From Candidatus Puniceispirillales bacterium (GTDB lineage: Bacteria; Pseudomonadota; Alphaproteobacteria; Puniceispirillales; UBA1172), in NCBI GenBank assembly GCA_049595035.1, contig JBMYKD010000002.1, positions 109,667-173,666 of the forward strand: a stretch of 64,000 nucleotides of DNA. Direction: 5' to 3'. The translations under genes and the position numbers were made by a program. The notes under the pieces are model-generated. The model searched no databases. It was not told the origin of the DNA and was given only the letters and a program-made list of their open reading frames with translations. Below are positions 1 to 64,000 of the stretch, piece after piece (within the stretch, counting starts at the first letter, position 1; each line of letters opens with the position of its first letter).

Positions 1-443
1 GAGCTGTCACTCCGGCACTGGAAAATGTTACGCTCTGGCATGAACGGGATATCTCCCATTCCTCGGTTGAACGGGTTCATGCCCCTGATGCGACGATAGC
101 ACTTGATTTTGCGTTGCATCGACTGGCCTCAGTTATCGAAAAATTGCTGATCTATCCGGATGCCATGCAAAAAAATCTGGATCAACTTGGCGGACTTGTT
201 CATTCACAGCAAGTTCTGCTCGCACTAACCCAGCACGGGATTAGTCGTGAAGATTCTTACGTTCTGGTTCAACGTAACGCCATGCGTGTCTGGCATGAAG
301 GAGGGCATTTGCTCGATTATCTGCTGTCTGATGAAACCGTGATGGCAAGCATATCAAAAGATGAACTCAGCGCATTGTTTGATCTGAAACATCATTTCAA
401 AAATATTGATTACATCTTTGATCGGGTTTTTGATTCAAAATAA
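1..443 (+). CDS. purB: adenylosuccinate lyase, C-terminal fragment (5' end lies outside the window)
   Basis: Frame 3 is open from nt 3 (AVTPALENVTLWHERDISHSSVER...) and runs into the listed 109-aa ORF. This is the conserved PurB C-terminal region, and purC-S-Q-L follow. Confidence 0.85.
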   Translation, partial: AVTPALENVTLWHERDISHSSVERVHAPDATIALDFALHRLASVIEKLLIYPDAMQKNLDQLGGLVHSQQVLLALTQHGISREDSYVLVQRNAMRVWHEGGHLLDYLLSDETVMASISKDELSALFDLKHHFKNIDYIFDRVFDSK

Positions 444-512
444 CGTTTAAAAAGACACAGCAATGATTGCTTAAATTCCGGTATGTTGATAATATAAATT
501 ACAATCATCAAG

Positions 513-1280
513 ATGATAAGTCTGAACATGGATCACCGTGAAAAACTGTATGAAGGAAAAGCGAAAGCGATTTTCGCAACCGATGCGCCTGATGAGCTGA
601 TTCAGTATTTCAAGGATGATGCCACGGCCTATAATGCCCAGAAACATGAAGTTATTTCCGGAAAGGGCAAACTTAATAATGCCATTTCCCATCATATTAT
701 GACCAAACTTGGTGCAGCCGGCATTCATCATCACCTGATCAAACAGATTAATGAACGCGAACAGCTCATCCGCAAATGTGATATTATTCCGGTTGAGGTG
801 GTTGTGCGGAATATAGCCGCCGGATCAATGGTCGGACGGCTGGCCGGAAAGCATATTCCTATTTCTCAGGGCACATGTTTGAAAACCCCGATTGTTGAAT
901 ACTATCTGAAGGAAGATGCCCTGAATGATCCTATTATTACAGCGGAACATATCACGGGGTTTGATCTGGCTAGTGAAGATGAATTAACATATATCCGCCT
1001 AACAGCACTTGCCATTAATCGTTTGCTGATGGAAATATTTTCCGACATTGGCATTATTCTGGTTGATTTCAAGCTGGAATTTGGCCGCCCTGCCAGCCCT
1101 ATAAAGGGTGAACCTGCCATTATTCTCGCAGATGAAATTAGTCCTGACAACTGCCGTCTATGGGATAAAGACACCGGCGCCATCAAGGATAAAGACCGTT
1201 TCCGGAAAGATTTAGGCGGATTGGTTGACGCCTATCAGGATATTGCAACCCGTTTCGGGCTAACTGTATCATTGCCATAA
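513..1280 (+). CDS. purC: phosphoribosylaminoimidazole-succinocarboxamide (SAICAR) synthase
   Basis: 255 aa with KLYEGKAKAIF near the N-terminus and ...ADEISPDNCRLWD..., as in PurC. The start could instead be the ATG at 528. Confidence 0.93.
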   Translation: MISLNMDHREKLYEGKAKAIFATDAPDELIQYFKDDATAYNAQKHEVISGKGKLNNAISHHIMTKLGAAGIHHHLIKQINEREQLIRKCDIIPVEVVVRNIAAGSMVGRLAGKHIPISQGTCLKTPIVEYYLKEDALNDPIITAEHITGFDLASEDELTYIRLTALAINRLLMEIFSDIGIILVDFKLEFGRPASPIKGEPAIILADEISPDNCRLWDKDTGAIKDKDRFRKDLGGLVDAYQDIATRFGLTVSLP

Positions 1281-1294
1281 CAGAGAGGATTATC

Positions 1295-1555
1295 ATGCTA
1301 AGGGTTACTATTACGATCAGCTTGAAAGAGGGCGTGCTTGACCCCGAAGGTCAGGCCATCGAACATTCACTTAGCAATCTTGGCTATCATGAGGCTAGCG
1401 ATATCCGCACTGGCAAGATCATTAGCTTTTCCATGGTGGAAAGTAATCACAATCGCGCAAAACAGAAAGTCGCGAAAATGTGTGAAACCCTGTTAGTTAA
1501 TACCGTTATTGAAAATTACGATATTGCTATCGAAGATCAGGTTGAGGACGAGTAA
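1295..1555 (+). CDS. purS: FGAM synthase subunit PurS
   Basis: 86-aa ORF between purC and purQ. LKEGVLDPEGQAIEHSLSNLGY is typical of PurS. Confidence 0.9.
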   Translation: MLRVTITISLKEGVLDPEGQAIEHSLSNLGYHEASDIRTGKIISFSMVESNHNRAKQKVAKMCETLLVNTVIENYDIAIEDQVEDE

Positions 1556-1560
1556 TAACA

Positions 1561-2247
1561 GTGGCAAATGTAGCGGTTATCAGTTTTCCCGGATCAAATT
1601 GTGACAGGGATATCATCACAGCGGTGCAACATATAACTGGCACCAAGCCAGCACAATACTGGCATAAGGAAACCAGCATGGAAAAACATGATCTGGTGAT
1701 CCTGCCCGGCGGCTTTTCTTTCGGTGACTATTTGCGGTGCGGGGCGATTGCTGCCCGTTCACCCATCATGGATGAAGTCATGGAACATGTCTGGCGCGGG
1801 GGGTATGTTCTTGGCATTTGTAATGGCTTTCAGATTCTGACCGAAGCAGGCATTCTTCCGGGTACCTTGATGCGGAACAAACAATTGCAATTTGTCTGCC
1901 GTGATGTAACGCTTTCCCTTCATCATACCGAAAGCAATAGTATTCTTGGTCATTGTGATGAAAAGCGGCAGTTAGTCATTCCCGTTGCCCATAATGAAGG
2001 CAATTATTTTGCTGATCCGGATACCATCAAAAAAATCACCGATAAAGGGCAGATTGTCCTCACCTATACCGATACAGGTGCTGCCAATTATAATCCTAAT
2101 GGTGCCATAGATGATATAGCCGGGATAACGTCTGACAATGGTCGGGTGCTTGGGATGATGCCGCATCCGGAACGCAAGGCGGAAGCTATCCATGGTGGTC
2201 TGGATGGCCATTATCTTTTGACGTCTATTATTGAGGCCGCATCATGA
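1561..2247 (+). CDS. purQ: FGAM synthase glutaminase subunit PurQ
   Basis: GTG start. Class-I amidotransferase with GICNGFQ (nucleophile Cys) and MMPHPER. The stop overlaps the purL ATG (ATGA). Confidence 0.93.
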
Positions 2248-4466
2248 GCATGGAAGCCGAACATACAACTGTTGATCAAGCCCGTGATATGGGGTTAAGC
2301 GCTGAAGAATTTGACCGTATCTGTCAACGACTGGGGCGCATTCCTAATCTCACCGAACTTGGCATTTTCTCTGCCATGTGGTCTGAACATTGTTCTTACA
2401 AATCATCTCGCCGCTGGCTGAAAACCTTACCAACAACAGGTGATCAGGTTATTCATGGCCCGGGGGAAAATGCCGGTGTGGTCGATATAGGTGATGGCAT
2501 GGCGGCCGTCTTTAAGATTGAAAGCCATAATCACCCTTCATTTATCGAACCCTATCAGGGAGCAGCGACCGGCGTTGGCGGTATTCTGCGCGATGTTTTT
2601 ACCATGGGGGCACGGCCTGTTGCCCTGCTTAATGCGTTACGCTTTGGCGCCCCTGACCATGAATTGACGCGGCATCTGGTGAGTGGCGTTGTTAGCGGTA
2701 TTGGCGGGTATGGTAATTGTATCGGCATTCCGACCATTGGTGGCGAAACCCATTTTGATGCTAGTTACAACCAGAATATTCTGGTCAATGCCATGGCCGT
2801 GGGGCTGGCTAAAGCGGATCGCATTTTTCTTTCTGCTGCTTCCGGCCTGGGCAATCCGGTTATTTATATCGGCGCAAAAACCGGTCGTGACGGAATACAT
2901 GGGGCAACCATGGCATCTGCCGAGTTTAGCGAAGAAGATATGTCCAAACGCCCAACGGTGCAGGTTGGTGACCCGCTAGCCGGAAAACTGCTGATGGAAG
3001 CAAGCCTTGAGCTTATGGCATCTGATTCGGTTGTTTCTATTCAGGATATGGGAGCAGCTGGTCTGACCTCATCTTCGGTAGAAATGTCCAGTAAGGGCGG
3101 CATGGGGATGGAAATTGATCTGGATCAGGTGCCTATCCGCGAAAAGGGCATGACCCCATATGAAATTATGCTTTCCGAATCACAGGAACGTATGCTGGTT
3201 GTGCTAAAACCTGATGCAACAGAAAGAGCTCAGGCCATTTTTGATAAATGGGACCTAGATTTTGCTGTTATTGGAAAGGTTACCGATACCGGTCATCTGG
3301 TGCTTACTTCACATGGCGAAGTCGTTGCTGATCTACCACTTGATCCGCTGGTAAATGATGCACCAGAATATGACCGCCCATTTGAAGATACCCCTACCCC
3401 AAAGATAGCACCACAAGAATCCCTTATTCAGGATATCGCATTAGGTACTGCTCTCAAACAGATGATGGGGAGTCATTTTCTGGCAAGTCGGCGCTGGGTT
3501 TATGAACAATATGATCGGCATGTCATGGCTGATACGGTTATTGAATGCGGTTCTGATGCAGGGCTGGTTCGGGTGCATGGTACTAATCGCGGGCTTGCGG
3601 TAACAACTGATTGCACGCAACGTTATGTGCTTGCTGATCCTTATCTGGGGGCGATGCAGGCTGTTGCCGAAGCCTATCGTAACATTACCGCAACAGGGGC
3701 CAGACCATTAGCAACTACCAATAACCTCAATTTTGGCAATCCGGAAAAACCGGCTATTATGGGTCAGATTGTGGGTTCGGTGAAAGGCATGGGCGCAGCT
3801 TGTACTGCTCTTGATGTTCCTGTCGTATCGGGGAATGTATCACTTTACAATGAAACCGATGGTCAGGCTATTTCTCCAGCACCTGTTATTGGTATGATTG
3901 GCGTCATTGATGATGTTACCAATGCCGTCAATATCGGCATCAGACAAGCTGGAGAAACGGTTTATATCATTGGACAGAATGCCGCCACTAATGATGGCTG
4001 GCTATCAAATAGCGTCTATGCCCATGTCATTGCCGGCAATGATCACCCTGATGCCCCGCCACCTGTTGATCTGGAAGCGGAAAAAACCCATGGTGACCTG
4101 ATCAGGCATCTGGTAGAAAAACATATGGTGTCTGCTGTTCATGATATTGGTGATGGTGGTGCATTGGTAGCCTTAACCGAAATGATGATGGCAGGCCAGA
4201 CAGGGGCAGATATCACCTTAACAACAGATCAGATGACCCATGGCTGGGCTTTTGGCGAAGATCAGGGGCGTTATCTGGTGGTAACCGCTGATCCGTCCGC
4301 CGTGGAAGATGCCGCATCAAAATATGGCGTTGATTTTCAAAAAATTGCTACGACTAATGATCGTCAAGAATTGAAAATTGGCTCTAGTGACATTATCTCA
4401 ATAGAAGAACTGAAATCAGTGTTTGAAAACTGGCTTCCTGCCTTAATGGAAACCAGACAAAAATAA
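2244..4466 (+). CDS. purL: FGAM synthase large subunit PurL
   Basis: 740 aa with ...[10 protein letters not shown]..., [18 protein letters not shown] and DxGAGGL motifs. Operon position fits. Confidence 0.95.
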
Positions 4467-4482
4467 CAGATGGGAACAGAAA

Positions 4483-4719
4483 ATGGCTATGCGTGCTGAT
4501 GAAATAGAAAAGCTGATCCTTGAAGCTTTACCAGGAAGCGAAGTCAAAATTGAAGACCTGGCCGGTGACGGGGATCATTATTCCTGTCATATAAAATCAA
4601 AAGCCTTTGCCGGTAAATCACGCGTGCAACAGCATAAAATTGTTTATGATGCCCTTGGCGGTCGGATGGGGAATGAACTCCATGCTCTCGCCATACAAAC
4701 GACCCCTATTGAGGAGTAA
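4483..4719 (+). CDS. BolA-family protein
   Basis: 78 aa with ...GDGDHYSCHIKSKAFAGKSRVQQHKIVYDAL..., a BolA signature. It is paired with a monothiol glutaredoxin, as in many alphaproteobacteria. Confidence 0.85.
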   Translation: MAMRADEIEKLILEALPGSEVKIEDLAGDGDHYSCHIKSKAFAGKSRVQQHKIVYDALGGRMGNELHALAIQTTPIEE

Positions 4720-4721
4720 TC

Positions 4722-5072
4722 ATGTTAGATGATCAAACAAAATCACGCATCGAAGGCGACATTTCCAGTCAGGATGTTGTTCTTTTTATGAAAGGCACCC
4801 CTGTATTTCCTCAATGTGGCTTCTCGGCCGCGGTTGTCGGTGTATTAACGCATCTGAATGTCCCCTTCAAAGGCGTCAATGTGCTGGAAGATGATGCTGT
4901 CCGTGAAGGCATCAAGCTTTTCACAGAATGGCCAACCATCCCGCAGCTTTATGTAAAAGGTGAGTTTGTTGGCGGTTGTGATATTATCCGTGAAATGTAT
5001 GAAACCGGTGAGTTGACAGAGATGTTCAACACACGCGGGATTCCGGTTACCCCGCAACCACTTAATAGCTAA
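4722..5072 (+). CDS. grxD: monothiol glutaredoxin (Grx4 family)
   Basis: CGFS active site (PQCGFS) and WPTIPQLYVKGEFVGGCDI. Confidence 0.92.
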   Translation: MLDDQTKSRIEGDISSQDVVLFMKGTPVFPQCGFSAAVVGVLTHLNVPFKGVNVLEDDAVREGIKLFTEWPTIPQLYVKGEFVGGCDIIREMYETGELTEMFNTRGIPVTPQPLNS

Positions 5073-5142
5073 TAACGATACTGGCACATATCCTGACTTC
5101 TGATATGATGACCTCATCATCATGATAAGGAAGGTAGGAAAT

Positions 5143-6039
5143 ATGCCTATTGCTGTATGGGGATTGCTTCTCCTGCTTTGCTTTGTCTGGAGCTTGTCTT
5201 TCCTGACAGCTGAGCTACTGCTAGAAACCACCCTTCCCTTTACTATCGTGTTTTATCGGGTGCTGATAGCCAGCCTGATTATGCTTGTCCTGATGTGGAT
5301 GATGGGAAAACGCATTCCTTATGCGCCGCGTGCGCTTTTTTTTCTTGTTCTGATGGGGCTGACAAATAATGCTCTGCCCTTTTCGGCGATTGTCTACGGA
5401 CAGCAATATATAACCGGCGGGCTGGCAACGATTATCAACACGAATACCGCCTTTCTGACCCTAATCTTTTCCAGTCTTATCCTTGCTGATGAACGCCTTA
5501 CGCCCATTCGGCTGATAGGGTTAGGGCTGGGCATTACTGGCGTTGTTATTGCTATTGGCCCTAGTGAGTTGCTACAATTTTCTATGGAAAATCTGGGTGA
5601 ACAATGTGTGCTGTTTGCAACCCTATGCTATGCTGTTTCCACGACCCTAGCGCGTAAGTTGATCAAGGGTATTGATCCTCTGGTATCTGTTACCATTATG
5701 CTCTGTTCCAGCACGCTCTGGATGAGTATGATTGTCTATTATATGGAAGGCATTCCAACCATCACGCCAAGTGGTATCAATTTGTTATCAATCATCATAC
5801 TAGCCGGGCTTTCCACCAGCCTTGCCTATATCTTGTATTTCACCTTGCTTCATCGGGCAGGCGCAGGTTCAACCGCCTTAGTGACGGTAATTATTCCGCC
5901 TTTTACCATGATTATGGATGCGGCCATACTAGGCGATAAAATAACCGGCCAACAGCTGGCCGGTTTTATCTTGGTTGCATCTGGTGTTTTGATGGTCGCC
6001 CGCGGCCTGCCAAAAGCTCCACCTAAACAGATAACTTAA
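5143..6039 (+). CDS. EamA/DMT-family permease
   Basis: About 10 hydrophobic segments with a two-EamA-repeat look. The ATG at 5143 follows AGGAAGGTAGGA. The ORF track starts at 5122. Confidence 0.75.
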
Positions 6040-6665
6040 CGTGAATAATATTCGATGACCAGATTCGGTTCCATCTGAACCGGATAAGGCACATTTTCGA
6101 TCGCTGGAATATTGGTGAAACTTCCCTTAAAGGCGGCTTCATCAACAGATAGATATTCCGGAATATCGCGTTCAGCAGATACCATGGCATCCAGAAGGGA
6201 TGGGATATTACGCGCACGTTCACGCACTTCAACCACATCACCCGGCTTTAACATGCGTGATGAAATGTTACAGATCACGCCATTGACCATGACATGCTTG
6301 TGGTTAACCAGTTGGCGAGCGGCGAAAACTGTTGGTGCAAATTTCATGCGATAGACAACAGCATCAAGCCGGCTTTCCAGAATACCAATCAGGTTCTGGC
6401 CTGTATCACCACGGCGGCGCACGGCTTCAACATAATATTTCTTGAATTGCTTTTCACCAATATTACCATAATATCCCTTCAGCTTTTGTTTTGCCATAAG
6501 CTGGATACCATAATCAGTGGGCTTACTGCGCCGCTGACCATGCTGGCCGGGGCCATATTCGCGGTTATTTACTGGTGATTTAGGACGACCCCAGAGGTTA
6601 ACACCTAGACGACGGTCGATTTTATGCTTGGCATGATGCCTTTTGTGTTCGGACAAGGAAGCCAT
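6036..6665 (-). CDS. rpsD: 30S ribosomal protein S4
   Basis: ...[33 protein letters not shown]... The ATG at 6665 is preceded by GGAG at 8 nt. The track ORF adds 7 N-terminal codons. Confidence 0.93.
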
Positions 6666-6801
6666 ATCATATACTCCAATTTTCATTTTTGTCCCGGTAG
6701 GGTTTAAAAGCTTCGCTTTCTCACCGGGGCAATCTACCCATGCAGATTGTCCACGTTCCCGGGAAGGGTTGATGGTTTATTAGAAAAAATTACTGATCCT
6801 G

Positions 6802-7572
6802 TCAAGCCTGATCACTGTCATCATGTGTATCAGCAAGGTGGCCACTTCTTTCTACTGCTTTCATGATACCGTGTAGCGTCCGTATATCCTGTTCTGATAA
6901 AGGCGATTTATTAAACATGGCTTTGATATTACGCATCACGACGGGCCGCATATCGGGGCTGGTAAAAAACCCGCCTCTGGCCATTCTTTCTTCTAGCATG
7001 TCATAGAAAAACTCCCGCGAGCGTAATTCTGCCAGCTGATGATCACCCTGACCAGCTGATTGTTCATGCTGCATGTCACCATCCAGACTGGCCAGTGCAG
7101 TCATCCGGCATTCCCATCCCATCAGCAAAACTGCCTGCGCCAGATTAAGTGATGAAAAGCTGGGGTTTAGCGGCACTGTTACAATAATATTGGCAAGGGC
7201 GACTTCGTCATTATCCAGACCTGCTCTTTCGCCCCCGAATAATAATGCTGCTTTGCCGCCAGCCTGATGATGGGCAATAATGGCTGATGCTGCTTGCCGC
7301 GGGTTCATTTCCGTTTGTGCTATGCCGCGCCTACGCGCTGTTGTCGCCACCAAAAGGCTGATATCCCCTGCGGCATCAAGGGTTGATGGATAAACGGTTG
7401 CGGTATCAAGCAGATCACTGCCACCTGAAGCCATAGCCACTGCCGCCGGATTTGGCCAGCCATCACGCGGTGCTACCAGCCGCAAATCCCAACACCCGCA
7501 ATTTTTCATGGCGCGGGCAGATGAGCCGATATTTTCACCCATTTGCGGATGCGAAAGAATAACCGAAGGCAT
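6802..7572 (-). CDS. SpoU/TrmH-family RNA 2'-O-methyltransferase (TrmJ-like)
   Basis: ...ILSHPQMGENIGSSARAMKNCG... and the C-terminal knot motif VPLNPSFSSLNLAQAV. Start chosen at MPSVIL (7572), because the longer track ORF overlaps cimA by 52 nt. Confidence 0.72.
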   Translation of the reverse strand: MPSVILSHPQMGENIGSSARAMKNCGCWDLRLVAPRDGWPNPAAVAMASGGSDLLDTATVYPSTLDAAGDISLLVATTARRRGIAQTEMNPRQAASAIIAHHQAGGKAALLFGGERAGLDNDEVALANIIVTVPLNPSFSSLNLAQAVLLMGWECRMTALASLDGDMQHEQSAGQGDHQLAELRSREFFYDMLEERMARGGFFTSPDMRPVVMRNIKAMFNKSPLSEQDIRTLHGIMKAVERSGHLADTHDDSDQA

Positions 7573-7628
7573 CAGCCTGGTTAAATCAACATGATCCTGA
7601 TCTGCTGTGACATGCGTGCCTGCCAAGG

Positions 7629-9248
7629 TTACCCCCCTACCCCCGATGGCGGCGTCAGCCCCGAATGATAGAGTTTCCATGTCATGGCATCGGTCAGCGC
7701 AATAACCGAGGCATCAATGATATTTGTTGATACCCCAACCGACGTCCAGTTCAGACCGTCTTCATCACGGCACTGGATCAAAACGCGGGTAACTGCATCC
7801 GTTCCACCATCGCCTTCATCACCTGCCAGAATGCGAACCTTGTAATCAACAAGTGATACACCCGCAAGAGATGGATAGGCACGCACCAAGGCTTTACGAA
7901 TAGCGGTATCAACCGCATTAACCGGCCCATTGCCTACCGCTGCTTCATGATAGGATTGTCCGCTAACCATTACGCTTGCGGTGGCTTCGGATTCCACAAC
8001 AAGATCACCATTGGCATTGAAACGGCGTTCATCCATCACCCGAAAACGGCCAATGGAAAAATATTCGGGCACGGTCAACAACCGTCGCGCCACCATCAAT
8101 TCAAGGCTGGCTTCAGCTATATCATAGGCATAGCCGCGAAACTCAAGGTCTTTCACTTCGGCGATCAGGCTATCCAGACGCTTGTCTTTAGGGTCAATAT
8201 CCATTCCCAGTTCTTTGAACCGTGCGATAAAATTAGCCTTTCCAGATTGATCCGACACAACATACTGGCGGCTATTGCCAACCTTTTCCGGATCAATATG
8301 TTCATATGTGCGGGGGTCTTTCTGGGCAGCTGATGCGTGTAAGCCCCCTTTATGCGCGAACGCAGCATCCCCGACATAAGGCGCATGAGCATTTGACAGC
8401 CGGTTGATCCGGCTATCCAGCATCCGTGACAGTTTTTTCAACTTGACCAGATGATCTTGCGGAATGCCCGTTTCATAGCCCAGTTTCAGCATGAGATTGG
8501 GGATCAGCGTGATCATATTGGCATTACCACAACGCTCACCAATGCCGTTAATTGTCCCCTGAACCTGTCTTGCCCCTGCTTCAATGGCGGCCAATGTGTT
8601 AGCAATAGCAAGCCCGGCATCATTATGGGTATGGATACCAATCCGGACATCGGGAAAGTGATGGGCAACCGTTTTCACCGCATCATAAACGTCACTGGTC
8701 AATGTTCCGCCATTAGTATCACAAAGCACAATCCATTCCGCGCCACCATCACGCGCCGCCGCCACGACATCAAGGGCATATTTCTGGTTGGATTTATAGC
8801 CATCAAAAAAATGTTCACAATCAAACATTGGCTCTCTGCCTTTATCTTTCGCGGCAGTCAGAGAATCCGTAATCATTTGCAGATTTTCATCCAGTGTGAC
8901 GCCTAATGCCTTTTTCACATGAAAATCCCATGTTTTACCAACCAGACATGTGGCATCGGTTTCCGCGTTTATCACCGCCACCAGACCCGGATCATTAGCC
9001 GAGCTGCGGCCACCACGCCGTGTCATGCCAAAGGCCACGGATCTGGCATGTTTCATTGTGGGAAAGCGGGTAAAAAAGCTATCATCGGTGGGATTAGCAC
9101 CGGGCCAGCCGCCTTCAACATAATCGACCCCGATATCATCAAGCGCCTGGGCAATGGCTATTTTATCAGCAACAGAGAAATCAATTCCTCTTGTCTGGCC
9201 GCCATCTCTAAGCGTGGTATCAAAAAGCCAAATACGGTTATCGGCCAT
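7629..9248 (-). CDS. cimA: citramalate synthase-type LeuA/CimA family protein
   Basis: 539 aa with LFDTTLRDGGQTRGIDFS..., VEGGWPGANPTDDSFF and HTHND. This N-terminus resembles CimA-type enzymes rather than LeuA. Confidence 0.72.
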   Translation of the reverse strand: MADNRIWLFDTTLRDGGQTRGIDFSVADKIAIAQALDDIGVDYVEGGWPGANPTDDSFFTRFPTMKHARSVAFGMTRRGGRSSANDPGLVAVINAETDATCLVGKTWDFHVKKALGVTLDENLQMITDSLTAAKDKGREPMFDCEHFFDGYKSNQKYALDVVAAARDGGAEWIVLCDTNGGTLTSDVYDAVKTVAHHFPDVRIGIHTHNDAGLAIANTLAAIEAGARQVQGTINGIGERCGNANMITLIPNLMLKLGYETGIPQDHLVKLKKLSRMLDSRINRLSNAHAPYVGDAAFAHKGGLHASAAQKDPRTYEHIDPEKVGNSRQYVVSDQSGKANFIARFKELGMDIDPKDKRLDSLIAEVKDLEFRGYAYDIAEASLELMVARRLLTVPEYFSIGRFRVMDERRFNANGDLVVESEATASVMVSGQSYHEAAVGNGPVNAVDTAIRKALVRAYPSLAGVSLVDYKVRILAGDEGDGGTDAVTRVLIQCRDEDGLNWTSVGVSTNIIDASVIALTDAMTWKLYHSGLTPPSGVGG

Positions 9249-9322
9249 GTCTATATCCTCTAATCTTAATCTTTTATGACATTAGCACCTATGCCACGCA
9301 ATGAAAATTGCTTCTCACTATG

Positions 9323-10702
9323 CTAACTCCGGCGCCAGATGGTTCCTTCTGCTTTATCTTCAAGAGTGATGCCATCTGTGGCTAGTTGATCTCTTATTCT
9401 ATCAGCTTCGGTAAAATTACGTTCTTTTCTGGCCTGATTGCGCTGGTCGATTAATGCCTGAATGCTGGCATCATCCATACTGGCATCACTGGCATCCGCC
9501 CCCTGTTTTGAATGCTGAAACCATGCGGTAGCCGTATTCTCTAGCAAGCCAAGCATGGCTGCTGAACGTTTAAGGACAGGTTGTGCGTCTTTCTGCCCAC
9601 GATTAACCATACTAGCCAATTGATGAAGCCTTGATAAAGCAAGCGGTGTATTCAAATCATCTGCCAGAGCATCAAGAAATTTGTCATCCACGGGAGATGT
9701 CATATCAAGTGTAATATCCTCAACAGCACGATAAAGACCGTTCAGGGCAGCTTCACTTTCTTTCAGAGCATGAAGGGAAAAATCTAATGGCCCCCGATAC
9801 TGTGCTTGCAACAGACTATGCCGGATAATTTCACCCCGTGTTGTATCTAGCAAATCTGCCATAGTGACAAAATTACCCAGCGATTTGGACATTTTTTCAC
9901 CAGATACGGTGACATAGCCATTATGCATCCAGTAATGCGCCATATGGGAATGATCATGGGCAGCACAGGATTGGCAAATCTCATTCTCATGATGGGGAAA
10001 GATCAAATCCAGCCCACCACCATGAATATCAAACTCTTCACCCAGATAAGCACGGCTCATGGCTGAACATTCAATATGCCAGCCCGGACGTCCACGTCCC
10101 CATGGGCTATCCCAACCGGGGGTGTCTGGATCAGATGGTTTCCAGAGAACAAAATCCATTGCTGATTTCTTATATGGTGCTACTTCAACCCTCGCCCCTG
10201 CCCGCAATTCATCAGTGCTTCGGCCAGATAGTTTTCCGTAAGCGGGAAAGGATGGCACATCGAACAGAACATGACCTTCGGCAACATAAGCATGACCGCG
10301 GGCGATTAACGTTTCAATCATGGTAATCATATCATCAATATGATCCGTTGCCCGTGGTTCATGATCAGGTGGCAATGCGCCCAAAGCAGTGCAGTCAGCG
10401 TGAAACTGTGCGGTGGTTTCATCGGTTAGCGCGCGAATGGTAATCCCTCTTTCGGCGGCACGGGTATTAATTTTATCATCAACATCCGTGATATTGCGCA
10501 CATAGGTGACACGGGGATAATAATAACGCAACAACCTTGCGAGAACATCAAACACCACCACCGGCCGCGCATTTCCGATATGAATACGGTCATAAACGGT
10601 AGGCCCACAGACATAAAGCCGGATATGATCCGGATCAATAGGGCTAAAGATATCTTTCTGGCGGCTTAGGGTATTATAAAACCGCAATGCAGGTTTAGGC
10701 AT
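9323..10702 (-). CDS. cysS: cysteine--tRNA ligase
   Basis: HIGN and KMSKS motifs, length 459 aa. The ATG shares 1 nt with the gltX stop. Confidence 0.95.
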   Translation of the reverse strand: MPKPALRFYNTLSRQKDIFSPIDPDHIRLYVCGPTVYDRIHIGNARPVVVFDVLARLLRYYYPRVTYVRNITDVDDKINTRAAERGITIRALTDETTAQFHADCTALGALPPDHEPRATDHIDDMITMIETLIARGHAYVAEGHVLFDVPSFPAYGKLSGRSTDELRAGARVEVAPYKKSAMDFVLWKPSDPDTPGWDSPWGRGRPGWHIECSAMSRAYLGEEFDIHGGGLDLIFPHHENEICQSCAAHDHSHMAHYWMHNGYVTVSGEKMSKSLGNFVTMADLLDTTRGEIIRHSLLQAQYRGPLDFSLHALKESEAALNGLYRAVEDITLDMTSPVDDKFLDALADDLNTPLALSRLHQLASMVNRGQKDAQPVLKRSAAMLGLLENTATAWFQHSKQGADASDASMDDASIQALIDQRNQARKERNFTEADRIRDQLATDGITLEDKAEGTIWRRS

Positions 10703-12042
10703 TAGGCGGTTTCTCCCTTTAACCTTGGTATAATTCTATCACGGTCAATCAATGGCAGTAAGGATGCCATATCAGGGCCCTTATCACGGCCTGTTAACGC
10801 CTGACGCAACGGCATGAAGACCGCCTTTCCCTTTAATCCGGTCGCATCCATGATGGCCTTTGCCCATTGCCCCCAGCTATCAGTGGTCAGATCACCATCT
10901 GGCAAACAGGTAATAGCAGCGGCAAGAACCGTTTCATCGCCAATGACAGGTTCTGTTGGCGCATGACAGACATTAAACCAGTCTGATAGTTCAGCCAGTT
11001 GATTGATGTTACCTTTCACGGCATCCCATAATTCAGCAGAAACACTAATCCCATCAAATCTGTCTTTGATGTAATCATAAGGCATTTCCGCTAGCACCTT
11101 ACCATTGATCTGACGCAATTGTTCCGGATCAAAACGTGGAGTAGCTCGGCCAAATCGGGATATATTAAACCCTGCAACAAGCGCATTCATATCTGTTTGT
11201 ATTTCAACCGGATCAGATGTACCCAGACGCGCCAGAAGACTGGCAATCGCCATAGCTTCTATCCCTTCATCCCGCAAACTGCCTATGGATAATGAGCCAA
11301 TCCGTTTTGATAAGCCTTCACCATCAGCACCGGCAAGAAGCGCAAAGTGACCCATTTCAGGCACAGGGTAGCCCAATGCGTCAAACAGCTGATATTGCGC
11401 GGCTGAATTGGTTGTATGATCTTCGCCTCTTAAAATATGCGTGATTTTATGATCACCATCATCAATCACCGATGCTAGCGTATAAATAAAGCGGCCATCC
11501 GCACGCAAGATCACCGGATCAGACAGACTGGACATCTGAATAGATTGCTCACCACGCACCATATCCTGCCATGTCACGGTTTCATGATGAAGCATAAAGC
11601 GGTAATGCGGGGTTTCCCCTCCGGCTATGCGGCTTTCAATTTCATCCTGAGAGAGTTTCAATGCACCCCGATCATAGATAGGCGGGCGACCAGCTGATAA
11701 TTGTGATTTCCGTTTGAGCGATAGCTCTTCGGGTGTTTCAAAACACGGATAGGCACGACCGCTTTCAATCAGTTTCTTTAATCCGGCGTGATAGGTATCA
11801 ATCCTGGCCGATTGCCGGTCTTCGCAATCCCAGTGCATGCCCATCCATTTCAGATCATTACGGATGCTTTCTTCGTAAACTGCTTCAGAACGCTCATCAT
11901 CGGTATCATCAATCCGCAGCATAAAACGCCCACCATTAGCGCGGGCAAAAAGATAATTCACAAGCGCTGTTCGCATATTACCAACATGCAGATGACCAGT
12001 CGGGCTTGGGGCAAACCTCACCAAAGGTGATGACATTATCAT
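10702..12042 (-). CDS. gltX: glutamate--tRNA ligase
   Basis: RFAPSPTGHLHVGNMRTAL and ...GLSKR..., 446 aa. Confidence 0.92.
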   Translation of the reverse strand: MIMSSPLVRFAPSPTGHLHVGNMRTALVNYLFARANGGRFMLRIDDTDDERSEAVYEESIRNDLKWMGMHWDCEDRQSARIDTYHAGLKKLIESGRAYPCFETPEELSLKRKSQLSAGRPPIYDRGALKLSQDEIESRIAGGETPHYRFMLHHETVTWQDMVRGEQSIQMSSLSDPVILRADGRFIYTLASVIDDGDHKITHILRGEDHTTNSAAQYQLFDALGYPVPEMGHFALLAGADGEGLSKRIGSLSIGSLRDEGIEAMAIASLLARLGTSDPVEIQTDMNALVAGFNISRFGRATPRFDPEQLRQINGKVLAEMPYDYIKDRFDGISVSAELWDAVKGNINQLAELSDWFNVCHAPTEPVIGDETVLAAAITCLPDGDLTTDSWGQWAKAIMDATGLKGKAVFMPLRQALTGRDKGPDMASLLPLIDRDRIIPRLKGETA

Positions 12043-13700
12043 TCTCCTGTCCCATCATAAACGGAAGTAATGGGAAAACGGCGATCCCGATAAAAGGCAC
12101 GCTTAGTAATTTTAGGCCCCGGAGCCGCCTGATTGCGTTTATATTCCGATATCCGTAACAATCGCGCACATTTTAGGACAATTGCCGCATCATAGCCATT
12201 GGCAATCAGATCACGCGGCGCACGCATATCTTCGACCAGTTTCTGCATGATATCATCCAGAACCGGATAATCTGGCAGGGAATCTGTATCTTTTTGATCT
12301 GGTCGCAATTCTGCCGATGGTGGCTTTTCAATAATGCTGGGGGGAATAATTTCGCCTTCCTGCCCCAATACCCCACGCGGATAATGGCTATTGCGCCACC
12401 TTGCCAGATCAAAAACAGTGGTTTTCCAGACATCAATTAATGGGGCATAAGCCCCGCACATATCGCCGTAAAGCGTGGCATAGCCAGTGGCATATTCAGA
12501 TTTATTACCAGTGGTGAGAACTAGCGCACCCGTTGTATTAGAAATAGACATCAGGGTAAGTCCGCGCAATCGTGATTGCAGATTTTCTTTGGCAAGCCCC
12601 GCTTCACCACGGGCAAAACTATCTGCCAGTTCAGTTTCCATTGCGGCCATAGCAGGGGCAATACTGATTTGATCAAGGCGTATCCCTAGCCTCTTAGCCT
12701 GATCAGCCGCATCATCAAGGCTGTCTTGACTAGTATAGGGTGATGGCATCATCACCGCTTCCACGTTATCAGCACCAAGCGCATCAACCGCTATGGCCGC
12801 CACAATCGCCGAATCTATTCCACCAGAAAGACCAAGCAACACCCGATCAAAACCATTTTTCTGCACATAATCCCGAACCCCCAGCACAATGGTTCGCCAG
12901 ATCGCGGATAACCCTTCATCGGGTTTTGTAACCGTGCCGGAAACAGTCCAGCCATGTGTATCCCCCGTGAGAGTGATCATGGTCAGAGATTCGGAAAAAG
13001 ACGGCAAATGACATCCTAGGCTGCCGTCAGGATTAACCGCAAAAGAGGCGCCATCAAAAATCTGATCATCTTGACCGCCAACCAGATTAGCATAAATAAC
13101 AGGCACTTTATTTTCAACGGCACGCGCCACCGCGGTCTGTATCCGCAGATCAGTTTTATCAGTTTCAAAGGGTGATCCATTTGGTGACAGAATAATATCC
13201 GCACCTTTTTGACAGATATGCCGGACAACATCGGCATGCCATAAATCTTCACAAATCGGAAGCCCCATAGATATCCCCCTGATCACCACGGGATCAGGCA
13301 TCACTCCATTAGCAAAATTACGCGGATCATCAAAGACACCACCGATAGGCAGACGAACCTTATCGCGGGTGGCCACCACGACACCACCGTCAAGAACATA
13401 TACCGCATTATAAAGGTTATCCCCTTCACGGCGCGGGGCGCCAACAATCATTGCCGGTGCATTATCAACGGTTAATTTAGCCAGTTTAGCTATGGCAGCA
13501 TCAATGGTATCCATAAACCCATCAACCAGCACCAGATCATCTAGTTGATATCCGGACAGATACATTTCAGGCACCATGACAATATCTGCCTGTCGCGCCG
13601 CCGCTTGCTGGTGCGCTTTAATAAGAGCATTGGTGTTTTCGTCTATCGCGCCAAGTTTAAAGTTCAATTGTGCGATAGCGCAGATAAGATGCGTTTTCAT
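12039..13700 (-). CDS. nadE: glutamine-dependent NAD+ synthetase
   Basis: N-terminal CN-hydrolase domain (...PEMYLSGY..., ...ICEDLW...) plus a C-terminal PP-loop (GLSGGIDS). 4-nt overlap with gltX. Confidence 0.9.
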   Translation of the reverse strand: MKTHLICAIAQLNFKLGAIDENTNALIKAHQQAAARQADIVMVPEMYLSGYQLDDLVLVDGFMDTIDAAIAKLAKLTVDNAPAMIVGAPRREGDNLYNAVYVLDGGVVVATRDKVRLPIGGVFDDPRNFANGVMPDPVVIRGISMGLPICEDLWHADVVRHICQKGADIILSPNGSPFETDKTDLRIQTAVARAVENKVPVIYANLVGGQDDQIFDGASFAVNPDGSLGCHLPSFSESLTMITLTGDTHGWTVSGTVTKPDEGLSAIWRTIVLGVRDYVQKNGFDRVLLGLSGGIDSAIVAAIAVDALGADNVEAVMMPSPYTSQDSLDDAADQAKRLGIRLDQISIAPAMAAMETELADSFARGEAGLAKENLQSRLRGLTLMSISNTTGALVLTTGNKSEYATGYATLYGDMCGAYAPLIDVWKTTVFDLARWRNSHYPRGVLGQEGEIIPPSIIEKPPSAELRPDQKDTDSLPDYPVLDDIMQKLVEDMRAPRDLIANGYDAAIVLKCARLLRISEYKRNQAAPGPKITKRAFYRDRRFPITSVYDGTGE

Positions 13701-13758
13701 ATCATTTTCCTAGCAGGAAAGACGAATGCTGGCAAAGGCAAAACCATCCGGAAAGCCG

Positions 13759-14901
13759 TTATGGGATAAGGAACTCACGCCCTTTCTTGACGCGACTGAT
13801 ATCACCATAGGCAATGATATCAGCAGTAGCATAGGTTTCTGACCATTTATTGGGAAGATAAGACCCACTGCCAATTAAATTGACCGGCGCATCTGCCAAA
13901 GCAAACACCCTACATTTTTCAGGCCCAAACCCACTGGAACAGACAATTTTGACCTGATCAAATCCATGTTTGTCCAGCTGTTCACGCATATGCCATGCCG
14001 CCGCAGCCGATACCCCTGTTCCGATCAAGTTTTTCAACTCACTATCCGTCCGGTAGGCGCGGATAGATTCGGGTTTGTTCCTGTCTAGAACAGCATAGGA
14101 TTCCTGAACATCCAGCCCTTCACAATAACGGCCACCATGTGTATCCAGCCGCAAGGATAGCTCACCAGATGCGGCCATATCAGAAAACTCCTCTGCCACG
14201 GCCAGCCCATCGCTTATCTCACATCCGAAATAGTCAACCAGCACCGTCAAAGGCTGATCCGGAAATGTTTTGCGATATAATCGTGCCGCTTCCAGTGTCG
14301 AACCTGCATATCCGATCAGCGCATGTGGCATAGTTCCGCGCCCGCGGGTTGCCCCGAAAAAATGAGCCGTGTGATCTGTGGATGATCCGATAAAACCAAT
14401 AGCATGATCATTTTTTTGTGCGATTTTAGAGCCAACCGACGCCCCATACGCCATTAATTCTGCCATATCAGACCCGGCACAATGGCGCGCATCCATGGCC
14501 AGAAAAGACACATTGGGCAGACTGACACACATGGCATGAGCATTATAAGCCGCCACACAAGCCGCCCCTATCCGTTGCAGGAATACCGTTTCCAGATCAA
14601 CCAGACCAGATAATGCACCGGAAATATAACAGATTGGCTGACCAGCGCCGACCCAGTTTCCTTCGGGATGGCAAAGATTGATATCTACCTTCATCTTGCG
14701 ATGCGCCATCATCGCTTCCAGCCAGTCAATAGCCATAGCAGGCGCAGACAACACCGGACGGCGCATGAACACAGCATAGGTGACATCTATATCACCATGC
14801 TTTTCAACAACCGCCTTGCTTCGCAAAAAATAGCTGTCGGTCAGACTGGGATGCTGTTCAGGCAAAGGCCCCGGAAACCGTGATGATGATACCATTGACA
14901 T
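13759..14901 (-). CDS. type II phosphoribosyltransferase, nicotinate-PRTase-like (short/archaeal type)
   Basis: DSYFLRSK near the N-terminus, plus GTMPHAL and LRLDT motifs. It lies next to nadE. Confidence 0.6.
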   Translation of the reverse strand: MSMVSSSRFPGPLPEQHPSLTDSYFLRSKAVVEKHGDIDVTYAVFMRRPVLSAPAMAIDWLEAMMAHRKMKVDINLCHPEGNWVGAGQPICYISGALSGLVDLETVFLQRIGAACVAAYNAHAMCVSLPNVSFLAMDARHCAGSDMAELMAYGASVGSKIAQKNDHAIGFIGSSTDHTAHFFGATRGRGTMPHALIGYAGSTLEAARLYRKTFPDQPLTVLVDYFGCEISDGLAVAEEFSDMAASGELSLRLDTHGGRYCEGLDVQESYAVLDRNKPESIRAYRTDSELKNLIGTGVSAAAAWHMREQLDKHGFDQVKIVCSSGFGPEKCRVFALADAPVNLIGSGSYLPNKWSETYATADIIAYGDISRVKKGREFLIP

Positions 14902-14940
14902 GCTCTTTAGTGTTGTATCAGGTCTAGGCCAGAGGCCAGC

Positions 14941-16335
14941 CTATGATGCCTTAGCCAATCCATCTCTGGATACGCGCCGTTTTTGTAAAAGATCAGCAAT
15001 CAAAAAGGCTAATTCCAGCGACTGGTTAGCATTAAGCCGTGGATCACAAAAGGTATGATAACGGTTGGATAAATCCTCTTCGCTTACCGCCTGAACATCC
15101 CCGCCAACACATTCTGTCACATCAGAACCCGTCATTTCAAAATGGATGCCGCCCGGATGCGTGCCAACCATATCATGTGATTTGAAAAATCCTTCAACTT
15201 CTGTAAGCACATCATTGACGCGGCGGGTTTTATAGCCAGATGATGCTTTTACCGTATTGCCATGCATCGGGTCACTACACCATACCACATCATAACCGGA
15301 TGCTTTTACCGCTTCCAGCATGGGTGGCAGTTTATCCATAATCTTATCCGCACCCATGCGACTAATCAGGGTAAGCTTGCCGGGGGTGTTATCAGGATTT
15401 AGTTTTTCGATCAAACGCAGCAAATCATCCGTTTCCATAGATGGCCCACATTTCAGGCCAATAGGATTTTTGATCCCGCGCATATATTCAACATGAGCTC
15501 CATCGATCTGGCGGGTGCGATCACCAATCCAGATCATATGTGCCGAGGTTGAAAAATACCCCCCTTCATCAGTCAGGGTATCTTTACGGGTAAAGGCTTC
15601 TTCATAATTAAGCAATAAGGCTTCATGGCTTGTATAGAATTCGGTTTCGCGCAATGGCAAGGTCGTCTTACTAGAAACACCGCAAGCATGCATAAAGTTC
15701 AAGCAGTCATCAATCTGGTTAGCAATTTCTTCATATCGTTGTGCCTGACTGGAATCAGAAATGAAATCAAGTGTCCATCCATGGACTTTTTCAAGGTCTG
15801 CCAGACCACCAGAAGCAAATGCCCGCAACAGATTTAACGTTGATGCTGATTGATGATATCCTTCCAGCATCCGCATCGGGTCAGGTATCCGTGCGGCCGG
15901 CGTGAAGGCATTACCATTAACCATATCGCCGCGATAGCTAGGTAATTCCACCCCGTCAATCACTTCAACCGGTGATGACCGTGGCTTGGCAAACTGTCCG
16001 GCAATCCGACCGACCTTAATCACAGGCATGGATGCCCCGAATGTCAGAACAACAGCCATTTGCAGAAAAAGCTTAAAGGTATCGCGAATGCGATTAGCCG
16101 AAAAATCATCAAAGCTTTCCGCGCAATCACCACCCTGAAGCAGAAAGGCTTTCCCCAAAGCTACATCAGCCAGTCTTTCCCGCAATGCCATCACTTCGCC
16201 AGCAAACACAAGCGGCGGCATTGATGCCAGTTTCGTTTCAACGGCTTTCAGTTTGTCCTGATCATCATATTCAGGCACCTGTAAAATCGGCAATTTACGC
16301 CAGGAAGTCGGTGTCCAGCCCATCATTAACCCCAT
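14941..16335 (-). CDS. class II (plant-like) DAHP synthase
   Basis: About 460 aa with ...[14 protein letters not shown]..., ...QGGDCAESF... and ...[12 protein letters not shown]... Confidence 0.9.
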
Positions 16336-16453
16336 TGCATAAGTAATAAATCATAATAGCAGTAATTTTGTTTGTTTGACAATGGTTTAGCAAAAGCAGC
16401 CTGCCAAAAGAGAATTCTCGCAAAACCCATGATAACCCTGATTTGGTTTTTCG

Positions 16454-17815
16454 CTATTCCCCTCTAGCGGTACGCATCGTCACAAATTCCTCAGCGGCAG
16501 TGGGATGAATGCCAATTGTGGCATCAAAATCCGCTTTTGTCGCCCCAGCTTTAATGGCAATGGCTATACCCTGAATAATTTCCGCTGCATCAGGGCCCAG
16601 CATATGAACACCAATGACTTTATCATCAGCGGTATCTACAATCAGCTTCATTAGCGTTTTTTCATTCCTTCCCGAAATGGTATTTTTCATCGCCCTGAAT
16701 GATGCCGCATAAACATTGATAGACAACCCCTGATCCTTTGCCTGTTCTTCTGTTAATCCAACAGTAGCAAGAGGCGGCTGGCTAAATACAGCCGATGGAA
16801 CATTTTCGTAATCCATCCGGCGTTCATGCTGACCATAAAAACGGTCAGCAAAAATATGGCCTTCGGCGATAGCCACTGGCGTCAGATTAATCCGGTCAGT
16901 CACATCACCGATTGCATAAATCGACGGAACCGAGGATTGCCCCTGATCATCAACCTTTATGGCATTCTTATCGGTTAGCGTGACCCCCTGTTCTGATAAG
17001 CCTAGCCCATCAATATTCGGCATACGGCCGGTTGCCGCCATCACAACATCTGCATGGAGTTCAGCACCATTATCAAGCGTGATTGTTTTCAGACCTGCAT
17101 CAGCATGAACAGAGGTGATATTTGCCCCGGCATGAAGCATGATACCGCGGTCCTGCATGGCGGTCATAAGCCCTTGCCGCATATCAGTATCAAAGCCACG
17201 CAAAGGTTGATCAGCCCGGAATACCAGATGCGTTTTCACCCCAAATCCGGCAAATATCCCAGCGAATTCCACCGCAATATAACCGCTTCCCAGAATGACA
17301 ATCTCATCAGGGCGTTGCGCCAGATCAAGCGCTTCATTCGAGCTGATAGCGTGTTCCCGCAAGCCCGGTATATCCGGAATAAGCGGCCAACCGCCAACAG
17401 CAATCAGGATACGTTCTGCCGTCCATGTTTTGCCATCTACTGTGACTTCATGGGCACCAGTAACCTTGCCGCGACCGTGAAGCACAGTGACGCCGGCATT
17501 ATCCATCAGGCCCTGATAGATACCTGCCAGCCGATCAAGTTCATTATTCTTGGCCATAATCAGGGCAGGCCAGTCATGTACCGGTTCTGTCACATGCCAG
17601 CCAAATCCGGCAGCATCGGCAAAATCACTGGAAAACGCTGAACCATATACCAATAGCTTTTTCGGAACACATCCGCGCAAAACACATGTGCCGCCTAACC
17701 TGTCCTCTTCAACAACAGCTACACGCGCCCCATGTCCTGCCGCTATCCTGCTTGCGCGAACGCCGCCAGAACCACCACCAATAGTGATCAGATCAAAATC
17801 ATAGATGGGTGCCAT
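16454..17815 (-). CDS. gor: glutathione-disulfide reductase (class I pyridine-nucleotide disulfide oxidoreductase)
   Basis: GGGSGG FAD motif, redox CVLRGCVPKK and C-terminal HPTAAEE. The ATG at 17815 follows GAGGAG. The track ORF is 37 codons longer. Confidence 0.85.
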   Translation of the reverse strand: MAPIYDFDLITIGGGSGGVRASRIAAGHGARVAVVEEDRLGGTCVLRGCVPKKLLVYGSAFSSDFADAAGFGWHVTEPVHDWPALIMAKNNELDRLAGIYQGLMDNAGVTVLHGRGKVTGAHEVTVDGKTWTAERILIAVGGWPLIPDIPGLREHAISSNEALDLAQRPDEIVILGSGYIAVEFAGIFAGFGVKTHLVFRADQPLRGFDTDMRQGLMTAMQDRGIMLHAGANITSVHADAGLKTITLDNGAELHADVVMAATGRMPNIDGLGLSEQGVTLTDKNAIKVDDQGQSSVPSIYAIGDVTDRINLTPVAIAEGHIFADRFYGQHERRMDYENVPSAVFSQPPLATVGLTEEQAKDQGLSINVYAASFRAMKNTISGRNEKTLMKLIVDTADDKVIGVHMLGPDAAEIIQGIAIAIKAGATKADFDATIGIHPTAAEEFVTMRTARGE

Positions 17816-17943
17816 TACATATCTCCTCAAGCCTAGTGATACGCGGCTAACCTGAAAAAATCTATGATAAAATCCGTAATTTTCCGATATGATGACCTTA
17901 TGCTGATATCCTGCCAAAGACGGCATTGATGATGCAGGACATG

Positions 17944-18405
17944 CTAATGTACCAACCCCGGCGGCAAAAGCGTATCCATATCCGGCCGTTCGGGACGGTC
18001 ACCATAATCACCTGATATAGCAGTCGATAAACGGATATAGTCAATCAATTGCCACATGCCGGAAATTAACTCAATCATCTGTTCCGGCGTCATGGCAAAA
18101 ATTGATATCTTGGAATAAATGGAAAAGGTCACAGGCCCCGGGCAAATACCATAACCATCAAGTGTTGTTCCAATAATATTTTCAAGCAGCATAGAGGTCA
18201 GAATAGGTGTGTAAATCGGCTCACCTGAGGTTTTGATAAACGTCCCGTATATCAGGACTTCATCTATGCTTATCAACGGGTCAATCTGTATCGGAAAATG
18301 ATTGTCATCCCCTAATACCCAGTGACCATTATCGGAATGTGAAATTTTACCTAGATCATGGTCACCCATTTCATCAAGGGAAAGTATCAGCGCATGTACT
18401 GTCAT
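17944..18405 (-). CDS. hypothetical protein with a possible CesT/SycE-like (secretion-chaperone) fold
   Basis: 153-167 aa and acidic. By eye the pattern matches CesT-type chaperones (see findings). The ATG at 18405 follows GAGGA at 5 nt. Confidence 0.4.
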   Translation of the reverse strand: MTVHALILSLDEMGDHDLGKISHSDNGHWVLGDDNHFPIQIDPLISIDEVLIYGTFIKTSGEPIYTPILTSMLLENIIGTTLDGYGICPGPVTFSIYSKISIFAMTPEQMIELISGMWQLIDYIRLSTAISGDYGDRPERPDMDTLLPPGLVH

Positions 18406-18569
18406 AATCATCCTCACTATTGCCTGCAAACATGCAAATTTGGACAATTATTGATTAACTATATATTAACCTTTTTAAAGAAGATGATTGTTTACATTAA
18501 CAACCTCTAATGCAAATGAATAGTCTTAAGTGACATCATAGCATCAGCAACTTAATCAATGTAATTAAA

Positions 18570-18604
18570 CAAAAAAATAGTATGGTAATTTCTCACCATA
18601 CTAT
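18570..18604 (-). terminator. rho-independent terminator candidate for the GST gene
   Basis: Perfect 10-bp stem ATAGTATGGT/ACCATACTAT (18577-18586 and 18595-18604) with an 8-nt loop, followed on the minus strand by a T7 run. It lies 70 nt after the GST stop. The stem is AT-rich. Confidence 0.55.
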
Positions 18605-18673
18605 AAATATAAAAAAATCTTAAATTAATAATCGGTATTTTATTATGATATAAAGTCCATTATTAACGATAAT

Positions 18674-19315
18674 TTAACGCCATTCGGCGGGATCGATATC
18701 ATCCGGTAGTGTTGCTTTATAACTAGGCACATTGGCGGAAAATGCCATCATCCACTGCGTCAGCGATGGACAGTAATCCCGCCAGTCAATCTGCTTTCTG
18801 TAATCATAGTGATCAAGAGCACAAGCCAGAGCAATTTCTGCGGCGGTTGGCGTGGCACCATTGGTATAGGTGGGGTTTTCCGCTTTAATCTGGGCAAAAC
18901 TGCGCGTGATTTTTTCACGCTGATAATCCACAAAACTTTCCACCCGCATATTTTCAGGGCGGAACCGGCCTTCATAAACAATCAGAATCCCAGCATCAAG
19001 CATCCCTATCACACGCGACAGCGCCGTTTTTGAACGGATGCAATCCATACCTGTTCCGGGGAACAGAATACTATTCCCATGTTCTGCGCAATGCCGCTGA
19101 TCTAGGTAATCCAGTATCACGCGGGTATCGTAAAGCACGTCATCACCTACCAGTAATGCTGGTATCTTTCCAAGAGGATTCTGCTGGCGTAAATTATCAT
19201 TTGGATCATTGGTATCAGCCGCCACAACAGTCAATTCATCTGACAAGCCAAGCACATCAGCGGCGATTTTGACCATCCGGCCAAATGGGGAAGGCATAGA
19301 AGTTCTAAGGATCAT
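18674..19315 (-). CDS. glutathione S-transferase family protein
   Basis: ...NPLGKIPALLVGDDVLYDTRVILDYL... GST N-domain. Start chosen at MILRTSMPSPFG (19315). Confidence 0.75.
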   Translation of the reverse strand: MILRTSMPSPFGRMVKIAADVLGLSDELTVVAADTNDPNDNLRQQNPLGKIPALLVGDDVLYDTRVILDYLDQRHCAEHGNSILFPGTGMDCIRSKTALSRVIGMLDAGILIVYEGRFRPENMRVESFVDYQREKITRSFAQIKAENPTYTNGATPTAAEIALACALDHYDYRKQIDWRDYCPSLTQWMMAFSANVPSYKATLPDDIDPAEWR

Positions 19316-19454
19316 TATCTTATCTCTCTTACTTTCGTTTAAACTAGACCATGGCACTAATTCCCAAACCTGTCTAGCATTGGATTGCACCATTGGCAGG
19401 ATCGCGTTAAGTTTACATATTCAAAAAAGCATTCTTCAAACAGGAGTATAAATC

Positions 19455-20318
19455 ATGGCAAAACTTGCTTTTCTAGGATTAGGAGTCATGGGGTATCCCA
19501 TGGCCGGGCATCTTCAACAGGGTGGGCATGATGTCACGGTTTATAACCGGACAAAATCAAAGGCAGAAGCATGGATAAAAGAACATGGTGGCCAGATGGC
19601 TGACACCCCTGCTGAAGCCGCAAGGGATGCCGATATCGTCTTTTGCTGTGTTGGAGCAGACAAAGACCTTTATGCAGTAACAACCGGCAAAGATGGCGCC
19701 TTTTCCAGCATGAAACCCGGCAGTATTTTTGTTGATAACACCACCGCATCAGCAGAAGCCGCGCGAACACTGGATGCCGCGGCAAGGGAAAATCATCTTC
19801 ATATGATCGATGCCCCTGTTTCAGGCGGACAGGCCGGAGCAGAAGGCGGCACCCTCACCGTTATGTGTGGCGGCGAAGACCCGATTTTTGAAAAAGTGAA
19901 ACCCGTTATTTCATGCTATGCCGCAAAAGTCATTCTGATTGGTGCATCAGGCGCCGGTCAGCTCACCAAAATGGTCAACCAGATATGCATTGCGGGATTG
20001 GTACAGGCATTATCCGAGGCTATCAATTTTGGTCAACGCGCTGATCTGGATATGGATAAGGTGCTTGACGTCATTTCAGGTGGCGCGGCGCAATCATGGC
20101 AAATGGTCAATCGCGGCTCAACCATGGCGGCGGATGAGTTTGATTTTGGCTTTGCGCTAGACTGGATGATCAAGGATTTAGGCATGTGCATGGCCGAAGC
20201 AAAGAAAAATGGCTCAACTCTGCCTGTTACAGCCTTAGTGGCGCAATATTACGCCCAGCTTTCCGATCGCGGATTTGGCCGCAACGATACATCTGCTTTG
20301 ATCAGGTTATTGCGGTAA
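19455..20318 (+). CDS. NAD(P)-dependent 3-hydroxyisobutyrate / tartronate-semialdehyde / glyoxylate reductase family oxidoreductase
   Basis: FLGLGVMGYPMAGHL Rossmann motif, ...DAPVSGG... and ...KDLG... signatures of the beta-hydroxyacid dehydrogenase family. Confidence 0.8.
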   Translation: MAKLAFLGLGVMGYPMAGHLQQGGHDVTVYNRTKSKAEAWIKEHGGQMADTPAEAARDADIVFCCVGADKDLYAVTTGKDGAFSSMKPGSIFVDNTTASAEAARTLDAAARENHLHMIDAPVSGGQAGAEGGTLTVMCGGEDPIFEKVKPVISCYAAKVILIGASGAGQLTKMVNQICIAGLVQALSEAINFGQRADLDMDKVLDVISGGAAQSWQMVNRGSTMAADEFDFGFALDWMIKDLGMCMAEAKKNGSTLPVTALVAQYYAQLSDRGFGRNDTSALIRLLR

Positions 20319-20320
20319 GT

Positions 20321-20761
20321 TTAGAGCGTGGCATCAAGTGCGGTGATTTTAATCGCCGCATCAGCCGCTTCAACACCTTTTTTGACAAAATGTTTTGCAA
20401 AAAACTCAATCATTTCGGGGTTTTCCTGAAAATTATGAGGAGTTAAGACAACCGATAATACAGGCACACCTGTATCAAGCATGGCCCGCATCAGCCCGTC
20501 TAATACCGTTGCGGCAACAAAATCATGGCGATAGATACCACCATCCACCACAAAGGCACAACCGGCAATAGCCGCGTATTTTCCGCTTTCGGCCAGTTTT
20601 TTTGCCACCATAGGAATTTCCAGCGCACCCGGAACATCATAAACATCAATGTGATCAGCCGGAATTTTCTGCTGAAACCCTGCTAATGCCTGATCTACAA
20701 TATCACTATGCCAGTTGGCTTTGATAAATGCATAACGTGGAGCAGATTGTGGTGCGGACAT
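20321..20761 (-). CDS. ribH: 6,7-dimethyl-8-ribityllumazine synthase, RibH2-like (type II)
   Basis: ...IKANWHSDIVD...VPGALEIP...FVVDGGIYRHDFVA...VLSVVLTPHNF... closely parallels Brucella-type RibH2. Confidence 0.78.
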   Translation of the reverse strand: MSAPQSAPRYAFIKANWHSDIVDQALAGFQQKIPADHIDVYDVPGALEIPMVAKKLAESGKYAAIAGCAFVVDGGIYRHDFVAATVLDGLMRAMLDTGVPVLSVVLTPHNFQENPEMIEFFAKHFVKKGVEAADAAIKITALDATL

Positions 20762-20849
20762 GGGCTTATTCTCCTATATTGGATCAATATCACGGCGTGA
20801 GTATCTACATCTATATAGGTAGGTAATACGGATGAATTAAGCAAGCGGT

Positions 20850-23216
20850 CTAGTTGCTATTTTTTGTCTCATCTGCCATTTCTGGCGGCTGATGGGCGGT
20901 AATATTAATAGAACCACCTGTCCAGGGTGTGATGGATACAAGACAGGTATGTGCCGCAGGGCCCTGTGCCATTGATGATGTGCCAATATCAGGCGTAAGG
21001 ACATTCGGATTACCATGCTTACAGGACAACTCTCCTTCCAGATCCGGGTCATACCATGCCCCAGTACTGACCAGAATAACACCAGCCATGATATTTGCAT
21101 CAAGTACTGCCCCGCATATCATAGACCCGCGATCATTTGAAATATGCACCAGGTCACCATCATTAATGCCCCGGATAGCCGCATCAGATGGGTTTATTAC
21201 CACCGGTTCATGTCCATTTATCCGGACAGCCGCACTGACTTTGCCGTGATCAAGTTGTGAGTGCAATTTGTTATGCGGCTGATTATTTATCATATGCAGA
21301 CGCATGCCCAGATCATCAACCCCAAGCCATTCGCTCGGCTCCTGCCAGTATGGGAACCCCGGAAAATCATCCAGATCAAAACCTTTTATCCGTTCGGATG
21401 AAATTTCAATCCGCCCAGATGGCGTTTTCAATGGATGCTTATCCGGATCATCACGAAAATCTTTGAGCAATATCATCGGTTCCTTTTCTTCGGGCAGGAC
21501 AAACCAGCCCTGCTTGCGAAAATCATCATAATCCGGCATCGTTTTGCCATAGCGTGACAAGGATTGCCGCGACATATCATATAACCATCTTTGCCATTCT
21601 TCGGCGCTACGGCCTTCGGTAAACGCCTCGGCGCAACCCATGTGCTTGGCAATCCCCGATAATATCTGATAATCATCACGCGCCTGCCCCACCGGCGGAA
21701 TAGCCTGATCCATGGACACAACGTGATTATCGCGTGGCGACATGGCAATATCCTGCCGTTCTAGTGTGGTCGTACAAGGCAAAACAATATCTGCAAATTT
21801 GGCATTTGCGTTCCAGCACCATTCATGAACAATGATGGTATCCGGTTTCTGCCATGCCTTTACCATGCGTTGTAAATCCTGATGGTGATGAAAAGGATTT
21901 CCTCCCGCCCAGTACATCAGCTTGATATCCGGATATGTATATTCCCCGCCATTATAGCGGAAATTCTGCCCCGGATGGAGCAGCATATCACTAATACGCG
22001 CAACCGGAATAAACCGGTCAACGGCGTTCTGGCCTTGTGGCAAGGCGGTAAACTCCAGATTATTGATATTATGGCCAATCGTATTCAAGGCCGAATAACC
22101 CATGCCAAAACCGCCACCCGGTAATCCGATCTGGCCAATAAGGGCAGCAAGAACAATCCCTGCCCAATAGGGTTCTTCCCCATATTGCTGGCGGGTTAAT
22201 GACCAGCTCAGGCTGATCATGCTGCGTTTTTCCACCATCTGACGGGCTAATGTAATAATACGATCCGCCGGCACAGCAGTTATGGCTGATGCCCAGTCAG
22301 CTGTTTTTTCAATATCATCTGTCCGCCCCAATACATAATCGGCAAATGGCGCAAATCCGGTAGTGTAACGATCAACAAAGGCCTTATCATATAAATCTTC
22401 GGTGATCAGCGTATGACACAATGCCAGAATCAAGGCGGTATCTGTATTTGGGCGAATAGGCACCCATTCCGCATCAAGATGATCACTGATATCATGCCGC
22501 AAGGGGGAAATATTCACAAAAGACACGCCGTTATCCGCGGCGGCCTGCATAGCCGGAGCCTGAATATGATTGCCTAACCCACCCTGCCCGATCTGGCCAT
22601 TTTTGACAGGAAGACCACCAAAGGCCACAAGAAGTTCAGTATGTTCAATGACTGAACGCCAGCTTGTCTGATGGTAAATATAATGCCGGAAATCACCAAT
22701 AACATGCGGAACAATCACCTCGGCGGCGGCAAAGCTATAAGTATTTACAGATTTTGTATAACCCCCAACACAATTCAGAAACCGGTGAATCTGGCTTTGC
22801 GCGTGGTGGAAACGCCCTGCGCTAGCCCAGCCATAAGACCCTGCAAAAATGGATTCATTGCCGTGATCACTGATCACCCGCTTTAATTCATCCGCAACCA
22901 GTTCTTCGGCTTTTTGCCAGCTAACGGCAACAAAAGGGTCGCGTCCACGGTTTTCCGATTTACAATCATCCGAACCTGCCATGCCAGATTTAGCATCAAG
23001 CCAGCTTTTCCTGACCATTGGCGCGGTAATGCGGGTCGGGTGATCCAGCACATCGATAATACCTTCACCAATAGGTGATGGGTCTTTATCTGATTCAAGC
23101 GGTTCTAATCCGGTGACGCGATTATCATCTACGGAAACGGAAAAACTGCCCCAATGACTGGACGTATATAAACGCCGCTGCGTATCATCAGCATTATTTG
23201 CATTATCATCAACCAT
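20850..23216 (-). CDS. cytoplasmic molybdopterin oxidoreductase, BisC/TorZ-like (S-/N-oxide reductase family)
   Basis: 788 aa with no twin-arginine signal. ...SHWGSF..., ...FAGSYGW..., ...HSQL... and the C-terminal LTPD...S...G fit biotin-sulfoxide/TMAO/DMSO reductases. Confidence 0.82.
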   Translation of the reverse strand: MVDDNANNADDTQRRLYTSSHWGSFSVSVDDNRVTGLEPLESDKDPSPIGEGIIDVLDHPTRITAPMVRKSWLDAKSGMAGSDDCKSENRGRDPFVAVSWQKAEELVADELKRVISDHGNESIFAGSYGWASAGRFHHAQSQIHRFLNCVGGYTKSVNTYSFAAAEVIVPHVIGDFRHYIYHQTSWRSVIEHTELLVAFGGLPVKNGQIGQGGLGNHIQAPAMQAAADNGVSFVNISPLRHDISDHLDAEWVPIRPNTDTALILALCHTLITEDLYDKAFVDRYTTGFAPFADYVLGRTDDIEKTADWASAITAVPADRIITLARQMVEKRSMISLSWSLTRQQYGEEPYWAGIVLAALIGQIGLPGGGFGMGYSALNTIGHNINNLEFTALPQGQNAVDRFIPVARISDMLLHPGQNFRYNGGEYTYPDIKLMYWAGGNPFHHHQDLQRMVKAWQKPDTIIVHEWCWNANAKFADIVLPCTTTLERQDIAMSPRDNHVVSMDQAIPPVGQARDDYQILSGIAKHMGCAEAFTEGRSAEEWQRWLYDMSRQSLSRYGKTMPDYDDFRKQGWFVLPEEKEPMILLKDFRDDPDKHPLKTPSGRIEISSERIKGFDLDDFPGFPYWQEPSEWLGVDDLGMRLHMINNQPHNKLHSQLDHGKVSAAVRINGHEPVVINPSDAAIRGINDGDLVHISNDRGSMICGAVLDANIMAGVILVSTGAWYDPDLEGELSCKHGNPNVLTPDIGTSSMAQGPAAHTCLVSITPWTGGSINITAHQPPEMADETKNSN

Positions 23217-23268
23217 GGTACATCATCCCGCAATTCATCTGTCTGGTAAAGCCAAAAATAAACCTTCA

Positions 23269-25023
23269 TTATGTGTCATTAGCCCATAATCCTACCGTAT
23301 GATTATGTTCTGTTTCCACATCCAGGACAGGGTCGGCCGCCATGCTTTTATCCCTATATAGATCCATATTTTCATTACACCCCAGCGATAATAGCATATC
23401 CACTAACTGGTTTTTATCAGGACATAGCCGGGTGTTAAAATAACTCCATCGCCCGTGATTAATCTGACCATAAACATGGGCAGTATGAAAATCAGCAAAA
23501 GTGATTTGATCCAACCTATCCATACATGACCGGATAAACTGATATGGCAGTTCTGTTATCTGTGTTAACACATCTTCTGGTTGTCTGGCATCAACATTAA
23601 TATGCCGATACCGATCAATATTAGAGAGGGCATCCGGATCAAGAATGACCATGGATTTATTTTTACCAAAGGCAATGGTTCGTGGCGGCTCTCCCAGTGG
23701 TTGATCATTGTCAAGAAACTCGAAATGAATCGTTTTATTCTGAACCTGTGACCATGAAAAAAACAGACCCGGAATGCCAGTAAAGGCTTCAATATTATGA
23801 TACAACAAATCATCAACCGCCTTATAACGCTGGGTCGACAATCCCCTATTCCACGCCCTTTCTACTGTCTGGGATGGGGCTGTAATCACAAAAAACAGAT
23901 ATACCACATCGCCAAACCGCGTTAGCAGATTGCTTTGATAACTTCCTTCGGCATTAGTATCAAAGGAATCAAAACGGAAACGGTCAATCAATAAATGCGG
24001 CATAGTTGCTGCGGCTGCTTTTTCGGCCATATACTGATCTAGCTTACGATCAATCATGGTGAGTTCATGCCCTGTCAACATAGCGGCATATTTGTAATCT
24101 TCCCCTAGTGAGTTATAATCAATCAGGTATTTTCGCCAGTAATCTGGTGAAATCACGGCATAGTCTTCCCATTTTGTGCCAAGCTTTACGGCAAGTTGCC
24201 TTTGTTTTGGGCGAAGAGTGCTTTTACCTGCCGCCGATGCCCCTTTCGTATTCATCACCACCGGTTTGGCTTGCGGGGGAAGGAAACGATACCCTTCGGC
24301 TCTGGCGGCCTGATCGAAATCATTTGTAATCATTGCCCTGACTTGCTGGCTACCATAATCATGGAAAACCAGCCTGCTAGCCAGATCAACCATCATATCC
24401 AAGTCTGATATCAACCGCCCCTGCTGACCCATCATGGCGCTACCAAGCCTAACAAGCGCGGCATAGCATGATGACATAAGCGAGGCTTTTGGAGCATCTT
24501 TTGCTTCTTTTTTCCAGATAGCCAACAGGCTGTCATCATCCCGTCTGGTATAAGTGTTCCTGCCTTTCCATAAGCCAAAAAACTGTCTATTACCTGTGAC
24601 TTCAACCATCAGGCTTTGATCAAGAATATTGCATAATTCTATCCGGATTTGCGTTTTAACCTGATCAAATTGAATTCGGAACGCATCTAATTTGGGAATC
24701 ATATGTCGTTGATAGATATGATCGACCATTGACCGTAAAGAAATCCCCAGATCAGCATAATTGGGCCCATCCGGTACATATAGATCAGACGTCACCCGTA
24801 ACAGCAATTCATGAATAATCAGCCTTTCTACATTAAGGATAGCAAGGTCTGTTTCGGGCAAGCCACTTAATCGTGCCGCTTCCCGGGCATCATGGTAATT
24901 AATCGCCCCATTTTCCGGATCAAATAATGTGATGCGCGGCTTCAGATGAGGCGGGATTGATGACGAAATTCCCGGATTCCATGCGTTTTCAACAGGATTA
25001 TGATCAGCGTCTTTCGTCATCAT
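23269..25023 (-). CDS. hypothetical protein with a central P-loop (zeta-toxin/AAA_33-like kinase) module
   Basis: Walker A GASAAGKST at aa 261-269 (nt 24217-24243) and a Walker-B-like LLIDRFRFD. The ~250 aa N-terminal and ~130 aa C-terminal regions are unrecognised. It starts 7 nt after the tctA stop. Confidence 0.55.
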   Translation of the reverse strand: MMTKDADHNPVENAWNPGISSSIPPHLKPRITLFDPENGAINYHDAREAARLSGLPETDLAILNVERLIIHELLLRVTSDLYVPDGPNYADLGISLRSMVDHIYQRHMIPKLDAFRIQFDQVKTQIRIELCNILDQSLMVEVTGNRQFFGLWKGRNTYTRRDDDSLLAIWKKEAKDAPKASLMSSCYAALVRLGSAMMGQQGRLISDLDMMVDLASRLVFHDYGSQQVRAMITNDFDQAARAEGYRFLPPQAKPVVMNTKGASAAGKSTLRPKQRQLAVKLGTKWEDYAVISPDYWRKYLIDYNSLGEDYKYAAMLTGHELTMIDRKLDQYMAEKAAAATMPHLLIDRFRFDSFDTNAEGSYQSNLLTRFGDVVYLFFVITAPSQTVERAWNRGLSTQRYKAVDDLLYHNIEAFTGIPGLFFSWSQVQNKTIHFEFLDNDQPLGEPPRTIAFGKNKSMVILDPDALSNIDRYRHINVDARQPEDVLTQITELPYQFIRSCMDRLDQITFADFHTAHVYGQINHGRWSYFNTRLCPDKNQLVDMLLSLGCNENMDLYRDKSMAADPVLDVETEHNHTVGLWANDT

Positions 25024-25029
25024 CCTTGA

Positions 25030-26547
25030 TCAGGCATTGCGTCGCATCTTCCGCAAAATTAATTGTATCGCCGGCAGAAAGATCAAAATGATAGCACAAA
25101 TGGTAATTGGCCCGGCTATTGGTCTTGTAAAGAAGATCGTGAAGGTTTCATATTGTAGCAAAGTCTGACGTAAGGTTGGTTCAGCAATAGGGCCAAGAAC
25201 AATCGCCAGAACAGCCGGTGCGACCGGATAATCCAATATCCGCATGAAAAACCCGCCAAAACCTACCAGCACCATCAACCAGACATCAAACATATCCAAG
25301 TAAGCCGCATATGTGCCAACCAGCGATAATACAAAAATGGTAGGTGCAAGAATGGTAAATGGCATCCGCAACATCCATAGAAAGACAGGAATGAATAGAA
25401 TATTTACAAAAACGGCAACAAAGTTGGAAATGTAGAATGACCCAATCAACGGCCAGACAAAATCCGGCTGATCCGAAAATAATAACGGCCCCGGCTGAAG
25501 CCCCCAGATTACCATACCAGCAAGCAGAACAGCCGTCGTTGGTGACCCCGGAATACCAAGTGTCATCATCGGTAACATGGCCCCGGTAGAAGCTGAATTG
25601 TTAGCCGCTTCAGGTGCAGCCACGCCATCAACAGCACCTTTGCCGTATTTGCTTGGATCTTTTGACGTCATTTTGGTAACGCCATATGCCATCAGTGAAC
25701 CTGGTGTGGCTCCAGCGGCTGGCAGAATACCAACAAAGAAACCGATAAAAGAACCGATTAGCGTTCCCTTCCATGCAGTTCTAAACTGTTGCAAGGCATA
25801 GACGATGCTTGAAAAGTTCACTTCCACTTTTGACATGGATGACCCATAGCGCGAGGTGTTTATTGTCCATAACATTTCACCAATCCCGTAAATGCCAATA
25901 GCCAGAACAAGAAACCGGATCCCATGTGAAAACCCTTGGATATCGAAAAAGATCAGTCGAGGCTCACCCGATATGATATCAAACCCGACAGCTGACAGGG
26001 CTAGACCAAAACAGATGGAAAATATTGTTTTCGGAAAGTCATCCCCACCCAAACCCGCAAAAGTGGCAAAGGCAAGTAGCATTAGGGCAAAAATTTCAGG
26101 ATTGCCAAAATTCAAAGCCACAGATGCCAGAACAGGCGCAAATGCAGTGAATAAGACATTGGATATGGTTGCGCCAATAAATGATGCTAGCGCGGCCGCC
26201 ATTAACGCGACATGTGCCTTGCCCTGCATGGCTAGAGGCCGTCCATCAAAAGTCGTCGCTACCGCCGTTGATGCCCCCGGTATCCCCAGCGTAATGGATG
26301 ATATTGCCCCCCCATACATAGCCCCATAATAAATAGATGCCAGAAAGATCATGGGGGACGTCGCACCACCTGTAAATCCCTGAATAACAAATGTAAATGG
26401 AAGAAGAATAGCAACACCATTAACGGATCCAAGGCCGGGCATGGCACCAACAAACAGGCCAACAACAACCCCGATAATGGCTAGCCCCAGATTAACGGGC
26501 TGCAAAGCGATCATAATGCCTTCGATTAAATGACCTATGACTTCCAT
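25030..26547 (-). CDS. tctA: tripartite tricarboxylate transporter, large permease TctA
   Basis: 505 aa, polytopic, with ...GAMPGLG... and ...GILPAAGA... TctA motifs. Confidence 0.9.
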   Translation of the reverse strand: MEVIGHLIEGIMIALQPVNLGLAIIGVVVGLFVGAMPGLGSVNGVAILLPFTFVIQGFTGGATSPMIFLASIYYGAMYGGAISSITLGIPGASTAVATTFDGRPLAMQGKAHVALMAAALASFIGATISNVLFTAFAPVLASVALNFGNPEIFALMLLAFATFAGLGGDDFPKTIFSICFGLALSAVGFDIISGEPRLIFFDIQGFSHGIRFLVLAIGIYGIGEMLWTINTSRYGSSMSKVEVNFSSIVYALQQFRTAWKGTLIGSFIGFFVGILPAAGATPGSLMAYGVTKMTSKDPSKYGKGAVDGVAAPEAANNSASTGAMLPMMTLGIPGSPTTAVLLAGMVIWGLQPGPLLFSDQPDFVWPLIGSFYISNFVAVFVNILFIPVFLWMLRMPFTILAPTIFVLSLVGTYAAYLDMFDVWLMVLVGFGGFFMRILDYPVAPAVLAIVLGPIAEPTLRQTLLQYETFTIFFTRPIAGPITICAIILIFLPAIQLILRKMRRNA

Positions 26548-26586
26548 TTTATGATTTCCCCCACATTCACTTTATATGCTTAATTT

Positions 26587-27117
26587 TTATAGAAAAATGT
26601 CATAGAGCGGTATAAATAACGGCTCCAGATATCCTTTTGGTAAAACAATCCGCATAGCAACGTCGAAAAAGAAAAAACTGACTACTGGCATTGCGCTGGC
26701 AATAATCAGGGTTAGCAACCATGTATGCCGGCCAAGGAATTTGAGGTAATAAACCATGAAAAGGAACATAGCACCGTAAAATCCGGCCAGATGAATCATG
26801 ATCAGAAAACCGATAAGCCCTCCGCCAACGGTTAGAAACATTTTTTTTCCATAATCATCCAGAAACGGTTCTTCGGATACAGATTGCGGTGATCGTTTCA
26901 AGACCCAGTTTATGCCAATCCAGATCGTACATATCAGCATGATAAAACCGAGCCAGAATGGCCAGAAGCCGCTTCCGGGAGTGCCGGTTTCATCAAAGCC
27001 GATATTGGCAAAGCGGGGAACACTGGGATTCCATGCCGGTGGCTCACCGCTTTTCCACATAAGGTATATAGAGAATACTCCAAAGATAAACGCAGTTATA
27101 ATTTCTGCACGACGCAT
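26587..27117 (-). CDS. tctB: tripartite tricarboxylate transporter, small permease TctB
   Basis: 176 aa with 4 TM segments, located between tctC and tctA. Confidence 0.72.
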   Translation of the reverse strand: MRRAEIITAFIFGVFSIYLMWKSGEPPAWNPSVPRFANIGFDETGTPGSGFWPFWLGFIMLICTIWIGINWVLKRSPQSVSEEPFLDDYGKKMFLTVGGGLIGFLIMIHLAGFYGAMFLFMVYYLKFLGRHTWLLTLIIASAMPVVSFFFFDVAMRIVLPKGYLEPLFIPLYDIFL

Positions 27118-27152
27118 ATGTTCCCCCCTATATACCTTACGCTTTGATATTT

Positions 27153-28139
27153 TTACTGAATGGCACCTGAAGCGCGCAAAATTGTTTCGTGATTTGCACG
27201 TTGCAGTTTCCAGTAAGCCATTAGCTCATCACCAGACATGAGTTCACCCATGAGTGACTTTTTGCTTTTATAGTCCTGCCAGTCATCCGAGGCATAAACC
27301 TTGGCAAACAGGTCAGTATAATAGGCTTCGGCTTCATCAGACATGCCCGGGGCACCAACAACAGAACGTTGCATGAAGTAGCTGAAATCAACCCCTTTTT
27401 CACGCAAAGTAGGTACATCCGGGAACATTGGCAGACGTTCATCTGTAAATGCTACCAGAGCAATCATGTCACCGGATTCATAGAAACCAAGAGCTTCTGA
27501 TGGGTTGTTCACGGATGAATTGATCTGTTTACCAGCAACATCCTTAGCGACAGCACCCCCGCCCTTATACGGAATATACTTCATGGACAGGCCATAATTA
27601 TCATTCAGGAAATCGGTAATGATATTATCTTCGGAATTTGATCCTGTGCCACCCATGACCCAGTTCTTGCCTTCGGATTTTGCGACCTCAAGCCATTCTT
27701 CGAATGTTGTGATCCCACTATCCTTGTGAACCCATAAAAGGAATGTATCCTCAGCCATACGGGCAACCGGCGCAAATGTCAGAACATCTACATCCAGACC
27801 CGGCTGACGCAACGGGGTTGTATAAAATGAGTTCAATGTCACCATGATTGTATGATCAGGGTCACTGGCAGATTTAGCTGCAATCAGGGCTTCAGCCCCG
27901 GAACCACCAGATTTATTTGTTGGAACTAGTGGACGATTAGCAAGGTCTTCTTTTTCAACAATAGCCTGCATGAGTCGCGCCATTTTATCAGCACCACCAC
28001 CTTTACCGGCCATAATAATGAAATCGATAGGCTTGTTAGGTTGCCAGCCATGTCCATCTGCTTGCGCAAATCCTGACATTGCTGAAAGTGTCATGCCAGC
28101 GGCAACAAAGCCGGTGGCCATCTTTTTAAAAATGCTCAT
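27153..28139 (-). CDS. tctC: TTT-family (Bug/TctC) periplasmic solute-binding protein
   Basis: Signal peptide MSIFKKMATGFVAAGMTLSAMSGFAQA and ...GKGGGADK... The ATG at 28139 follows AGGAGG. The track ORF is 23 codons longer. Confidence 0.88.
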   Translation of the reverse strand: MSIFKKMATGFVAAGMTLSAMSGFAQADGHGWQPNKPIDFIIMAGKGGGADKMARLMQAIVEKEDLANRPLVPTNKSGGSGAEALIAAKSASDPDHTIMVTLNSFYTTPLRQPGLDVDVLTFAPVARMAEDTFLLWVHKDSGITTFEEWLEVAKSEGKNWVMGGTGSNSEDNIITDFLNDNYGLSMKYIPYKGGGAVAKDVAGKQINSSVNNPSEALGFYESGDMIALVAFTDERLPMFPDVPTLREKGVDFSYFMQRSVVGAPGMSDEAEAYYTDLFAKVYASDDWQDYKSKKSLMGELMSGDELMAYWKLQRANHETILRASGAIQ

Positions 28140-28222
28140 GTCTTCCTCCTTTAGAGCGGTTTCCCTTATTATTATCAAATAGACCGTTTTGGTCAGGAAA
28201 CTTACCAAACGGCAAAATAAAA

Positions 28223-28258
28223 GTGAAAATATGAAACTTGTAAATTTTTACAATTTAC
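28223..28258. promoter_or_regulatory. operator-like motif upstream of tctC: GTGAAAAT-N7-TTGTAAA-TT-TTTACAA-TTTAC
   Basis: 7-bp inverted repeat TTGTAAA/TTTACAA (28238-28253), about 100 nt upstream of the tctC ATG. A near-identical block occurs at 39342-39378. Confidence 0.35.
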
Positions 28259-28274
28259 TTAGTCTACACATCCA

Positions 28275-29138
28275 CTAATGTACCAGAACCAATGGCCCTG
28301 ATGCATGATCGACAAAATGTTGCGTCACTCCTCCTAATATTCTTTCAAAATACTGATTATTACCATAAGCCCCCAGAATAACGATATCAGCCTCACATGC
28401 CAGGCTAGCCTGCATTAAAGATGCCCCGGTTGTACCGGATGGCTTTACCATAATGATATCTGCCTTAATGTCATGTTCGGTCAGGTAGCTTTGCAATTCT
28501 TCCGGCTTGATTTCAACATGACCATTTTCAACAGTCAAAATCGTCAGCTTTTTAGCTATTTTCATCAGCCATAATGTCTGTGCTACCGCCCGTGTGGATT
28601 CAATCGATCCATCCCAGCATAATGCAACCTTATCAATGATATGGCTGTTATGATCAGGCATGTGTTCATCACACATATAGACAGGTCTGCCGGTATGGAA
28701 TAAGGCCGTTTTAAGGGTATTAGCACCTAAATTCCGGTCTATTTCCGGCTTGGCCACAACAATAATATCCGATAGACGGCCATGCCGCCTGACAACATCT
28801 ACCTGACGGCCTTCTGCTTCAATGAATTGTACAGAAACTTTATTTGCCACGGGCTGATCTGACATCGTCACCTCGGCAGATGAACAAATACGCTCCACTT
28901 CGCCACGCATAGCGGTTTCAGCCATATTGAAGACAGAGGCCGATTGGGTCATGATCTGCTTTTTCATATCCCGTGACATGGGCACACCAAAAGGCAGCAT
29001 GTCTTCGGGACGTAACCGGCAATGGGTGACAATAATATGGGCGTTTACCGCTTTTGCCAGAGAAATAGCATGGCGCAAAACGCGTTCCGCATTACCATCA
29101 TCTCTAACAGGAACGACTACCCTGTTTATCATTGTCAC
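28275..29138 (-). CDS. tandem universal stress protein (UspA family)
   Basis: 287 aa with two USP halves, each ending in a G-x2-G-x9-G(S/T)-like segment (...LGAYGNNQYFERILGGVT...). It starts 12 nt after the fhs stop. Confidence 0.78.
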   Translation of the reverse strand: MTMINRVVVPVRDDGNAERVLRHAISLAKAVNAHIIVTHCRLRPEDMLPFGVPMSRDMKKQIMTQSASVFNMAETAMRGEVERICSSAEVTMSDQPVANKVSVQFIEAEGRQVDVVRRHGRLSDIIVVAKPEIDRNLGANTLKTALFHTGRPVYMCDEHMPDHNSHIIDKVALCWDGSIESTRAVAQTLWLMKIAKKLTILTVENGHVEIKPEELQSYLTEHDIKADIIMVKPSGTTGASLMQASLACEADIVILGAYGNNQYFERILGGVTQHFVDHASGPLVLVH

Positions 29139-29150
29139 CCCCTTTAAATG

Positions 29151-30827
29151 TTAGAATAACCCCTCAATAAGGCCATTTTCATTAATGTGAATGCTTTCTG
29201 CTGCCGGCACTCTTGGCAATCCGGGCATCGTCATAATCTCACCACAGACAACGACGACAAAACCTGCACCTGCTGATAACCGGACTTCACGGATAGGAAG
29301 GCTATGGCCAGTTGGTGCGCCACGTTTATTCGGGTCTGTGGTAAAGCTATATTGCGTTTTTGCCATACATACTGGCAATTTACCATAACCCTGCTCTTCC
29401 CATGCTTTTAATTGATCGCGTAATTTCTGATCGGCAATCACTTCATCAGCGCGGTAGATTTCTTTGGCGATGGTTTCGATTTTTTCAAAAAGCCCCATTT
29501 CAACAGGATAAAGGGGCTGGTAATTAGTAGGTGATGATTCAATCATATTGACTACCGCTTTCGCCAGTTCTTCTGTTCCTGCGCTACCATCAGCCCAGTG
29601 GCGGCAGACAATGGCTGTGCCACCCTGATTATGAACGAATGTTTTCAATGCTTCAATTTCAGCATCGGTATCGCTGTAAAAATGATTGATAGCAACAATC
29701 GCCGGGACACCGAATTTCTGGATGTTTTCCATATGCCGGCCAAGATTAGGACAGCCGCGCTTGACCGCTTCGACATTTTCAACCCCAAGATCAGCCTTGG
29801 CAATGCCTCCGTTCATCTTCATTGCCCGAACCGTGGCAACAATTACGGTAGCATCTGGCTTCAACCCTGCCTGACGGCATTTGATATCAAGGAACTTTTC
29901 AGCCCCTAGATCAGCACCAAATCCGGCTTCGGTAACGACATAATCAGCCAGTTTAAGTGCGGTTTTTGTAGCAATGACCGAATTACACCCATGGGCAATA
30001 TTGGCGAATGGCCCACCATGAACAAAGGCAGGGTTATTTTCCAGTGTCTGCACCAGATTAGGTTGCATGGCCTGTTGCAATAGCACCGTCATGGCACCAT
30101 CAGCCTTAATATCACGACAGAATACCGGGCTACGATCACGACGATAGGCAATGATTATATCACCAAGACGACGTTCCAGATCAGCCAGATCATCTGCCAG
30201 ACAGAGAATAGCCATCACTTCTGATGCAACCGTAATATCAAATCCAGCTTCCCGTGGGAAACCATTGGCAACCCCCCCAAGGCTACATGTAATCTGACGG
30301 AGTGCTCTATCATTCATATCGAGAACGCGGCGGAAAGCGACACGGCGAATATCGATATCCTGCTCATTTCCCCAGTAAATGTGATTATCAATCAGGGCGG
30401 CTAACAAATTATGAGCTGATGTAATCGCATGAAAATCACCAGTAAAATGGAGGTTCATTTCTTCCATGGGGACGACTTGTGAATATCCCCCACCAGCGGC
30501 ACCACCCTTCATACCAAAGCAAGGGCCAAGTGACGCCTCACGGATACAGATAGCGGCGTTTTTGCCAATCCGGTTCAACCCATCACCAAGTCCGACGGTG
30601 GTTGTTGTTTTCCCTTCACCTGCAGGGGTAGGGTTAATGGCGGTGACGAGAATCAATTTGCCATTTTCACGTCCATCAAGGCTTTTGATAAAGCTTTCAG
30701 ATACCTTGGCCTTATCATGGCCATAGGGAAGCAAATGTTCATATGGAATACCAAGCTTTTCCCCAATATCCTTGATGGGTTTCTTTTTGGCTTCGCGGGC
30801 AATTTCAATGTCAGTTTTGTAGCTCAC
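29151..30827 (-). CDS. fhs: formate--tetrahydrofolate ligase
   Basis: 558 aa with ...[14 protein letters not shown]... P-loop and ...[13 protein letters not shown]... Confidence 0.95.
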
Positions 30828-30852
30828 TGTTTTATCCTATTCATTTTCTAGT

Positions 30853-31767
30853 CTAGTGTCCTAGAGTATTTCCGGTTTTAAGAGAGATTATTGATGCCCA
30901 TTCTGAAGCCGGAATCTTTCCGCTACCTTCAGGCCGGACACGTTTAATAAGAATTCGTCCACCATTTGCTTGGACTGTTACTCCTTCTTCAGAGATAGCA
31001 ACAATCTCACCAGCTTTGCCATCGCCGTCCATTCTAACTGCGTCATATATTTTTATCTCATCACCATTCAGCGTTGTCCACGCCCCTGGGGCAGGGTTTG
31101 CCGCCCGGATGGTGTTGTAGGTATCGGCTACCGGCTTAGACCAGTCGAGTTTAGCGCAATCCTTGTTAAACCAGCCTTCATAAGTGCCGTCTTCCAGCCG
31201 TTGATCATGTTTGATAATGACCCCGGCCTTAACCAGATCAAGACCTTCCAGCATTGCCGCGACCCCCATTGGGAACAGCTTTTTGAAATAGACATCACCA
31301 AGGGTTTCATCCGCACCAATAGGACAGGTTTTCTGCAACATGATTGGCCCTTCATCCAGACCGTCATCAGGCCAGAAAATCGTCAGTCCGGTATGGGTTT
31401 TACCCATAGCAATCGGCCAGTTGATAGATGAAGGCCCCCTATGTTGCGGGCATAAAGATGGATGATACTGGAATGTTCCATAAGTGGGTGCATCACGCAC
31501 CGCTTCAGGGACGAATAGCAATACATATGCCATCATGCATATATCAGCTTTGAAAGATTGCATTAAGGCAAGGGCTTCGGGCGTTTTCCATGACGCTGGC
31601 TGATGCAAGGGAAGTCCTTTTTCCTTTGCCAGTAATGCCAGCGGGTCCTCGGGCTTACCTTCTTTCGTCGGGGCACAACATACGGCAACCACATCTTCGC
31701 CTCTATCCAGAAGCTCTTTTAATACCGCTTCGCCAAAAGCCTGTTGTCCGTGTAAAACGATCCGCAT
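30853..31767 (-). CDS. formyltransferase-family protein resembling the N-terminal (hydrolase/formyl-transfer) domain of 10-formyl-THF dehydrogenase
   Basis: 304 aa with QYHPSLCPQHRGPSSINW (catalytic His), FWPDDGLDEGPIMLQ (catalytic Asp) and ...TYEGW...LDW...NP.PGAWT in the C-subdomain. Confidence 0.72.
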   Translation of the reverse strand: MRIVLHGQQAFGEAVLKELLDRGEDVVAVCCAPTKEGKPEDPLALLAKEKGLPLHQPASWKTPEALALMQSFKADICMMAYVLLFVPEAVRDAPTYGTFQYHPSLCPQHRGPSSINWPIAMGKTHTGLTIFWPDDGLDEGPIMLQKTCPIGADETLGDVYFKKLFPMGVAAMLEGLDLVKAGVIIKHDQRLEDGTYEGWFNKDCAKLDWSKPVADTYNTIRAANPAPGAWTTLNGDEIKIYDAVRMDGDGKAGEIVAISEEGVTVQANGGRILIKRVRPEGSGKIPASEWASIISLKTGNTLGH

Positions 31768-31783
31768 TTTATTGTCCCCCTTT

Positions 31784-33070
31784 TTATTCTGCCGCCTTGT
31801 TTACGTCACCTACTGCACCTGATGATACGATATTTTCAATTTCACCATCATCATAATGCAATACATCTTGCAAAATTTCCAATGTATGTTCACCAAGCAA
31901 TGGCGACCGTGTGACTTCAACCGGACTTGCTGATAGCTTTACCGGACATCCCACCGAAATATATTCCCCGCGTTCGGGGTGGTCGACTTTTACCAGTGTG
32001 CCCGTATCATATAGCCCTTCATCTTCAGCAATCTCTTTCATTGATAGAATAGGGCCAACCGGAATATCTAGCGGATTACATAAATCCATGACTTCGAATT
32101 TGGTTTTTGTCATAGTCCATGCTTCGATTCGTTCAAATATCTGATTAAGTTTATCGAGCCGTTCCGGTGGTGTGGCAAAGCCGTCAGCTGTTTTCCAGTC
32201 TGGTTCACCAATCAGATCACATACCTTTTCCCACACTGCCGCCTGAATAATGAAATAGGTATAGGCATTCGGGTCACTTTCCCAGCCCTTGCATTTCAGG
32301 ATACGGCCGGGTTGTCCACCGCCAGAATCATTACCAGCGCGCGGAGTAGCCTCACCAAATGGGATGCCTTCGCCAAATTGCGAATATTCTCTCAGAGGGC
32401 CTGCCTCAAGGCGTTGCTGATCACGCATCTTGACCCGTGCCAGATTAAGCACCGCATCCTGCATGGCAACGCTTACCCTTTGCCCCAATCCTGTTTTTTC
32501 ACGGTGGAATAATGCTGTAACAATACCCAGACATAAATGCAGGCCTGTGCCAGAATCGCCAATCTGCGCCCCTGTTACTAATGGCGGGCCATCCAGAAAT
32601 CCGGTGGTAGATGCAGAACCACCAGCGCATTGCGCCACATTTTCATAAACCTTGCAATCTTCATATTTGCCGGGGCCAAAGCCTTTTATTGATGCCAGAA
32701 TAATCCGTGGGTTGATTTCATGAACACGTTCCCAGCTGAACCCCATTCTGTCCAGTGCACCGGGAGCAAAGTTTTCTACCAGAACATCACATTCCTTAAT
32801 CAGTCTGGTCAGAACTTCCTTACCGGTTTCATTTTTAGAGTTCAGTTCAATCGACCGTTTATTATGATTCAGCATGGTAAAATAGAGGCTGTCAGAGCCA
32901 GGCTTATCAACAAGCTGCTTGCGTGTTGCATCACCAACGCCCGGCCGTTCGACCTTAATCACATCAGCACCAAACCATCCCAGAATCTGGGTACATGTGG
33001 GTCCTGATTGAACATGGGTAAAGTCGAGTACTTTAATCCCTTCTAACGCTTTCATCATCTTATTCACCAT
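31784..33070 (-). CDS. frc: formyl-CoA:oxalate CoA-transferase
   Basis: ...[34 protein letters not shown]..., ...[10 protein letters not shown]... and ...LKCKGWE... parallel O. formigenes Frc. The start may be the ATG at 33058. Confidence 0.92.
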
Positions 33071-33116
33071 CCATTATCATCATCAAAGTTACTATTTTCC
33101 CAACCTGAATTGAAAT

Positions 33117-34877
33117 CTAGGATTTTGCCTTATTCTGCATCACAATACTTTGTGGGTTCAAATTACCAATCCGTCCACTTTCGGTACCAGCCCCTTCATC
33201 AATGATGGCATTGACCAAAGTAGGCTTGCCAGATGCCAATGCTTCACGCACGGCGCGGCCAAGTTCATCAGGATTGGTGACATAAACACCAACCCCGCCA
33301 AAAGCCTGCATCATCATATCGTAACGGGAATCCTTAACAAATACCGTTGGTGCCACATCATCGCCACCGGTCGGGTTTTTATCTGTTCCCCGATAGATGC
33401 CGTTGTTATTAAAGACAACAATACAGACAGGCAGGTTATATCGGCAAATCGTCTCAATTTCCATGCCAGAGAAACCAAACGCACTATCACCTTCAATGGC
33501 TAGAACAGATTTACCAGTTTCTATTGCCGCGGCAATCGAAGCGCCCTGACCAATACCCATAATGCCCCAGGTGCCAACATCAATCCGGTGCCTTGGCTTA
33601 TAGATATCAATAATGCTACGGGCAAAATCCAGCGTATTTGCGCCTTCGTTAACTAAAATGATATCAGGGTTATCCTTAACAACCTGACGCAATGATCCAA
33701 GCGCCCCATGATAATCCATAGGCACGGCATTACTCATTAATTTAGAGGCCATTTTTTCCAGATTGACCGCTTTTTTGTCATTAATCATTCCCAGCCAGTC
33801 ATCAGATGGTTTATTCCAGTTTGTTCCCATCTCTTCATCCATCAATTCAAGACATGAACCAATATCTCCAACTAGCGGTGCGGCAATTTCGACATTGCTA
33901 TCCATTTCACGGGGCTCAATATCAATCTGGATGAATTTTTTTGCCCCCGGTGCCCCCCAGGCTTTACCCTTACCATGGGACAATAGCCAGTTTAGCCTTG
34001 CACCAATAAGCATTACCACATCAGCCTCTTTCAGAACAAGCGACCGCGCCGCCGCCGCTGATTGGGGATGATCATCAGGCAGTAATCCTTTGGCCATACT
34101 CATGGGCAGATACGGAACACCACTTTTTTCAACAAAGCGTTTCAACAGCTCATCTTCCTGTGCATATGCAGCACCTTTACCTATGATCAATAAAGGTTTC
34201 TTTGCTTGTTTCAGCACATCAACCGCTCGCGTTATGGCCGCTGGTGATGGCAATTGGGCAGGCGCTGGATCAATGACTTTAACCAGAGAAGCCTTACCCT
34301 TTTCCGCGTCCATCACTTGTGAGAATAATTGCGCCGGCAAATCAAGATAAACACCGCCCGGACGCCCGGAACAGGCGGCTCTGATAGCCCTTGCTATACC
34401 AATGCCAATATCTTCCGCATGAAGAATACGGAATGCCGCCTTGCAAAGCGGCTTGGCAATCGCTAACTGATCCATTTCTTCATAATCACCCTGCTGAAGA
34501 TCAACAATTTCACGCTCGGATGATCCGCTGATCAATATCATAGGAAAACAGTTTGTTGTCGCATTGGCCAGTGCTGTCAGGCCATTCAAAAACCCCGGCG
34601 CGGAAACAGTCAAGGCTACCCCCGGCTTTTTCGTCAGATAACCGGCAATGGACGCGGCATATCCGGCATGTTGTTCGTGACGGAAAGAAATCACGCGCAT
34701 ACCTTCCGCCTGAGCGATACGTCCAAGATCGGTGATCGGGATGCCGGGAACATTATATATCGTATTGATATCATTTAGCTTTAGCGCATCAACAACAAGA
34801 TGAAATCCATCAGTAAGTTGGGCTACATCGGTATCTGTATCCTGATTATCCTGTTTTGCAACGGTCTGATCAGACAT
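33117..34877 (-). CDS. oxc: oxalyl-CoA decarboxylase (ThDP-dependent). The frame is open upstream into the GntR module.
   Basis: Begins MSDQ...[27 protein letters not shown]..., with ...[12 protein letters not shown]... and ...[22 protein letters not shown]... Collinear with stand-alone Oxc proteins from the first residue. Confidence 0.92.
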
Positions 34878-35699
34878 GGAAAGCTCCTTTTTTGTATCTT
34901 TATTTGCAGGTGTTATTAATTCGGGTTTGGATAACGACAAATCATCATCCGGCGTTTCAGCTTGAGATTCTGGTTTTTGAGCTTCTGCATTATTGCCGTC
35001 ATCGCTATTGGAAAAAACCGTCCAGCGTGATCTGATATGATCATGCAGGCGCATGGTATGTTCACGCACAAGATTGGCAGCGAGGTCTGCATCTCTGGCT
35101 TCGAGAGCATTAATAATCTCTAGGTGATCAGATAGTGATTTACTGGCACGGTCATCTTCATGGATAGCGCGTCTACGGATAGCCGCCATCTGCATGAATA
35201 GCTGATCTGTTGTGGTTTTCAGTAACGCACATCCGGATAATTCCAGTATCGTCTGATGAAAGGTGATATTGGCATCAGAATATTCACTGATTGGGATGGA
35301 ATCGCTTTCCCCGACAGCACCTTGTGCGAAACGCCGCAACAAAAGCAGATCATCATCACTGGCATGCTGGGTTACCAATCTGGCGGCCATACTTTCCAGC
35401 GCGGCCCATGTGATCACCATTTCCAGAATTTCCGTCATGGATTTGCGGTGGATAAATACACCTTTGCGGGGAATAATTTCAACCAGACCATCTTGTGCTA
35501 GGCGTGCCAGCACTTCACGAATCGGTGTGCGAGAAACCCCGAGCTGGGTGGCTAGCTGCCTTTCATCAAGGCGCAGATCTTCGTCGGAATCATAAATATC
35601 AACGCCGAGGATATAGTCACGAAGCACATCATAAAGGTGATCCTTTATGGTAAAGTCATTTGCTATTGGCTTAAGCTTCATATCGCTCAACGTTAACAT
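34878..35699 (-). CDS. GntR-family (FadR/FCD-type) transcriptional regulator module plus acidic linker, with no in-frame stop before oxc
   Basis: wHTH ...[37 protein letters not shown]... plus a helical FCD-like domain to about aa 226, then a 45-aa D/E/P/S-rich linker. Confidence 0.8.
34884..34889 (-). promoter_or_regulatory. internal Shine-Dalgarno (AAGGAG) for the oxc ATG at 34877
   Basis: The minus strand reads AAAAAAGGAGCTTTCCATG, a 6-nt spacer to the ATG. Confidence 0.55.
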
Positions 35700-35917
35700 T
35701 CCCCCCTTAGATCAGAATTTAATCTGATGATCTTGCTGGATATATATCAAGTCATTCAGACAATTCTTAACTCAACAAAAATACAATATACCAAAGAAAC
35801 ACTTCGTCAAGCCAGTCTTATAAATTTATACTTTTATTATATATTACAGTTATTTGGCCATTTTTATCATAATTATTTAAAATAGCATGTCTGTTCCGGC
35901 TTGAAAAATCAGTCGGC

Positions 35918-35927
35918 TGGTATACCA
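35918..35927. promoter_or_regulatory. candidate GntR/FadR-type operator TGGTATACCA
   Basis: Perfect 10-bp palindrome of the TGGT-Nx-ACCA class in the divergent oxc/sucC intergenic region. A second inverted repeat, CCATAT-N5-ATATGG, lies at 35931-35947. Confidence 0.3.
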
Positions 35928-36018
35928 TAGCCATATCGTAAATATGGCAATGATTCCGGCGGTTTAATATCACTTATTAAAACATCCGTTTCTACACAAT
36001 CATATATAAGGAAAGTCG

Positions 36019-37215
36019 ATGAATATTCATGAATATCAAGCTAAGGCGATTTTAAAAAGCTATGGCGCACCTGTGGCGAACGGAGCGGTCATAACAGACG
36101 CCAGCCAGATTGATCATGCGATTGCATCCATGCCGGGGCCTGTCTGGGTGGTGAAAAGCCAGATACATGCTGGTGGCAGAGGTAAAGGCAAGTTCAAGGA
36201 ACTACCAGCCGAGGCAAAAGGCGGTGTCAGGGTAAGTTTCTCGGCCGATGAAGCCAAAGCCAATGCGCGTGAAATGTATGGCAAAACCCTTGTTACCGCG
36301 CAGACAGGGGAAAGCGGCAAGACCGTAAACAGGCTCTACATAGAAGACGGCGCCGATATTGATAAAGAACTCTATCTTTCCATCCTTGTTGATCGCGCCA
36401 TTGGCAAAGTCGCCTTTGTGGTATCCACCGAAGGCGGGATGGATATTGAAACAGTTGCCCATGATACACCTGAAAAAATCCACACAGTTGGTATTAATCA
36501 TGGCACAGGCTGCACGGATCAGGATGCAGGAACACTTGCTGACGCCCTTGGTCTGGACGGCAAAGCCAGAGAAGAAGGCATGGCTTTATTCAAAACCCTT
36601 TATCAGGCATTTGTGGAAAAGGATATGAGTCTGCTGGAAATCAATCCGCTAATCGTCACAAAAGCGAATGAGATTCAGGTGCTGGATGCGAAAGTATCCT
36701 TTGATAATAATGCTTTGTTTCGGCATCCTGATATTGTCGCTTTGCGGGATATCACGGAAGAAGACCCGAAAGAACTAGAAGCTTCAAAACATGACCTAGC
36801 CTATATCGCTCTTGATGGTGATATCGGCTGTATGGTGAATGGTGCCGGACTTGCCATGGCAACGATGGATATCATCAAGCTTTATGGCGCAGAACCAGCC
36901 AATTTTCTTGATGTCGGGGGCGGAGCCACAACGGAAAAAGTAACCGCCGCCTTCAAAATCATTACCGCTGATCCTAATGTTAAAGGGATTCTAGTTAATA
37001 TTTTTGGCGGCATTATGCGATGCGACGTGATTGCGGAAGGTGTTGTTCAAGCCGCCAAGGATATCGCACTTCATGTGCCTTTGGTGGTAAGACTGGAAGG
37101 CACAAAAGTGGCAGAAGGCAAAGCTATTCTTGAAGCAAGTGGACTTGATCTGATTGCCGCTGATGATCTGAATGACGCCGCTGAAAAAATTGTTAAAGCG
37201 GTAAAAGGGAATTAG
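36019..37215 (+). CDS. sucC: succinate--CoA ligase (ADP-forming) beta subunit
   Basis: [13 protein letters not shown]..., [17 protein letters not shown]... and [14 protein letters not shown]. Near-canonical alphaproteobacterial SucC. Confidence 0.92.
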
Positions 37216-37225
37216 GGGTACGATC

Positions 37226-38128
37226 ATGGCAATTTTAATCAACAAAGACACAAAAATCATTGTTCAGGGTCTTACTGGCAAAACCGGCACCTTTCATACG
37301 GAACAGGCGTTAGCCTATCATAACACACAGATGATTGCTGGCACGCACCCGAAAAAAGCAGGTGAAGAATGGGTAAGTGAAACTGGCAAAACGCTTCCTA
37401 TTTTCGGATCAGTGGCTGATGCAAAAAGCGCAACAGGCGCAAATGCCTCGGTGATATATGTTCCTCCAGCTGGTGCGGCAGATGCCATCATCGAAGCCAT
37501 TGATGCCGGCATTGCGCTTATCACCTGTATTACCGAAGGTGTGCCAGTGCTTGATATGGTGCGGGTCAAAGAACGCCTAGATGCATCTTCATCACGTCTG
37601 ATCGGGCCAAATTGCCCCGGCCTGCTTACCCCCGGCGAATGCAAGATTGGTATCATGCCAAGCAGTATTTTCCGCCGTGGGTCTGTCGGGGTATTGTCAC
37701 GTTCGGGCACCTTGACCTATGAAGCGGTTTATCAAACCAGTATGGCCGGACTAGGCCAATCGACAGCCGTAGGGATCGGTGGTGACCCTGTTAAGGGAAC
37801 AGAGTTTATTGATGTGCTTGATATGTTTCTTGATGATGACGAAACCAAGTCCATCATCATGATCGGAGAAATTGGCGGTTCTGCCGAAGAAGAAGCTGCG
37901 GAATTCATTAAGGCAGAAGCAAAAAAAGGTCGCAAAAAGCCAATGGTAGGGTTTATTGCCGGCCGCACATCACCACCCGGTCGGACAATGGGACATGCTG
38001 GTGCGGTCATTTCAGGAGGTAAAGGCGGTGCAGATGCCAAGATTGAAGCACTGGAACAGGCCGGCGTCAAGGTATCCCCCTCACCTGCCAGTCTTGGTGA
38101 TACACTGGTTTCTCTGCTAAATGGTTAG
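37226..38128 (+). CDS. sucD: succinate--CoA ligase alpha subunit
   Basis: ...[12 protein letters not shown]..., SRSGTLTYE and GHAGA (phosphohistidine loop). Confidence 0.93.
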
Positions 38129-38150
38129 GGGTTCTGCCATCACAAACAAA

Positions 38151-38178
38151 AAGAGCGCTCAAAAGCGCTCTTTTTTTA
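38151..38178 (+). terminator. rho-independent terminator after sucD (possibly bidirectional)
   Basis: AAGAGCGCT-CAAA-AGCGCTCTT stem-loop followed by a T-run, with an A-run on the other side facing the convergent gene that ends at 38206. Confidence 0.7.
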
Positions 38179-38205
38179 TTCTCGTCATAAAAGCGTAAGA
38201 AAGAC

Positions 38206-39273
38206 TTACGCCGATTTAGCAGGCATATTTTCAGCGGCCTCATTTTTAGCAAGACGATCATCAACAATGGCCACGATGGAATCAACCGTAGGATTGAACA
38301 TATCCAGATGACGGCCGATGATTTGTATCATGCGGTCAACGCGTTCAACCTTTGTCGTGCCAGCATCAATGGCGCGCGCAACCGAGGACGGCTTTAACAG
38401 CTGTTTGGCGGCGGCGGCATATTTGGCAAAAGGAACCTGATCACTTTCATCAGCACCAAGTTTCTGTGCCAGATGATCAACCCAGCGATACATCTGTTCA
38501 GCGGTATCGATATCACCATGAACAGCATCATGAATAGGCTGGATATCATCAGAACGGACACAACGATAATTACCAGTCATCAGCATTGACCATTTGGCCA
38601 TGGGCACAAATAGTGAGTTAAACACCCGCAACTTCACTGGCACATCCTTGCCATCAATGCGGACATTATCAATATCTTCGGCCAGTGTTTTCAGCATGGC
38701 ATTATGTTCATCTGAAGCAAAGGTGCTGGCCTTGAAATTTGTTGGCAATCCGACATGAAGAACATTGCTGCCTTCTTCTGGTGGGCGGAATGCCTGCGGG
38801 TCAGGGCTACAAAGAGAGATCAGCCCCGGTTCAAAATTAGCCCAGACGCTGGCATCATCATAGCAGGATGAAAGATCAGCATCAGCAAGGGCAGGAATAC
38901 GTTTCAGGAAAGCCAGCGGCGGCATATTCATGATAGATAGGCAGGGTTTTTTCGCATCTGCAATCCGTTTCATCAAGCCGGCAACGGAAGGAGAGGCATA
39001 TTGCGGTTCCTGCATAGCCAGACCGATCAGATCATATTGTTCTGGCTCAACCTGTTCAGGCGTCTTGGCATCAAGGGTACCAGGTTGATCCTTTGAAAGA
39101 ATGGATCTATGCGTATCCTCATCCCGGAGCTTAATTCGCACCTCTGTGCCTTGCGTATTAATCAGCTGGGCAGAAGTCGAACGGCAAACCAGAGTCACAT
39201 CATGGCCAGCCATAAGCAGTTTTGTTGAAAGTAGTGATCCGTAAGATGCACCGAGGATTAGAATTTTCATCAC
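38206..39273 (-). CDS. divergent ketopantoate-reductase (ApbA/PanE)-like NAD(P) oxidoreductase, substrate unknown
   Basis: N-terminal Rossmann MKILILGASYGS. By-eye counterparts of PanE motifs: IMNMP (IHNG), AKWSMLMTGN (WRKLxxN) and PSSVARAID...ERVD (SSMLQD...TExD). Confidence 0.42.
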   Translation of the reverse strand: MMKILILGASYGSLLSTKLLMAGHDVTLVCRSTSAQLINTQGTEVRIKLRDEDTHRSILSKDQPGTLDAKTPEQVEPEQYDLIGLAMQEPQYASPSVAGLMKRIADAKKPCLSIMNMPPLAFLKRIPALADADLSSCYDDASVWANFEPGLISLCSPDPQAFRPPEEGSNVLHVGLPTNFKASTFASDEHNAMLKTLAEDIDNVRIDGKDVPVKLRVFNSLFVPMAKWSMLMTGNYRCVRSDDIQPIHDAVHGDIDTAEQMYRWVDHLAQKLGADESDQVPFAKYAAAAKQLLKPSSVARAIDAGTTKVERVDRMIQIIGRHLDMFNPTVDSIVAIVDDRLAKNEAAENMPAKSA

Positions 39274-39341
39274 AAGGCTCCTTTAATTACATAAATAGAT
39301 TTAGGGGGAATGCCAATAAAGGAAAGGAAAAAAGTGATAAT

Positions 39342-39378
39342 GTGAAAATTGTAAATTATTTACATAAACAATTTACAA
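39342..39378. promoter_or_regulatory. operator-like motif GTGAAAAT-TGTAAAT-T-ATTTACA-N6-ATTTACAA in the divergent KPR-like/regulator intergenic region
   Basis: Perfect 15-bp palindrome TGTAAATTATTTACA (39350-39364) plus a third half-site at 39371-39378. Same block as at 28223-28258. Confidence 0.35.
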
Positions 39379-39431
39379 AATTAAGATCTATATGGTAACT
39401 TACTTTAATACATTGATATAATGAGGTTACC

Positions 39432-40874
39432 ATGGACAAAATCCTTGCAGGCCACAAATTACGCCGCTTTCGGCAAGCCCTTGATCTATCGCAATCAGCC
39501 ATGGCAGAAACGTTAGGGATCAGTCCATCCTATCTCAATCTACTAGAACATAATCAGCGCCCACTAACCGCCGCCATTCTGCTAAAAATCGGCAGCAGCT
39601 TCAACATTAATATCATGGAGTTTGCCGAAGACGATACCCAGACACTGGTTAACAATTTGTCAGAAATCTTCACTGATCCTGTTATGTTTGAAGAACGCGT
39701 TACCCGCCGTGATTTGCAGGATATGGTAACAGCAAGCCCCAATGTATCACGGGCAATTATCAAGTTGTTTAACGCCTATCGCAGTGTCCGGGATGAATTG
39801 GAAAATAACGCAGGCGCACAGGGCACTCCGCAAGTCCTCAGCAATTCGGTTGAACATGTCCGGCATATGCTGGAAAAGCACTATAATTATTTTGCCGCAT
39901 TAGAAGATCAGGCCCTTGATCTCCGCAACGATATTCAAACACCCATTTCCGGCATAAGCCAGAAAAGCATGCCCCAAGATATCGATTTCAATGCCCTCAT
40001 CAGATATATTCAGGACAAACAGAATATCACCGTTCGCGTGATGCCAACAGATGTCATGAATACCAATTTACGGCGATATGATCAGCATCGTCAGGAAATT
40101 CTAATCAGTGAAGTGTTAAGGCGGCCACAACGAATTTTCCATTTGCTGGTGCAATATGCCCTGATTGAACAAAACCGGATTATCACCCCATTAATTAGCG
40201 AACCCGAAAAGCTCACCGAACAGACTATTTCTTTGATGCGTATCACCTTGGCAGGATATTTTGCCGCCGCCGTCATGATGCCTTATAGCCAGTTCCTGCA
40301 GGCGGCCAAATCCTTCCGTTATGATATCGATCTGCTTTCCCGCCGGTTCGGCGTTACGTTTGAACAGGCCTGTCACCGGCTAACAACATTAAATGCCCCG
40401 GATGAAAAAGGCATTCCCTTTGCGTTTGTCCGTATTGATGATGCAGGCAATATATCCAAGCGCATTTCAGCCGCCGGTATTAATTTTGCGCTCCATAGCG
40501 GCGCCTGCCCCAAATGGTCTGTTCATAGAAGCTTTCGTAATCCGGAAAAGACACTTGTTCAGGCCGCGGAATTACCAAATGGCCAGCAGGTGCTTTCTAT
40601 CGCCCGCGCTGTTCCCCCTTTGCTAACCATTTCTTCCTATCCAGCGCCTGAGTTTGCCATCGCTCTGGGCTGTGAATTGCATCATGCTGGTGATATTGTC
40701 TATGCTGACCAACTTGATACCGGAAAAACCAAACAGCTGGAAACGGTCGGGGTCAATTGTTCTGTCTGCGAAAGACTGGATTGCACCCAGCGGTCGCATC
40801 CCCCAATAGGATATGAGCTGCGTTTTGACAGCCACATGCGACGTGTCGGTCTATATGATCTGGACGCTAACTGA
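39432..40874 (+). CDS. XRE-family regulator of the ScfR/PrpR/RamB type (HTH + ImmA-like + Cys-rich DUF2083-like C-terminus)
   Basis: N-terminal HTH ...LRRFRQALDLSQSAMAETLGISPSYLNLLEHNQRPLT..., and C-terminal Cys residues (GACPKW, NCSVCERLDC). Confidence 0.72.
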   Translation: MDKILAGHKLRRFRQALDLSQSAMAETLGISPSYLNLLEHNQRPLTAAILLKIGSSFNINIMEFAEDDTQTLVNNLSEIFTDPVMFEERVTRRDLQDMVTASPNVSRAIIKLFNAYRSVRDELENNAGAQGTPQVLSNSVEHVRHMLEKHYNYFAALEDQALDLRNDIQTPISGISQKSMPQDIDFNALIRYIQDKQNITVRVMPTDVMNTNLRRYDQHRQEILISEVLRRPQRIFHLLVQYALIEQNRIITPLISEPEKLTEQTISLMRITLAGYFAAAVMMPYSQFLQAAKSFRYDIDLLSRRFGVTFEQACHRLTTLNAPDEKGIPFAFVRIDDAGNISKRISAAGINFALHSGACPKWSVHRSFRNPEKTLVQAAELPNGQQVLSIARAVPPLLTISSYPAPEFAIALGCELHHAGDIVYADQLDTGKTKQLETVGVNCSVCERLDCTQRSHPPIGYELRFDSHMRRVGLYDLDAN

Positions 40875-40884
40875 AAAACAGGAG

Positions 40885-43680
40885 TTATTCTGCCGCTGAT
40901 TCCATAGCTTTTGTCACCTGACAGGCGGAAAACTTGAATTCCGGGATCTTGCCATATGGATCAAGTTCAGAATTGGTAAGAATATTTGCCGCCGCTTCAA
41001 CATAGGCAAATGGCACGAAGACCATATCCTCAGCTACCGCACGGTCAGCCCTTGCCATGATATTAATCGCCCCGCGACGTGTCGTGATGGTTACCATGTC
41101 CCCAGCCTGAACCCCTAGCCGCCTTAATGTTTTCGGGTGCAGGGATGCGTTAGCTTCAGGTTCAATCACATCAAGCACTGTGGCACGGCGTGTCATCGAA
41201 CCTGTATGCCAATGTTCAAGCTGTCGTCCTGTTGTCATAATCATTGGAAATTCCGCATCAGGCGTTTCTGCCGGTGGAATGATATTCGCCGGAGTGAAGC
41301 GGGCTCTGCCGCCTTGACGCGGGAAGCTATCCCCAAAAACAATGGCCTGCCCCGGGTCTTCTGGCGAAAGCGATGGATACGTCACGGCATTTTCATTTTC
41401 CAGACGTTCCCAAGTGATATTATCCAGCGAAGCCATGGATGATTTCATTTCTGCAAACACTTCACTAGGATGCTGGAATGTCCAGTTCAACCCGACGCGC
41501 TTGGCCAGTTCAACCGTAATCCACCAGTCTTCTTTTGCGTCACCCGGCGCATCAACCGCTTTCCGGCCCATTTGAACCTGACGATTAGTATTTGTTACGG
41601 TGCCCGTTTTTTCAGCCCAGGCAGAAGCAGGCAGAATAACATCAGCGTAATTGGCTGTTTCGGTCAGGAAAATATCCTGCACAACCAGATGATCAAGCTT
41701 AGCCAGCGCATCTCGGGCATGATCGACATCAGGGTCAGACATAGCCGGATTTTCACCCAGAATATACATAGCCGTGATCTTATCATCATGAACAGCGTCC
41801 ATAATTTCGGTCACGGTAAGGCCTTTTTCGGCCGCGATATTATCAGATTGCCAGATGTCGTTAAATGCGCTTCTTACGCCGTCATCGGTGACGCTCTGAT
41901 AATCAGGCAGGAACATAGGGATCAATCCCGCATCAGATGCACCCTGCACGTTATTCTGGCCACGCAGAGGATGAAGCCCTGTTCCCGGACGCCCAACCTG
42001 ACCACACATCAGCGCCAGTGAGATCAGGCAACGCGAATTATCCGTGCCGTGAATATGTTGTGAAATTCCCATCCCCCAGAAAATCATGCCAGCTTTGGCC
42101 GTGGCAAAATCACGGGCAACCTGACGCAAGGTTTCCGCATCAATGCCGCAAAATTCCGACATATCTTCTGGGCTGAATGCCTTTAGATGATCTTTCATTT
42201 CATCCCAGTTTTCGGTGAAGCCATCGATATATTGTTCATCATAAAGATTTTCTTCAACAATCACATGCATGATCGCATTCAGCATGGCAACATCTGATCC
42301 GGGGCGGAATTGCAACATATGTGTGGCATGACGTTTCATGCCCTGCCCGCGTGGGTCCATCACAATCAGTTTTCCGCCACGCTTGGCAAATTGTTTGAAA
42401 TAGGTCGCTGCAACAGGGTGATTTTCAATCGGGTTACATCCAATCAGAATGGCAACATCCGCATTTTCAATTTCATTAAATGTAGCCGTGACCGCGCCTG
42501 AACCTACATTTTCAAGCAATGCCGCCACCGATGAGGCATGACAAAGTCTGGTACAGTGATCAACATTATTATGGCCAAAGCCTTCACGGATAAACCGCTG
42601 AAACAGATAAGCTTCTTCGTTAGAACATTTTGCTGATCCGAACCCGGCAACACGGGTACCGGAAATCGCGCGCGCTTCTGTCATTCCTCTAGCGGCGATA
42701 TCAAGGGCTTCTTCCCAGCTGGCTTCACGGAAATGGCTTAACGGATAGGCCGGATCAACATTTAATCCCTTAGCCGGCGCATCATCACGCCGGATCAATG
42801 GCTTGGTCAGACGATGCGGGTGGTGAATATAATCGAAACCAAAACGGCCTTTAACGCAAAGCCGGTTTTCATTGGCGGGGCCAGTTGCGCCCTCAACATA
42901 CTTGATTTTATCATCCTTGATTTTAAAGGTAAGCTGACAGCCAACCCCGCAATAAGGACAGATGGATTGCACTTCCTTATCAATATCCTTGCTATCGCCT
43001 AGCTGGGCGCTATCAAGCACACTGGCCGGCATCAGGGCACCAGTTGGGCAGGCCTGCACACATTCCCCACAAGCGACACATGTGGACTGACCCATAGCAT
43101 CATCCATATCAAATACAATTTTCGCATGATTGCCGCGGCCTGACATGCCGATCACATCATTCACCTGTACCTCACGGCATGCCCGAACGCATAGATTACA
43201 ATGAATGCAGGCATCAAGATTAACCCGCATAGCAACATGCGAGTCATCAAGCAACGGGATCAGATCAGGTGATTTTGAAGGAAACCGGCTTTCCGTGACC
43301 TGATTAGCCGCCATCATGGTCAGAAAATGTGACGACGCATCATGAGATTCAGCAGGTTGATCTGCGGCAAGCAATTCCACAACAAGCGCGCGGGATTTTT
43401 CAGCACGTTCTGATGCGGTATTGACTACCATGCCTTCCTGAACAGATCGAATACATGAAGCCACTAACGCCCGTTCCCCTTCTACTTCTACCATACAGGC
43501 ACGGCAATTTCCGTCAGACCGGTAACCGGGTTCCGGTTTGTGGCATAAATGCGGGATAATATTACCCTGCCCTTGTGCGGCTTCCCAGATGGTTGACCCT
43601 TCGGGAACAGAAACCGTCTTGCCGTCAAGGGTGATGGAAACTGTTTTTACGTCAGTGTTATTTGGGAAACTATCTGGCAT
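40885..43680 (-). CDS. fdsA: NAD-linked formate dehydrogenase alpha (Mo/W-bis-PGD) subunit
   Basis: 931 aa with an N-terminal 2Fe-2S/4Fe-4S NuoG-like region (CHKPEPGYRSDGNCRACMVEV, CIHCNLCVRAC, CVACGECVQACP). The active-site segment HCTRLCHASSVAAL has Cys, not Sec. Confidence 0.9.
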   Translation of the reverse strand: MPDSFPNNTDVKTVSITLDGKTVSVPEGSTIWEAAQGQGNIIPHLCHKPEPGYRSDGNCRACMVEVEGERALVASCIRSVQEGMVVNTASERAEKSRALVVELLAADQPAESHDASSHFLTMMAANQVTESRFPSKSPDLIPLLDDSHVAMRVNLDACIHCNLCVRACREVQVNDVIGMSGRGNHAKIVFDMDDAMGQSTCVACGECVQACPTGALMPASVLDSAQLGDSKDIDKEVQSICPYCGVGCQLTFKIKDDKIKYVEGATGPANENRLCVKGRFGFDYIHHPHRLTKPLIRRDDAPAKGLNVDPAYPLSHFREASWEEALDIAARGMTEARAISGTRVAGFGSAKCSNEEAYLFQRFIREGFGHNNVDHCTRLCHASSVAALLENVGSGAVTATFNEIENADVAILIGCNPIENHPVAATYFKQFAKRGGKLIVMDPRGQGMKRHATHMLQFRPGSDVAMLNAIMHVIVEENLYDEQYIDGFTENWDEMKDHLKAFSPEDMSEFCGIDAETLRQVARDFATAKAGMIFWGMGISQHIHGTDNSRCLISLALMCGQVGRPGTGLHPLRGQNNVQGASDAGLIPMFLPDYQSVTDDGVRSAFNDIWQSDNIAAEKGLTVTEIMDAVHDDKITAMYILGENPAMSDPDVDHARDALAKLDHLVVQDIFLTETANYADVILPASAWAEKTGTVTNTNRQVQMGRKAVDAPGDAKEDWWITVELAKRVGLNWTFQHPSEVFAEMKSSMASLDNITWERLENENAVTYPSLSPEDPGQAIVFGDSFPRQGGRARFTPANIIPPAETPDAEFPMIMTTGRQLEHWHTGSMTRRATVLDVIEPEANASLHPKTLRRLGVQAGDMVTITTRRGAINIMARADRAVAEDMVFVPFAYVEAAANILTNSELDPYGKIPEFKFSACQVTKAMESAAE

Positions 43681-43691
43681 GGATCAATTCC

Positions 43692-45389
43692 TTAACTGAT
43701 TTCGCTATCGAAATGTTTCATGGTTAGACGAATTGCATTCGGCGCCGCCTGCCCTAGACCACAAATAGAGGCATCGCTCATCACCTGACATAAGTCTTCC
43801 AGTAATGGTTTATCCCATTCTTCATTCTGCATCAACTGAACAGCTTTGCTACACCCTGTCCGGCAGGGTGTACATTGCCCACAACTTTCATCTTCAAAAA
43901 AACGCAACATGTTTAACGCGGCATCTCTGGCTTTATCCTGATCCGACAGAACAACAACAGCGGCAGACCCGATAAAGCTACCATGCGGTTGCAGGGTATC
44001 AAAATCCAGCGGCACATCGTTTAATGTTGCAGGCAGAATACCTGATGAAGGCCCGCCCGGCTGATACGCTTTGAACACATGGCCATCAGCCATGCCGCCA
44101 GCGGCTTCTATAATATCCATGATGGTTGAACCGGCCGGCAACAGATAGACCCCCGGTTTTTCCACCCGACCGGATACCGAATAACTCCGTAATCCCTTAC
44201 GGCCATTTTTTTCAACCGATGACAGGATTTCTGATCCTTCCCGACAGATGCGGGCAATCCAGTATAATGTTTCGATATTATGAACCAAGGTGGGACGACC
44301 AAACAGCCCGACCTGTGCCACATAAGGCGGCCGGTGTCGTGGCAGACCGCGCTTTCCTTCAATGGATTCAATCATCGCGCTTTCTTCACCGCAAATATAC
44401 GCGCCTGCCCCGCGGCGCAGATCAATATAATCCGGTTCAACAATACCGGCATCAACCAGACGCTGGATTTCTTCAGCAAGAATATGCAGAACAGCAGGAT
44501 ATTCATCCCGCATATAGATAAAGCACTGTTCGGCTTCAACGGCCCATGCGGCAATCAGCATCCCTTCCAGAAACAGATGTGGGGTGCGTTCCAAATAATA
44601 GCGATCCTTGAAAGTGCCGGGCTCGCCCTCATCTCCATTCACGGCAAGATAGCGTGTGCCTTCGGCGGCACGGACAAATCCCCATTTCTTGCCAGACGGG
44701 AAACCAGCACCGCCCAGACCACGCAGGCCGCTTTGATGTACCTGTTCCTGCACGTCTTCCCAATTCCCGTTCTGGCGCAAATCAAGCAGTTTTTCATAAC
44801 CGCCTTCCGCGCAATATGCGGTGAAATTCTGATAGTCCGGGATATGGGGATGCGTATCATCGGCTTCAATGGCGGCATTCACTTTTTCAACTGTGGCATG
44901 ATCGATATGATTATGGCCGATTTCCAGTGCTGGCGCGGTATCACAACGTCCCATGCAAGGCGCCCGCAACACCCGCACTTGCGATGGATCAAGCCCGTCT
45001 TGCAGGGCTTTCATCAGGTTCTGCGCCCCTGCCAGTTCACAAGACAGCGAATCACATACCCGAATGGTCAGGTCAGGTGGCGGAGCCTTGCCTTCATCGA
45101 CAACATCAAAATGGGCATAAAAGGTTGCCACTTCATAAACTTCTGTCTGGGATAGCTGCAATTCATCCGCAAGGGCGTGCATATGCGCGATGCTAAGATG
45201 GCCATAGTTATCCTGAATCAGATGCAGAAACTCGATCAGCAAATCGCGGCGGCGTGGACGGGCACCCAGAATGGCGCGGACTTCAGCACAAGCCTGATCA
45301 TCAACCTGCCGTCCCTTAGGGGTTTTGCGCCCTTTTCCTCTGGCAGATTTCCATATCCCGTTTTCATCTGTTATGGCGTCCAAGACCAA
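43692..45389 (-). CDS. fdsB: formate dehydrogenase diaphorase subunit, fused NuoE-like (gamma) + NuoF-like (beta)
   Basis: 2Fe-2S Cys pairs VCDSLSCE and PCMGRCD, FMN/NAD site GLRGLGGAGFPSGKKW, and 4Fe-4S ESCGQCTPCR. The track start is a TTG at 45389. The TTG at 45383 has better spacing from GGAGGA. Confidence 0.87.
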   Translation of the reverse strand: MVLDAITDENGIWKSARGKGRKTPKGRQVDDQACAEVRAILGARPRRRDLLIEFLHLIQDNYGHLSIAHMHALADELQLSQTEVYEVATFYAHFDVVDEGKAPPPDLTIRVCDSLSCELAGAQNLMKALQDGLDPSQVRVLRAPCMGRCDTAPALEIGHNHIDHATVEKVNAAIEADDTHPHIPDYQNFTAYCAEGGYEKLLDLRQNGNWEDVQEQVHQSGLRGLGGAGFPSGKKWGFVRAAEGTRYLAVNGDEGEPGTFKDRYYLERTPHLFLEGMLIAAWAVEAEQCFIYMRDEYPAVLHILAEEIQRLVDAGIVEPDYIDLRRGAGAYICGEESAMIESIEGKRGLPRHRPPYVAQVGLFGRPTLVHNIETLYWIARICREGSEILSSVEKNGRKGLRSYSVSGRVEKPGVYLLPAGSTIMDIIEAAGGMADGHVFKAYQPGGPSSGILPATLNDVPLDFDTLQPHGSFIGSAAVVVLSDQDKARDAALNMLRFFEDESCGQCTPCRTGCSKAVQLMQNEEWDKPLLEDLCQVMSDASICGLGQAAPNAIRLTMKHFDSEIS

Positions 45390-45492
45390 TCCTCCAGCTC
45401 ACTATTTTTGCGGATTTAGTACCGCGTATGCGTTTATCGTTGAATTCCATCTTATCTAGATTATTATGTATACCTCAAGAAATAATCTCTTA

Positions 45493-45565
45493 AATATTGC
45501 AATTTTACCCATCTTAATTTGTCTGACAGAACATAATATTGCAAATCGGGATATAATTGCTACAA
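45493..45565. promoter_or_regulatory. repeated AATATTGCAA(T/A) boxes in the fdsB/qor divergent promoter region
   Basis: AATATTGCAAT at 45493 and AATATTGCAAAT at 45535 (42 bp apart), plus ATAATTGCTACAA at 45553. TTGCAA palindromic cores. Confidence 0.3.
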
Positions 45566-45622
45566 AACCGCCATGGATACATATTATGTTGATCACATAA
45601 TGCTGGATAAAGGACATGCCCG

Positions 45623-46645
45623 ATGACCATCACCACCACCCCTGATATGAGCATCCCCGCTGACATGACTGTTATTGACATGCGGGAGCCGGGTAAGCCC
45701 GATGTGCTGATAACAGGTCAGCGTGAAACACCACAACCCGCTGAAAATGAGGTGCTGATAAAGGTGGTAGCCGCTGGCGTCAATGGCCCTGATCTGGTTC
45801 AGCGGCGTGGGCATTACCCTCCGCCGAAAGGGGCATCTGATCTGCTGGGGCTGGAAGTATCGGGCATCATCACGGCCACGGGCAAGGATGTGAGCCGGTG
45901 GCAGATTGGCGACAGGGTGATTGCACTAACCAATGGCGGCGGTTATGCGGAATTTGTTGCGGTCAGGGCTGATCATGTTCTGACAGTGCCGGAAGGCGTT
46001 GATCTGATTGATGCGGCCGGGATTCCGGAGACATTTTTTACCGTCTGGAGTAATGTGTTTCATCCTGTTCCGCGACCGGCGGGATGCCGGTTTCTGGTTC
46101 ATGGTGGGGCGGGCGGCATTGGCGGTACTGCCATTCAGCTTGGTGCCGCGATGGGATATGATGTGCTGACCACGGTTGGCAATGCGGATGAAGCCGAATG
46201 GTGCATGGGGCTGGGGGCAAGCCGCGCCATTAATTACCATGATGAGGATTTTGTCACCATCAACCGTGATGCCGGCGGGGCAGACCTGATCCTTGATATT
46301 ATTGGCGGGGACTATATTGCCAGAAATATCAAGGCGGCACGGGCAGATGGCCGGATCATACAGCTGGCATTCAATCATGGCTCAAAGGTGGAAATCGATC
46401 TGATGCCGGTGATGCTGAAACGGCTGACCTTTACCGGCTCAACCCTGCGGTCACGGCCGGATGACTTTAAGGCAGAAATTGCCGCCGCCCTTGAGGCGCA
46501 AATTTGGCCTTTATTTGCTGATGGCACGATCAGAACCACAACCCATAAAACCCTGCCCCTGGCCGAAGCCGCCGATGCCCACCGCATGATGGAAGCCGCC
46601 AGCCATAAAGGCAAGATTTTGCTGGTAACCGGTTTTCAGAGGTGA
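45623..46645 (+). CDS. qor: NADPH:quinone oxidoreductase (zeta-crystallin/MDR family)
   Basis: ...VLIKVVAAGVNGPDL..., ...GGYAE... and VHGGAGGIGGTAIQL nucleotide motif, 340 aa. Confidence 0.85.
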   Translation: MTITTTPDMSIPADMTVIDMREPGKPDVLITGQRETPQPAENEVLIKVVAAGVNGPDLVQRRGHYPPPKGASDLLGLEVSGIITATGKDVSRWQIGDRVIALTNGGGYAEFVAVRADHVLTVPEGVDLIDAAGIPETFFTVWSNVFHPVPRPAGCRFLVHGGAGGIGGTAIQLGAAMGYDVLTTVGNADEAEWCMGLGASRAINYHDEDFVTINRDAGGADLILDIIGGDYIARNIKAARADGRIIQLAFNHGSKVEIDLMPVMLKRLTFTGSTLRSRPDDFKAEIAAALEAQIWPLFADGTIRTTTHKTLPLAEAADAHRMMEAASHKGKILLVTGFQR

Positions 46646-46759
46646 TGATTATGCCTCTAAAATATTTCTTTTAGAACTGACAAGCCAGCCCCTAGCTTTT
46701 GCCAACCGCCATTGCCGGCCATTTTAATCATCTGGTAATAATCGGGAAGTATATGATCA

Positions 46760-46849
46760 TGGCGGAGAGAGGGGGATTCGAACCCCCGAGGGGCGTTAAC
46801 CCCAACACGCTTTCCAGGCGTGCGCCTTAAACCGCTCGGCCATCTCTCC
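46760..46849 (-). tRNA. tRNA-Ser (anticodon GGA), CCA encoded
   Basis: The minus strand GGAGAGATGGCCGAGCGGTTTAAGGCGCACGCCTGGAAAGCGTG...GGGGGTTCGAATCCCCCTCTCTCCGCCA folds into a cloverleaf with a 7-bp acceptor stem, a CACGC/GCGTG anticodon stem, a CTGGAAA loop, a long variable arm and a GGGGG/CCCCC T-stem. Confidence 0.93.
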
Positions 46850-47056
46850 AGCATATGAAATGATCATTTCAGATCATGAATGCCATCATATCTGGCGGCA
46901 ACATAGCCAAATCCGCATCCGGACGCAATTGGAAATGCCATACTAGCCTGCCTTTTTGCTGTTTTATCCTGTTGAACCAGCATCATCAGATCACTTTTCG
47001 GTGATCATCCGCTTCTGGCAATTGCCAAAACCCCATGGCCAAGGCATAATCCGGCT

Positions 47057-47419
47057 ATGAAATGGATTGGTTCAATATTCCGGTTGTTTTTCGGGCTTAT
47101 GGTGCTGGTGGCGGTTTATACCGACCTGACCGATGGTGAGGCCGGATTTACCGATGTCGGTTATCTGTGGTTTCAACTAGCACCCGACAGTTTACAGATC
47201 AGCGAAGCTATCATCAGCCGCTATATTGATCCCTGCGGATTATTCGTGAGCCTTGATTGCGAGCCGTTTTTATGGCATCCGGCTATTTCATTCTTTCTGT
47301 TGCTACCCGCCGCACCATTCTTTATCGGGGTGACCGCGTTGCTGATCCTGTTGCGCAAATACCGCGAAGGCCGGGGGGCATCTTCCCATCCAGCCAAGAA
47401 GGACAAAACCCGCGACTAG
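47057..47419 (+). CDS. small hypothetical membrane protein
   Basis: 120 aa with two clear hydrophobic segments and a basic C-terminal tail. The stop overlaps the lepA stop. No recognisable family. Confidence 0.45.
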
Positions 47420-49218
47420 TTATCACCCATCTTGAGCGCTTCAAGAAACGCCGATTGCGGGATATCCACATTGCCAAACTGACGCATCCGTTTTTTGCCT
47501 TCTTTCTGTTTTTCCAGCAATTTTTTCTTACGGGTAATATCACCGCCATAACATTTTGCGGTTACATCCTTACGCAAGGCACCAACGGTTTCGCGGGCAA
47601 TCACCTTACCACCAATCGCCGCCTGCAAAGCAATCTTGAACATCTGGCGCGGGATCAAATCCTTCAGGCGGGCACAAATGGCGCGGCCGCGGCTTTCTGC
47701 CTGTTCTTTATTAACAATCATGGCCAGCGCATCCACCGGATCACTATTCACCAGAATGGAAACCTTGACCAGCTCACCGGTTCTGTAACCGGTGATATGA
47801 TAATCAAATGAGGCATAGCCCTTTGTGACTGATTTCAGCCGGTCATAAAAATCAAACACAACCTCATTCAACGGCAGGCGATAAACTACCATGGCCCGAT
47901 TACCGGCATAGGTCAGATTAACCTGTTCCCCCCGCCGTTCAGTGCAAAGTGTCAATACCGGCCCCAGAAACTCATCAGGTGTCATGATGGTGGCTTCTAT
48001 CCACGGCTCCTCAATATGGCTGATCCGGGTGACGTCTGGCATATCCGCCGGATTGTGAAGTGCAACCATTTCTCCATCGGTTTTAAAGATATGATAAACA
48101 ACCGACGGTGCCGTCGCAATCAGTTCCAGATTAAACTCACGATATAGCCGCTCCCGGATAATTTCCATATGCAGAAGCCCGAGAAACCCGCACCGAAAAC
48201 CAAAACCTAATGCCGCCGAAGTTTCGGCTTCAAACGAAAAGGACGCATCATTCAGGCTCAGTTTTTCGAGTGCTTCTCTTAAATCCGTAAACTCCCCTGC
48301 ATCCAGCGGGAATAATCCGCAGAATACCACCGATACGGATGGCTTAAATCCGGGCAACGCTTCATCCGCGGGCTTTCTATCATCCGTGATCGTATCCCCA
48401 ATTTTAGCATCAGACACGGTTTTGATACCCGCATTGATGAATCCCATTTCACCCGGGCCCAGTTCATCCACACTGGTCGGTTTAGGGCCAAATACACCAA
48501 CTCTTTCGATGCTATGACTGGCATTTGTGGCCATCATGCGGATTTTCATCCCTTTTTTCAGAACTCCATCAATCACCCTGACCAGCGTCATCACGCCAAG
48601 ATATGGATCATACCAGCTATCCACTAGCATAGCTTTTAACGGGGCATCAGGATCACCTTCAGGTGGCGGCAGACGGTGAACCAAAGCTTCCAGCACATCT
48701 TCGATGCCGATATTTGCCTTGGCCGAGGCTTCAATCGCATCACTGGCATCAAGGCCAATCACGTCCTCTATCTGTTTACGCACCCGTTCCGGTTCAGCCG
48801 CCGGCAGATCAATTTTATTCAGAACAGGGACAATTTCATGATTGACGTCAATGGCCTGATAGACATTGGCCAGCGTCTGTGCCTCAACCCCCTGAGAGGC
48901 ATCAACCACAAGCAATGAGCCTTCACAAGCGGCAAGTGACCGTGATACTTCATAGGCAAAATCAACATGGCCGGGGGTATCCATTAAATTGAGGATATAT
49001 TTTTCACCATTCTTGGCGGTATAGGACAGACGAACGGTTTGTGCCTTGATTGTGATCCCGCGTTCGCGTTCCAGTTCCATATTATCAAGAACCTGTTCTT
49101 TCATTTCGCGATCTGTGAGGCCGCCACAAAACTGTATCAAACGGTCAGCCAGTGTTGACTTGCCGTGATCAATATGCGCAATGATAGAAAAATTCCGAAT
49201 GTTGGAAATGGGCACCAT
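47416..49218 (-). CDS. lepA: elongation factor 4
   Basis: [33 protein letters not shown]. The start is taken at [10 protein letters not shown]. Confidence 0.95.
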
Positions 49219-49481
49219 GATGAACCTCAAAGCTATAAACAACACTCATACCTATTTCCATCGCTTCGTGCAATGGTCAGATTGACACGTTGCGCATCGG
49301 GCAGTAAAAGATAGTTATGTGGTTATTGATCCGTACATTATTTCGACTAATCAGCCCGGCTCCAGCCTTAATGCATGGTCGGGGTCGGGATTAATCATTT
49401 TAGCACAGCACATGCCACCAGCAATATCTATTTCAGGCGTCTGCTGTTAAGGACACGGAATATCAGAAAAGAAGGTTTATT

Positions 49482-51194
49482 ATGACCACCACAACACCAG
49501 AAACAGCCGCACAAAAAGCGGCGTTGCAACAGAGTTACAAAAAATACCGCGCTTTCCCGCCGGTGGATTTGCCTGACCGTTCATGGCCAGAACAAACCAT
49601 CACTGAAGCCCCTATATGGTGCAGTGTCGATTTACGGGATGGCAATCAATCGCTGATTGAACCTATGGATAGCCCGCGTAAGATGGCTATGTTCCGGCTG
49701 CTTGTTGCCATGGGATTTAAGGAAATAGAAGTTGGTTTTCCCGCCGCATCCGAAACGGATTTTAATTTCTGCCGTGAATTGATCGAAGGCGGCCATATTC
49801 CTGATGATGTTACCATTCAGGTGCTGACTCAGGCCCGGGAGCATCTGGTTGATCGCACCTTTGATGCACTGGCCGGAAGCAAGAATGCCATTCTGCATAT
49901 CTACAATTCCACTTCAACCTTGCAGCGGCGGGTTGTATTCAAAGATACTCGTGACGGCGTTAAGGATATCGCCGTTAATGGGGCAAAAATGGTGGCAGAC
50001 CGACTGGGGCGCCTGCATGATACCCGTCTTCAGCTTCAATATTCACCAGAATCCTTTACCGGCACAGAACTGGATTATGCGCTAGAAGTTTGCGATGCCG
50101 TGCTGGATGTATGGCAACCAACCCCCGACCATAAAGCGATTATCAATCTGCCTTCTACCGTTGAAATGGCAACCCCGAATATCTATGCGGATCAGATCGA
50201 ATGGATGTGTCGGCAATTTACCCGCCGCGACAGTATCATCATCTCACTTCACCCGCATAATGATCGCGGTTGTGCGGTGGCGGCAACTGAATTAGGGCTG
50301 ATGGCTGGTGGTGATCGTGTCGAAGGTACCTTATTCGGCAATGGTGAACGCACGGGTAATGTTGATATCGTTACCATGGGGCTGAATATGCTGACCCAAG
50401 GGGTGAATCCGGAACTGGATTTTTCCGATATAAACACCCTTATTGAAACGGCCGAGTTTTGTAACCAGTTACCTATCCATGAACGTCATCCCTATGCCGG
50501 GTCTTTGGTGCATACGGCATTTTCCGGCAGTCATCAGGATGCTATCCGCAAGGGTATGGATGCCATTGCAGAAAGCGATTCAGCATATTGGGAAGTGCCA
50601 TATCTACCCATTGATCCGTCAGATATTGGCCGGACATATGAAGCCATTATCAGGGTTAATTCGCAATCTGGCAAAGGTGGAGTGGCATATCTGCTGGACG
50701 TTGACCATCATATTAAATTGCCGCGCGGTGCCGAAATCGAATTAAGTAAAGCGGTTCAGAAAGTCGCTGATACCACAGGCCAGGAAATAACAAGCACCCG
50801 CATTTATGATATTTTCATGGATGAATATATCAATCAGAATGGGCCCTTCACCCTGATCAGCTTTACCAGCCAGAAATCCACCAATGGGAAAGATCAGGAA
50901 GATATTGCCGCAACCGTGAATTATCGTGGTGAAGAAATCAGCTTTACAGCGACCGGCAATGGCCCCATTTCGGCCTTTGTTGATGGTATCAGAAAGCAAT
51001 TCGGGTTGAGCTTCCGGCTCAAGGATTTTGGCCAGAATACGCGCAGTGCAACATCTACCGCTGAATCTGCTGCCTATGTCGAACTGGCTGTTCCTGATGA
51101 TGATGGCACCCATGTCTATGGTGTTGGGCTGGATACATCTATTACCCGTGCCCCTATCCGCGCGGTTGTATCCGCGCTAAACCGGATGGGTTAG
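49482..51194 (+). CDS. leuA: 2-isopropylmalate synthase, long (actinobacterial-like) form
   Basis: 570 aa with ...PIWCSVDLRDGNQSL..., HPHNDRG and a C-terminal LeuA dimerisation/regulatory domain. Confidence 0.9.
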   Translation: MTTTTPETAAQKAALQQSYKKYRAFPPVDLPDRSWPEQTITEAPIWCSVDLRDGNQSLIEPMDSPRKMAMFRLLVAMGFKEIEVGFPAASETDFNFCRELIEGGHIPDDVTIQVLTQAREHLVDRTFDALAGSKNAILHIYNSTSTLQRRVVFKDTRDGVKDIAVNGAKMVADRLGRLHDTRLQLQYSPESFTGTELDYALEVCDAVLDVWQPTPDHKAIINLPSTVEMATPNIYADQIEWMCRQFTRRDSIIISLHPHNDRGCAVAATELGLMAGGDRVEGTLFGNGERTGNVDIVTMGLNMLTQGVNPELDFSDINTLIETAEFCNQLPIHERHPYAGSLVHTAFSGSHQDAIRKGMDAIAESDSAYWEVPYLPIDPSDIGRTYEAIIRVNSQSGKGGVAYLLDVDHHIKLPRGAEIELSKAVQKVADTTGQEITSTRIYDIFMDEYINQNGPFTLISFTSQKSTNGKDQEDIAATVNYRGEEISFTATGNGPISAFVDGIRKQFGLSFRLKDFGQNTRSATSTAESAAYVELAVPDDDGTHVYGVGLDTSITRAPIRAVVSALNRMG

Positions 51195-51247
51195 GCCTGA
51201 ATGGTAAATAGGGTCAGCTTGAATAGATAACGGGCGAAACAGATATC

Positions 51248-53662
51248 CTAACCGCGCAGGATGCCGCCGCAATTCTTTTCTACGGCAGCAATAATGGCCT
51301 GACTTACAGCTTCGATTTCTGGTTCTGTCAGGGTGGCCTTAGTCGGCTGTAAGATTACCCCGAGAGCAACTGATTTTTGTCCTTCGGGGATACCCTTACC
51401 AGCATAAACATCAAACACGGATATGTCGGTTACTAACGGCTTACCTGCTCCACGCACCGCACGAACCAGTTTTTCTGCTGTTACATCACTATCTAGCAAA
51501 AAGGCAAAGTCACGTCCCACTTGTTGATATGGTGACAGATTGGCAAGCGGGCGTTGTGATGATTTCTGCTTTGATCCGGATTTGGGCATCGGTACGGCGT
51601 CAAGCATGATCTCAAAGCCAGCCGCCGGGCCTTTAATATCATGGGCTTCCATAAAGGCCGGGTGCATGGCCCCAAACCGTGCCAGTGCCACTTTCCCCTG
51701 ATTAAGCGTGCCACTCTGTCCCGGATGATACCATTCTGGCGCATCAGCCCGCACCTGAAGTGATTCTGTCCGTACCCCAAGTGCTGCCAGTGCCGCCATG
51801 GCATCAGCTTTTCCATCAAGCCAGTCAACAGGACGTGCTGATCCTGTCCATTCCCGCACCGCTGTCATGCCATGACGCAATCCTGCCAGAACAGGATGCT
51901 GGCCTTCTAGCGTATCATTCGTGAAAACAGGACCAATTTCAAATACCGCTACATCGCTATCACCGCGAGCCTGATTGCGGGCTACCACATCCATCAGAAC
52001 CGGTATCAAAGATGGGCGCATGACAGCAAGGTCTGTGCTGATGGGATTAACCAGTTTCAAGGCATCGCCGCCGCCGCCATAACGGATAGCTATTTTTTCA
52101 TCTAGGAAAGTGAAGCTAACTGCCTCACTCATGCCGCGACCAGCCATAACACGTCTAAGAATGATCGGGCGTTTCTGTTCCGTATTTACCGCTGCCTGAC
52201 TGACCACACGGTCACGGGGCAATGGTAATTCGGGAATAGCATCATAGCCACTAACCCGGATAATTTCTTCCACCAGATCAGCCGCGCCAACAATATCACC
52301 ACGCCATGGAGGTGGGGCAACCTGCCAGATTTTATCCATATCCGTAACCGTAAAGCCAAGCGTTTCCAGAATATGTTTCTGCTTGTCCTGGGCAATGGTA
52401 ACGCCAGTCAGTTCAAGACATTGCTCAGGCCGGTAATCAATCACGCGTTGCCAATCGGCGCCCTTGCCTTCTGTTGTAACAGCCGAGGCTACCCCACCAC
52501 AGATATCCAGTATCATGGCGGAAACATAATCCATGGTCGTATCGGGTGAGGTGGCATCAAGACCGCGTTCAAACCGGTATCTGGCATCGGAATGAATATT
52601 TAGCTTACGGCCAGTCATGGCCACCGATACCTGATCAAAAATGGCGATTTCAAGGAACATGGTCGTGGTTTTATCGCTTACGCCTGTTCTTTCGCCGCCC
52701 ATAATTCCTGCCAGATCATCAACACCATCTGCATCGGCAATAACCAGCATATCTTTATCTAGTTTATAAGTCTTTTCATTAAGGGCGGTCATATCTTCCC
52801 CGTCCTTAGCCAGTCGAACTGTAAGTGTATTGCCCTTAACCTGATCTGCGTCATAAGCATGCAGAGGTCGTCCCAGATCAATCATCACATAATTGGTAAT
52901 ATCCACCAGAGCAGAAATCGCACGCTGGCCAACAGCTTCCAGCCGGTGTTGCATCCATTTTGGTGATGCCGCATTTGTCAGGCCAGAAAAGCTGCGGCCT
53001 GCAATATGCGGGCAGAGATAAGCCTGATCAGATGGTAAATCCAGCTTCCATGAAATCACGCTTTCCCCAACGGTTTCAACAGGTTTTGCAGGTAGTGGTT
53101 TCAATATCCCTAATCCAGCGGCGGCCAGATCACGCGCAATACCGCGAACCCCCAGACAATCTGCCCGGTTCGGCGTAATAGCAATTTCAATCACAGGATC
53201 ATCAAAACCCGCCCAGACAGCATAGGAATCCCCTACCGGAGCATCTGCAGGAAGGGCGATAATGCCGTCATGTTCATCTGAAATCATCATCTCACGTTCG
53301 GAACACATCATCCCGCGTGAAACAACACCCCGAATATCGGCTTCGACCAGAGTAAGATCAATGCCTGGAACATAAGCCCCAACCGGCGCAAAGACCCCGA
53401 CAAGGCCAGCGGCGGCATTTGGTGCGCCGCAAACCACTTCAACCATGCCATTGCCTATATCCACCTGACATACCCGCAAACTATCCGCATTCGGATGCTG
53501 TTCCGCCTTGGTGATGCGGGCGATGGTGAAAGGCTTTAATGCTTCGCTGCGATCAACCACGCTTTCTACCTCAAGCCCTAGCATAGGCAAGGCATCAAGA
53601 ATGGCAGACATATCTGCATCTGTATCCAGATGATCTTTTAGCCATGACCAGGTGAATTTCAT
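51248..53662 (-). CDS. pheT: phenylalanine--tRNA ligase beta subunit
   Basis: MKFTWSWLKDHLD..., 804 aa, downstream of pheS. Confidence 0.95.
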   Translation of the reverse strand: MKFTWSWLKDHLDTDADMSAILDALPMLGLEVESVVDRSEALKPFTIARITKAEQHPNADSLRVCQVDIGNGMVEVVCGAPNAAAGLVGVFAPVGAYVPGIDLTLVEADIRGVVSRGMMCSEREMMISDEHDGIIALPADAPVGDSYAVWAGFDDPVIEIAITPNRADCLGVRGIARDLAAAGLGILKPLPAKPVETVGESVISWKLDLPSDQAYLCPHIAGRSFSGLTNAASPKWMQHRLEAVGQRAISALVDITNYVMIDLGRPLHAYDADQVKGNTLTVRLAKDGEDMTALNEKTYKLDKDMLVIADADGVDDLAGIMGGERTGVSDKTTTMFLEIAIFDQVSVAMTGRKLNIHSDARYRFERGLDATSPDTTMDYVSAMILDICGGVASAVTTEGKGADWQRVIDYRPEQCLELTGVTIAQDKQKHILETLGFTVTDMDKIWQVAPPPWRGDIVGAADLVEEIIRVSGYDAIPELPLPRDRVVSQAAVNTEQKRPIILRRVMAGRGMSEAVSFTFLDEKIAIRYGGGGDALKLVNPISTDLAVMRPSLIPVLMDVVARNQARGDSDVAVFEIGPVFTNDTLEGQHPVLAGLRHGMTAVREWTGSARPVDWLDGKADAMAALAALGVRTESLQVRADAPEWYHPGQSGTLNQGKVALARFGAMHPAFMEAHDIKGPAAGFEIMLDAVPMPKSGSKQKSSQRPLANLSPYQQVGRDFAFLLDSDVTAEKLVRAVRGAGKPLVTDISVFDVYAGKGIPEGQKSVALGVILQPTKATLTEPEIEAVSQAIIAAVEKNCGGILRG

Positions 53663-53672
53663 ATCCCGCTCC

Positions 53673-54752
53673 CTAGCTTAATCCAAGATGAACAGAAGGC
53701 GGATCAAATGGCATAAATCCATAATGCCGCATCCAGCGCAGATCACTGTCATAGAATGGCCGCAGATCAGGAATGCCATATTTCAGCATGGCCAGCCGTT
53801 CTAGACCCATACCAAAAGCAAACCCCTGATGTTCATTCGGGTCAATCTGGCAATATTCCAGCACCCGCGGGTTAACCATCCCGCATCCCAGAATTTCAAG
53901 CCAGTCTGCCCCTGCCCCAATCGTCAAGCCACCATCATCACGACTGCACCCGATATCCACTTCGGCAGATGGTTCGGTGAAAGGAAAATAACTAGGACGG
54001 AAACGTACGGGTAGATCATCCACATTGAAAAAGGCGCGGCAAAACTCAATCAGGCAGCCTTTCAGATGCGCCATGGTAATGCCATCACCAATGACCAGCC
54101 CTTCGCATTGATGGAACATGGGCGAATGCGTGGCATCATGATCAGACCGGTAAGTCCGGCCGGGGGCAATGATCCGGATAGGCGGTTTCATTTTTTCCAT
54201 TGTCCGGATTTGCACCGGTGATGTATGTGTCCGCAACACCTTGCGCAGACCATCGGCATCTGGCGTCATGTAGAATGTATCATGTTCCTGTCTGGCCGGA
54301 TGATCTTCGGGCATATTTAGGGCGGTAAAATTATAATAATCGCTTTCGATATCAGGCCCTTCGGCAACGACAAATCCCATTTCCGCGAATATGGCAAGAA
54401 TGTCTTCGAGAGTGCGTGATAAGGGGTGGATAACGCCCATGGTTTCAGGCCGGTGGCTGAGGGTTACGTCAACCGTTTCGCTTTCCAGCCGGCGATTGAG
54501 TTCAGCCATAGCAAGAGCAGACCGGCGGGCATCAAGGGCCTGGGTCACGGCATCCTTGACCGTATTTAACGCCTGCCCCATTTCACGGCGGGCATCACCA
54601 TCAAGCTGACCAAGCGATTTCATCGCCATCGTCAACTCGCCTTTTTTCCCTAGGGTTTCAATGCGTACCGTTTCAAGAGCATCAGGCGTTCCAGCCGCAT
54701 CAATCGCGGCTAGAAACGTTTCCTTAAGCGCTTGCGGGTCGGCACCAGCCAT
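53673..54752 (-). CDS. pheS: phenylalanine--tRNA ligase alpha subunit
   Basis: Class II motifs ...FRPSYFPFTEPSAEVD... and ...GFAFGMGLERLAML... Confidence 0.95.
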   Translation of the reverse strand: MAGADPQALKETFLAAIDAAGTPDALETVRIETLGKKGELTMAMKSLGQLDGDARREMGQALNTVKDAVTQALDARRSALAMAELNRRLESETVDVTLSHRPETMGVIHPLSRTLEDILAIFAEMGFVVAEGPDIESDYYNFTALNMPEDHPARQEHDTFYMTPDADGLRKVLRTHTSPVQIRTMEKMKPPIRIIAPGRTYRSDHDATHSPMFHQCEGLVIGDGITMAHLKGCLIEFCRAFFNVDDLPVRFRPSYFPFTEPSAEVDIGCSRDDGGLTIGAGADWLEILGCGMVNPRVLEYCQIDPNEHQGFAFGMGLERLAMLKYGIPDLRPFYDSDLRWMRHYGFMPFDPPSVHLGLS

Positions 54753-54768
54753 GCGTCAACACTCCGCT

Positions 54769-55125
54769 TTATGCTGAAGCTTTGCGTGCCTGATCAACCA
54801 GCGCCTTGAACGCGGCTTCATCACGCACTGCCAGATCAGCCATAACCTTACGGTCGACTTCAATGCCAGCCAGTTTGATGCCGTTCATAAATTGCGAATA
54901 GGTCATGCCATGAATTCTGACAGCGGCATTAATCCGCTGAATCCAGAGTGCGCGCATTTCCCGCTTACGGACACGGCGGTCACGATAAGCATATTGACGG
55001 GCTTTATCAACAGCCTGCTTTGCTACACGAAAAACGTTTTTGCGGCGGCCATAATACCCTTTGGCAGCGGCGATGACTTTTTTATGACGCGCTGCAGCGG
55101 TAGTACCGGAAGTTACTCTTGCCAT
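54769..55125 (-). CDS. rplT: 50S ribosomal protein L20
   Basis: [17 protein letters not shown]...GYYGRRKN... Confidence 0.95.
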
Positions 55126-55137
55126 GCTATATCTCCT

Positions 55138-55335
55138 TTACGCGTAAGGCATAAAACGCTTAACGATACGGGCATCAGCATCACTAAGGATCATGGTACC
55201 ACGCGCTTGGCGTTTCATTTTCTGTGAACGACGACGGAGATTGTGCTGAAGAAACGCGGCACTGCCACGAACTTTGCCAGATGCGGTCAGACGAAACCGT
55301 TTTTTCGCCCCGCTTTTGGTTTTCATTTTGGGCAT
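55138..55335 (-). CDS. rpmI: 50S ribosomal protein L35
   Basis: [14 protein letters not shown]... The ATG at 55335 follows GAGGA. The track ORF is 12 codons longer. Confidence 0.93.
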
Positions 55336-55484
55336 TTTATCCTCTTTTCGGTAGGGTTGCGGTAAAAGCAACCGGGGTTATCAACAACCGGCTGGGCATG
55401 CCCTTATACGCCCAGTCGCGGAACATGGACGGGTTTTAGCCATAAACGCCACGCAATGCAAGCAGAAATAGCAGAAAACCCCGA

Positions 55485-56030
55485 TCAGGCGGGTGCCAGC
55501 ACCATCACCATCTGGCGGCCTTCCATTTTTGGCATGGCTTCCACCTTGGTGAGTTCTTCCATTTCTTCCCTGACCCGGCTTAGCACCTGTGCGCCAAGTT
55601 CCTGATGTGCCATTTCACGGCCGCGGAACCGTAAGGTGACTTTAACCTTATCACCGGCATCAATGAATTTCCGGACATTTTTCATCTTCACCTGATAATC
55701 ATGTTCATCGATATTCGGGCGAAGCTTGATTTCTTTGACTTCGACGATTTTCTGCTTTTTCCGCGCCAGATTAGCGCGTTTCTGCGTTTCATATTTGAAC
55801 TTGCCATAATCGAGGATTTTACAAACCGGCGGGTCAACATTTGGCTGAACTTCGACAAGGTCGAGGCCAACATCATATGCCTGACGCAAAGCATCGGCGG
55901 TATTAATAACGCCAAGCTGTTCGCCATTGTGATCAATGCAACGTACGGTGGAATTGGTAATAGCTTCATTAACGCGAGGGCTATTACTTTTCGATGTGCC
56001 TTTTTGAGGGCCTTGTGGTGGACGGGCTAT
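55485..56030 (-). CDS. infC: translation initiation factor IF-3, non-canonical ATA start
   Basis: The frame is open above the track ORF. AAGGAG-N8-ATA at 56030 gives [42 protein letters not shown]..., a full-length 181-aa IF-3. Confidence 0.88.
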
Positions 56031-56094
56031 TGACGTATCTCCTTATTCAAAATGGGGCCTGTCGGTCATATCAAACCTTATTTTATAGCAGAAC

Positions 56095-58020
56095 TCAGTT
56101 ATTTTTCAAATCCGGCGGTGTAATTTCTTCAATCAGCATGGAAATGGCTGTATCCAGTGCAATCGTTTCCTGATTTTTTTCACCTAACCGGCGCAATGCA
56201 ATCGTGCCTTCATTCTGCTCACGTTCGCCGATAGCAATAATGAAAGGCACCTTAGCCACGGAATGCTCGCGCACCTTATAGCTGATCTTTTCATTACGGC
56301 TATCCAGTTCCACTCTTGCGCCAAGGGCGGCCAGACGTTCCCGGACTTCGGCAGCATAAGAGGTAACAGCATCAGTAATGGGTGCCACAACAATCTGAAC
56401 CGGTGCCAGCCATGGCGGCATCCGGCCAGCATATTGTTCAATCAGAATGCCTATCCAGCGTTCCATCGACCCCAGAATAGCACGGTGTAACATGACAGGC
56501 CGCTGGCGGGAGCCGTCTTCAGCCACATATTCGGCATCCAGACGTTCTGGCAGGACAAAATCCACCTGCAAGGTGCCACATTGCCAGTCACGGCCAATCG
56601 CATCCCGCAACACAAATTCCAGCTTGGGGCCATAAAATGCCCCTTCACCCGGATTAAGAGTTGTATCCAGACCGGCGGCTTTGGTGGCAGATGCTAGCGC
56701 GGCTTCGGCTTTATCCCATGTCGCGTCATCACCGGCGCGGGTTTCCGGCCGGTCAGAAAACTTAACCCGCACGTCATCAAACCCGAAATCCCGGTAAATA
56801 TCCAGCAACAGATCACAAAATGCGCGCCCTTCACTATCGATCTGATCTTCGGTGCAGAAAATATGGGCATCATCCTGTGTAAAGGCTCGCACCCGCATAA
56901 TCCCATGCAATGCCCCTGATGGTTCATTCCGGTGACAAGACCCGAATTCGGCCATACGCAAAGGTAAATCACGATAGGATGTGATGCCCTGCCGGTATAT
57001 CTGAACATGCCCCGGGCAATTCATCGGTTTTAGCGCAAGAATGCGATCACCTTCGCTTTCTGCCGTGAACATATTTTCACGGAATTTTTCCCAATGGCCT
57101 GATTTTTCCCATAGACTGCGGTCAATCATTTGCGGCGTTTTTACTTCTTTGTAATGGGCAGCATCCAGCCGGCGGCGCATATAACTTTCAATTTCGCGAT
57201 ACATGGTCCAGCCTTTCGGATGCCAGAACACCGAACCCGTGGCTTCTTCCTGAATATGAAATAGCTCAAGCGATTTACCAAGCTTTCGGTGATCCCGCTT
57301 TTCAGCTTCTTCCAGCATGGTCAGATAGGCGGCCAATTCCTTTTCCTGAAAAAATGCCGTGCCATAGATACGCTGAAGCATAGGGCGATTGGAATCCCCC
57401 CGCCAATATGCGCCGGCCACACTCATCAATTTGAAAGCATGACCAATTTTAGCCGTTGACGGCGCATGCGGCCCCCGACAGAGATCAATAAAATTACCCT
57501 GTCGATAGAAAGTCACCGTTTCATCAGCTGGTATGGCGTCAACAAGTTCAACTTTAAACGGCTCATCATTTTTGCGATAGAAGGCAACCGCCTCATCCCG
57601 TGTCCACACTTCACGGCTGATCACTTCATCCCGATCAACAATCTCATGCATCCGGGTTTCAATCGCCTCCAGGTCTTCAGAAGAAAATGGCGTTTCTCGA
57701 TAGAAATCGTAATAAAAGCCGTTATCGATAGATGGCCCGATGGTCACTTGCGTTTCCGGAAATAATTCCAGCACCGCTTCAGCCAGAACATGTGCGCAAT
57801 CATGCCGGATCAAGGCCAGAGCATCATCGTCTTTTGCCGTCACCATGGCTAGTGTTGCATCGTCTTCGATCACACGGCTCAGATCAATCAGTTCACCATC
57901 TAGCCGCGCGGCTAATGCTGCCTTGGCAAGACCGGGGCCAATATCTGCCGCTACATCATAGGCCGTGATAGGCTGATCATATTGACGCTTGGCGCCATCT
58001 GGTAGGGTTATGACAGGCAT
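56095..58020 (-). CDS. thrS: threonine--tRNA ligase
   Basis: 641 aa with a TGS domain at the N-terminus, ...[16 protein letters not shown]... and class II motifs. Confidence 0.95.
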
Positions 58021-58113
58021 AATATCCTCAATTTACATCCATATAGGCTATGCTTTTATCCTGTTGTGGTAAAGGCTTCAAGGGGGCAAACATGCAAATT
58101 CCTGACCAAACCC

Positions 58114-59259
58114 TCATTTCATCAATTTGTGATAGATGGCAAGCGTTTTGGATTTCATCAGATCAGTTGTAAAATGATCCATCACATGTTGTCTGGCACG
58201 TTTGGAAAATTGCTGTCTGGCACGCGGTTTCAACGATAGCGCCGTATCAACAGCGGCGGCCAGATCATCGATATCTACCGGCTTTGCTAACCACCCTGTT
58301 TCATCCGGAACAATACTTTCGGCGGCACCGCCATGATCAAATGCTACTACCGGCCTGCCCATTGCCTGCGCTTCGATAGCAACACGGCCAAAAGGTTCAG
58401 GCGTTAATGATGGCATCACCACAACGTCAGCCAGCATCATAGCCGCCGGCATATCATTGGTTTCAGGTGCTAATATCACCCGCCCCTGTAAATGATGACT
58501 GGCAATAAGTGCCATTAGCTTTGATTGAAAACCATCACGGCCTGCCCCTGCCCCGACAAGAACCAGTACGGTATCCTTATGTGTCAGCTTTGCCATGGCC
58601 GCTATCATGGCTTCCTGCCCTTTCCATAAAGTGGGTCTTGCCGGAAGCATAATGATTTTCTTGTTTTCTTCTACATTCAGCTTCCCTGCCGCATTTATCG
58701 TGCGCTGGGCATTAACGGATTTGGGATTGAACAGGTCTATATCCACACCGCGGTGGATAATGGTAATTTTATCAATGACTTTAGGGAATTGTTTGGCAAT
58801 CAAATCAGATACATAATTGGATATGGCAATGATGCAATCTGCTTTCATCATAACGCTGTTATAATATTTTTTAAATATATTGGTGGCTTTGAAACGCCCA
58901 TGTATCGTTGTCACAACGGGTATCTTTAATGCCTTCGCCGCAGACATGACAATCCATGCCGGTGCCCGTGAGCGCACATGCACCAGATCAACCTTTTTTT
59001 CAACCATCACCTGCCGCAACTTGCGGCGGATAGATGACCAGCGCATGGGGTTTTTAGTACCAACAGGCAAAGCAACATGTTCGACACCTATGCGCTGCAA
59101 TTGCGCTACCATAGCCCCGCCACCGCTGACTACAATAGCCGTTCCTCCTGCATCAGAAATGGCTTTTGCCATTTCAATCGTTCCACGTTCCACACCACCC
59201 TGTTGCAGGTTGGGAAGAATCTGGAGAATAGTCTTGCCTTTAAGGCTTTTCATTGACAT
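58114..59259 (-). CDS. GT4-family (GT-B, RfaB-like) glycosyltransferase
   Basis: ...MPSLTPEPFGRVAIEAQAMGRPVVAFDHGGAAESI... (E-x7-E region). Confidence 0.8.
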   Translation of the reverse strand: MSMKSLKGKTILQILPNLQQGGVERGTIEMAKAISDAGGTAIVVSGGGAMVAQLQRIGVEHVALPVGTKNPMRWSSIRRKLRQVMVEKKVDLVHVRSRAPAWIVMSAAKALKIPVVTTIHGRFKATNIFKKYYNSVMMKADCIIAISNYVSDLIAKQFPKVIDKITIIHRGVDIDLFNPKSVNAQRTINAAGKLNVEENKKIIMLPARPTLWKGQEAMIAAMAKLTHKDTVLVLVGAGAGRDGFQSKLMALIASHHLQGRVILAPETNDMPAAMMLADVVVMPSLTPEPFGRVAIEAQAMGRPVVAFDHGGAAESIVPDETGWLAKPVDIDDLAAAVDTALSLKPRARQQFSKRARQHVMDHFTTDLMKSKTLAIYHKLMK

Positions 59260-59371
59260 GGACGTAACACTGGACAGATGGGATATTCACAAGTTAGATT
59301 TGTTTTAACGCTTCAGAACTGTCTTGTATATCGCTTTATTTCATTGATAGGATGATCAAAAGGGTGAAGTT

Positions 59372-60151
59372 ATGACTGACATGAATAATTCCCCTGCTTC
59401 ATATCTTGAACATGACGGGGAAAAGATTGCCTATCGGGCTGATCTGATCGAAGGCCAACCAACGATTGTTTTCCTTCATGGTCATGGTTCCGACATGGAT
59501 GGAACAAAAGCACTTGTCGTTGCCGAATGGGCAAAACAGCAGAAATTCGGATTTATCCGATTTGATTATTATGGTCATGGCCTGTCCAGTGGCGACATGA
59601 TGAATGGCACAATTAGCCGGTGGAAAGCAGATTGTCTGGCCGTTATTGATCAACTGGTGCCGGGATCATGCTATCTGGTTGGCTCATCACTTGGGGGCTG
59701 GCTAATGCTGCTGGTTGCCATGGCACGGCCAGACCGCGTGTCAGGATTGGTCGGTATTGCCGCCGCGCCTGATTTTACCGAAACCCTGATATGGAATATG
59801 CTAACCCCTGAACAGCAGAAAGATATGGAAAAAACAGGACAACTCAGCGTGCCTAATCCATATGTTGATGGCACCGTGATTTATCCCTATCGTCTGATTG
59901 TTGACGGACGGGATCATTTAATCCTGAACACGCCTATTGCCATTAATTGTCCGGTCAGATTGCTACAAGGGCTGAAAGACGAGGAAGTGCCGTGGCAGAC
60001 GGCAAATCATATTGCTGATGCCATCACCGGTGATAATGTTGATGTTCTTTTTGATGCCGAAGCTAATCATCGGTTTTCTGAACCAGATCAACTGGACACC
60101 CTGCTTGCTACCCTTGCCGAAATTACGCGAAAAACCCATAGCCCAAGATAA
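59372..60151 (+). CDS. alpha/beta-fold hydrolase
   Basis: HGHGS oxyanion region and nucleophile elbow GSSLGG, 259 aa. Confidence 0.75.
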   Translation: MTDMNNSPASYLEHDGEKIAYRADLIEGQPTIVFLHGHGSDMDGTKALVVAEWAKQQKFGFIRFDYYGHGLSSGDMMNGTISRWKADCLAVIDQLVPGSCYLVGSSLGGWLMLLVAMARPDRVSGLVGIAAAPDFTETLIWNMLTPEQQKDMEKTGQLSVPNPYVDGTVIYPYRLIVDGRDHLILNTPIAINCPVRLLQGLKDEEVPWQTANHIADAITGDNVDVLFDAEANHRFSEPDQLDTLLATLAEITRKTHSPR

Positions 60152-60155
60152 TAGG

Positions 60156-60824
60156 CTAAAAATCCAGATTGGTATAATGACTGGGCGGTGTTATTCCGGT
60201 TACCTGATCAGCGAGTAATGCCCGAAATGAAGGACGGGATTTAATCCGTGCATACCATATTTTTAACTCGCCCCAGTCTTCCCAGTTCATATCATTCATG
60301 AAATCAAGGACAGAAAGCGATGCTGCCGCCATCAGATCAGCAACAGACATTTTTGATCCAGCCAGCCATGGACGTCGCTCCACAAGATGATTAAAATAGG
60401 CCAGATGCACCGATAGATTACTAAGAGCGGTTCGAATGACAACAGATGACGGAACACCATCACCTGTCATACGGCGAATTAACCGCTCATTAATGAGGGG
60501 CTGCAAAACCTCACGCTCGAACCGGCAAGATACCCAGTCAAAGAGACGGCGTATTTCCGCCCGTTCTGCCGCACTGCCAGTGATCAAGGTTGTGTCGGGC
60601 ATAATATCATCAAAATATTCCGCTATGGCATAGCCACCACAAAGCACAGTACCATCATCTTCGACCAGAACAGGTACGGTACCGGCGACATTTAGCTTGA
60701 GGAAGGCAGAATCAGATTTCCAGTATTCTTCTAATTTCGGTAAAAATTCCATTTTCTGTTCGGCCAGATATAGCCGGACAAATCGCGACCCCGATGATAG
60801 CATATAGTGATGCAGCACACGCAT
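60156..60824 (-). CDS. glutathione S-transferase family protein
   Basis: 222 aa with ...NVAGTVPVLVEDDGTVLCGGYAIAEYF... in the N-domain and a helical C-domain. Confidence 0.78.
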   Translation of the reverse strand: MRVLHHYMLSSGSRFVRLYLAEQKMEFLPKLEEYWKSDSAFLKLNVAGTVPVLVEDDGTVLCGGYAIAEYFDDIMPDTTLITGSAAERAEIRRLFDWVSCRFEREVLQPLINERLIRRMTGDGVPSSVVIRTALSNLSVHLAYFNHLVERRPWLAGSKMSVADLMAAASLSVLDFMNDMNWEDWGELKIWYARIKSRPSFRALLADQVTGITPPSHYTNLDF

Positions 60825-60826
60825 AA

Positions 60827-61396
60827 TCAGCCCTCACCCCTGAATTGCTGATGAATGGGTAGCTGATGAACGCTTCCCGCATCTACAGAAGGAACAATAG
60901 CCCATGGCTTAACTGGCATCATGTCCGGATTAGCCCGTGATAAAGCCAGCAGATGAAGGCGTTCAGGTTCGATCCACTCTGGAAGAGAGATATCGTCATA
61001 GCTGACCGGTTCAAACCCGAATTTCAAATAATAATTTGGCTCACCTGAAATAAAGCACCATTCCCAGTTTCCTTTATTGGCCAGATGAAGGCTTTCCCGA
61101 ACAAGTGCCACTCCGATCCCCCTGCCACGCACATTCGGGTCAACCGCTAACGGCCCAAGCAGGATGGATGGACGCCCGCCAACCATAATCGGCCAGTACC
61201 GGATAGACCCCAGCAAATGATCCCCTGCATCAGCAACCAGCGACAGATGTTCAACCGGTTGCCCCTGACGCAATTTCCAGATAGCCCGGCCAGCATGTGA
61301 TGGGGCAAAACCAAGCCCCATCAGACGACAGATATCCTGCTCATCATGCGGGGATTGCGGCCTTATCTGATAAGAAAGATCAACCGTAGTCATCAT
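60827..61396 (-). CDS. GNAT-family N-acetyltransferase
   Basis: ...VDPNVRGRGIGVALV... acetyl-CoA pyrophosphate-binding motif. Confidence 0.8.
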   Translation of the reverse strand: MMTTVDLSYQIRPQSPHDEQDICRLMGLGFAPSHAGRAIWKLRQGQPVEHLSLVADAGDHLLGSIRYWPIMVGGRPSILLGPLAVDPNVRGRGIGVALVRESLHLANKGNWEWCFISGEPNYYLKFGFEPVSYDDISLPEWIEPERLHLLALSRANPDMMPVKPWAIVPSVDAGSVHQLPIHQQFRGEG

Positions 61397-61414
61397 CTTT
61401 TGTCTTTATTGCTA

Positions 61415-64000
61415 TTAGGCGATGGCTTCGCCTTCACCCGGCAGACTAACAGGATGTTTCAGACCCGGCAATAGTTCATGCGGTACGATTTGCCAGAAAT
61501 GCTTGACCGCCATATCCCAGTTGTTCAGCATCTGGCTGGCAATAGGGGAACCCGTATGGTCAAAATGGGCACGCACTAATGCCTGTAAATGATCAGACCA
61601 GTAATCGCTGGCAATATGATAAAGCCCGATTGTTTCCGGATTGATCTGGCTTTCCAGTTGTTGATCAGGATCATAGATAAAAGCCATGCCGCCTGTCATG
61701 CCTGCCCCGAAATTGGAACCGACTTTACCCAGGATGACGACTTCACCACCTGTCATATATTCACAACCATTTGTTCCGCATCCTTCAACAACGGCCGTGG
61801 CACCAGAATTACGAACCGCTAACCGCTCACCAGCCTGACCGGAAGCAAAAAGCTGACCTGATGTAGCACCATAAAGCACTGTATTGCCTATAATCGTATG
61901 CTCATGCGGAACCAGCGGTGATGCTGCCATGGGGCGGATACATATCATGCCGCCAGACAGCCCTTTACCAACATAATCATTAGCATCACCATGAACATCA
62001 AGTTTCAATCCCTGCACGGCAAATGCACCAAGAGATTGGCCAGCAGAGCCATGCAGGCGAACCGTTATGGTTTCCTGTTTTAATCCTGTCATACCGAATT
62101 TCTGGGTAATATGGGAAGACAGCCGCGTGCCAATAGCCCGTTGCGTGTTCTTGATATTATAAGAAAGCTGTGTCCGTTGTCCCCGATCCAGCGCATGGCT
62201 GGCATCATCCAGCATCAATGCGTCTAAAGTATCCGGCACTTCGTTTCTGGCCATTGACGGGGCTTTCCGTTTGGCGGTTCCATCTGCACGAACAAGAATA
62301 GGATTCAAATCAAGATCATCCAGGGCGGCATTACCGCGGCTAACCTGACGCAGCATATCGGTTCGGCCAACAATCTCATCAAGACTGGCAACCCCTAATG
62401 AAGCCAGTATTTCACGCACTTCTTCGGCAAGATGCGTGAACAGCTGGACAACCTTTTCAGGCGTACCGGTAAACTTAGCGCGTAAATCATCACGTTGAGT
62501 GCAAACGCCAACCGGACAGGTATTGGAATGACATTGCCGCACCATGATGCATCCCATGGCAATAAGGGATGCCGTACCAATGCCATATTCATCAGCCCCC
62601 AGCATCGCGGCAATGACAATATCGCGCCCTGTTTTAAGGCCGCCATCTGTTCTCAGGATAACTTTGTCACGCAAGCCATTCATGGTAAGCACCTGATGGG
62701 CTTCGGATAAACCCATTTCCCATGGCAAACCAGCATGTTTGATGGATGATTGCGGACTTGCTCCGGTGCCGCCACCATGACCTGAAATAAGAATGGTATC
62801 AGCCTTGGCTTTGGCTACTCCGGCGGCAATAGTACCAATACCGGTTGAAGCTACCAGCTTGACGCATACTCTGGCTTTAGGGTTAATCTGTTTCAGATCA
62901 TAAATCAGCTGTGCCAGATCTTCGATAGAATAGATATCATGATGCGGCGGCGGCGAGATCAGCGTGACCCCCGGCGTGGAATGCCGCAATCTGGCAATAA
63001 GGCTATCGACTTTAATGCCCGGCAATTGTCCGCCTTCACCCGGTTTAGCCCCTTGCGCGACTTTAATTTCCAGTTCCTCACATGAATTGAGATATTCTGC
63101 CGTGACACCAAACCGGCCTGATGCTACCTGCTTAATTGCTGATGATGGATTATCACCATTTTCACGCAAGACAAATCGGGACGGGTCTTCGCCCCCTTCA
63201 CCTGAATCAGATTTTGCACCAATCCTGTTCATCGCAATCGAAAGGGTTTCATGGGCTTCCGGACTCAGGGCGCCAAGTGATATGCCGGGTGATACCAGTT
63301 TTTTACGGATTGAGGTGATGCTTTGCACCTGATCGGTATCAGTAGGATCATATTGCGGAACAAAATCCAGTAAATCCCGCAAATTCACAGGGCCAGATTT
63401 TGATACACCATCACTATATGCTTTCCACGCATCATAACTGCCCGTTTCACATGCCCGTTGCATAGTGTGAATGGTATTAGCATCAAAGGCATGGCTTTCA
63501 CCAGATTTACGGAACCGGAAAAACCCGCCAACAGGTAATACGGCCTGCCGTCCTACCCATGCCTGTTGATGAAGGGATTTGATCTGGCTGAATATTCCCG
63601 TCAGGCCAAGGCCGGAAATACGCGACGTCATAGGTGGAAAATATTGTGAAACCAGTGACCGCGATAGCCCCAGAGATTCAAAATTATACCCGCCACGATA
63701 GGATGCCAGTACCGAAATACCCATCTTGGACATGATCTTAAGCAATCCGTTTTCAATGGCTGACCGGTAATTGGAAATAACCGTATCCAGTGACAGCCCC
63801 TTAAACAACCCGCGATCATGACGATCCCGCAAGCTGGTTTCTGCCAGCCAGGGCGTTACTGTCGTTGCCCCAACCCCGATCAGCACCGCAAAGTGATGAA
63901 CATCAAGGCATTCACCACTCATCAGATTGATTGAAGTAAAGGTGCGTAATTGACGCCGTACCAGATGCGTATGCACCGCGCCTACCGCCAGAATAGATGG
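61415..64000 (-). CDS. gltB: glutamate synthase large subunit, C-terminal about 860 aa (5' end outside the window)
   Basis: FMN/Fe-S domain (...GEGGEDP..., ...ISGHGGGTGASP..., CIMVRQCHSNTCPVG) and a C-terminal GXGXG beta-helix domain. The frame is open to nt 64000. Confidence 0.93.
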   Translation of the reverse strand, partial: PSILAVGAVHTHLVRRQLRTFTSINLMSGECLDVHHFAVLIGVGATTVTPWLAETSLRDRHDRGLFKGLSLDTVISNYRSAIENGLLKIMSKMGISVLASYRGGYNFESLGLSRSLVSQYFPPMTSRISGLGLTGIFSQIKSLHQQAWVGRQAVLPVGGFFRFRKSGESHAFDANTIHTMQRACETGSYDAWKAYSDGVSKSGPVNLRDLLDFVPQYDPTDTDQVQSITSIRKKLVSPGISLGALSPEAHETLSIAMNRIGAKSDSGEGGEDPSRFVLRENGDNPSSAIKQVASGRFGVTAEYLNSCEELEIKVAQGAKPGEGGQLPGIKVDSLIARLRHSTPGVTLISPPPHHDIYSIEDLAQLIYDLKQINPKARVCVKLVASTGIGTIAAGVAKAKADTILISGHGGGTGASPQSSIKHAGLPWEMGLSEAHQVLTMNGLRDKVILRTDGGLKTGRDIVIAAMLGADEYGIGTASLIAMGCIMVRQCHSNTCPVGVCTQRDDLRAKFTGTPEKVVQLFTHLAEEVREILASLGVASLDEIVGRTDMLRQVSRGNAALDDLDLNPILVRADGTAKRKAPSMARNEVPDTLDALMLDDASHALDRGQRTQLSYNIKNTQRAIGTRLSSHITQKFGMTGLKQETITVRLHGSAGQSLGAFAVQGLKLDVHGDANDYVGKGLSGGMICIRPMAASPLVPHEHTIIGNTVLYGATSGQLFASGQAGERLAVRNSGATAVVEGCGTNGCEYMTGGEVVILGKVGSNFGAGMTGGMAFIYDPDQQLESQINPETIGLYHIASDYWSDHLQALVRAHFDHTGSPIASQMLNNWDMAVKHFWQIVPHELLPGLKHPVSLPGEGEAIA

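Follow-up and report, generated by a model that had tools for sequence, protein, structure and literature searches.

The 22-kb block described here probably represents a regulon by which an alphaproteobacterium of the SAR116 group (Puniceispirillales) uses oxalate, working by the mechanism proposed below, a reading to which we assign a probability of roughly 70%. It encodes a known pathway in an undescribed and widespread organisation. The block runs from the gene of a P-loop protein to fdsB within the window, by which we mean the whole 64-kb stretch of DNA analysed (Table 1). An earlier note on this DNA had listed the genes and their positions, and profile searches together with an ORF check recovered every one of them as given there. 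The gaps within operon 1, put at 12-46 nt, were measured as 46, 16, 25 and 12 nt, and the 135-nt usp-tctC gap holding a palindrome was likewise recovered when the tctC start was revised to the ATG at 28139, which is preceded by an AGGAGG Shine-Dalgarno sequence. Frc, whose glycine-rich loop reads SGGGQ, and Oxc both scored above oxalate-specific equivalog cut-offs, in agreement with the specificity that had been supposed for them.

Table 1. Features of the block, with positions in the window; the figure after "vs" is the cut-off of the model.
Feature	Position	Strand	Remarks
Block	23269-45389		22 kb of the 64-kb window, P-loop gene to fdsB
P-loop protein	23269..25023	minus	584 aa; last gene of tct operon; Walker A GASAAGKST, aa 261-269
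tctA	25030..26547	minus	large membrane subunit, tripartite tricarboxylate (TTT) transporter; Pfam TctA 450.8 bits
tctB	26587..27117	minus	small membrane subunit; Pfam TctB 61.6 bits
tctC	27153..28139	minus	periplasmic binding protein; Pfam TctC 79.4 bits
Operator 2 (predicted), perfect palindrome TTGTAAATTTTTACAA	28238..28253		usp-tctC gap
usp	28275..29138	minus	tandem universal stress protein; end of operon 1; Pfam Usp 48.4 bits
fhs	29151..30827	minus	formate-tetrahydrofolate ligase; NCBIfam NF010030 931.9 vs 652
Formyltransferase	30853..31767	minus	304 aa; Formyl_trans_N+C; ALDH1L1 (10-formyl-THF dehydrogenase) N-terminal hydrolase-domain type
frc	33070..31784	minus	formyl-CoA:oxalate CoA-transferase; TIGR03253 689.9 vs 504.2
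gntR~oxc	35699..33117	minus	single 860-aa ORF; operon 1
oxc	33117..34877	minus	oxalyl-CoA decarboxylase; NF006721 1007 vs 557, TIGR03254 986 vs 739
Linker	34878..35018	minus	in frame, regulator to Oxc; ~47 codons; acidic, S/T/P/Q-rich
gntR	35019..35699	minus	FCD subfamily; without own stop codon; Pfam GntR 49.3, FCD 73.1 bits
gntR~oxc promoter-like TTGACG-16-TATTGT	35783..35810	minus	consensus match only; in stretch conserved in L001, L002
Operator 1 (predicted), perfect TGGTATACCA	35918..35927		96 nt upstream of sucC, 224 nt upstream of gntR
sucC	36019-37215	plus	divergent from oxc operon; NF001913 547 vs 370
sucD	37226-38128	plus	ADP-forming succinate-CoA ligase with SucC; NF004230 446 vs 336
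Bidirectional terminator hairpin	38148..38175		between convergent sucD and kpr; 12-bp perfect stem, T-runs on both sides
KPR-like reductase (kpr)	38206..39273	minus	355 aa; NAD(P)-dependent; ketopantoate-reductase / D-mandelate dehydrogenase fold
Operator 2 (predicted), paired boxes AAATTGTAAAT ... ATTTACAAAAT	39346..39381		kpr/scfR intergenic region
scfR	39432-40874	plus	ScfR-family (RamB/PrpR-type) regulator; HTH_3 + M78-like + ScfRs; Pfam ScfRs 183.8 bits
fdsA	40885..43680	minus	alpha subunit; TIGR01591 737 vs 666
fdsB	43692..45389	minus	NuoE+NuoF fusion; Pfam 2Fe-2S_thioredx + Complex1_51K + NADH_4Fe-4S
Operator-1-like box AGGTATACAT	45466..45475	minus	82 nt upstream of fdsB

Conservation of the block

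The comparison of synteny that the earlier note had proposed gave a positive result. Four Puniceispirillales lineages (L001, L081, L082/83) have the whole block, P-loop gene through fdsB, in colinear order at 73-92% amino acid identity, and the ten-gene array gntR-oxc-frc-formyltransferase-fhs-usp-tctCBA-P-loop has further carriers in BAL199, Denitrobaculum tricleocarpae and LSUCC0684, a cultured SAR116 strain. Beside gntR-oxc-frc in 80 genomes we found tctA in 42 (at most 10 kb from oxc), the formyltransferase gene in 29, fhs in 22, fdsAB in 13, sucCD in 11, usp in 8 (between fhs and tctC) and kpr in 7, the last including Bradyrhizobium at 62-69% identity. Since the same arrangement recurs in many genomes, it goes beyond chance. 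One could argue that gntR-oxc-frc is the only oxalate unit and that the other genes are general-role neighbours brought there by chance or genome streamlining, with sucCD serving the TCA cycle, fdsBA the oxidation of formate in general, fhs and the formyltransferase folate metabolism and tctCBA the uptake of another carboxylate. SucCD and Fhs do pass housekeeping equivalog models, the promoter-like matches in the block are not above chance and the accessory content varies between lineages. However, the same accessories stand beside oxc-frc in families as distant as Xanthobacteraceae, Hyphomicrobiaceae, Granulosicoccaceae and Rhodospirillales, in differing orders and orientations, one predicted operator is common to sucCD, gntR~oxc and fdsBA, frc directly precedes the formyltransferase gene in most testable loci, and in Afipia sucCD comes after oxc-frc-tctCBA plus an MFS gene and has no mdh upstream of it, all of which makes mere neighbourhood very improbable.

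Metatranscriptome contigs at least 92% alike were found on tctC, usp, fhs, the formyltransferase gene, frc, oxc, gntR, sucCD, scfR and fdsAB, and none on kpr or tctA; being assembled from mixed communities, they speak for presence and not for induction. Two of them end at 28262, near operator 2. Outside the block, the scanned ORFs of the window (150 aa or longer) are housekeeping genes; neither gcl nor glcDEF was found in this set, and no OxlT-like MFS gene either, as had been noticed before. The beta-hydroxyacid dehydrogenase at 19455-20318, earlier considered as a peripheral tartronate-semialdehyde reductase, does lie outside the conserved block, but it scores below the model for that enzyme (224 vs cut-off 341). 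The source organism is marine.

The GntR~Oxc fusion

The 860-aa ORF comprises a GntR HTH (aa 43-83), an FCD domain (aa 99-214), the linker and the TPP_N/M/C domains of Oxc from aa 298 onwards, and four independent metagenome assemblies show exactly the same junction. Judged from the sequence, the fusion of GntR to Oxc is genuine and in frame, and it is conserved only in one SAR116 subclade. It may be argued that the fusion does nothing by itself: with a stop codon lost, a few ribosomes would pass through a tolerated spacer, and regulator and enzyme would act as they do in relatives with separate genes. In line with this, a separate gntR lies directly upstream of oxc in 76 of the 80 genome loci and also in L084 and L085, the stop being missing only in L001 and L002; oxc retains its own Shine-Dalgarno sequence AAGGAG and ATG (34877..34875) inside the long ORF, as it does in L001, L002 and L082; and the linker is poorly conserved, varying in sequence and in length (35-120 aa) among fused relatives. 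If the fusion were neutral, however, stops should have come back in the linker, whereas, in lineages of as little as 73% identity, it has changed in length several times and has yet stayed open and in frame. In the present linker the coding frame holds no stop and the other two frames hold 2 and 7; across lineages the non-coding frames hold 2-18, and shuffled linkers gave a chance of 0.005-0.05 per lineage for a stop-free linker. We therefore regard a neutral fusion as rather unlikely.

The formyltransferase and Fhs

The earlier note had described an FDH-N-like transferase, and PDB sequence matches agree that the protein is the hydrolase domain of ALDH1L1 in stand-alone form. Its best match over aa 1-290 was the FDH Nt domain (E 2e-54), followed by Fmt (3.5e-39), ArnA (6e-21) and HypX/HoxX (1.7e-13), and it fell below the fmt equivalog cut-off (133.5 vs 201.5). 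The triad His102/Ser104/Asp138 is intact and invariant in 33 orthologues of 48-88% identity. In a metagenome sample independent of the 80 genomes, frc was the immediate upstream neighbour in 56 of 67 testable loci (84%) and fhs the immediate downstream neighbour in 41 of 64. The linkage to frc is kept where another TPP enzyme replaces Oxc, which points to formyl-CoA as the common metabolite. From homology and gene order we propose the enzyme as a candidate 10-formyl-THF:CoA formyl exchanger, which together with Fhs may, besides serving C1 assimilation, link formate to formyl-CoA. The formyl-to-thiol chemistry of FDH and HypX has been described, the physiological acceptor of FDH being a phosphopantetheine thiol and the acceptor proposed for HypX being CoA (PMC6802093). 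The ALDH1L1 domain passes the formyl group to a 4'-phosphopantetheine arm; the enzyme of the block would do likewise with the CoA thiol, as is proposed for HypX.

An enzyme not linked to CoA would instead be a 10-formyl-THF hydrolase, controlling the folate pool in the manner of PurU, or an N-formyltransferase acting on some amine. The nearest characterised relative is indeed named a hydrolase domain and the isolated FDH domain acts as a 10-formyl-THF hydrolase in vitro; the relatives Fmt and ArnA formylate amines, and in the literature searched we found no description of a stand-alone enzyme with the proposed activity. A hydrolase beside Fhs would, however, create an ATP-wasting cycle, and the thiol acceptors of FDH and (as proposed) HypX and the tight linkage to frc, even where Oxc is replaced, also argue against such roles, which we consider unlikely.

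Transport genes and their companions

In the PDB, TctC came closest to binding proteins of TTT systems, Bug27 among them (E 4e-24). Usp carries an ATP-type motif G-x2-G-x9-G-G-V-T near its C-terminus, and its only PDB sequence match was TeaD, a USP that belongs to the TRAP transporter TeaABC. The P-loop protein gave a weak Pfam Zeta_toxin match (19.4 vs cut-off 22.3); in a Foldseek search with its AF2 model (pLDDT 86.9) only the central domain matched, to zeta/PezT, AvrRxo1 and adenylate kinases (E 4e-4), and the helical N-domain and the beta C-domain had no match. The model thus suggests that its core is a zeta-toxin-like small-molecule kinase. The protein has about 4900 full-length homologues, and in L084 and L085 the corresponding place in the operon is taken by homologues of 48-49% identity.

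The divergent genes

SucCD stayed below the cut-off of the malate-CoA ligase model (481 vs 604). FdsBA is, by profile matches, a soluble NAD-linked molybdo/tungsto formate dehydrogenase, and the Cys-His active-site motif of FdsA reads LCHAS. The ScfR-type regulator fell below the RamB equivalog cut-off (402 vs 700); proteins of the ScfR family bind paired boxes as well as CoA thioesters (PMC10370305).

The KPR-like protein had been suggested as a PanE2-like oxalyl-CoA reductase. The KPR fold held up, its AF2 model (pLDDT 92.4) matching PanE/KPR in Foldseek (E 6e-15, TM 0.66-0.78, 14-17% identity); the scores for Pfam ApbA (22.0 vs 22.2) and NCBIfam PanE (28.5 vs 223) both stayed below cut-off, and there was no PDB sequence match. 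Because the likeness is at the level of fold and the PanE models failed, the proposed activity is a guess. Homologues 66-87% identical, mostly without a name, define a divergent and highly conserved subfamily.

Predicted operators

Two conserved predicted operators tie parts of the block together and provide in-silico evidence of co-regulation. Operator 1 is the only perfect copy of its sequence in the window and overlaps a promoter-like -10 of sucC (consensus match). It is found in the same place in L001, L081 and L082, and 36 of 77 loci have a similar box ahead of gntR, for the most part between -50 and -90. Its GTATAC core has only two copies in the 64 kb, at -96 of sucC and -82 of fdsB, both conserved in L001 and L082; upstream of fdsB, L001 has TGGTATACAT at -79 and L082 has boxes at -82 and -44, and none was found at this site in L081. 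Operator 2, with the consensus TTGTAAA-N2/3-TTTACAA, lies upstream of tctC and of kpr/scfR. L001 and L051 have kept the tctC copy at the orthologous place, and it is absent there in L081, L082, L004 and L084; upstream of kpr, TTGTAAA-N3-TTTACAA is perfect in L001, L051 and L081 and has one mismatch in L082.

Proposed mechanism

We propose that TctCBA imports the substrate, which the conserved gene order suggests is most likely oxalate. By family membership, Frc converts oxalate and formyl-CoA to oxalyl-CoA, Oxc decarboxylates this to formyl-CoA and CO2, FdsBA oxidises the released formate to CO2 with NAD+ and Fhs loads formate onto tetrahydrofolate at the expense of ATP. In a conserved order, the tct genes stand between those of the tandem USP and the zeta-like kinase, and these two proteins may modulate the transporter or some other step. 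As homology and gene order suggest, the formyltransferase would move the formyl group between 10-formyl-THF and the CoA thiol and, with Fhs, would form a reversible ATP-coupled bridge between formate, 10-formyl-THF and formyl-CoA, which would, in turn, prime or replenish the autocatalytic Frc/Oxc cycle, where labile formyl-CoA would be drained upon diversion of oxalyl-CoA. A "priming" enzyme has been considered before, and formyl-CoA is labile, with a half-life of 1.9 h (PMC3720670). On similar grounds SucCD may supply succinyl-CoA as a second CoA-thioester source; succinyl-CoA is not used with oxalate by E. coli YfdE and A. aceti UctC. The KPR-fold reductase would be a candidate for a reductive branch leading from oxalyl-CoA or glyoxylate to assimilation. 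Going by the conserved operators, the GntR/FCD protein would bind operator 1 at sucCD/gntR~oxc and at fdsBA, and operator 2, at kpr/scfR and tctC, would be bound by another factor, probably the regulator of ScfR type, which would sense acyl-CoA. In the fused subclade the repressor would be translated in frame into Oxc, with free Oxc also arising from the internal ribosome-binding site.

The same genes could be read as a module chiefly for the oxidation of glyoxylate rather than of imported oxalate, the glyoxylate coming from glycolate, which is a major exudate of phytoplankton. The KPR-fold enzyme would then be a CoA-acylating glyoxylate dehydrogenase yielding oxalyl-CoA for Oxc, glycolate or glyoxylate would enter through the TTT system, and ATP would be gained from formyl-CoA either by Frc and SucCD (formyl-CoA + succinate to succinyl-CoA to ATP) or by the formyltransferase and Fhs in reverse. 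Such a route, from glyoxylate via oxalyl-CoA decarboxylation, is known from C. necator, where a PanE2 homologue adjoins frc-oxc (PMC7486775), and it would suit a marine organism and account for the two reversible ATP-coupled ligases of the block. Yet kpr is missing from most loci with frc-formyltransferase-fhs or sucCD, its operator differs from that of oxc, its product is only a fold-level relative of PanE, the scanned ORFs of the window include no glcDEF, and the equivalogs matched by Frc and Oxc are specific for oxalate. We find a glyoxylate-oxidising module quite improbable and retain the oxalate regulon as our reading.

Conclusions

The core oxalate chemistry of the block is textbook, and the block is a real unit, apparently co-regulated. 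Several of its conserved extra genes are undescribed so far, including the folate-type formyltransferase beside CoA enzymes, and so is the in-frame fusion of a repressor to the decarboxylase. The parts that the earlier note had called unusual are not so, each recurring beside gntR-oxc-frc in other Alphaproteobacteria. As recurrent accessories of alphaproteobacterial oxalate loci, they mark the block as a widespread layout and not a one-off assembly.

Gene content of the oxalate block and its core enzymes

The gene list that an earlier note had drawn up from the sequence alone matched the ORF map exactly, and Pfam and NCBIfam agreed with it for every gene. The regulator and oxalyl-CoA decarboxylase are encoded by a single ORF, gntR~oxc, downstream of which lie frc, a gene with Formyl_trans_N and Formyl_trans_C domains (ftr), fhs, a universal stress protein (USP) gene (usp), tctC-tctB-tctA and the gene of a 584-aa P-loop protein. 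The other flank carries sucC-sucD, a weak ApbA-like reductase gene (kpr), a regulator gene with HTH_3, M78 and ScfRs domains (scfR) and fdsB-fdsA, as identified by Pfam and NCBIfam. The intergenic gaps reported for the first operon (46, 16, 25 and 12 nt) were reproduced and, since tctC starts at an ATG with AGGAGG in front, the usp-tctC gap is indeed the 135 nt claimed for it and contains the operator-like element, a perfect palindrome TTGTAAATTTTTACAA.

Curated NCBIfam equivalog cut-offs were surpassed by Oxc, Frc, Fhs, SucC, SucD and FdsA. Oxc scored 1007.3 with NF006721 (cut-off 557) and 986.4 with TIGR03254 (739.4), contained the TPP_enzyme_N, M and C domains and failed the 2-hydroxyacyl-CoA lyase model (231 against 600). 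Frc scored 689.9 with TIGR03253 (504.2) and bears the loop DSGGGQ, such a glycine-rich oxalate loop being a criterion for the FCOCT subgroup (PMC3720670). Fhs is a formate-tetrahydrofolate ligase (NF010030, 931.9 against 652), and the formate dehydrogenase (FDH) is of the soluble, NAD-linked Fds/Fdh1AB type (TIGR01591, 737 against 666), its beta subunit showing the 2Fe-2S_thioredx, Complex1_51K and NADH_4Fe-4S domains of a NuoE/NuoF-type diaphorase. TctC, TctB and TctA all scored above the Pfam gathering cut-offs for a TTT transporter, for which synteny makes oxalate a candidate substrate; the PDB relatives of TctC bind diverse carboxylates.

The larger ORFs scanned in the rest of the window were housekeeping genes (purL, cysS, gltX, nadE, DAHP synthase, lepA, leuA, pheST, thrS, gltB), and an OxlT-like MFS gene, gcl and glcDEF were not found among them; the window contained no serine-cycle genes and no OxlT. 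Two ORFs amid the housekeeping genes, of 380 and 167 aa, matched no Pfam family at E <= 1e-6. Between the P-loop gene and ribH lies the gene of a BisC/TorA-like molybdopterin S/N-oxide reductase, which scored below its cut-off (908 against 1017 bits).

Positions of features in the window and, where named, in loci of other genomes
Feature	Sequence	Position	Strand	Remarks
gntR~oxc	window	35699..33117	minus	one 860-aa ORF; GntR HTH, FCD and three TPP-enzyme domains (Pfam)
ftr	window	30853..31767	minus	304 aa
tctC start codon	window	28139		ATG
Operator 1 at sucC	window	35918-35927		sole perfect TGGTATACCA in the window; 96 nt 5' of sucC, 224 nt 5' of gntR; GTATAC core 35920-35925
Operator 1 at fdsB	window	45466-45475		GTATAC core 45468-45473, 82 nt 5' of fdsB; coding strand AGGTATACAT
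Operator 2 at tctC	window	28238-28253		in usp-tctC gap
Operator 2 at kpr/scfR	window	39346-39381		paired boxes
S/N-oxide reductase gene	window	20850-23216		
380-aa ORF	window	13759-14901	minus	
167-aa ORF	window	17944-18447	minus	
End of two metatranscriptome contigs	window	28262		9 nt 5' of tctC palindrome
Third metatranscriptome contig	window	28143-28353		covers entire usp-tctC gap
NDP-forming acyl-CoA synthetase gene	Bosea sp. BK604 (L013)	13958-16234		758 aa
MFS_1 gene	Afipia sp. (L070)	18153-19448		
Variant frc-ftr locus	L154	2793-4589		

Synteny and distribution

A genome scan was centred on the regulator-Oxc protein with 10-kb flanks, and all window proteins were mapped onto the 80 loci returned. 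The closest genome locus belongs to a Candidatus Puniceispirillales MAG, the nearest proteins are named SAR116/Puniceispirillaceae, and the stretch from 28.2 to 36.0 kb recurs near-verbatim in at least 20 independent metagenome runs (seawater, marine, biofilm, 'plant'). The comparison across relatives that the earlier note had called for bore out a single block: locus L001 contains all of it in unchanged order at 72-94% amino-acid identity, and protein look-ups showed that L081 (a 2.5-Mb contig whose fusion protein is 73% identical) and L082/83 (81%) are fully colinear, with the order qor / fdsB fdsA scfR kpr sucD sucC / gntR~oxc frc ftr fhs usp tctC tctB tctA P-loop / ribH or bisC. The S/N-oxide reductase gene is found in L082 and missing in L081, hence a variable insertion at the block edge, and the block therefore ends with the P-loop gene. 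Outside this clade, the ten-gene array gntR, oxc, frc, ftr, fhs, (usp), tctCBA, P-loop was present in BAL199 (L004), the alphaproteobacterial MAG L051, Denitrobaculum tricleocarpae (L084) and the cultured SAR116 strain LSUCC0684 (L085).

The TTT transporter, USP, P-loop protein, formyltransferase and acyl-CoA-type regulator had been singled out as unusual parts, a description that did not survive the scan. Within 10 kb of oxc (n = 80 loci) we observed tctA in 42, the formyltransferase in 29, fhs in 22, fdsA/B in 13, sucCD in 11, usp in 8 and the KPR-like gene in 7, and the carriers of these accessory genes include Xanthobacteraceae, Hyphomicrobiaceae, Bradyrhizobium, Afipia, Bosea and the gammaproteobacterial Granulosicoccus, with varying order and orientation. 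Because they recur beside oxc across so many taxa, the accessory genes are regular companions of oxc-frc. The block is thus a widespread layout, undescribed in the oxalate literature that we found; searches for oxc-frc with TTT/TctC, for oxalate in SAR116 and for GntR together with Oxc returned nothing relevant. For ftr-fhs and sucCD the counts across loci (26, 9 and 3 with both) showed no clear departure from independence, and a mutual exclusion of the two is not claimed.

Some of these loci carry further genes. In the Bosea locus frc and sucCD are separated by the gene of an acyl-CoA synthetase with ATP-grasp_5, CoA_binding, Succ_CoA_lig and Ligase_CoA_2 domains, after which comes a second GntR gene; the synthetase is a further ATP-dependent CoA ligase tied to oxc-frc. 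In Afipia sp., whose locus is ordered oxc-frc-tctCBA-MFS-sucCD, the MFS_1 gene stands between tctA and sucC and could encode an OxlT-like carrier beside the TTT transporter. Upstream of gntR-oxc in Bradyrhizobium and Afipia (L022, L023, L025, L026, L058, L070, L072), a second TPP enzyme, 25-27% identical to Oxc, stands beside a beta-hydroxyacid dehydrogenase homologue; the pair looks like gcl and tartronate-semialdehyde reductase of the glycerate pathway and has no counterpart in the SAR116 window.

The regulator-decarboxylase fusion

The regulator part of gntR~oxc has no stop codon, and a 47-codon acidic linker, residues 228-274, runs into oxc. The junction was identical, with zero indels, in four independent assemblies, which ruled out a sequencing or assembly error. 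Such fusions, 838-928 aa long, group into some 45 clusters with 73-100% identity, and their linkers of 35-120 aa differ in length and sequence and are always open: at the DNA level they contain 0 stops in frame, where the two alternative frames contain 2-4 and 7-18, and shuffled linkers stayed open with a probability of 0.033, 0.005, 0.012 and 0.051 in four lineages. The fusion was seen in the window and in L001, L002, L081 and L082, while gntR and oxc are separate in 76 of 80 other genomes and also in L084 and L085. Identical junctions, open linkers and separate genes elsewhere together establish that the fusion is real and limited to one SAR116 subclade, and it appears, from the linker sequences, to be kept by selection. 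Inside the fused ORF oxc still has its ATG and its Shine-Dalgarno sequence, AAGGAG, which is translated there as Lys-Glu, and free Oxc is probably still the main product.

Several apparent fusions were set aside. Proteins P0048 and P0049 (62-63% identity) have arginine-rich, out-of-frame-looking tails at the FCD end and are probably frameshift or assembly artefacts, and the 'full coverage' fusions which tblastn suggested in Bradyrhizobium and others are in fact two genes with stops between them. A 747-aa FCD+Oxc ORF, 65% identical, in a eukaryote transcriptome assembly (P0051, a eukprot TRINITY transcript) probably comes from an associated bacterium, its intergenic spacer having been read through by the ORF caller.

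Enzyme-fused regulators are known as 'trigger enzymes', such as PutA and BirA, and as MocR-type GntR fusions. As in these, a DNA-binding domain and the pathway's own enzyme are combined here in one polypeptide; unlike them, the fusion joins a complete GntR/FCD regulator with its ligand domain, through a disordered linker, to a full TPP enzyme which would also be made alone from an internal start, and it is restricted to a single subclade. It is a natural case of a repressor with its own ligand domain joined to an enzyme under its control.

Two operators and their candidate regulators

In 76/80 loci the gene just before oxc, in the same orientation, encodes a GntR/FCD regulator. The regulator shows the Pfam GntR winged HTH and FCD domains of the FCD subfamily, whose membership criteria include a palindromic operator of the T.GT...AC.A type. 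Searching for a GT..AC core with at most two mismatches, we noticed a TGGTATACCA-like box (putative operator 1) upstream of gntR in 36 of 77 loci, most of them with the box at -50 to -90, where chance would give about 0.05 per locus. The sucC copy in the window overlaps a promoter-like -10 for sucC. The GTATAC hexamer occurs only twice in the 64 kb, where shuffles predict 6.4, and both copies are operator cores. The sucC and fdsB positions are both kept in L001; in L082 two boxes precede fdsB, at -82 and -44, and one precedes sucC, at -85. These boxes tie the oxc operon, sucCD and fdsBA to one operator type.

The second element, TTGTAAA-N2/3-TTTACAA (operator 2), occurs between usp and tctC and, as a pair of boxes, between kpr and scfR. 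Upstream of kpr it is perfect in L001, L051 and L081 and has one mismatch in L082; upstream of tctC it is present in the window, L001 and L051, and was not found in L081, L082, L004 and L084. The product of scfR belongs to the ScfR family of RamB/PrpR type (ScfRs 183.8, Peptidase_M78 79.7, HTH_3 37.9 bits), failing the RamB equivalog itself (401.7 against 700). Since members of the ScfR family recognise paired boxes and bind CoA thioesters (PMC10370305), this adjacent protein is the likely binder of operator 2 and plausibly an acyl-CoA sensor. TTGCAA boxes 5' of fdsB were dropped as ScfR sites, not being conserved in L001; the element that is conserved 5' of fdsB is the operator-1-like box. 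A sigma-70 promoter scan gave matches not above chance. From the two operators a small regulon can be predicted.

Contigs from marine metatranscriptomes, at least 92% alike, cover tctC, usp, fhs, ftr, frc, oxc, gntR, sucC, sucD, scfR, fdsA and fdsB, with none on tctA or kpr; they show transcription in situ, not induction. Two contigs from different runs stop at the same nucleotide before the tctC palindrome and a third spans the usp-tctC gap, which could represent a tctC transcript start together with read-through from usp.

The stand-alone formyltransferase

The product of ftr missed the cut-off of the fmt equivalog TIGR00460 (133.5 against 201.5), as did its L154 orthologue (157 against 201.5), and methionyl-tRNA formyltransferase (Fmt) was rejected as its identity. 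Among solved structures it is closest to the N-terminal hydrolase domains of 10-formyl-THF dehydrogenase (FDH, ALDH1L1), with which it aligns end to end (E 2e-54 over aa 1-290), followed by Fmt (3.5e-39), ArnA (6e-21) and HypX (1.7e-13). The FDH triad His106/Ser108/Asp142 corresponds to His102/Ser104/Asp138 here and is invariant in 33 oxc-linked orthologues with 48-88% identity. With both subdomains and the triad the protein is of the FDH N-terminal hydrolase-domain type; at 304 aa, with Formyl_trans_N and Formyl_trans_C only, it is not a full FDH. The FDH hydrolase domain passes its formyl group to the thiol of a 4'-phosphopantetheine arm, and the homologous HypX domain has been proposed to formylate CoA, for which, as its authors note, direct experimental evidence is still outstanding (PMC6802093).

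A second, independent scan, of metagenomes and centred on the formyltransferase, found frc immediately upstream of ftr in 56 of the 67 testable loci and fhs immediately downstream in 41 of 64. The frc-ftr-fhs triad is kept even where the upstream TPP enzyme is not Oxc (223 against 557 bits); this enzyme is nearest to the PRK05858 'acetolactate synthase' (452/587) and 2-hydroxyacyl-CoA lyase (359/600) models and may be another formyl-CoA-forming enzyme. In the variant locus L154 a true frc (700 against 504 bits) and then the same formyltransferase follow the non-Oxc TPP enzyme, and further variants occur in L100, L102, L103, L121, L126, L130, L138, L149, L150, L156, L163 and L165, several of them with fhs. 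Formyl-CoA is the metabolite common to all ftr settings.

Given the homology to FDH and HypX, the linkage to frc and fhs and this shared metabolite, we propose that ftr encodes a reversible 10-formyl-THF:CoA formyltransferase; a hydrolase or an amine formyltransferase is a possible alternative. Formyl-CoA:tetrahydrofolate formyltransferase activity was not found described in the literature for any free-standing enzyme. If the proposed transferase is what ftr encodes, then with Fhs it would catalyze formate + ATP + CoA <-> formyl-CoA + ADP + Pi via 10-formyl-THF. The Frc/Oxc cycle requires a starter thioester, and formyl-CoA is labile, with a half-life of 1.9 h; E. coli answers the need for priming with the 'priming' transferase YfdE (PMC3720670). 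The Fhs/formyltransferase bridge would be an alternative solution, priming and buffering the oxalyl-CoA/formyl-CoA cycle, and in reverse it could harvest ATP from formyl-CoA; it would be usable wherever a TPP enzyme yields formyl-CoA, including loci without Oxc. For the reading as a whole, that is a stand-alone FDH-Nt-type formyl-CoA:tetrahydrofolate formyltransferase bridging with Fhs, and GntR-linker-Oxc as a functional enzyme-tethered repressor, we allow a probability of roughly 0.4.

Other accessory proteins

SucC and SucD scored as an ADP-forming succinate-CoA ligase (beta 547.4 against 370, alpha 445.9 against 336), and malate thiokinase was rejected as the malate-CoA ligase beta cut-off was missed (481.4 against 604). 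The sucCD genes follow oxc-frc-tctCBA-MFS in Afipia, with mdh missing upstream, and frc plus the NDP-forming acyl-CoA synthetase gene in Bosea. This gene context and operator 1 at the sucC promoter argue that SucCD serves the oxalate module, as a source of succinyl-CoA or a thioester sink. No second sucCD copy was present within the window. O. formigenes Frc accepts succinate. With oxalate, succinyl-CoA is not used by YfdE and UctC (PMC3720670).

The KPR-like protein fell short of the PanE/ApbA sequence models (Pfam ApbA 22.0 against 22.2, N-terminal part only; NCBIfam 28.5 against 223), and PDB sequence searches with it and with the P-loop protein gave no match. Its AF2 model (pLDDT 92.4) has the two-domain KPR fold by Foldseek, the best matches being D-mandelate dehydrogenase and ketopantoate reductases over both domains (E 6e-15, TM 0.66-0.78, 14-17% identity). 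The family is large, strongly conserved (66-87% identity) and mostly unnamed, its homologues being labelled 'hypothetical' or 'ketopantoate reductase family'. Judged by the fold of the model, the protein is a 2-oxoacid/acyl reductase; it is at most a candidate oxalyl-CoA reductase.

The P-loop protein has an active-looking Walker A, many invariant Asp/Arg residues and a central domain resembling zeta/PezT, AvrRxo1 and adenylate kinases, and homologues with 48-49% identity occupy the same place after tctA in L084 and L085. Zeta/PezT toxins are defined by Pfam membership, a length of about 250-290 aa and an adjoining epsilon-type antitoxin. The protein scored 19.4 against 22.3 for Zeta toxin, is 584 aa long with two extra domains, and has tctA and housekeeping genes as neighbours; its size, domain make-up and gene context led us to reject a toxin-antitoxin reading. 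The USP is a tandem protein with an ATP-type glycine motif, and its only PDB sequence match, a weak one (E 1e-3), is TeaD, the USP of a TRAP transporter operon.

Comparison with known systems

At its core the block encodes the established Frc/Oxc route, accompanied by formate oxidation and formate-THF ligation, that is known from O. formigenes, E. coli, M. extorquens and C. necator. With O. formigenes and E. coli yfdXWUVE it shares the same two core enzymes at equivalog level and the same autocatalytic oxalyl-CoA/formyl-CoA cycle; uptake here is via TTT instead of OxlT or YfdV. The E. coli yfd operon also has the accessory enzyme YfdE (PMC3720670). The block, in contrast, has no YfdE-type acetyl-CoA:oxalate transferase and instead encodes Fhs, the FDH-Nt-type formyltransferase and SucCD, with an NAD-linked FDH attached and with GntR/FCD and ScfR-type regulators in place of EvgA.

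The oxalate toolkit of M. extorquens AM1 (Methylobacterium/Methylorubrum) consists of oxc, frc, panE2, ftfL and the two-subunit Fdh1AB. Common to both are Oxc, Frc, formate-THF ligase and a two-subunit NAD-linked FDH with NuoE/NuoF-type beta subunit, whereas the KPR-fold gene here is at most a candidate PanE2 orthologue, serine-cycle genes are absent from the window, and TTT, USP, kinase and formyltransferase are extra. C. necator has an oxalyl-CoA decarboxylation route for glyoxylate, ApbA2-Oxc-Frc-FdsABDG, in which ApbA2 is 51% identical to PanE2 (PMC7486775); a reductase/dehydrogenase gene near frc-oxc and a soluble FDH are found here too, but the KPR-like protein, unlike ApbA2, is a KPR relative only at fold level.

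The formyltransferase shares the fold, both full-length subdomains and the His/Ser/Asp triad with the FDH-Nt and HypX domains, and differs from FDH and HypX in standing alone, without a carrier, ALDH or enoyl-CoA-hydratase-like decarbonylase domain, and in being encoded between frc and fhs. As in TeaABC-TeaD, a USP gene accompanies a binding-protein-dependent secondary transporter, which here is TTT and not TRAP, with the tandem USP encoded upstream of tctC. What is new is the conserved accessory set, its wiring by two operators, the candidate link between formyl-CoA and folate, and the fusion of repressor and enzyme.

If the proposed activity is true, the formyltransferase would close the gap between the CoA-bound and folate-bound formyl pools of C1 metabolism, would give a second natural answer to the Frc/Oxc 'priming' problem besides YfdE, and would be a ready-made part for engineered formyl-CoA pathways. 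Few studies have dealt with oxalate turnover in the sea; a survey from 2023 recognised an oxc clade of marine Alphaproteobacteria and did not analyse operons or transport (PMC10192776). The main appeal of the block is that sharp and cheap experiments are possible in organisms already cultured, as it supplies the marine oxc clade with a complete gene set whose cultured carriers are LSUCC0684, Denitrobaculum tricleocarpae and BAL199.

What the first reader, a model, noticed from the sequence alone, without database searches (positions are those of the whole stretch)
30853..31767. Stand-alone ALDH1L1-N-domain-like formyltransferase between frc and fhs: candidate formyl-CoA:tetrahydrofolate formyltransferase
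Seen: this is a 304-aa ORF that starts 16 nt after the frc stop, and fhs starts 25 nt after its own stop, all on the same strand, so the three are almost certainly co-transcribed. It keeps the formyltransferase catalytic His and Asp (QYHPSLCPQHRGPSSINW and FWPDDGLDEGPIMLQ). By eye it tracks the N-terminal domain of 10-formyl-THF dehydrogenase (IIYHPSLLPRHRGASAINW...FWADDGLDTGDLLLQ...TYEG...PGAWT) more closely than Fmt, PurN or ArnA, which carry N-x-H-x-SLLP. Established: in 10-formyl-THF dehydrogenase this domain moves the formyl group between N10 of THF and the thiol of a 4'-phosphopantetheine arm, and CoA carries the same arm. Oxc produces formyl-CoA, and Fhs spends ATP to make 10-formyl-THF from free formate. 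Inference: the protein could catalyse formyl-CoA + THF <-> 10-formyl-THF + CoA. That would conserve the thioester and bypass ATP-dependent Fhs. Alternatively it could be a 10-formyl-THF hydrolase that balances formate against the C1 pool. I do not know of such an enzyme having been described.
Basis: partly seen in the sequence, partly recalled or inferred. Interest (0 to 1): 0.78.

Follow-up and report, generated by a model that had tools for sequence, protein, structure and literature searches.

The report
Formyl-CoA/folate formyltransferase in oxalate operon
A gene wrongly labelled "methionyl-tRNA formyltransferase" sits between the formyl-CoA transferase and formate-THF ligase genes of a widely conserved bacterial oxalate operon, and most likely moves a formyl group between coenzyme A and tetrahydrofolate; that chemistry was shown in 2025 for an antibiotic-pathway enzyme but has not been described in central carbon metabolism.

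Summary
A 304-aa ORF (30853-31767, minus strand) lies 16 nt after frc and 25 nt before fhs. It carries both quoted motifs. It matches the N-terminal domain of 10-formyl-THF dehydrogenase (ALDH1L1; 188 bits) better than Fmt (138), ArnA (78) or PurN, with no PurU hit, and it fails NCBI's fmt model (133.5 against a 201.5 cut-off).

The linkage to frc is strongly conserved. In 80 species-level genomes with 48-88% identical homologues, frc lies just upstream in 58 and fhs just downstream in 40. These span Alpha- and Gammaproteobacteria, Dehalococcoidia and cultured strains (Methylobacterium, Paracoccaceae La 6).

It is not undescribed: LctF (2025) makes formyl-CoA from 10-formyl-THF and CoA in vitro, and the same step is proposed for the HypX N-domain. 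The "saves ATP" argument fails for oxalate, because the Frc/Oxc cycle already recycles the thioester.

I favour the reverse net direction. Fhs plus this enzyme would make formyl-CoA from formate and ATP, to prime and replenish the cycle. The direction is unresolved without assays.

Verdict: a new variant of a known kind, in a new, abundant, misannotated metabolic setting.

The parts
30853..31767 (-). Stand-alone ALDH1L1-N-type formyltransferase (here 'FT'), 304 aa; candidate 10-formyl-THF:CoA formyltransferase
   Evidence: Pfam Formyl_trans_N plus Formyl_trans_C. Fails the fmt equivalog model (133.5 bits against 201.5). Best PDB matches are ALDH1L1 hydrolase domains.
31417..31470 (-). Motif QYHPSLCPQHRGPSSINW (residues 100-117), with catalytic His102 and Ser104. 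Gln100 replaces the Asn of the Fmt/PurN/ArnA N-x-H motif.
   Evidence: Translation. H102, P103, S104, P107 and G111 are invariant in 70 family members; position 100 is Q or C in the family, I in ALDH1L1 and N in all six Fmt sequences.
31333..31377 (-). Motif FWPDDGLDEGPIMLQ (residues 131-145), with catalytic Asp138
   Evidence: Translation. F131, P133, L137, D138 and G140 are invariant in all 70 family members, and G136 in 69 of 70. FW(P/A) is shared with ALDH1L1, while Fmt has M-Q-M.
31784..33070 (-). [quoted passage not shown]
   Evidence: TIGR03253 690 bits, cut-off 504. Lies immediately upstream of FT in 58 of 80 related loci.
29151..30827 (-). fhs, formate--tetrahydrofolate ligase; starts 25 nt after the FT stop
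   Evidence: NF010030 932 bits, cut-off 652. Lies immediately downstream of FT in 40 of 80 loci.
33117..35699 (-). Single 860-aa ORF joining a GntR/FCD regulator (residues ~40-215) and oxalyl-CoA decarboxylase (residues ~286-855)
   Evidence: Pfam GntR, FCD and three TPP domains. Oxc NF006721 1007 bits. The single ORF is seen only in this lineage.
28275..29138 (-). Universal stress protein family gene, same strand, downstream of fhs
   Evidence: Pfam Usp. Conserved after fhs in many loci.
25030..28208 (-). tctC-tctB-tctA tripartite tricarboxylate-type transporter (candidate oxalate uptake system)
   Evidence: Pfam TctC and TctB/TctA in relatives. Conserved beside the operon.
36019..38128 (+). 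Divergently transcribed sucC/sucD paralogue (ADP-forming acyl-CoA ligase)
   Evidence: NF001913 547 bits and NF004230 446 bits. 66% identical to 'sucC_4' in the same island of strain La 6.
38206..39273 (-). Divergent PanE/ApbA-like oxidoreductase; candidate oxalyl-CoA reductase / CoA-acylating glyoxylate dehydrogenase
   Evidence: Pfam ApbA 22.0 bits, just under the 22.2 cut-off. 58% identical to 'Ketopantoate reductase' LA6_005551 in the La 6 island.
40885..45389 (-). NAD-linked formate dehydrogenase alpha and beta subunits
   Evidence: TIGR01591 737 bits. FdhA/FdhB homologues recur next to the operon in other loci.

Best explanation
The ORF encodes a stand-alone, thiol-directed formyltransferase. 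It reversibly moves a formyl group between N10 of tetrahydrofolate and the thiol of free coenzyme A (10-formyl-THF + CoA <-> formyl-CoA + THF), using the His102/Ser104/Asp138 centre it shares with the ALDH1L1 N-domain. I put the probability of this chemistry at about 0.6.

My preferred physiological reading is that it works together with the co-transcribed Fhs and Frc. Fhs makes 10-formyl-THF from formate and ATP. FT passes the formyl group to CoA. Frc then uses formyl-CoA to activate oxalate. Together, Fhs and FT amount to a two-step, ADP-forming 'formyl-CoA synthetase'. It would start the otherwise autocatalytic Frc/Oxc cycle. It would also replace thioesters lost by spontaneous formyl-CoA hydrolysis, or by withdrawal of oxalyl-CoA for reduction to glyoxylate.

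Shown here: the identity of the fold and motifs, the exclusion of Fmt, PurU, PurN and ArnA, and the conserved gene linkage. Inferred: the CoA acceptor, reversibility and net direction.
For: (1) Family placement. PDB phmmer gives ALDH1L1 hydrolase domain 188 bits > Fmt 138 > ArnA 78 > HypX 54. Foldseek gives the same order. In an NJ tree the family sits with true ALDH1L proteins (which carry PP-binding and Aldedh domains) and apart from Fmt. The shared signatures are GQxxFG, (Y/F)HPSL, SINW and FW(P/A).

(2) The relatives with studied function use a pantetheine thiol as acceptor: ALDH1L1 uses the 4'-phosphopantetheine arm, and HypX is proposed on structural grounds to use CoA (PMC6802093). A stand-alone Fmt-like enzyme, LctF, forms formyl-CoA from 10-formyl-THF and CoA in vitro (PMC11730586).

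(3) Synteny. frc is immediately upstream in 58 of 80 genomes (median gap 80 nt) and fhs immediately downstream in 40 (median gap 65 nt). Methylobacterium has a minimal frc-FT pair. In Dehalococcoidia FT follows a different Oxc/HACL-superfamily TPP enzyme and Frc-subfamily CoA-transferases. Formyl-CoA is the common denominator.

(4) Need for priming. The Frc/Oxc cycle needs a starter thioester, and formyl-CoA has a half-life of 1.9 h (PMC3720670). A candidate oxalyl-CoA reductase in the island would drain thioesters.

(5) The order frc-FT-fhs matches a linear route: formate -> 10-formyl-THF -> formyl-CoA -> oxalyl-CoA.

(6) In strain La 6 the island copies are annotated fmt_2 and fhs_2, which suggests separate housekeeping copies.
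Against: There is no biochemical, genetic or expression evidence for any member of this clade. CoA binding cannot be read from the sequence, because the complex of the ALDH1L1 N-domain with the pantetheine arm has not been resolved. Formyl transfer from 10-formyl-THF to a thiol is probably mildly uphill (my estimate from textbook hydrolysis energies is roughly +5 to +13 kJ/mol), so it would need pulling by Frc and Oxc. An island-specific SucCD paralogue could prime the cycle through succinyl-CoA, which would make this role redundant. In 13 of 44 frc-linked loci with both flanks available, fhs is not adjacent. In 15 loci FT has neither frc nor fhs nearby.
Confidence: 0.35

Rival explanations
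1. Same chemistry, opposite net direction: formyl-CoA + THF -> 10-formyl-THF + CoA. The C1 unit released by Oxc enters the folate pool without passing through free formate. A variant of this reading has Fhs then running backwards (10-formyl-THF + ADP + Pi -> formate + ATP), so that the thioester is harvested as ATP.
For: The thioester-to-amide direction is probably the exergonic one (own estimate). Frc, not Fhs, is the tightest partner: frc is present without an adjacent fhs in 13 loci, while fhs without frc is essentially absent. This direction gives a real gain if oxalyl-CoA is made by oxidising glyoxylate, as in the oxalyl-CoA decarboxylation route of C. necator (PMC7486775). In that route CoA must leave formyl-CoA without an oxalate acceptor, and formyl-CoA hydrolase is an orphan activity (PMC10192776). 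A PanE/ApbA-like gene lies in the island. Serine-cycle genes that consume C1-THF flank the island in strain La 6. Fhs enzymes have poor affinity for formate (own knowledge), so a direct transfer would bypass a kinetic bottleneck.
Against: With oxalate as substrate there is no net ATP saving, because the thioester is needed to activate the next oxalate (stoichiometric inference). Fhs in the same operon would then be partly redundant. Every characterised member of the superfamily, including LctF, HypX and ALDH1L1, uses 10-formyl-THF as the donor.
Confidence: 0.27
2. A hydrolase. Either a 10-formyl-THF hydrolase (the in vitro activity of the isolated ALDH1L1 N-domain, and a PurU-like role), or the orphan formyl-CoA hydrolase EC 3.1.2.10, releasing formate for formate dehydrogenase.
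For: The closest solved structures are deposited as 'hydrolase domain' of 10-formyl-THF dehydrogenase. Formyl-CoA hydrolase has had no gene assigned since 1963 (PMC10192776). A formate dehydrogenase is encoded nearby.
Against: A 10-formyl-THF hydrolase co-transcribed with Fhs would make an ATP-burning futile cycle. In intact ALDH1L1 the domain passes formyl to the pantetheine thiol rather than to water (PMC6802093 discussion). There is no similarity to PurU. No formyltransferase-fold enzyme is known to hydrolyse a thioester. Frc already releases formate.
Confidence: 0.12
3. A 10-formyl-THF-dependent formyltransferase acting on some other acceptor: an amine metabolite, a sugar nucleotide, or a carrier-protein pantetheine arm. 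On this reading it is unrelated to formyl-CoA.
For: Most Formyl_trans_N enzymes formylate amines. Fifteen of the 61 loci with both flanks available have neither frc nor fhs adjacent, and these are interspersed with linked ones in the tree.
Against: The Asn of the N-x-H motif used by the amine formyltransferases is absent, being Gln or Cys. No carrier-protein gene, sugar-nucleotide gene or other conserved partner is found in any context. The scores against ArnA and the sugar formyltransferases are low. The frc linkage recurs in three separate clades of the family.
Confidence: 0.13
4. A second methionyl-tRNA formyltransferase, as current annotation says.
For: Database names. It has the same two-domain fold, with TM-scores of 0.89-0.93 to Fmt structures.
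Against: It scores 133.5 bits against the 201.5 cut-off of TIGR00460. Six other family members score 122-175, whereas true Fmt controls score 284-326. It lacks the N-x-H Asn. It also lacks the basic insertion loop (Fmt control P0187 has KGRGKKL where FT has a 5-residue gap). It lies in an oxalate operon rather than next to def.
Confidence: 0.03

Closest known systems
[quoted passage not shown]
   Same: It is the best sequence and structure match: 188 bits, 33-34% identity, TM 0.84-0.89. It has the same two-subdomain fold and the same His/Ser/Asp centre. It shares the signatures GQxxFG, YHPSL, (S/A)INW and FW(P/A)DDGLD. The acceptor there is a pantetheine thiol.
   Different: ALDH1L1 is a three-domain fusion in which the acceptor is a covalently attached 4'-phosphopantetheine arm on an internal carrier domain, followed by an aldehyde dehydrogenase domain. 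FT is a free-standing 304-aa protein with no carrier or dehydrogenase partner nearby, so its thiol would have to be free CoA. The ALDH1L clade is a separate branch in the tree.
LctF, formyltransferase of lactacystin biosynthesis (Streptomyces lactacystinicus; PMC11730586)
   Same: It is a stand-alone Fmt-like protein, and it has been shown in vitro to catalyse 10-formyl-THF + CoA -> formyl-CoA + THF. This is the reaction proposed here, in my preferred direction.
   Different: LctF serves a PKS/NRPS secondary-metabolite pathway, where formyl-CoA is loaded onto an ACP. FT sits in a primary catabolic operon. The sequence relationship could not be tested (LC830955 was not available in the tools); the paper reports only 32% identity to Fmt.
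HypX (HoxX) N-terminal domain, CO-ligand synthesis for O2-tolerant [NiFe]-hydrogenase (PDB 6j0p; PMC6802093)
   Same: It has the formyltransferase fold with conserved His and Asp. It is proposed to transfer formyl from 10-formyl-THF to CoA, giving formyl-CoA.
   Different: It is only distantly related (54 bits, 19-20% identity, TM 0.7). In HypX the domain is fused to an enoyl-CoA hydratase-like domain that decarbonylates formyl-CoA, CoA is a permanently bound cofactor, and Ser is replaced by Asp80.
Methionyl-tRNA formyltransferase (Fmt, TIGR00460)
   Same: It has the same Pfam domain pair and overall fold, and this is the name under which the family is currently annotated.
   Different: FT fails the equivalog cut-off, lacks the catalytic Asn and the tRNA-binding basic loop, and has a different genomic context.
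YfdE (acetyl-CoA:oxalate CoA-transferase) of E. coli, the known 'primer' of the Frc/Oxc cycle (PMC3720670)
   Same: It has the same proposed physiological role: supplying the first thioester, and replacement thioesters, for oxalate activation.
   Different: It is an unrelated protein family (class III CoA-transferase) that uses acetyl-CoA rather than formate, ATP and folate.

Membership tests
Methionyl-tRNA formyltransferase (Fmt) | Score at or above the curated cut-off of the equivalog model TIGR00460 (201.5 bits) | tested here: not met
   The window protein scores 133.5 bits. Six family members score 122-175 bits, while four Fmt controls score 284-326 bits.
Methionyl-tRNA formyltransferase (Fmt) | Catalytic Asn two residues before the His (N-x-H-x-S-L-L-P) | tested here: not met
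   Position 100 is Gln here. It is Q in 39 and C in 14 of 53 frc-linked members, and N in 6 of 6 Fmt sequences.
Methionyl-tRNA formyltransferase (Fmt) | Basic insertion loop in the N-domain that contacts the tRNA acceptor stem | tested here: not met
   The Fmt control P0187 has PKGRGKKLQPTP where FT and its relatives have a 5-residue gap and no RGKK (alignment A1). The role of the loop is taken from my own knowledge of the E. coli Fmt-tRNA structure.
10-formyl-THF dehydrogenase (ALDH1L1/L2) | N-terminal formyltransferase/hydrolase domain with the His-Ser-Asp centre and family signatures | tested here: met
   188 bits to 4qpd and 186 bits to 1s3i. Foldseek top hits. Shared motifs.
10-formyl-THF dehydrogenase (ALDH1L1/L2) | Fused carrier (PP-binding) domain and C-terminal aldehyde dehydrogenase domain | tested here: not met
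   The 304-aa protein has only Formyl_trans_N and Formyl_trans_C. True ALDH1L representatives carry PP-binding and Aldedh domains. No such genes are adjacent.
10-formyl-THF:CoA formyltransferase (LctF / HypX-N type activity) | Formyltransferase fold with conserved catalytic His and Asp and an intact folate-site motif | tested here: met
   H102, S104, D138 and the SL(L/C)P..RG and GLD.G motifs are invariant or nearly so. The model has pLDDT 95.
10-formyl-THF:CoA formyltransferase (LctF / HypX-N type activity) | Catalyses formyl transfer between 10-formyl-THF and free CoA | not testable with these tools
   An enzyme assay is required. The only evidence here is indirect: conserved adjacency to formyl-CoA-handling enzymes.
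10-formyl-THF:CoA formyltransferase (LctF / HypX-N type activity) | Sequence relatedness to LctF | not tested
   No LctF sequence was available: no supplementary files are held and accession LC830955 could not be reached.
HypX | C-terminal enoyl-CoA hydratase-like decarbonylase domain and hyp gene context | tested here: not met
   There is no such domain. The match to HypX is only 51-54 bits. There are no hyp genes in the window.
Formyltetrahydrofolate deformylase (PurU) | Significant match to PurU models or structures, with an ACT domain | tested here: not met
   No PurU family appears among the NCBIfam hits at E<=0.01. No PurU chain appears among 50 PDB hits at E<=1e-3.
PurN / ArnA / sugar N-formyltransferases | Score at or above the family cut-off | tested here: not met
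   PurN 36.7 bits against 150. ArnA 91.4 against 777. dTDP-sugar formyltransferase 22.1 against 238.

The most novel reading that the evidence does not exclude
FT and Fhs together form a natural, reversible, folate-mediated bridge between formyl-CoA and formate plus ATP. In abundant marine bacteria (SAR116/Puniceispirillales, roseobacters, Granulosicoccus and others) it would run forwards. Glycolate or glyoxylate would be oxidised to oxalyl-CoA and decarboxylated to formyl-CoA. The thioester would then be cashed in as ATP by substrate-level phosphorylation (formyl-CoA -> 10-formyl-THF -> formate + ATP) before formate dehydrogenase finishes the oxidation. This would be a previously unrecognised energy-conserving C2 oxidation route. 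[quoted passage not shown]
Probability: 0.12. Interest if true: 0.85.

Novelty: new variant of a known kind. Interest (0 to 1): 0.62.

Why it matters
If the assignment holds, three things follow.

(1) Thousands of database entries named "methionyl-tRNA formyltransferase" are wrong.

(2) The textbook Frc/Oxc scheme for oxalate breakdown gains a third core enzyme in most aerobic marine and soil Proteobacteria. This enzyme would explain how the self-feeding cycle is started and kept supplied with thioesters, or how its C1 unit reaches folate.

(3) Synthetic one-carbon metabolism would gain a useful part. Current designs make formyl-CoA from formate with poor engineered acyl-CoA synthetases. In the other direction, they hydrolyse formyl-CoA to formate and then spend ATP on formate-THF ligase (for example the 2025 CORE cycle, PMC11961710). 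A natural, well-expressed formyl-CoA/10-formyl-THF transferase from central metabolism would serve both directions.

The family also looks like the closest free-living bacterial relative of the N-terminal module of the animal enzyme ALDH1L1, which is described as a natural fusion of three genes (PMC8748788).

Tried and rejected
- **Other conserved partners.** I looked for an alternative conserved partner in the 18 loci without frc, by all-against-all clustering of neighbours. There was none: only sensor kinases, ABC ATPases and amidohydrolases shared by 3-4 loci. Spot checks gave a Dyp peroxidase, a Mo-hydroxylase and a glyoxylate-reductase-like gene. I therefore found no second functional context.
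- **Rosetta-stone fusions.** I looked for fusions among the longer representatives. The only ones were ALDH1L-type proteins (PP-binding and Aldedh domains) and a tandem formyltransferase. None involved Frc, Fhs or CoA-binding domains.
- **All neighbours in the 80 loci.** Clustering found nothing conserved beyond gntR, oxc, frc, fhs, tctCBA, usp, fdsAB, sucCD and one unknown 584-aa gene. The other 'clusters' were antisense artefacts of my crude ORF caller in high-GC DNA.
- **Promoter and terminator scan.** The counts were at chance level, so the scan was uninformative.
- **Residue-level test of a pantetheine channel.** This was not possible. The ALDH1L1 cryo-EM paper does not resolve the contact between the N-domain and the arm, and model coordinates are not exposed to scripts.
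- **Literature.** Eight full-text searches found no paper linking a formyltransferase to frc/oxc operons. The key Methylobacterium oxalate paper (Schneider 2012) is not held.
- **Structure comparison.** On its own it does not separate ALDH1L1-N from Fmt (TM 0.85-0.93 for both). The discrimination rests on sequence.
- **The 'thioester-saving' rationale.** I rejected it for oxalate on stoichiometric grounds.
Full report
**1. The observation.** The ORF at 30853..31767 encodes 304 aa. The frc stop codon is followed by 16 nt containing a GGGGG ribosome-binding motif and then the ATG. The ORF's TAG is followed by 25 nt and then the GTG of fhs. The two motifs translate exactly as quoted. The neighbours are genuine: Frc (690 bits, cut-off 504), Fhs (932, cut-off 652) and Oxc (1007, cut-off 557). 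No other formyltransferase-like ORF exists in the 64-kb window.

**2. What the protein is.** It has the Formyl_trans_N and Formyl_trans_C domain pair, but it fails NCBI's methionyl-tRNA formyltransferase model (133.5 bits against 201.5).
- Six further family members also fail that model (122-175 bits), while four Fmt controls pass (284-326 bits).
- Against all PDB sequences the best matches are the N-terminal 'hydrolase' domains of 10-formyl-THF dehydrogenase (178-188 bits). These are well ahead of Fmt (105-138), ArnA (73-78), HypX (51-54) and PurN (22-32). PurU does not appear.
- An AlphaFold2 model (pLDDT 95.1, pTM 0.90) gives the same order in Foldseek, although the TM-scores to Fmt are equally high. 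The discrimination is therefore by sequence, not by fold.
- A column-by-column comparison of 70 family members with rat ALDH1L1 and six Fmt sequences shows signatures shared with ALDH1L1 and absent from Fmt: GQxxFG (Fmt has GTPxFA), (Y/F)HPSL (Fmt has (V/I)H(G/A)SL), SINW (Fmt has PIQx) and FW(P/A) (Fmt has MQM).
- The Asn of the N-x-H motif of amine-directed formyltransferases is replaced by Gln or Cys.
- The basic tRNA-contacting loop of Fmt is missing.
- In a neighbour-joining tree, Fmt sequences form the outgroup. True ALDH1L proteins (confirmed to carry PP-binding and Aldedh domains) form one branch, and the window protein sits in a large bacterial branch of stand-alone proteins. The tree is a simple distance tree without support values.

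**3. Conservation of the gene neighbourhood.** A scan of one genome per species (185,579 species) returned at least 590 relatives, and the best 80 (48-88% identity) were examined with 10-kb flanks.
- The window's nearest relative is a Candidatus Puniceispirillales (SAR116) genome.
- frc lies immediately upstream of FT in 58 loci (median gap 80 nt), and fhs immediately downstream in 40 (median gap 65 nt). Under stricter criteria, 52 of the 72 loci with enough upstream sequence have frc, and 31 of the 61 loci with both flanks have both genes.
- The usual unit is gntR-oxc-frc-FT-fhs. It is often accompanied by a universal stress protein, a TctCBA transporter, NAD-formate dehydrogenase and a sucCD paralogue.
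- The linkage is seen in many orders of Alpha- and Gammaproteobacteria.
- In a separate Methylobacterium clade the unit shrinks to frc-FT, next to an MFS transporter and a GntR regulator.
- In Dehalococcoidia FT follows a TPP enzyme of the Oxc/HACL superfamily that is not Oxc, together with Frc-subfamily CoA-transferases.
- A cultured marine isolate, Paracoccaceae strain La 6, carries the whole island on a plasmid. There FT is annotated 'fmt_2' and the ligase 'fhs_2'.
- Fifteen loci have neither frc nor fhs nearby. They share no alternative partner and are scattered among linked ones in the tree. They therefore look like the same enzyme in rearranged genomes rather than a different function.

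**4. How it most likely works.**
- *Shown:* the catalytic centre and folate-site motifs are intact and invariant, and the closest relatives transfer formyl from N10 of THF to a pantetheine thiol.
- *Established in the literature:* ALDH1L1 uses the 4'-phosphopantetheine arm. The HypX N-domain is proposed to formylate CoA (PMC6802093). LctF, a free-standing Fmt-like protein, was shown in vitro to make formyl-CoA from 10-formyl-THF and CoA (PMC11730586).
- *Inferred:* FT has no carrier domain or carrier gene, and its most constant neighbour is an enzyme whose substrate is formyl-CoA. Free CoA is therefore the likely thiol. The reaction would be 10-formyl-THF + CoA <-> formyl-CoA + THF. I rate this chemistry at about 0.6.

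**5. Direction.** For oxalate this gives no net saving. In the Frc/Oxc cycle the thioester is already conserved, because Frc hands the CoA to the next oxalate. If FT took the formyl group instead, free CoA would have to be re-esterified to oxalate for one ATP equivalent. That is the same price as Frc followed by Fhs.

The cycle does have two known weaknesses.
- It cannot start without a thioester. This priming problem is discussed for E. coli YfdE, which also reports a formyl-CoA half-life of 1.9 h (PMC3720670).
- It is drained whenever oxalyl-CoA is reduced to glyoxylate for assimilation. A PanE/ApbA-like candidate for that step lies in the island. Serine-cycle genes flank the island in strain La 6.

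Fhs plus FT would supply formyl-CoA from formate, ATP and CoA, and Frc would then make oxalyl-CoA. The gene order frc-FT-fhs matches that linear route, and every characterised relative uses 10-formyl-THF as donor.

The margin is small, for four reasons.
- The transfer to a thiol is probably mildly uphill.
- A sucCD paralogue in the island could prime the cycle through succinyl-CoA.
- fhs is not always adjacent.
In that route CoA must be released from formyl-CoA, and no gene is known for formyl-CoA hydrolase (PMC10192776).

The enzyme may simply run near equilibrium and balance the thioester budget in either direction.

**6. Rivals.**
- *A hydrolase.* A 10-formyl-THF hydrolase would make a futile cycle with the co-transcribed Fhs, and a thioester hydrolase has no precedent in this fold (0.12).
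- *Another acceptor.* This is disfavoured by the missing Asn, the lack of any other conserved partner and the recurrence of the frc linkage in separate clades (0.13).
- *A second Fmt.* This is excluded as far as sequence can exclude it (0.03).

**7. Comparison with what is known, and novelty.** The chemistry is not new, given LctF (2025) and HypX (2019). My eight full-text literature searches found no description of three things:
- a large, conserved clade of stand-alone ALDH1L1-N-type formyltransferases built into the oxalate/formyl-CoA operon of primary metabolism;
- its abundance in marine metagenomes;
- its uniform misannotation as Fmt.

A 2025 synthetic-biology design still routes formyl-CoA to formyl-THF through free formate and the ATP-dependent ligase. 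I class the finding as a new variant of a known kind. It is computationally well supported as a gene-context association, but it is biochemically untested.

**8. Limits.**
- There are no expression or activity data.
- The tree is a distance tree.
- Only the flanks of related genomes were available, not whole genomes.
- LctF could not be aligned.
- The thermodynamic statements are my own estimates from standard hydrolysis energies, not tool results.

Noticed in passing
window 33117..35699 (-): The GntR/FCD regulator and oxalyl-CoA decarboxylase form one uninterrupted 860-aa ORF, joined by an acidic, low-complexity linker of about 70 aa. Close relatives (L001-L007) have the same single ORF, called as 882 aa. 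In 22 of 23 other loci the two are separate genes. This could be a real regulator-enzyme fusion, or a lost stop codon with internal re-initiation.
   Followed up: partly
window 38206..39273 (-) and 39432..40874 (+): The 355-aa ORF barely touches Pfam ApbA/PanE (22.0 bits against a 22.2 cut-off). It is 58% identical to the 'Ketopantoate reductase' in the same island of strain La 6, and in both genomes it lies next to a RamB-like regulator. It is a candidate oxalyl-CoA reductase / CoA-acylating glyoxylate dehydrogenase, by analogy with PanE2 of M. extorquens and ApbA2 of C. necator.
   Followed up: partly
window 36019..38128 (+): A sucC/sucD pair is transcribed divergently from the oxalate operon. 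In strain La 6 the orthologous pair (66% identity) is annotated as the fourth sucCD copy. More distant SucCD-like pairs recur beside the operon in about ten loci, with two tandem pairs in L017. These may supply succinyl-CoA for oxalate activation, or be malate- or oxalate-CoA ligases.
   Followed up: partly
window 23269..25023 (-): A 584-aa ORF with no family assignment gives only a weak Zeta_toxin/P-loop kinase hit (19.4 bits; Walker-A-like GASAAGKST). It is conserved directly after tctA in at least 8 related loci, so it is probably part of the same functional island.
   Followed up: no
L087 (CP031587.1, plasmid pLA6_002 of Paracoccaceae strain La 6), locus 1-24915: A cultured marine isolate carries the whole island (FDH, sucCD_4, gntR, oxc, frc_5, fmt_2 = FT, fhs_2, usp, tctCBA, ramB-like, PanE-like). 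It is flanked by serine-cycle-type genes: ppc, glyA2, a serine-glyoxylate aminotransferase-like gene annotated 'soluble hydrogenase 42 kDa subunit', and hprA. This makes it a ready experimental system.
   Followed up: partly
L083 596..4872 and L074 2056..6278 (Dehalococcoidia MAGs): FT follows a TPP enzyme that scores below the cut-off for both Oxc (318-330 bits) and 2-hydroxyacyl-CoA lyase (368 against 600), together with Frc-subfamily CoA-transferases. This may be a different pathway that also generates formyl-CoA and uses the same formyltransferase.
   Followed up: partly
window 20850..23216 (-): A cytoplasmic-looking BisC/TorA-family molybdopterin S/N-oxide reductase (908 bits to TIGR00509, below its 1017 cut-off) lies at the end of the island. 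It is conserved in that position in the close relatives L001-L006. Its substrate is unknown.
   Followed up: no

Follow-up and report, generated by a model that had tools for sequence, protein, structure and literature searches.

A 64,000-nt stretch of DNA from Candidatus Puniceispirillales (the window) carries an open reading frame in which a FadR-type GntR regulator runs without a stop into oxalyl-CoA decarboxylase (Oxc). Does it encode one protein that joins a repressor to a metabolic enzyme, or are two ordinary genes joined by a base-calling error, or does a homopolymer run act as a switch between frames? Fusions of a regulator with an enzyme are rare, and each is a natural experiment in wiring gene regulation to metabolism. 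The reading we prefer, and consider probable from the comparisons below, is a genuine and evolutionarily maintained fusion: the ancestor of one SAR116 subclade would have lost a stop codon, giving a GntR-FCD-linker-Oxc protein of ~94 kDa together with a probable free Oxc.

Architecture of the fused reading frame

As originally predicted, a single 860-codon ORF, counted with its alternative starts, contains a GntR winged helix-turn-helix, an FCD domain, a linker and a complete Oxc; the ORF list and the Pfam and NCBIfam profiles bear this out (Table 1). The exact 860-aa protein and variants of it are present in public assemblies (ENA, Logan). The N-terminal module belongs to the FadR (FCD) subfamily of GntR regulators, with scores of 49 bits for PF00392 and 73 bits for PF07729 that exceed the cut-offs. 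In an AF2 model the helices span residues 88-232, so that the last FCD helix extends to about residue 232; the model, built from a 38-sequence alignment, is poor overall (mean pLDDT 58, pTM 0.34), too weak to judge contacts between the domains, and was used only for linker disorder. The first ATG, at 35699, is not conserved. Because this position reads ATA in the aligned relatives, translation probably begins up to 6 codons further on, at the in-frame TTG (35690) or at the ATG (35681, MKLKP).

Table 1 Features of the fused locus and its surroundings, in window coordinates
Feature	Position	Strand	Basis
frc (formyl-CoA transferase), next gene of the operon	31784..33070	-	TIGR03253, 690 bits
Fused ORF gntR(FCD)-linker-oxc, 860 codons including alternative starts	33117..35699	-	ORF translation, domain profiles
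Oxc module, 586 aa plus stop	33117..34877	-	TIGR03254, PDB 7ayg match
ATG that ancestrally started oxc, encoding an in-frame Met within the fused ORF	34875..34877	-	
Acidic low-complexity linker, residues 230-274, stop-free in frame, no predicted secondary structure	34878..35012	-	
Internal Shine-Dalgarno AAGGAG, 6 nt 5' of the oxc ATG	34884..34889	-	
T6 run, codons GTT TTT TCC; real, not conserved among relatives	35012..35017	-	
FCD effector-binding and dimerisation domain, residues 99-214	35058..35405	-	PF07729
GntR winged helix-turn-helix, residues 43-83	35451..35573	-	Pfam PF00392 match
Promoter-like block CTTGACG-N12-GGTATATTGTAT (TTGACG, 16 nt, TATTGT)	35781..35811	-	
Perfect palindrome TGGTATACCA, FadR-type GntR operator candidate, divergent intergenic region	35918..35927	.	

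In the regulator module, 78 of the 87 columns that are at least 95% conserved in unfused orthologues are retained in the fused GntR-FCD, and H170Q, G180H and A63V are changes specific to the fused clade. Among candidate residues of the FCD metal/ligand pocket, H148, H192, H214 and H219/H221 are kept, and H170, at least 95% conserved in unfused orthologues, is Gln in all fused proteins.

The C-terminal module contains all three TPP-enzyme domains (TPP_enzyme_N, M and C; PF02776, PF00205 and PF02775) at residues 298-830, and over residues 286-855 it exceeds the cut-offs of two Oxc equivalogs, TIGR03254 (986 bits, cut-off 739) and NF006721 (1007 bits, cut-off 557). It aligns end to end with the enzymes of Methylorubrum extorquens (7ayg, 966 bits) and Oxalobacter formigenes (2c31, 739 bits) and with E. 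coli YfdU (2q27, 730 bits). Those enzymes are likewise adjoined by frc but, unlike the window protein, are stand-alone proteins of 564-583 aa. The frc gene lies directly downstream in the window, and this synteny is kept in relatives. The equivalog score assigns the module as oxalyl-CoA decarboxylase, and the score together with a dN/dS of 0.02-0.04 suggests that it is catalytically active.

The fusion poses an annotation problem. Fused sequences are already in public databases, where NCBI MAGs give either a 586-aa Oxc (the exact module of the window) or an 882-aa protein labelled just 'oxalyl-CoA decarboxylase'; the regulator is lost both ways. Neither a GntR-Oxc fusion nor its regulator turned up in the open-access literature text, consistent with the earlier claim that no such fusion had been described.

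Distribution, junction and linker of the fusion

The in-frame fusion is present in each of the 18 other loci whose GntR is at least 73% identical, and the 143 more distant loci analysed all have a stop and are unfused; the fused loci are phylogenetically related, and these counts are not independent events. In the tree, the fused tips are monophyletic, and their sister group consists of unfused SAR116 (Puniceispirillales) loci. At least 8 GTDB species belong to the fused clade, and proteins of 838-928 aa that combine GntR, FCD and TPP domains form about 48 clusters at the 90% identity level (NCBI, JGI, ENA, Logan, GEM). Two SAR116 isolates, LSUCC0396 and LSUCC0226, encode a stand-alone Oxc of 570 aa. 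Two distant singletons, P0338 and P0339 (62-63% identity), were rejected as fusions; their FCD C-termini are replaced by Arg-rich, out-of-frame-looking sequence, and they are probable frameshifts. Among the top 150 matches of the full protein to 1.84 billion 50%-identity representatives there is no further GntR-Oxc architecture, a search that is uninformative for this question. The long matches of that search are AMP-binding-Oxc and PEP-mutase-ThDP fusions.

In the nearest unfused relatives, the gntR stop and the oxc start overlap or abut (junctions ATGA, TAGaATG and TAAtcATG), and the Shine-Dalgarno sequence lies in the last gntR codons. This arrangement suggests a simple origin of the fusion, namely loss of the gntR stop codon by a single small mutation at the stop/start.

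The T6 run, an off-frame TAG at 35005-35007 and a tandem TAATAA at 34913-34918 are all present on the reading sequence, as first described, and they had raised two alternatives to a genuine fusion. A 1-nt miscall in the T6 homopolymer could have joined two ordinary genes: homopolymer errors are common, a related MAG (L004/L009, GCA_038144675.1) is riddled with frameshifts, and the two rejected singletons show frameshift-like junctions. Under this explanation, orthologues should have T7 or T5 and two genes. However, the orthologues have T6 (three lineages: the window, L004 and L007), T4 (six lineages) or no run (L012), and all are fused. The identical T6 junction also occurs in six independent runs or assemblies, among them those of SRR28326285, SRR23998813 and TARA SAMEA6039731. 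Fixation of the fusion in the clade, with linkers that vary, extends to a chromosome-level assembly (L012/OZ242263.1). An artefact is so improbable that we regard it as negligible. Alternatively, slippage or a programmed -1 frameshift at the T run could yield an ordinary 231-aa regulator (WTVFFQ*) beside the fusion, and a -1 shift at GTT TTT T in the window does meet the TAG after two codons. Such a switch is very improbable, given the same distribution of T runs. Neither the slippery run nor the shifted-frame stop is conserved, the off-frame TAG being absent where the sequence encodes SNG (TCT AAT GGC), and an Rfam scan of 34700-36100 returned only a chance miRNA match, well below the gathering score. 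A run of six T is also shorter than those usually required for efficient transcriptional slippage. Neither alternative is supported, because the orthologues are fused whatever their T run and the T6 allele recurs in six assemblies.

The window linker has a net charge of -6 and 85% disorder-promoting residues, and in the AF2 model it has a pLDDT of 24-46 and lacks secondary structure. It had been described as acidic and Pro-rich; Pro-rich slightly overstates 4 Pro in 45 residues. There is no stop in the 48-49 codons of frame 0, compared with 2 and 7 stops in the two alternative frames. Across the fused clade, linkers of 28-96 codons are mostly unalignable between lineages but never contain a stop. 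They fall into at least seven mutually unalignable families, each with no stop in frame 0 versus 1-5 and 3-18 in the other frames. Net differences in length always come to a multiple of three, and indels of 30, 12 and 12+15 nt preserve the frame. Dinucleotide shuffles of a linker are stop-free with a probability of 0.002-0.16, depending on the linker, and nonsense mutations make up 2.5-4.9% of the possible single-base changes. The linkers are consistently acidic and polar across fused loci.

Among fused relatives, at dS up to ~1.5, dN/dS is 0.01-0.07 for GntR and 0.02-0.04 for Oxc versus 0.13-0.57 for the linker (0.13-0.31 in well-diverged pairs). By these comparisons, both modules are under strong purifying selection and the frame of the linker is kept open by selection. 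The genuine GntR-ThDP-enzyme fusion with a short Oxc isoform, one of the original alternatives, is thereby supported by monophyletic fixation, by purifying selection on the frame and by the conserved internal start described below. The sequence of the linker is barely constrained. Because of this weak constraint and a dN/dS of 1.5, on few substitutions, for the very close pair L001/L002, the tether may matter only by its presence, or hardly at all. Proteolytic cleavage in the linker could also split the modules post-translationally.

Putative internal start of oxc and the candidate upstream operator

The AAGGAG six nucleotides before the oxc ATG, noted originally, is seen in the sequence, and its core (GGAG or GAGG) is found at -12 in 10 of the 10 fused lineages examined. 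Three codon solutions achieve this core: AAG/GAG GAG, GAG GTA and GGA GGA. Glu codons at this site are GAG in 17 of 17 cases, versus a GAA:GAG ratio of 342:130 elsewhere. The oxc ATG is invariant in fused lineages although the Oxc N-terminus is variable. A conserved in-frame start with a ribosome-binding site is thus present, as expected of a dual-isoform gene. Neither a sigma-70-like promoter nor a terminator was seen within the linker in a consensus scan, an outcome that neither proves nor excludes an internal promoter. Because the ORF still contains the ancestral ribosome-binding site and ATG, the output of one mRNA is most likely the ~94-kDa regulator-enzyme protein plus free Oxc of ~62 kDa. 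Free Oxc is probably the major enzyme species.

The palindrome TGGTATACCA, which conforms to the TGGT-Nx-ACCA operator pattern, lies upstream of the orthologous gntR in 70 of 84 loci, fused ones included, and is a candidate operator of this regulator family. The promoter-like block between it and the ORF is invariant in the fused clade and holds an operator-like half-site, TGGTATA. Whether the GGTATATTGTAT block is a second operator is uncertain; it may be just an extended -10 element, and in L012 the sequence is CGGTATATTG. The spacing from operator to half-site keeps helical phase across fused lineages, with 133-135, 123 and 93 bp corresponding to 12.7-12.9, 11.7 and 8.9 turns.

Possible roles of the tether and related systems

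The proposed sequence of events starts in the ancestor of one SAR116 (Puniceispirillales) subclade, where the FadR-type GntR repressor gene of the oxalate-degradation operon, directly 5' of oxc, would have lost its stop. Thereafter each regulator molecule would be translated onward into Oxc through the disordered acidic linker, and the regulator module would still recognise the family operator in its own upstream region. Comparative sequence analysis establishes that the ORF is real and fixed in the clade, that its frame is selected open, and that the internal Shine-Dalgarno sequence, the ATG and the operator are conserved. We infer from this pattern that both products are made, that the operon is autoregulated by its regulator and that there is a benefit in the covalent tether as such. 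This benefit would most plausibly arise from the joining or titration of the dimeric regulator by tetrameric Oxc. Classical allosteric coupling of the 'trigger enzyme' kind is unlikely, because the linker is long and disordered and the FCD sensor is retained.

The conserved internal start bears on whether Oxc might be made solely as the 94-kDa fusion, with the internal Shine-Dalgarno sequence and ATG a decaying relic. Selection against stops could indeed reflect dependence of Oxc synthesis on ribosomes started at gntR. Nonetheless, no lineage has lost the core at -12 or the ATG, despite turnover of the linker around them, GAG is used at the site in every case despite the genomic preference for GAA, and a catabolic enzyme is normally required in far larger amounts than its repressor, which makes a single product distinctly unlikely. 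Somewhat more credible, though still unlikely, is neutral read-through, in which the fusion is made but the covalent link is functionless or proteolysed and persists since a flexible linker renders it harmless. Its origin would need only one small mutation at the overlapping stop/start, the linker evolves fast (dN/dS up to 0.57, or 1.5 in the close pair), an FCD sensor domain is already part of the regulator, and the fusion occurs in no other clade among the loci and matches analysed. Yet under neutrality stops are expected to reappear, with ~3-5% of single-base linker changes being nonsense and dS >1 between members, and a stop occurs in 0 of 19 loci and in none of the ~48 protein clusters. 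A new stop should moreover be cheap: the internal Shine-Dalgarno sequence and ATG remain, and unfused relatives function with 60-110-nt spacers. The linker constraint in well-diverged pairs and its consistently acidic, polar composition likewise argue against neutrality and for the maintained fusion.

For the maintained fusion, one specific and doubtful scheme is an enzyme-titrated repressor. GntR-Oxc homotetramers would hold two FCD dimers and bridge the operator at 35918-35927 and the half-site at 35784-35793, while free Oxc would form mixed tetramers with weaker looping, tying repression to enzyme level. If so, the abundance of the enzyme, not a metabolite, would feed back on its own operon, a previously undescribed arrangement. 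The fusion is tractable: it is young, its unfused sister state is known down to the overlapping stop and start codons, all ancestral parts (sensor domain, operator, internal ribosome-binding site) are kept, and the frame has stayed open while linkers turned over extensively in marine SAR116, an abundant ocean clade. Whether it is adaptive to tether a repressor to its target enzyme could be tested cleanly here, and the linker exemplifies a bacterial disordered linker under 'stay open, stay acidic' constraints.

Like PutA-type trigger enzymes (also BirA and NadR), the continuous, conserved ORF places an N-terminal DNA-binding module and a catalytic module of the same pathway in one predicted polypeptide, with a candidate operator in the divergent promoter region of the gene itself. 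PutA differs in having an RHH domain and in being signalled by enzyme redox state and membrane binding; the window protein, by contrast, keeps a complete FCD sensor, belongs to a group with disordered linkers of 45-100 aa, unlikely to transmit allostery, and its enzyme is probably also made alone. MocR, GabR and PdxR similarly combine a GntR winged helix-turn-helix, a long flexible linker and a large oligomerising cofactor-dependent enzyme-fold domain. In MocR-type proteins, however, the effector domain is replaced by a fold-type-I PLP aminotransferase-like domain that usually does not work as a pathway enzyme; the window protein lacks such a domain, retains FCD and adds a full ThDP-dependent Oxc equivalog as a third module. 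In ClpB, IF2 and CheA, an in-frame Shine-Dalgarno sequence and ATG give long and short products with a common C-terminal part, which are able to assemble together. The long form here would add a whole transcription factor, not an N-terminal extension, and internal initiation is suggested by sequence conservation.

The ancestral arrangement is found in Alphaproteobacteria with a stand-alone FadR-type GntR followed by oxc-frc. It shares with the fused loci an orthologous regulator (60-70% identity), the operator TGGTATACCA and the order gntR-oxc-frc, but the stand-alone regulators close with a tail of 20-35 aa that is often basic, and their stop overlaps or precedes the oxc ATG. Many stand-alone loci have two perfect operators 84 bp apart, whereas the fused clade has one together with the conserved promoter block.

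Domain organisation and distribution of the fused gene

The minus strand from 33117 to 35699 reads as a single ORF of 860 codons. Pfam and NCBIfam domain matches and direct reading bear out its original description as GntR-FCD-linker-Oxc, together with the T6 run, AAGGAG, TAG and TAATAA. Residues 286–855 score 986 bits against TIGR03254 (equivalog cut-off 739) and 1007 bits against NF006721 (cut-off 557) in NCBIfam. The oxalyl-CoA decarboxylase (Oxc) module is a genuine member of its family, the nearest solved structure being the M. extorquens enzyme (7ayg), and the regulator part is a true FadR-type GntR protein. The ATG opening the ORF (35681–35699 region) is ATA in close relatives, i.e. it is not conserved, and a G-rich SD-like run, AAGGGGGG (35702–35709), is kept in them; the true start is probably TTG 35690 or ATG 35681.

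Features of the fused gene and its surroundings, in window coordinates or residues of the fused ORF
Feature	Position	Strand	Remark
Formate-tetrahydrofolate ligase gene	29151–30827	(−)	
Methionyl-tRNA-formyltransferase-like gene	30853–31767	(−)	
GntR wHTH	residues 43–83	(−)	Pfam
FCD domain	residues 99–214	(−)	Pfam
Three ThDP-enzyme domains	residues 298–830	(−)	Pfam
AAGGAG	34884–34889	(−)	six nt ahead of ATG 34877; direct reading
TAATAA	34913–34918	(−)	direct reading
Off-frame TAG	35005–35007	(−)	direct reading
T6 run	35012–35017	(−)	direct reading
Residues 170, 180, 63	about 35190, 35160, 35511	(−)	fixed substitutions
CTTGACG-N12-GGTATATTGTAT	35781–35811		invariant in fused clade; promoter-like TTGACG/16 nt/TATTGT plus operator-like half-site
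TGGTATACCA	35918–35927		perfect palindrome, candidate operator; between fused gene and divergent sucCD-type genes

The GntR part was used as query against one genome per GTDB species and metagenome contigs. All 18 retrieved loci with at least 73% GntR identity run in frame into Oxc, including L012 on a 2.5-Mb chromosome-level assembly (OZ242263.1). Among more distant loci, the regulator ends in a stop in 143 of the 143 analysed, a count that leaves out three further loci that could not be scored. A full-length protein search returned ~48 clusters (90% identity) with GntR, FCD and TPP domains, 838–928 aa in length and drawn from NCBI, JGI, ENA, Logan and GEM, some on 9–27 contigs each. The identical 860-aa protein is present in public collections. 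Public entries for the fused protein are labelled just oxalyl-CoA decarboxylase, and other records of the gene are split, with a 586-aa Oxc as the sole annotated product.

Besides a genuine fusion, the original prediction allowed for a 1-nt homopolymer artefact or a slippage switch at the T6 run. Assembly of six separate runs and samples (ERZ23498394, SRR28326285, a TARA sample, SRR23998813, SRR28326309 and SRR23998826) yielded the window allele or a variant differing at one residue, and the same T6-containing 27-mer is found in 6/6 of these assemblies; seven proteins of 860 aa belong to the 90%-identity cluster of the protein. A T6 run is shared by the window, L004 and L007, a T4 run by L001, L002, L005, L006, L008, L010, L011 and L013, and L012 has no run, yet all of these loci are fused, the opposite of what either an artefact or a slippage switch predicts. 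The artefact is thus rejected, and the alignment of these orthologues, fused throughout with a variable T run, favours the fusion and speaks against the switch.

Two assemblies contain broken genes. On the 1.6-Mb contig of L004 and L009 (GCA_038144675.1, JAYQOF010000005.1), almost all genes at the locus are fragmented, including sucC, oxc, frc and fhs, as is typical of uncorrected long-read indels; the linker is in frame despite the broken neighbouring genes. On the JGI contig of L001 (8678–9959), the frc call is split into ORFs of 194 and 224 aa, compared with 422–428 aa elsewhere, probably owing to a local frameshift or assembly error.

Linker, frame selection and origin

The linkers, 28–96 codons long from the conserved Trp to the internal Met, fall into at least seven mutually unalignable families. 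None has a stop in frame 0, which together with the 18 in-frame loci supports the genuine fusion; the other two frames contain 1–5 and 3–18 stops (2 and 7 in the window). The probability that each linker is stop-free under dinucleotide shuffles is 0.002–0.16, and 2.5%–4.9% of all single-base changes in linkers create nonsense codons. Because dS between fused members reaches 1–3 substitutions per site, many nonsense mutations must have arisen and been removed. Nucleotide alignments of close pairs contain indels of 30, 12, and 12+15 nt, and the window differs from error-prone L004 by linker indels of 25+11 nt; net length differences of aligned pairs are multiples of three in every case.

Every linker is acidic, its net charge lying between −1 and −13, and 76–89% of its residues are disorder-promoting. 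In an AF2 model, poor overall, residues 231–296 have pLDDT of 24–46 and lack secondary structure. dN/dS is 0.01–0.07 for the GntR-FCD part, 0.02–0.04 for Oxc and 0.13–0.57 for the linker; in one very close pair the linker value is 1.5, from a small number of changes. Together with the linker data, these values indicate that both domains are functional and that the linker is translated, its sequence weakly and its openness strongly constrained. We consider a real, clade-fixed fusion under frame selection almost certain.

In a neighbour-joining tree of the GntR domain, all fused loci form one clade, with unfused SAR116/Puniceispirillum loci as sister group. In the latter the stop codon of the regulator either overlaps the start codon of oxc or lies directly against it (ATGA in L015 and L016, TAGaATG in L019 and L025, TAAtcATG in L014), and the oxc Shine-Dalgarno sequence sits inside the final regulator codons. 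Since, in addition, same-strand adjacency of gntR and oxc is near-universal in the alphaproteobacterial loci retrieved, one small mutation at this translationally coupled junction would be enough for fusion. The linker would then have grown, partly via short in-frame repeats (for example HEHEHE, QTPNQTPN, DGADVDGAD and SDNSSDN).

Probable internal start, candidate operator region and operon

A GGAG or GAGG core starts exactly 12 nt ahead of the ancestral oxc ATG in 10/10 fused lineages examined, and no other SD-like core occurs within the linkers of the window, L001 and L004. It is encoded three ways (AAG GAG or GAG GAG; GAG GTA; GGA GGA). Glu codons at the site are GAG in 17/17 cases, compared with GAA:GAG of 342:130 in the rest of the same genes. 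The internal Met is invariant, and the first ~20 Oxc residues are variable. This pattern argues for a working ribosome-binding site under nucleotide-level selection, from which we infer that free Oxc is made beside the fusion; that both long and short products are made is likely.

TGGTATACCA fits TGGT-Nx-ACCA, the usual pattern of operators bound by FadR-type GntR proteins. It has only one exact copy within the 64-kb window and precedes the orthologous regulator by 60–240 nt in 70/84 loci, fused ones included. In many Rhodobacterales and other unfused loci (L020–L084) it is doubled: perfect copies ~85 and ~170 nt ahead of gntR are ~84 bp (8 helical turns) apart. Most SAR116 loci, whether fused or not, have a single copy. 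The exact CTTGACG-N12-GGTATATTGTAT pattern occurs in 15 of 164 loci, all fused. It lies 133–135, 123 or 93 bp from the operator, with equal helical phase in every case, which does no more than hint at cooperative binding.

The fused clade keeps 78 of the 87 columns conserved at ≥95% in 70 unfused orthologues, and the regulator of the fused protein appears to be still a regulator. H170Q and G180H (FCD) and A63V (wHTH) are fixed in the fused clade, and the effector pocket, DNA contacts or specificity may have been retuned after fusion.

Next in the operon, 3' of the fused gene, come frc (formyl-CoA transferase), a formyltransferase-like gene and formate-tetrahydrofolate ligase. The opposite strand upstream carries a pair of the succinate/malate-CoA-ligase type, a RamB-like regulator and the alpha subunit of a formate dehydrogenase. 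The neighbourhood is a coherent module that takes oxalate via formyl-CoA to formate and on into C1 metabolism. The formyltransferase-like protein scores 133 bits, under the fmt cut-off of 201, and its position between frc and the ligase suggests a dedicated step feeding the folate pool from formyl-CoA or formate. Syntenic conserved ORFs of 355, 351 and 287 aa (38206–39273 (−) and 27153–29138 (−)) have no NCBIfam match at E≤1e-10; in related loci Pfam finds the 351- and 287-aa proteins TctC-like and faintly Usp-like. The 355-aa protein falls into no family.

Relation to other fusions

We place the protein among regulator-enzyme fusions. The architecture is similar to that of PutA-like trigger enzymes, but a linker this floppy makes the functional coupling that defines these doubtful in mechanistic terms. 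The protein is not of the MocR type: it keeps its FCD domain, and the domain added to it depends on ThDP, not PLP. A literature search (open-access text) found no paper describing a GntR-Oxc fusion, in agreement with the original prediction. We lean slightly towards the tether itself being adaptive; Oxc-mediated oligomerisation or titration of the repressor is an improbable mechanism. The case is clean and directly testable, and would establish a new principle only if the tether has a regulatory role.

Protein searches found no independent, well-supported GntR-Oxc fusion elsewhere, with P0341 as a possible exception. This 747-aa protein is encoded by a GC-rich EukProt Trinity transcript. The transcriptome is that of a eukaryote, and the transcript probably stems from a GC-rich alphaproteobacterium associated with it. 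The protein has an intact FCD C-terminus (RTWTRL...) followed by ~45 open codons into Oxc, and may represent another fusion of independent origin or a frame left open by chance in DNA of high GC content. The distant singletons P0338 (847 aa) and P0339 (828 aa) have Arg-rich, out-of-frame-looking sequence in place of the FCD C-terminus; frameshift errors or pseudogenes are the probable explanation, and the two provide a useful contrast to the SAR116 clade. In the representative library, P0155 (1105 aa), P0163 and P0179 carry an AMP-binding acyl-CoA ligase domain N-terminal to an Oxc-like ThDP enzyme, which could place oxalate/acyl-CoA ligase and decarboxylase on one chain, and P0224 is a PEP-mutase-ThDP enzyme fusion.
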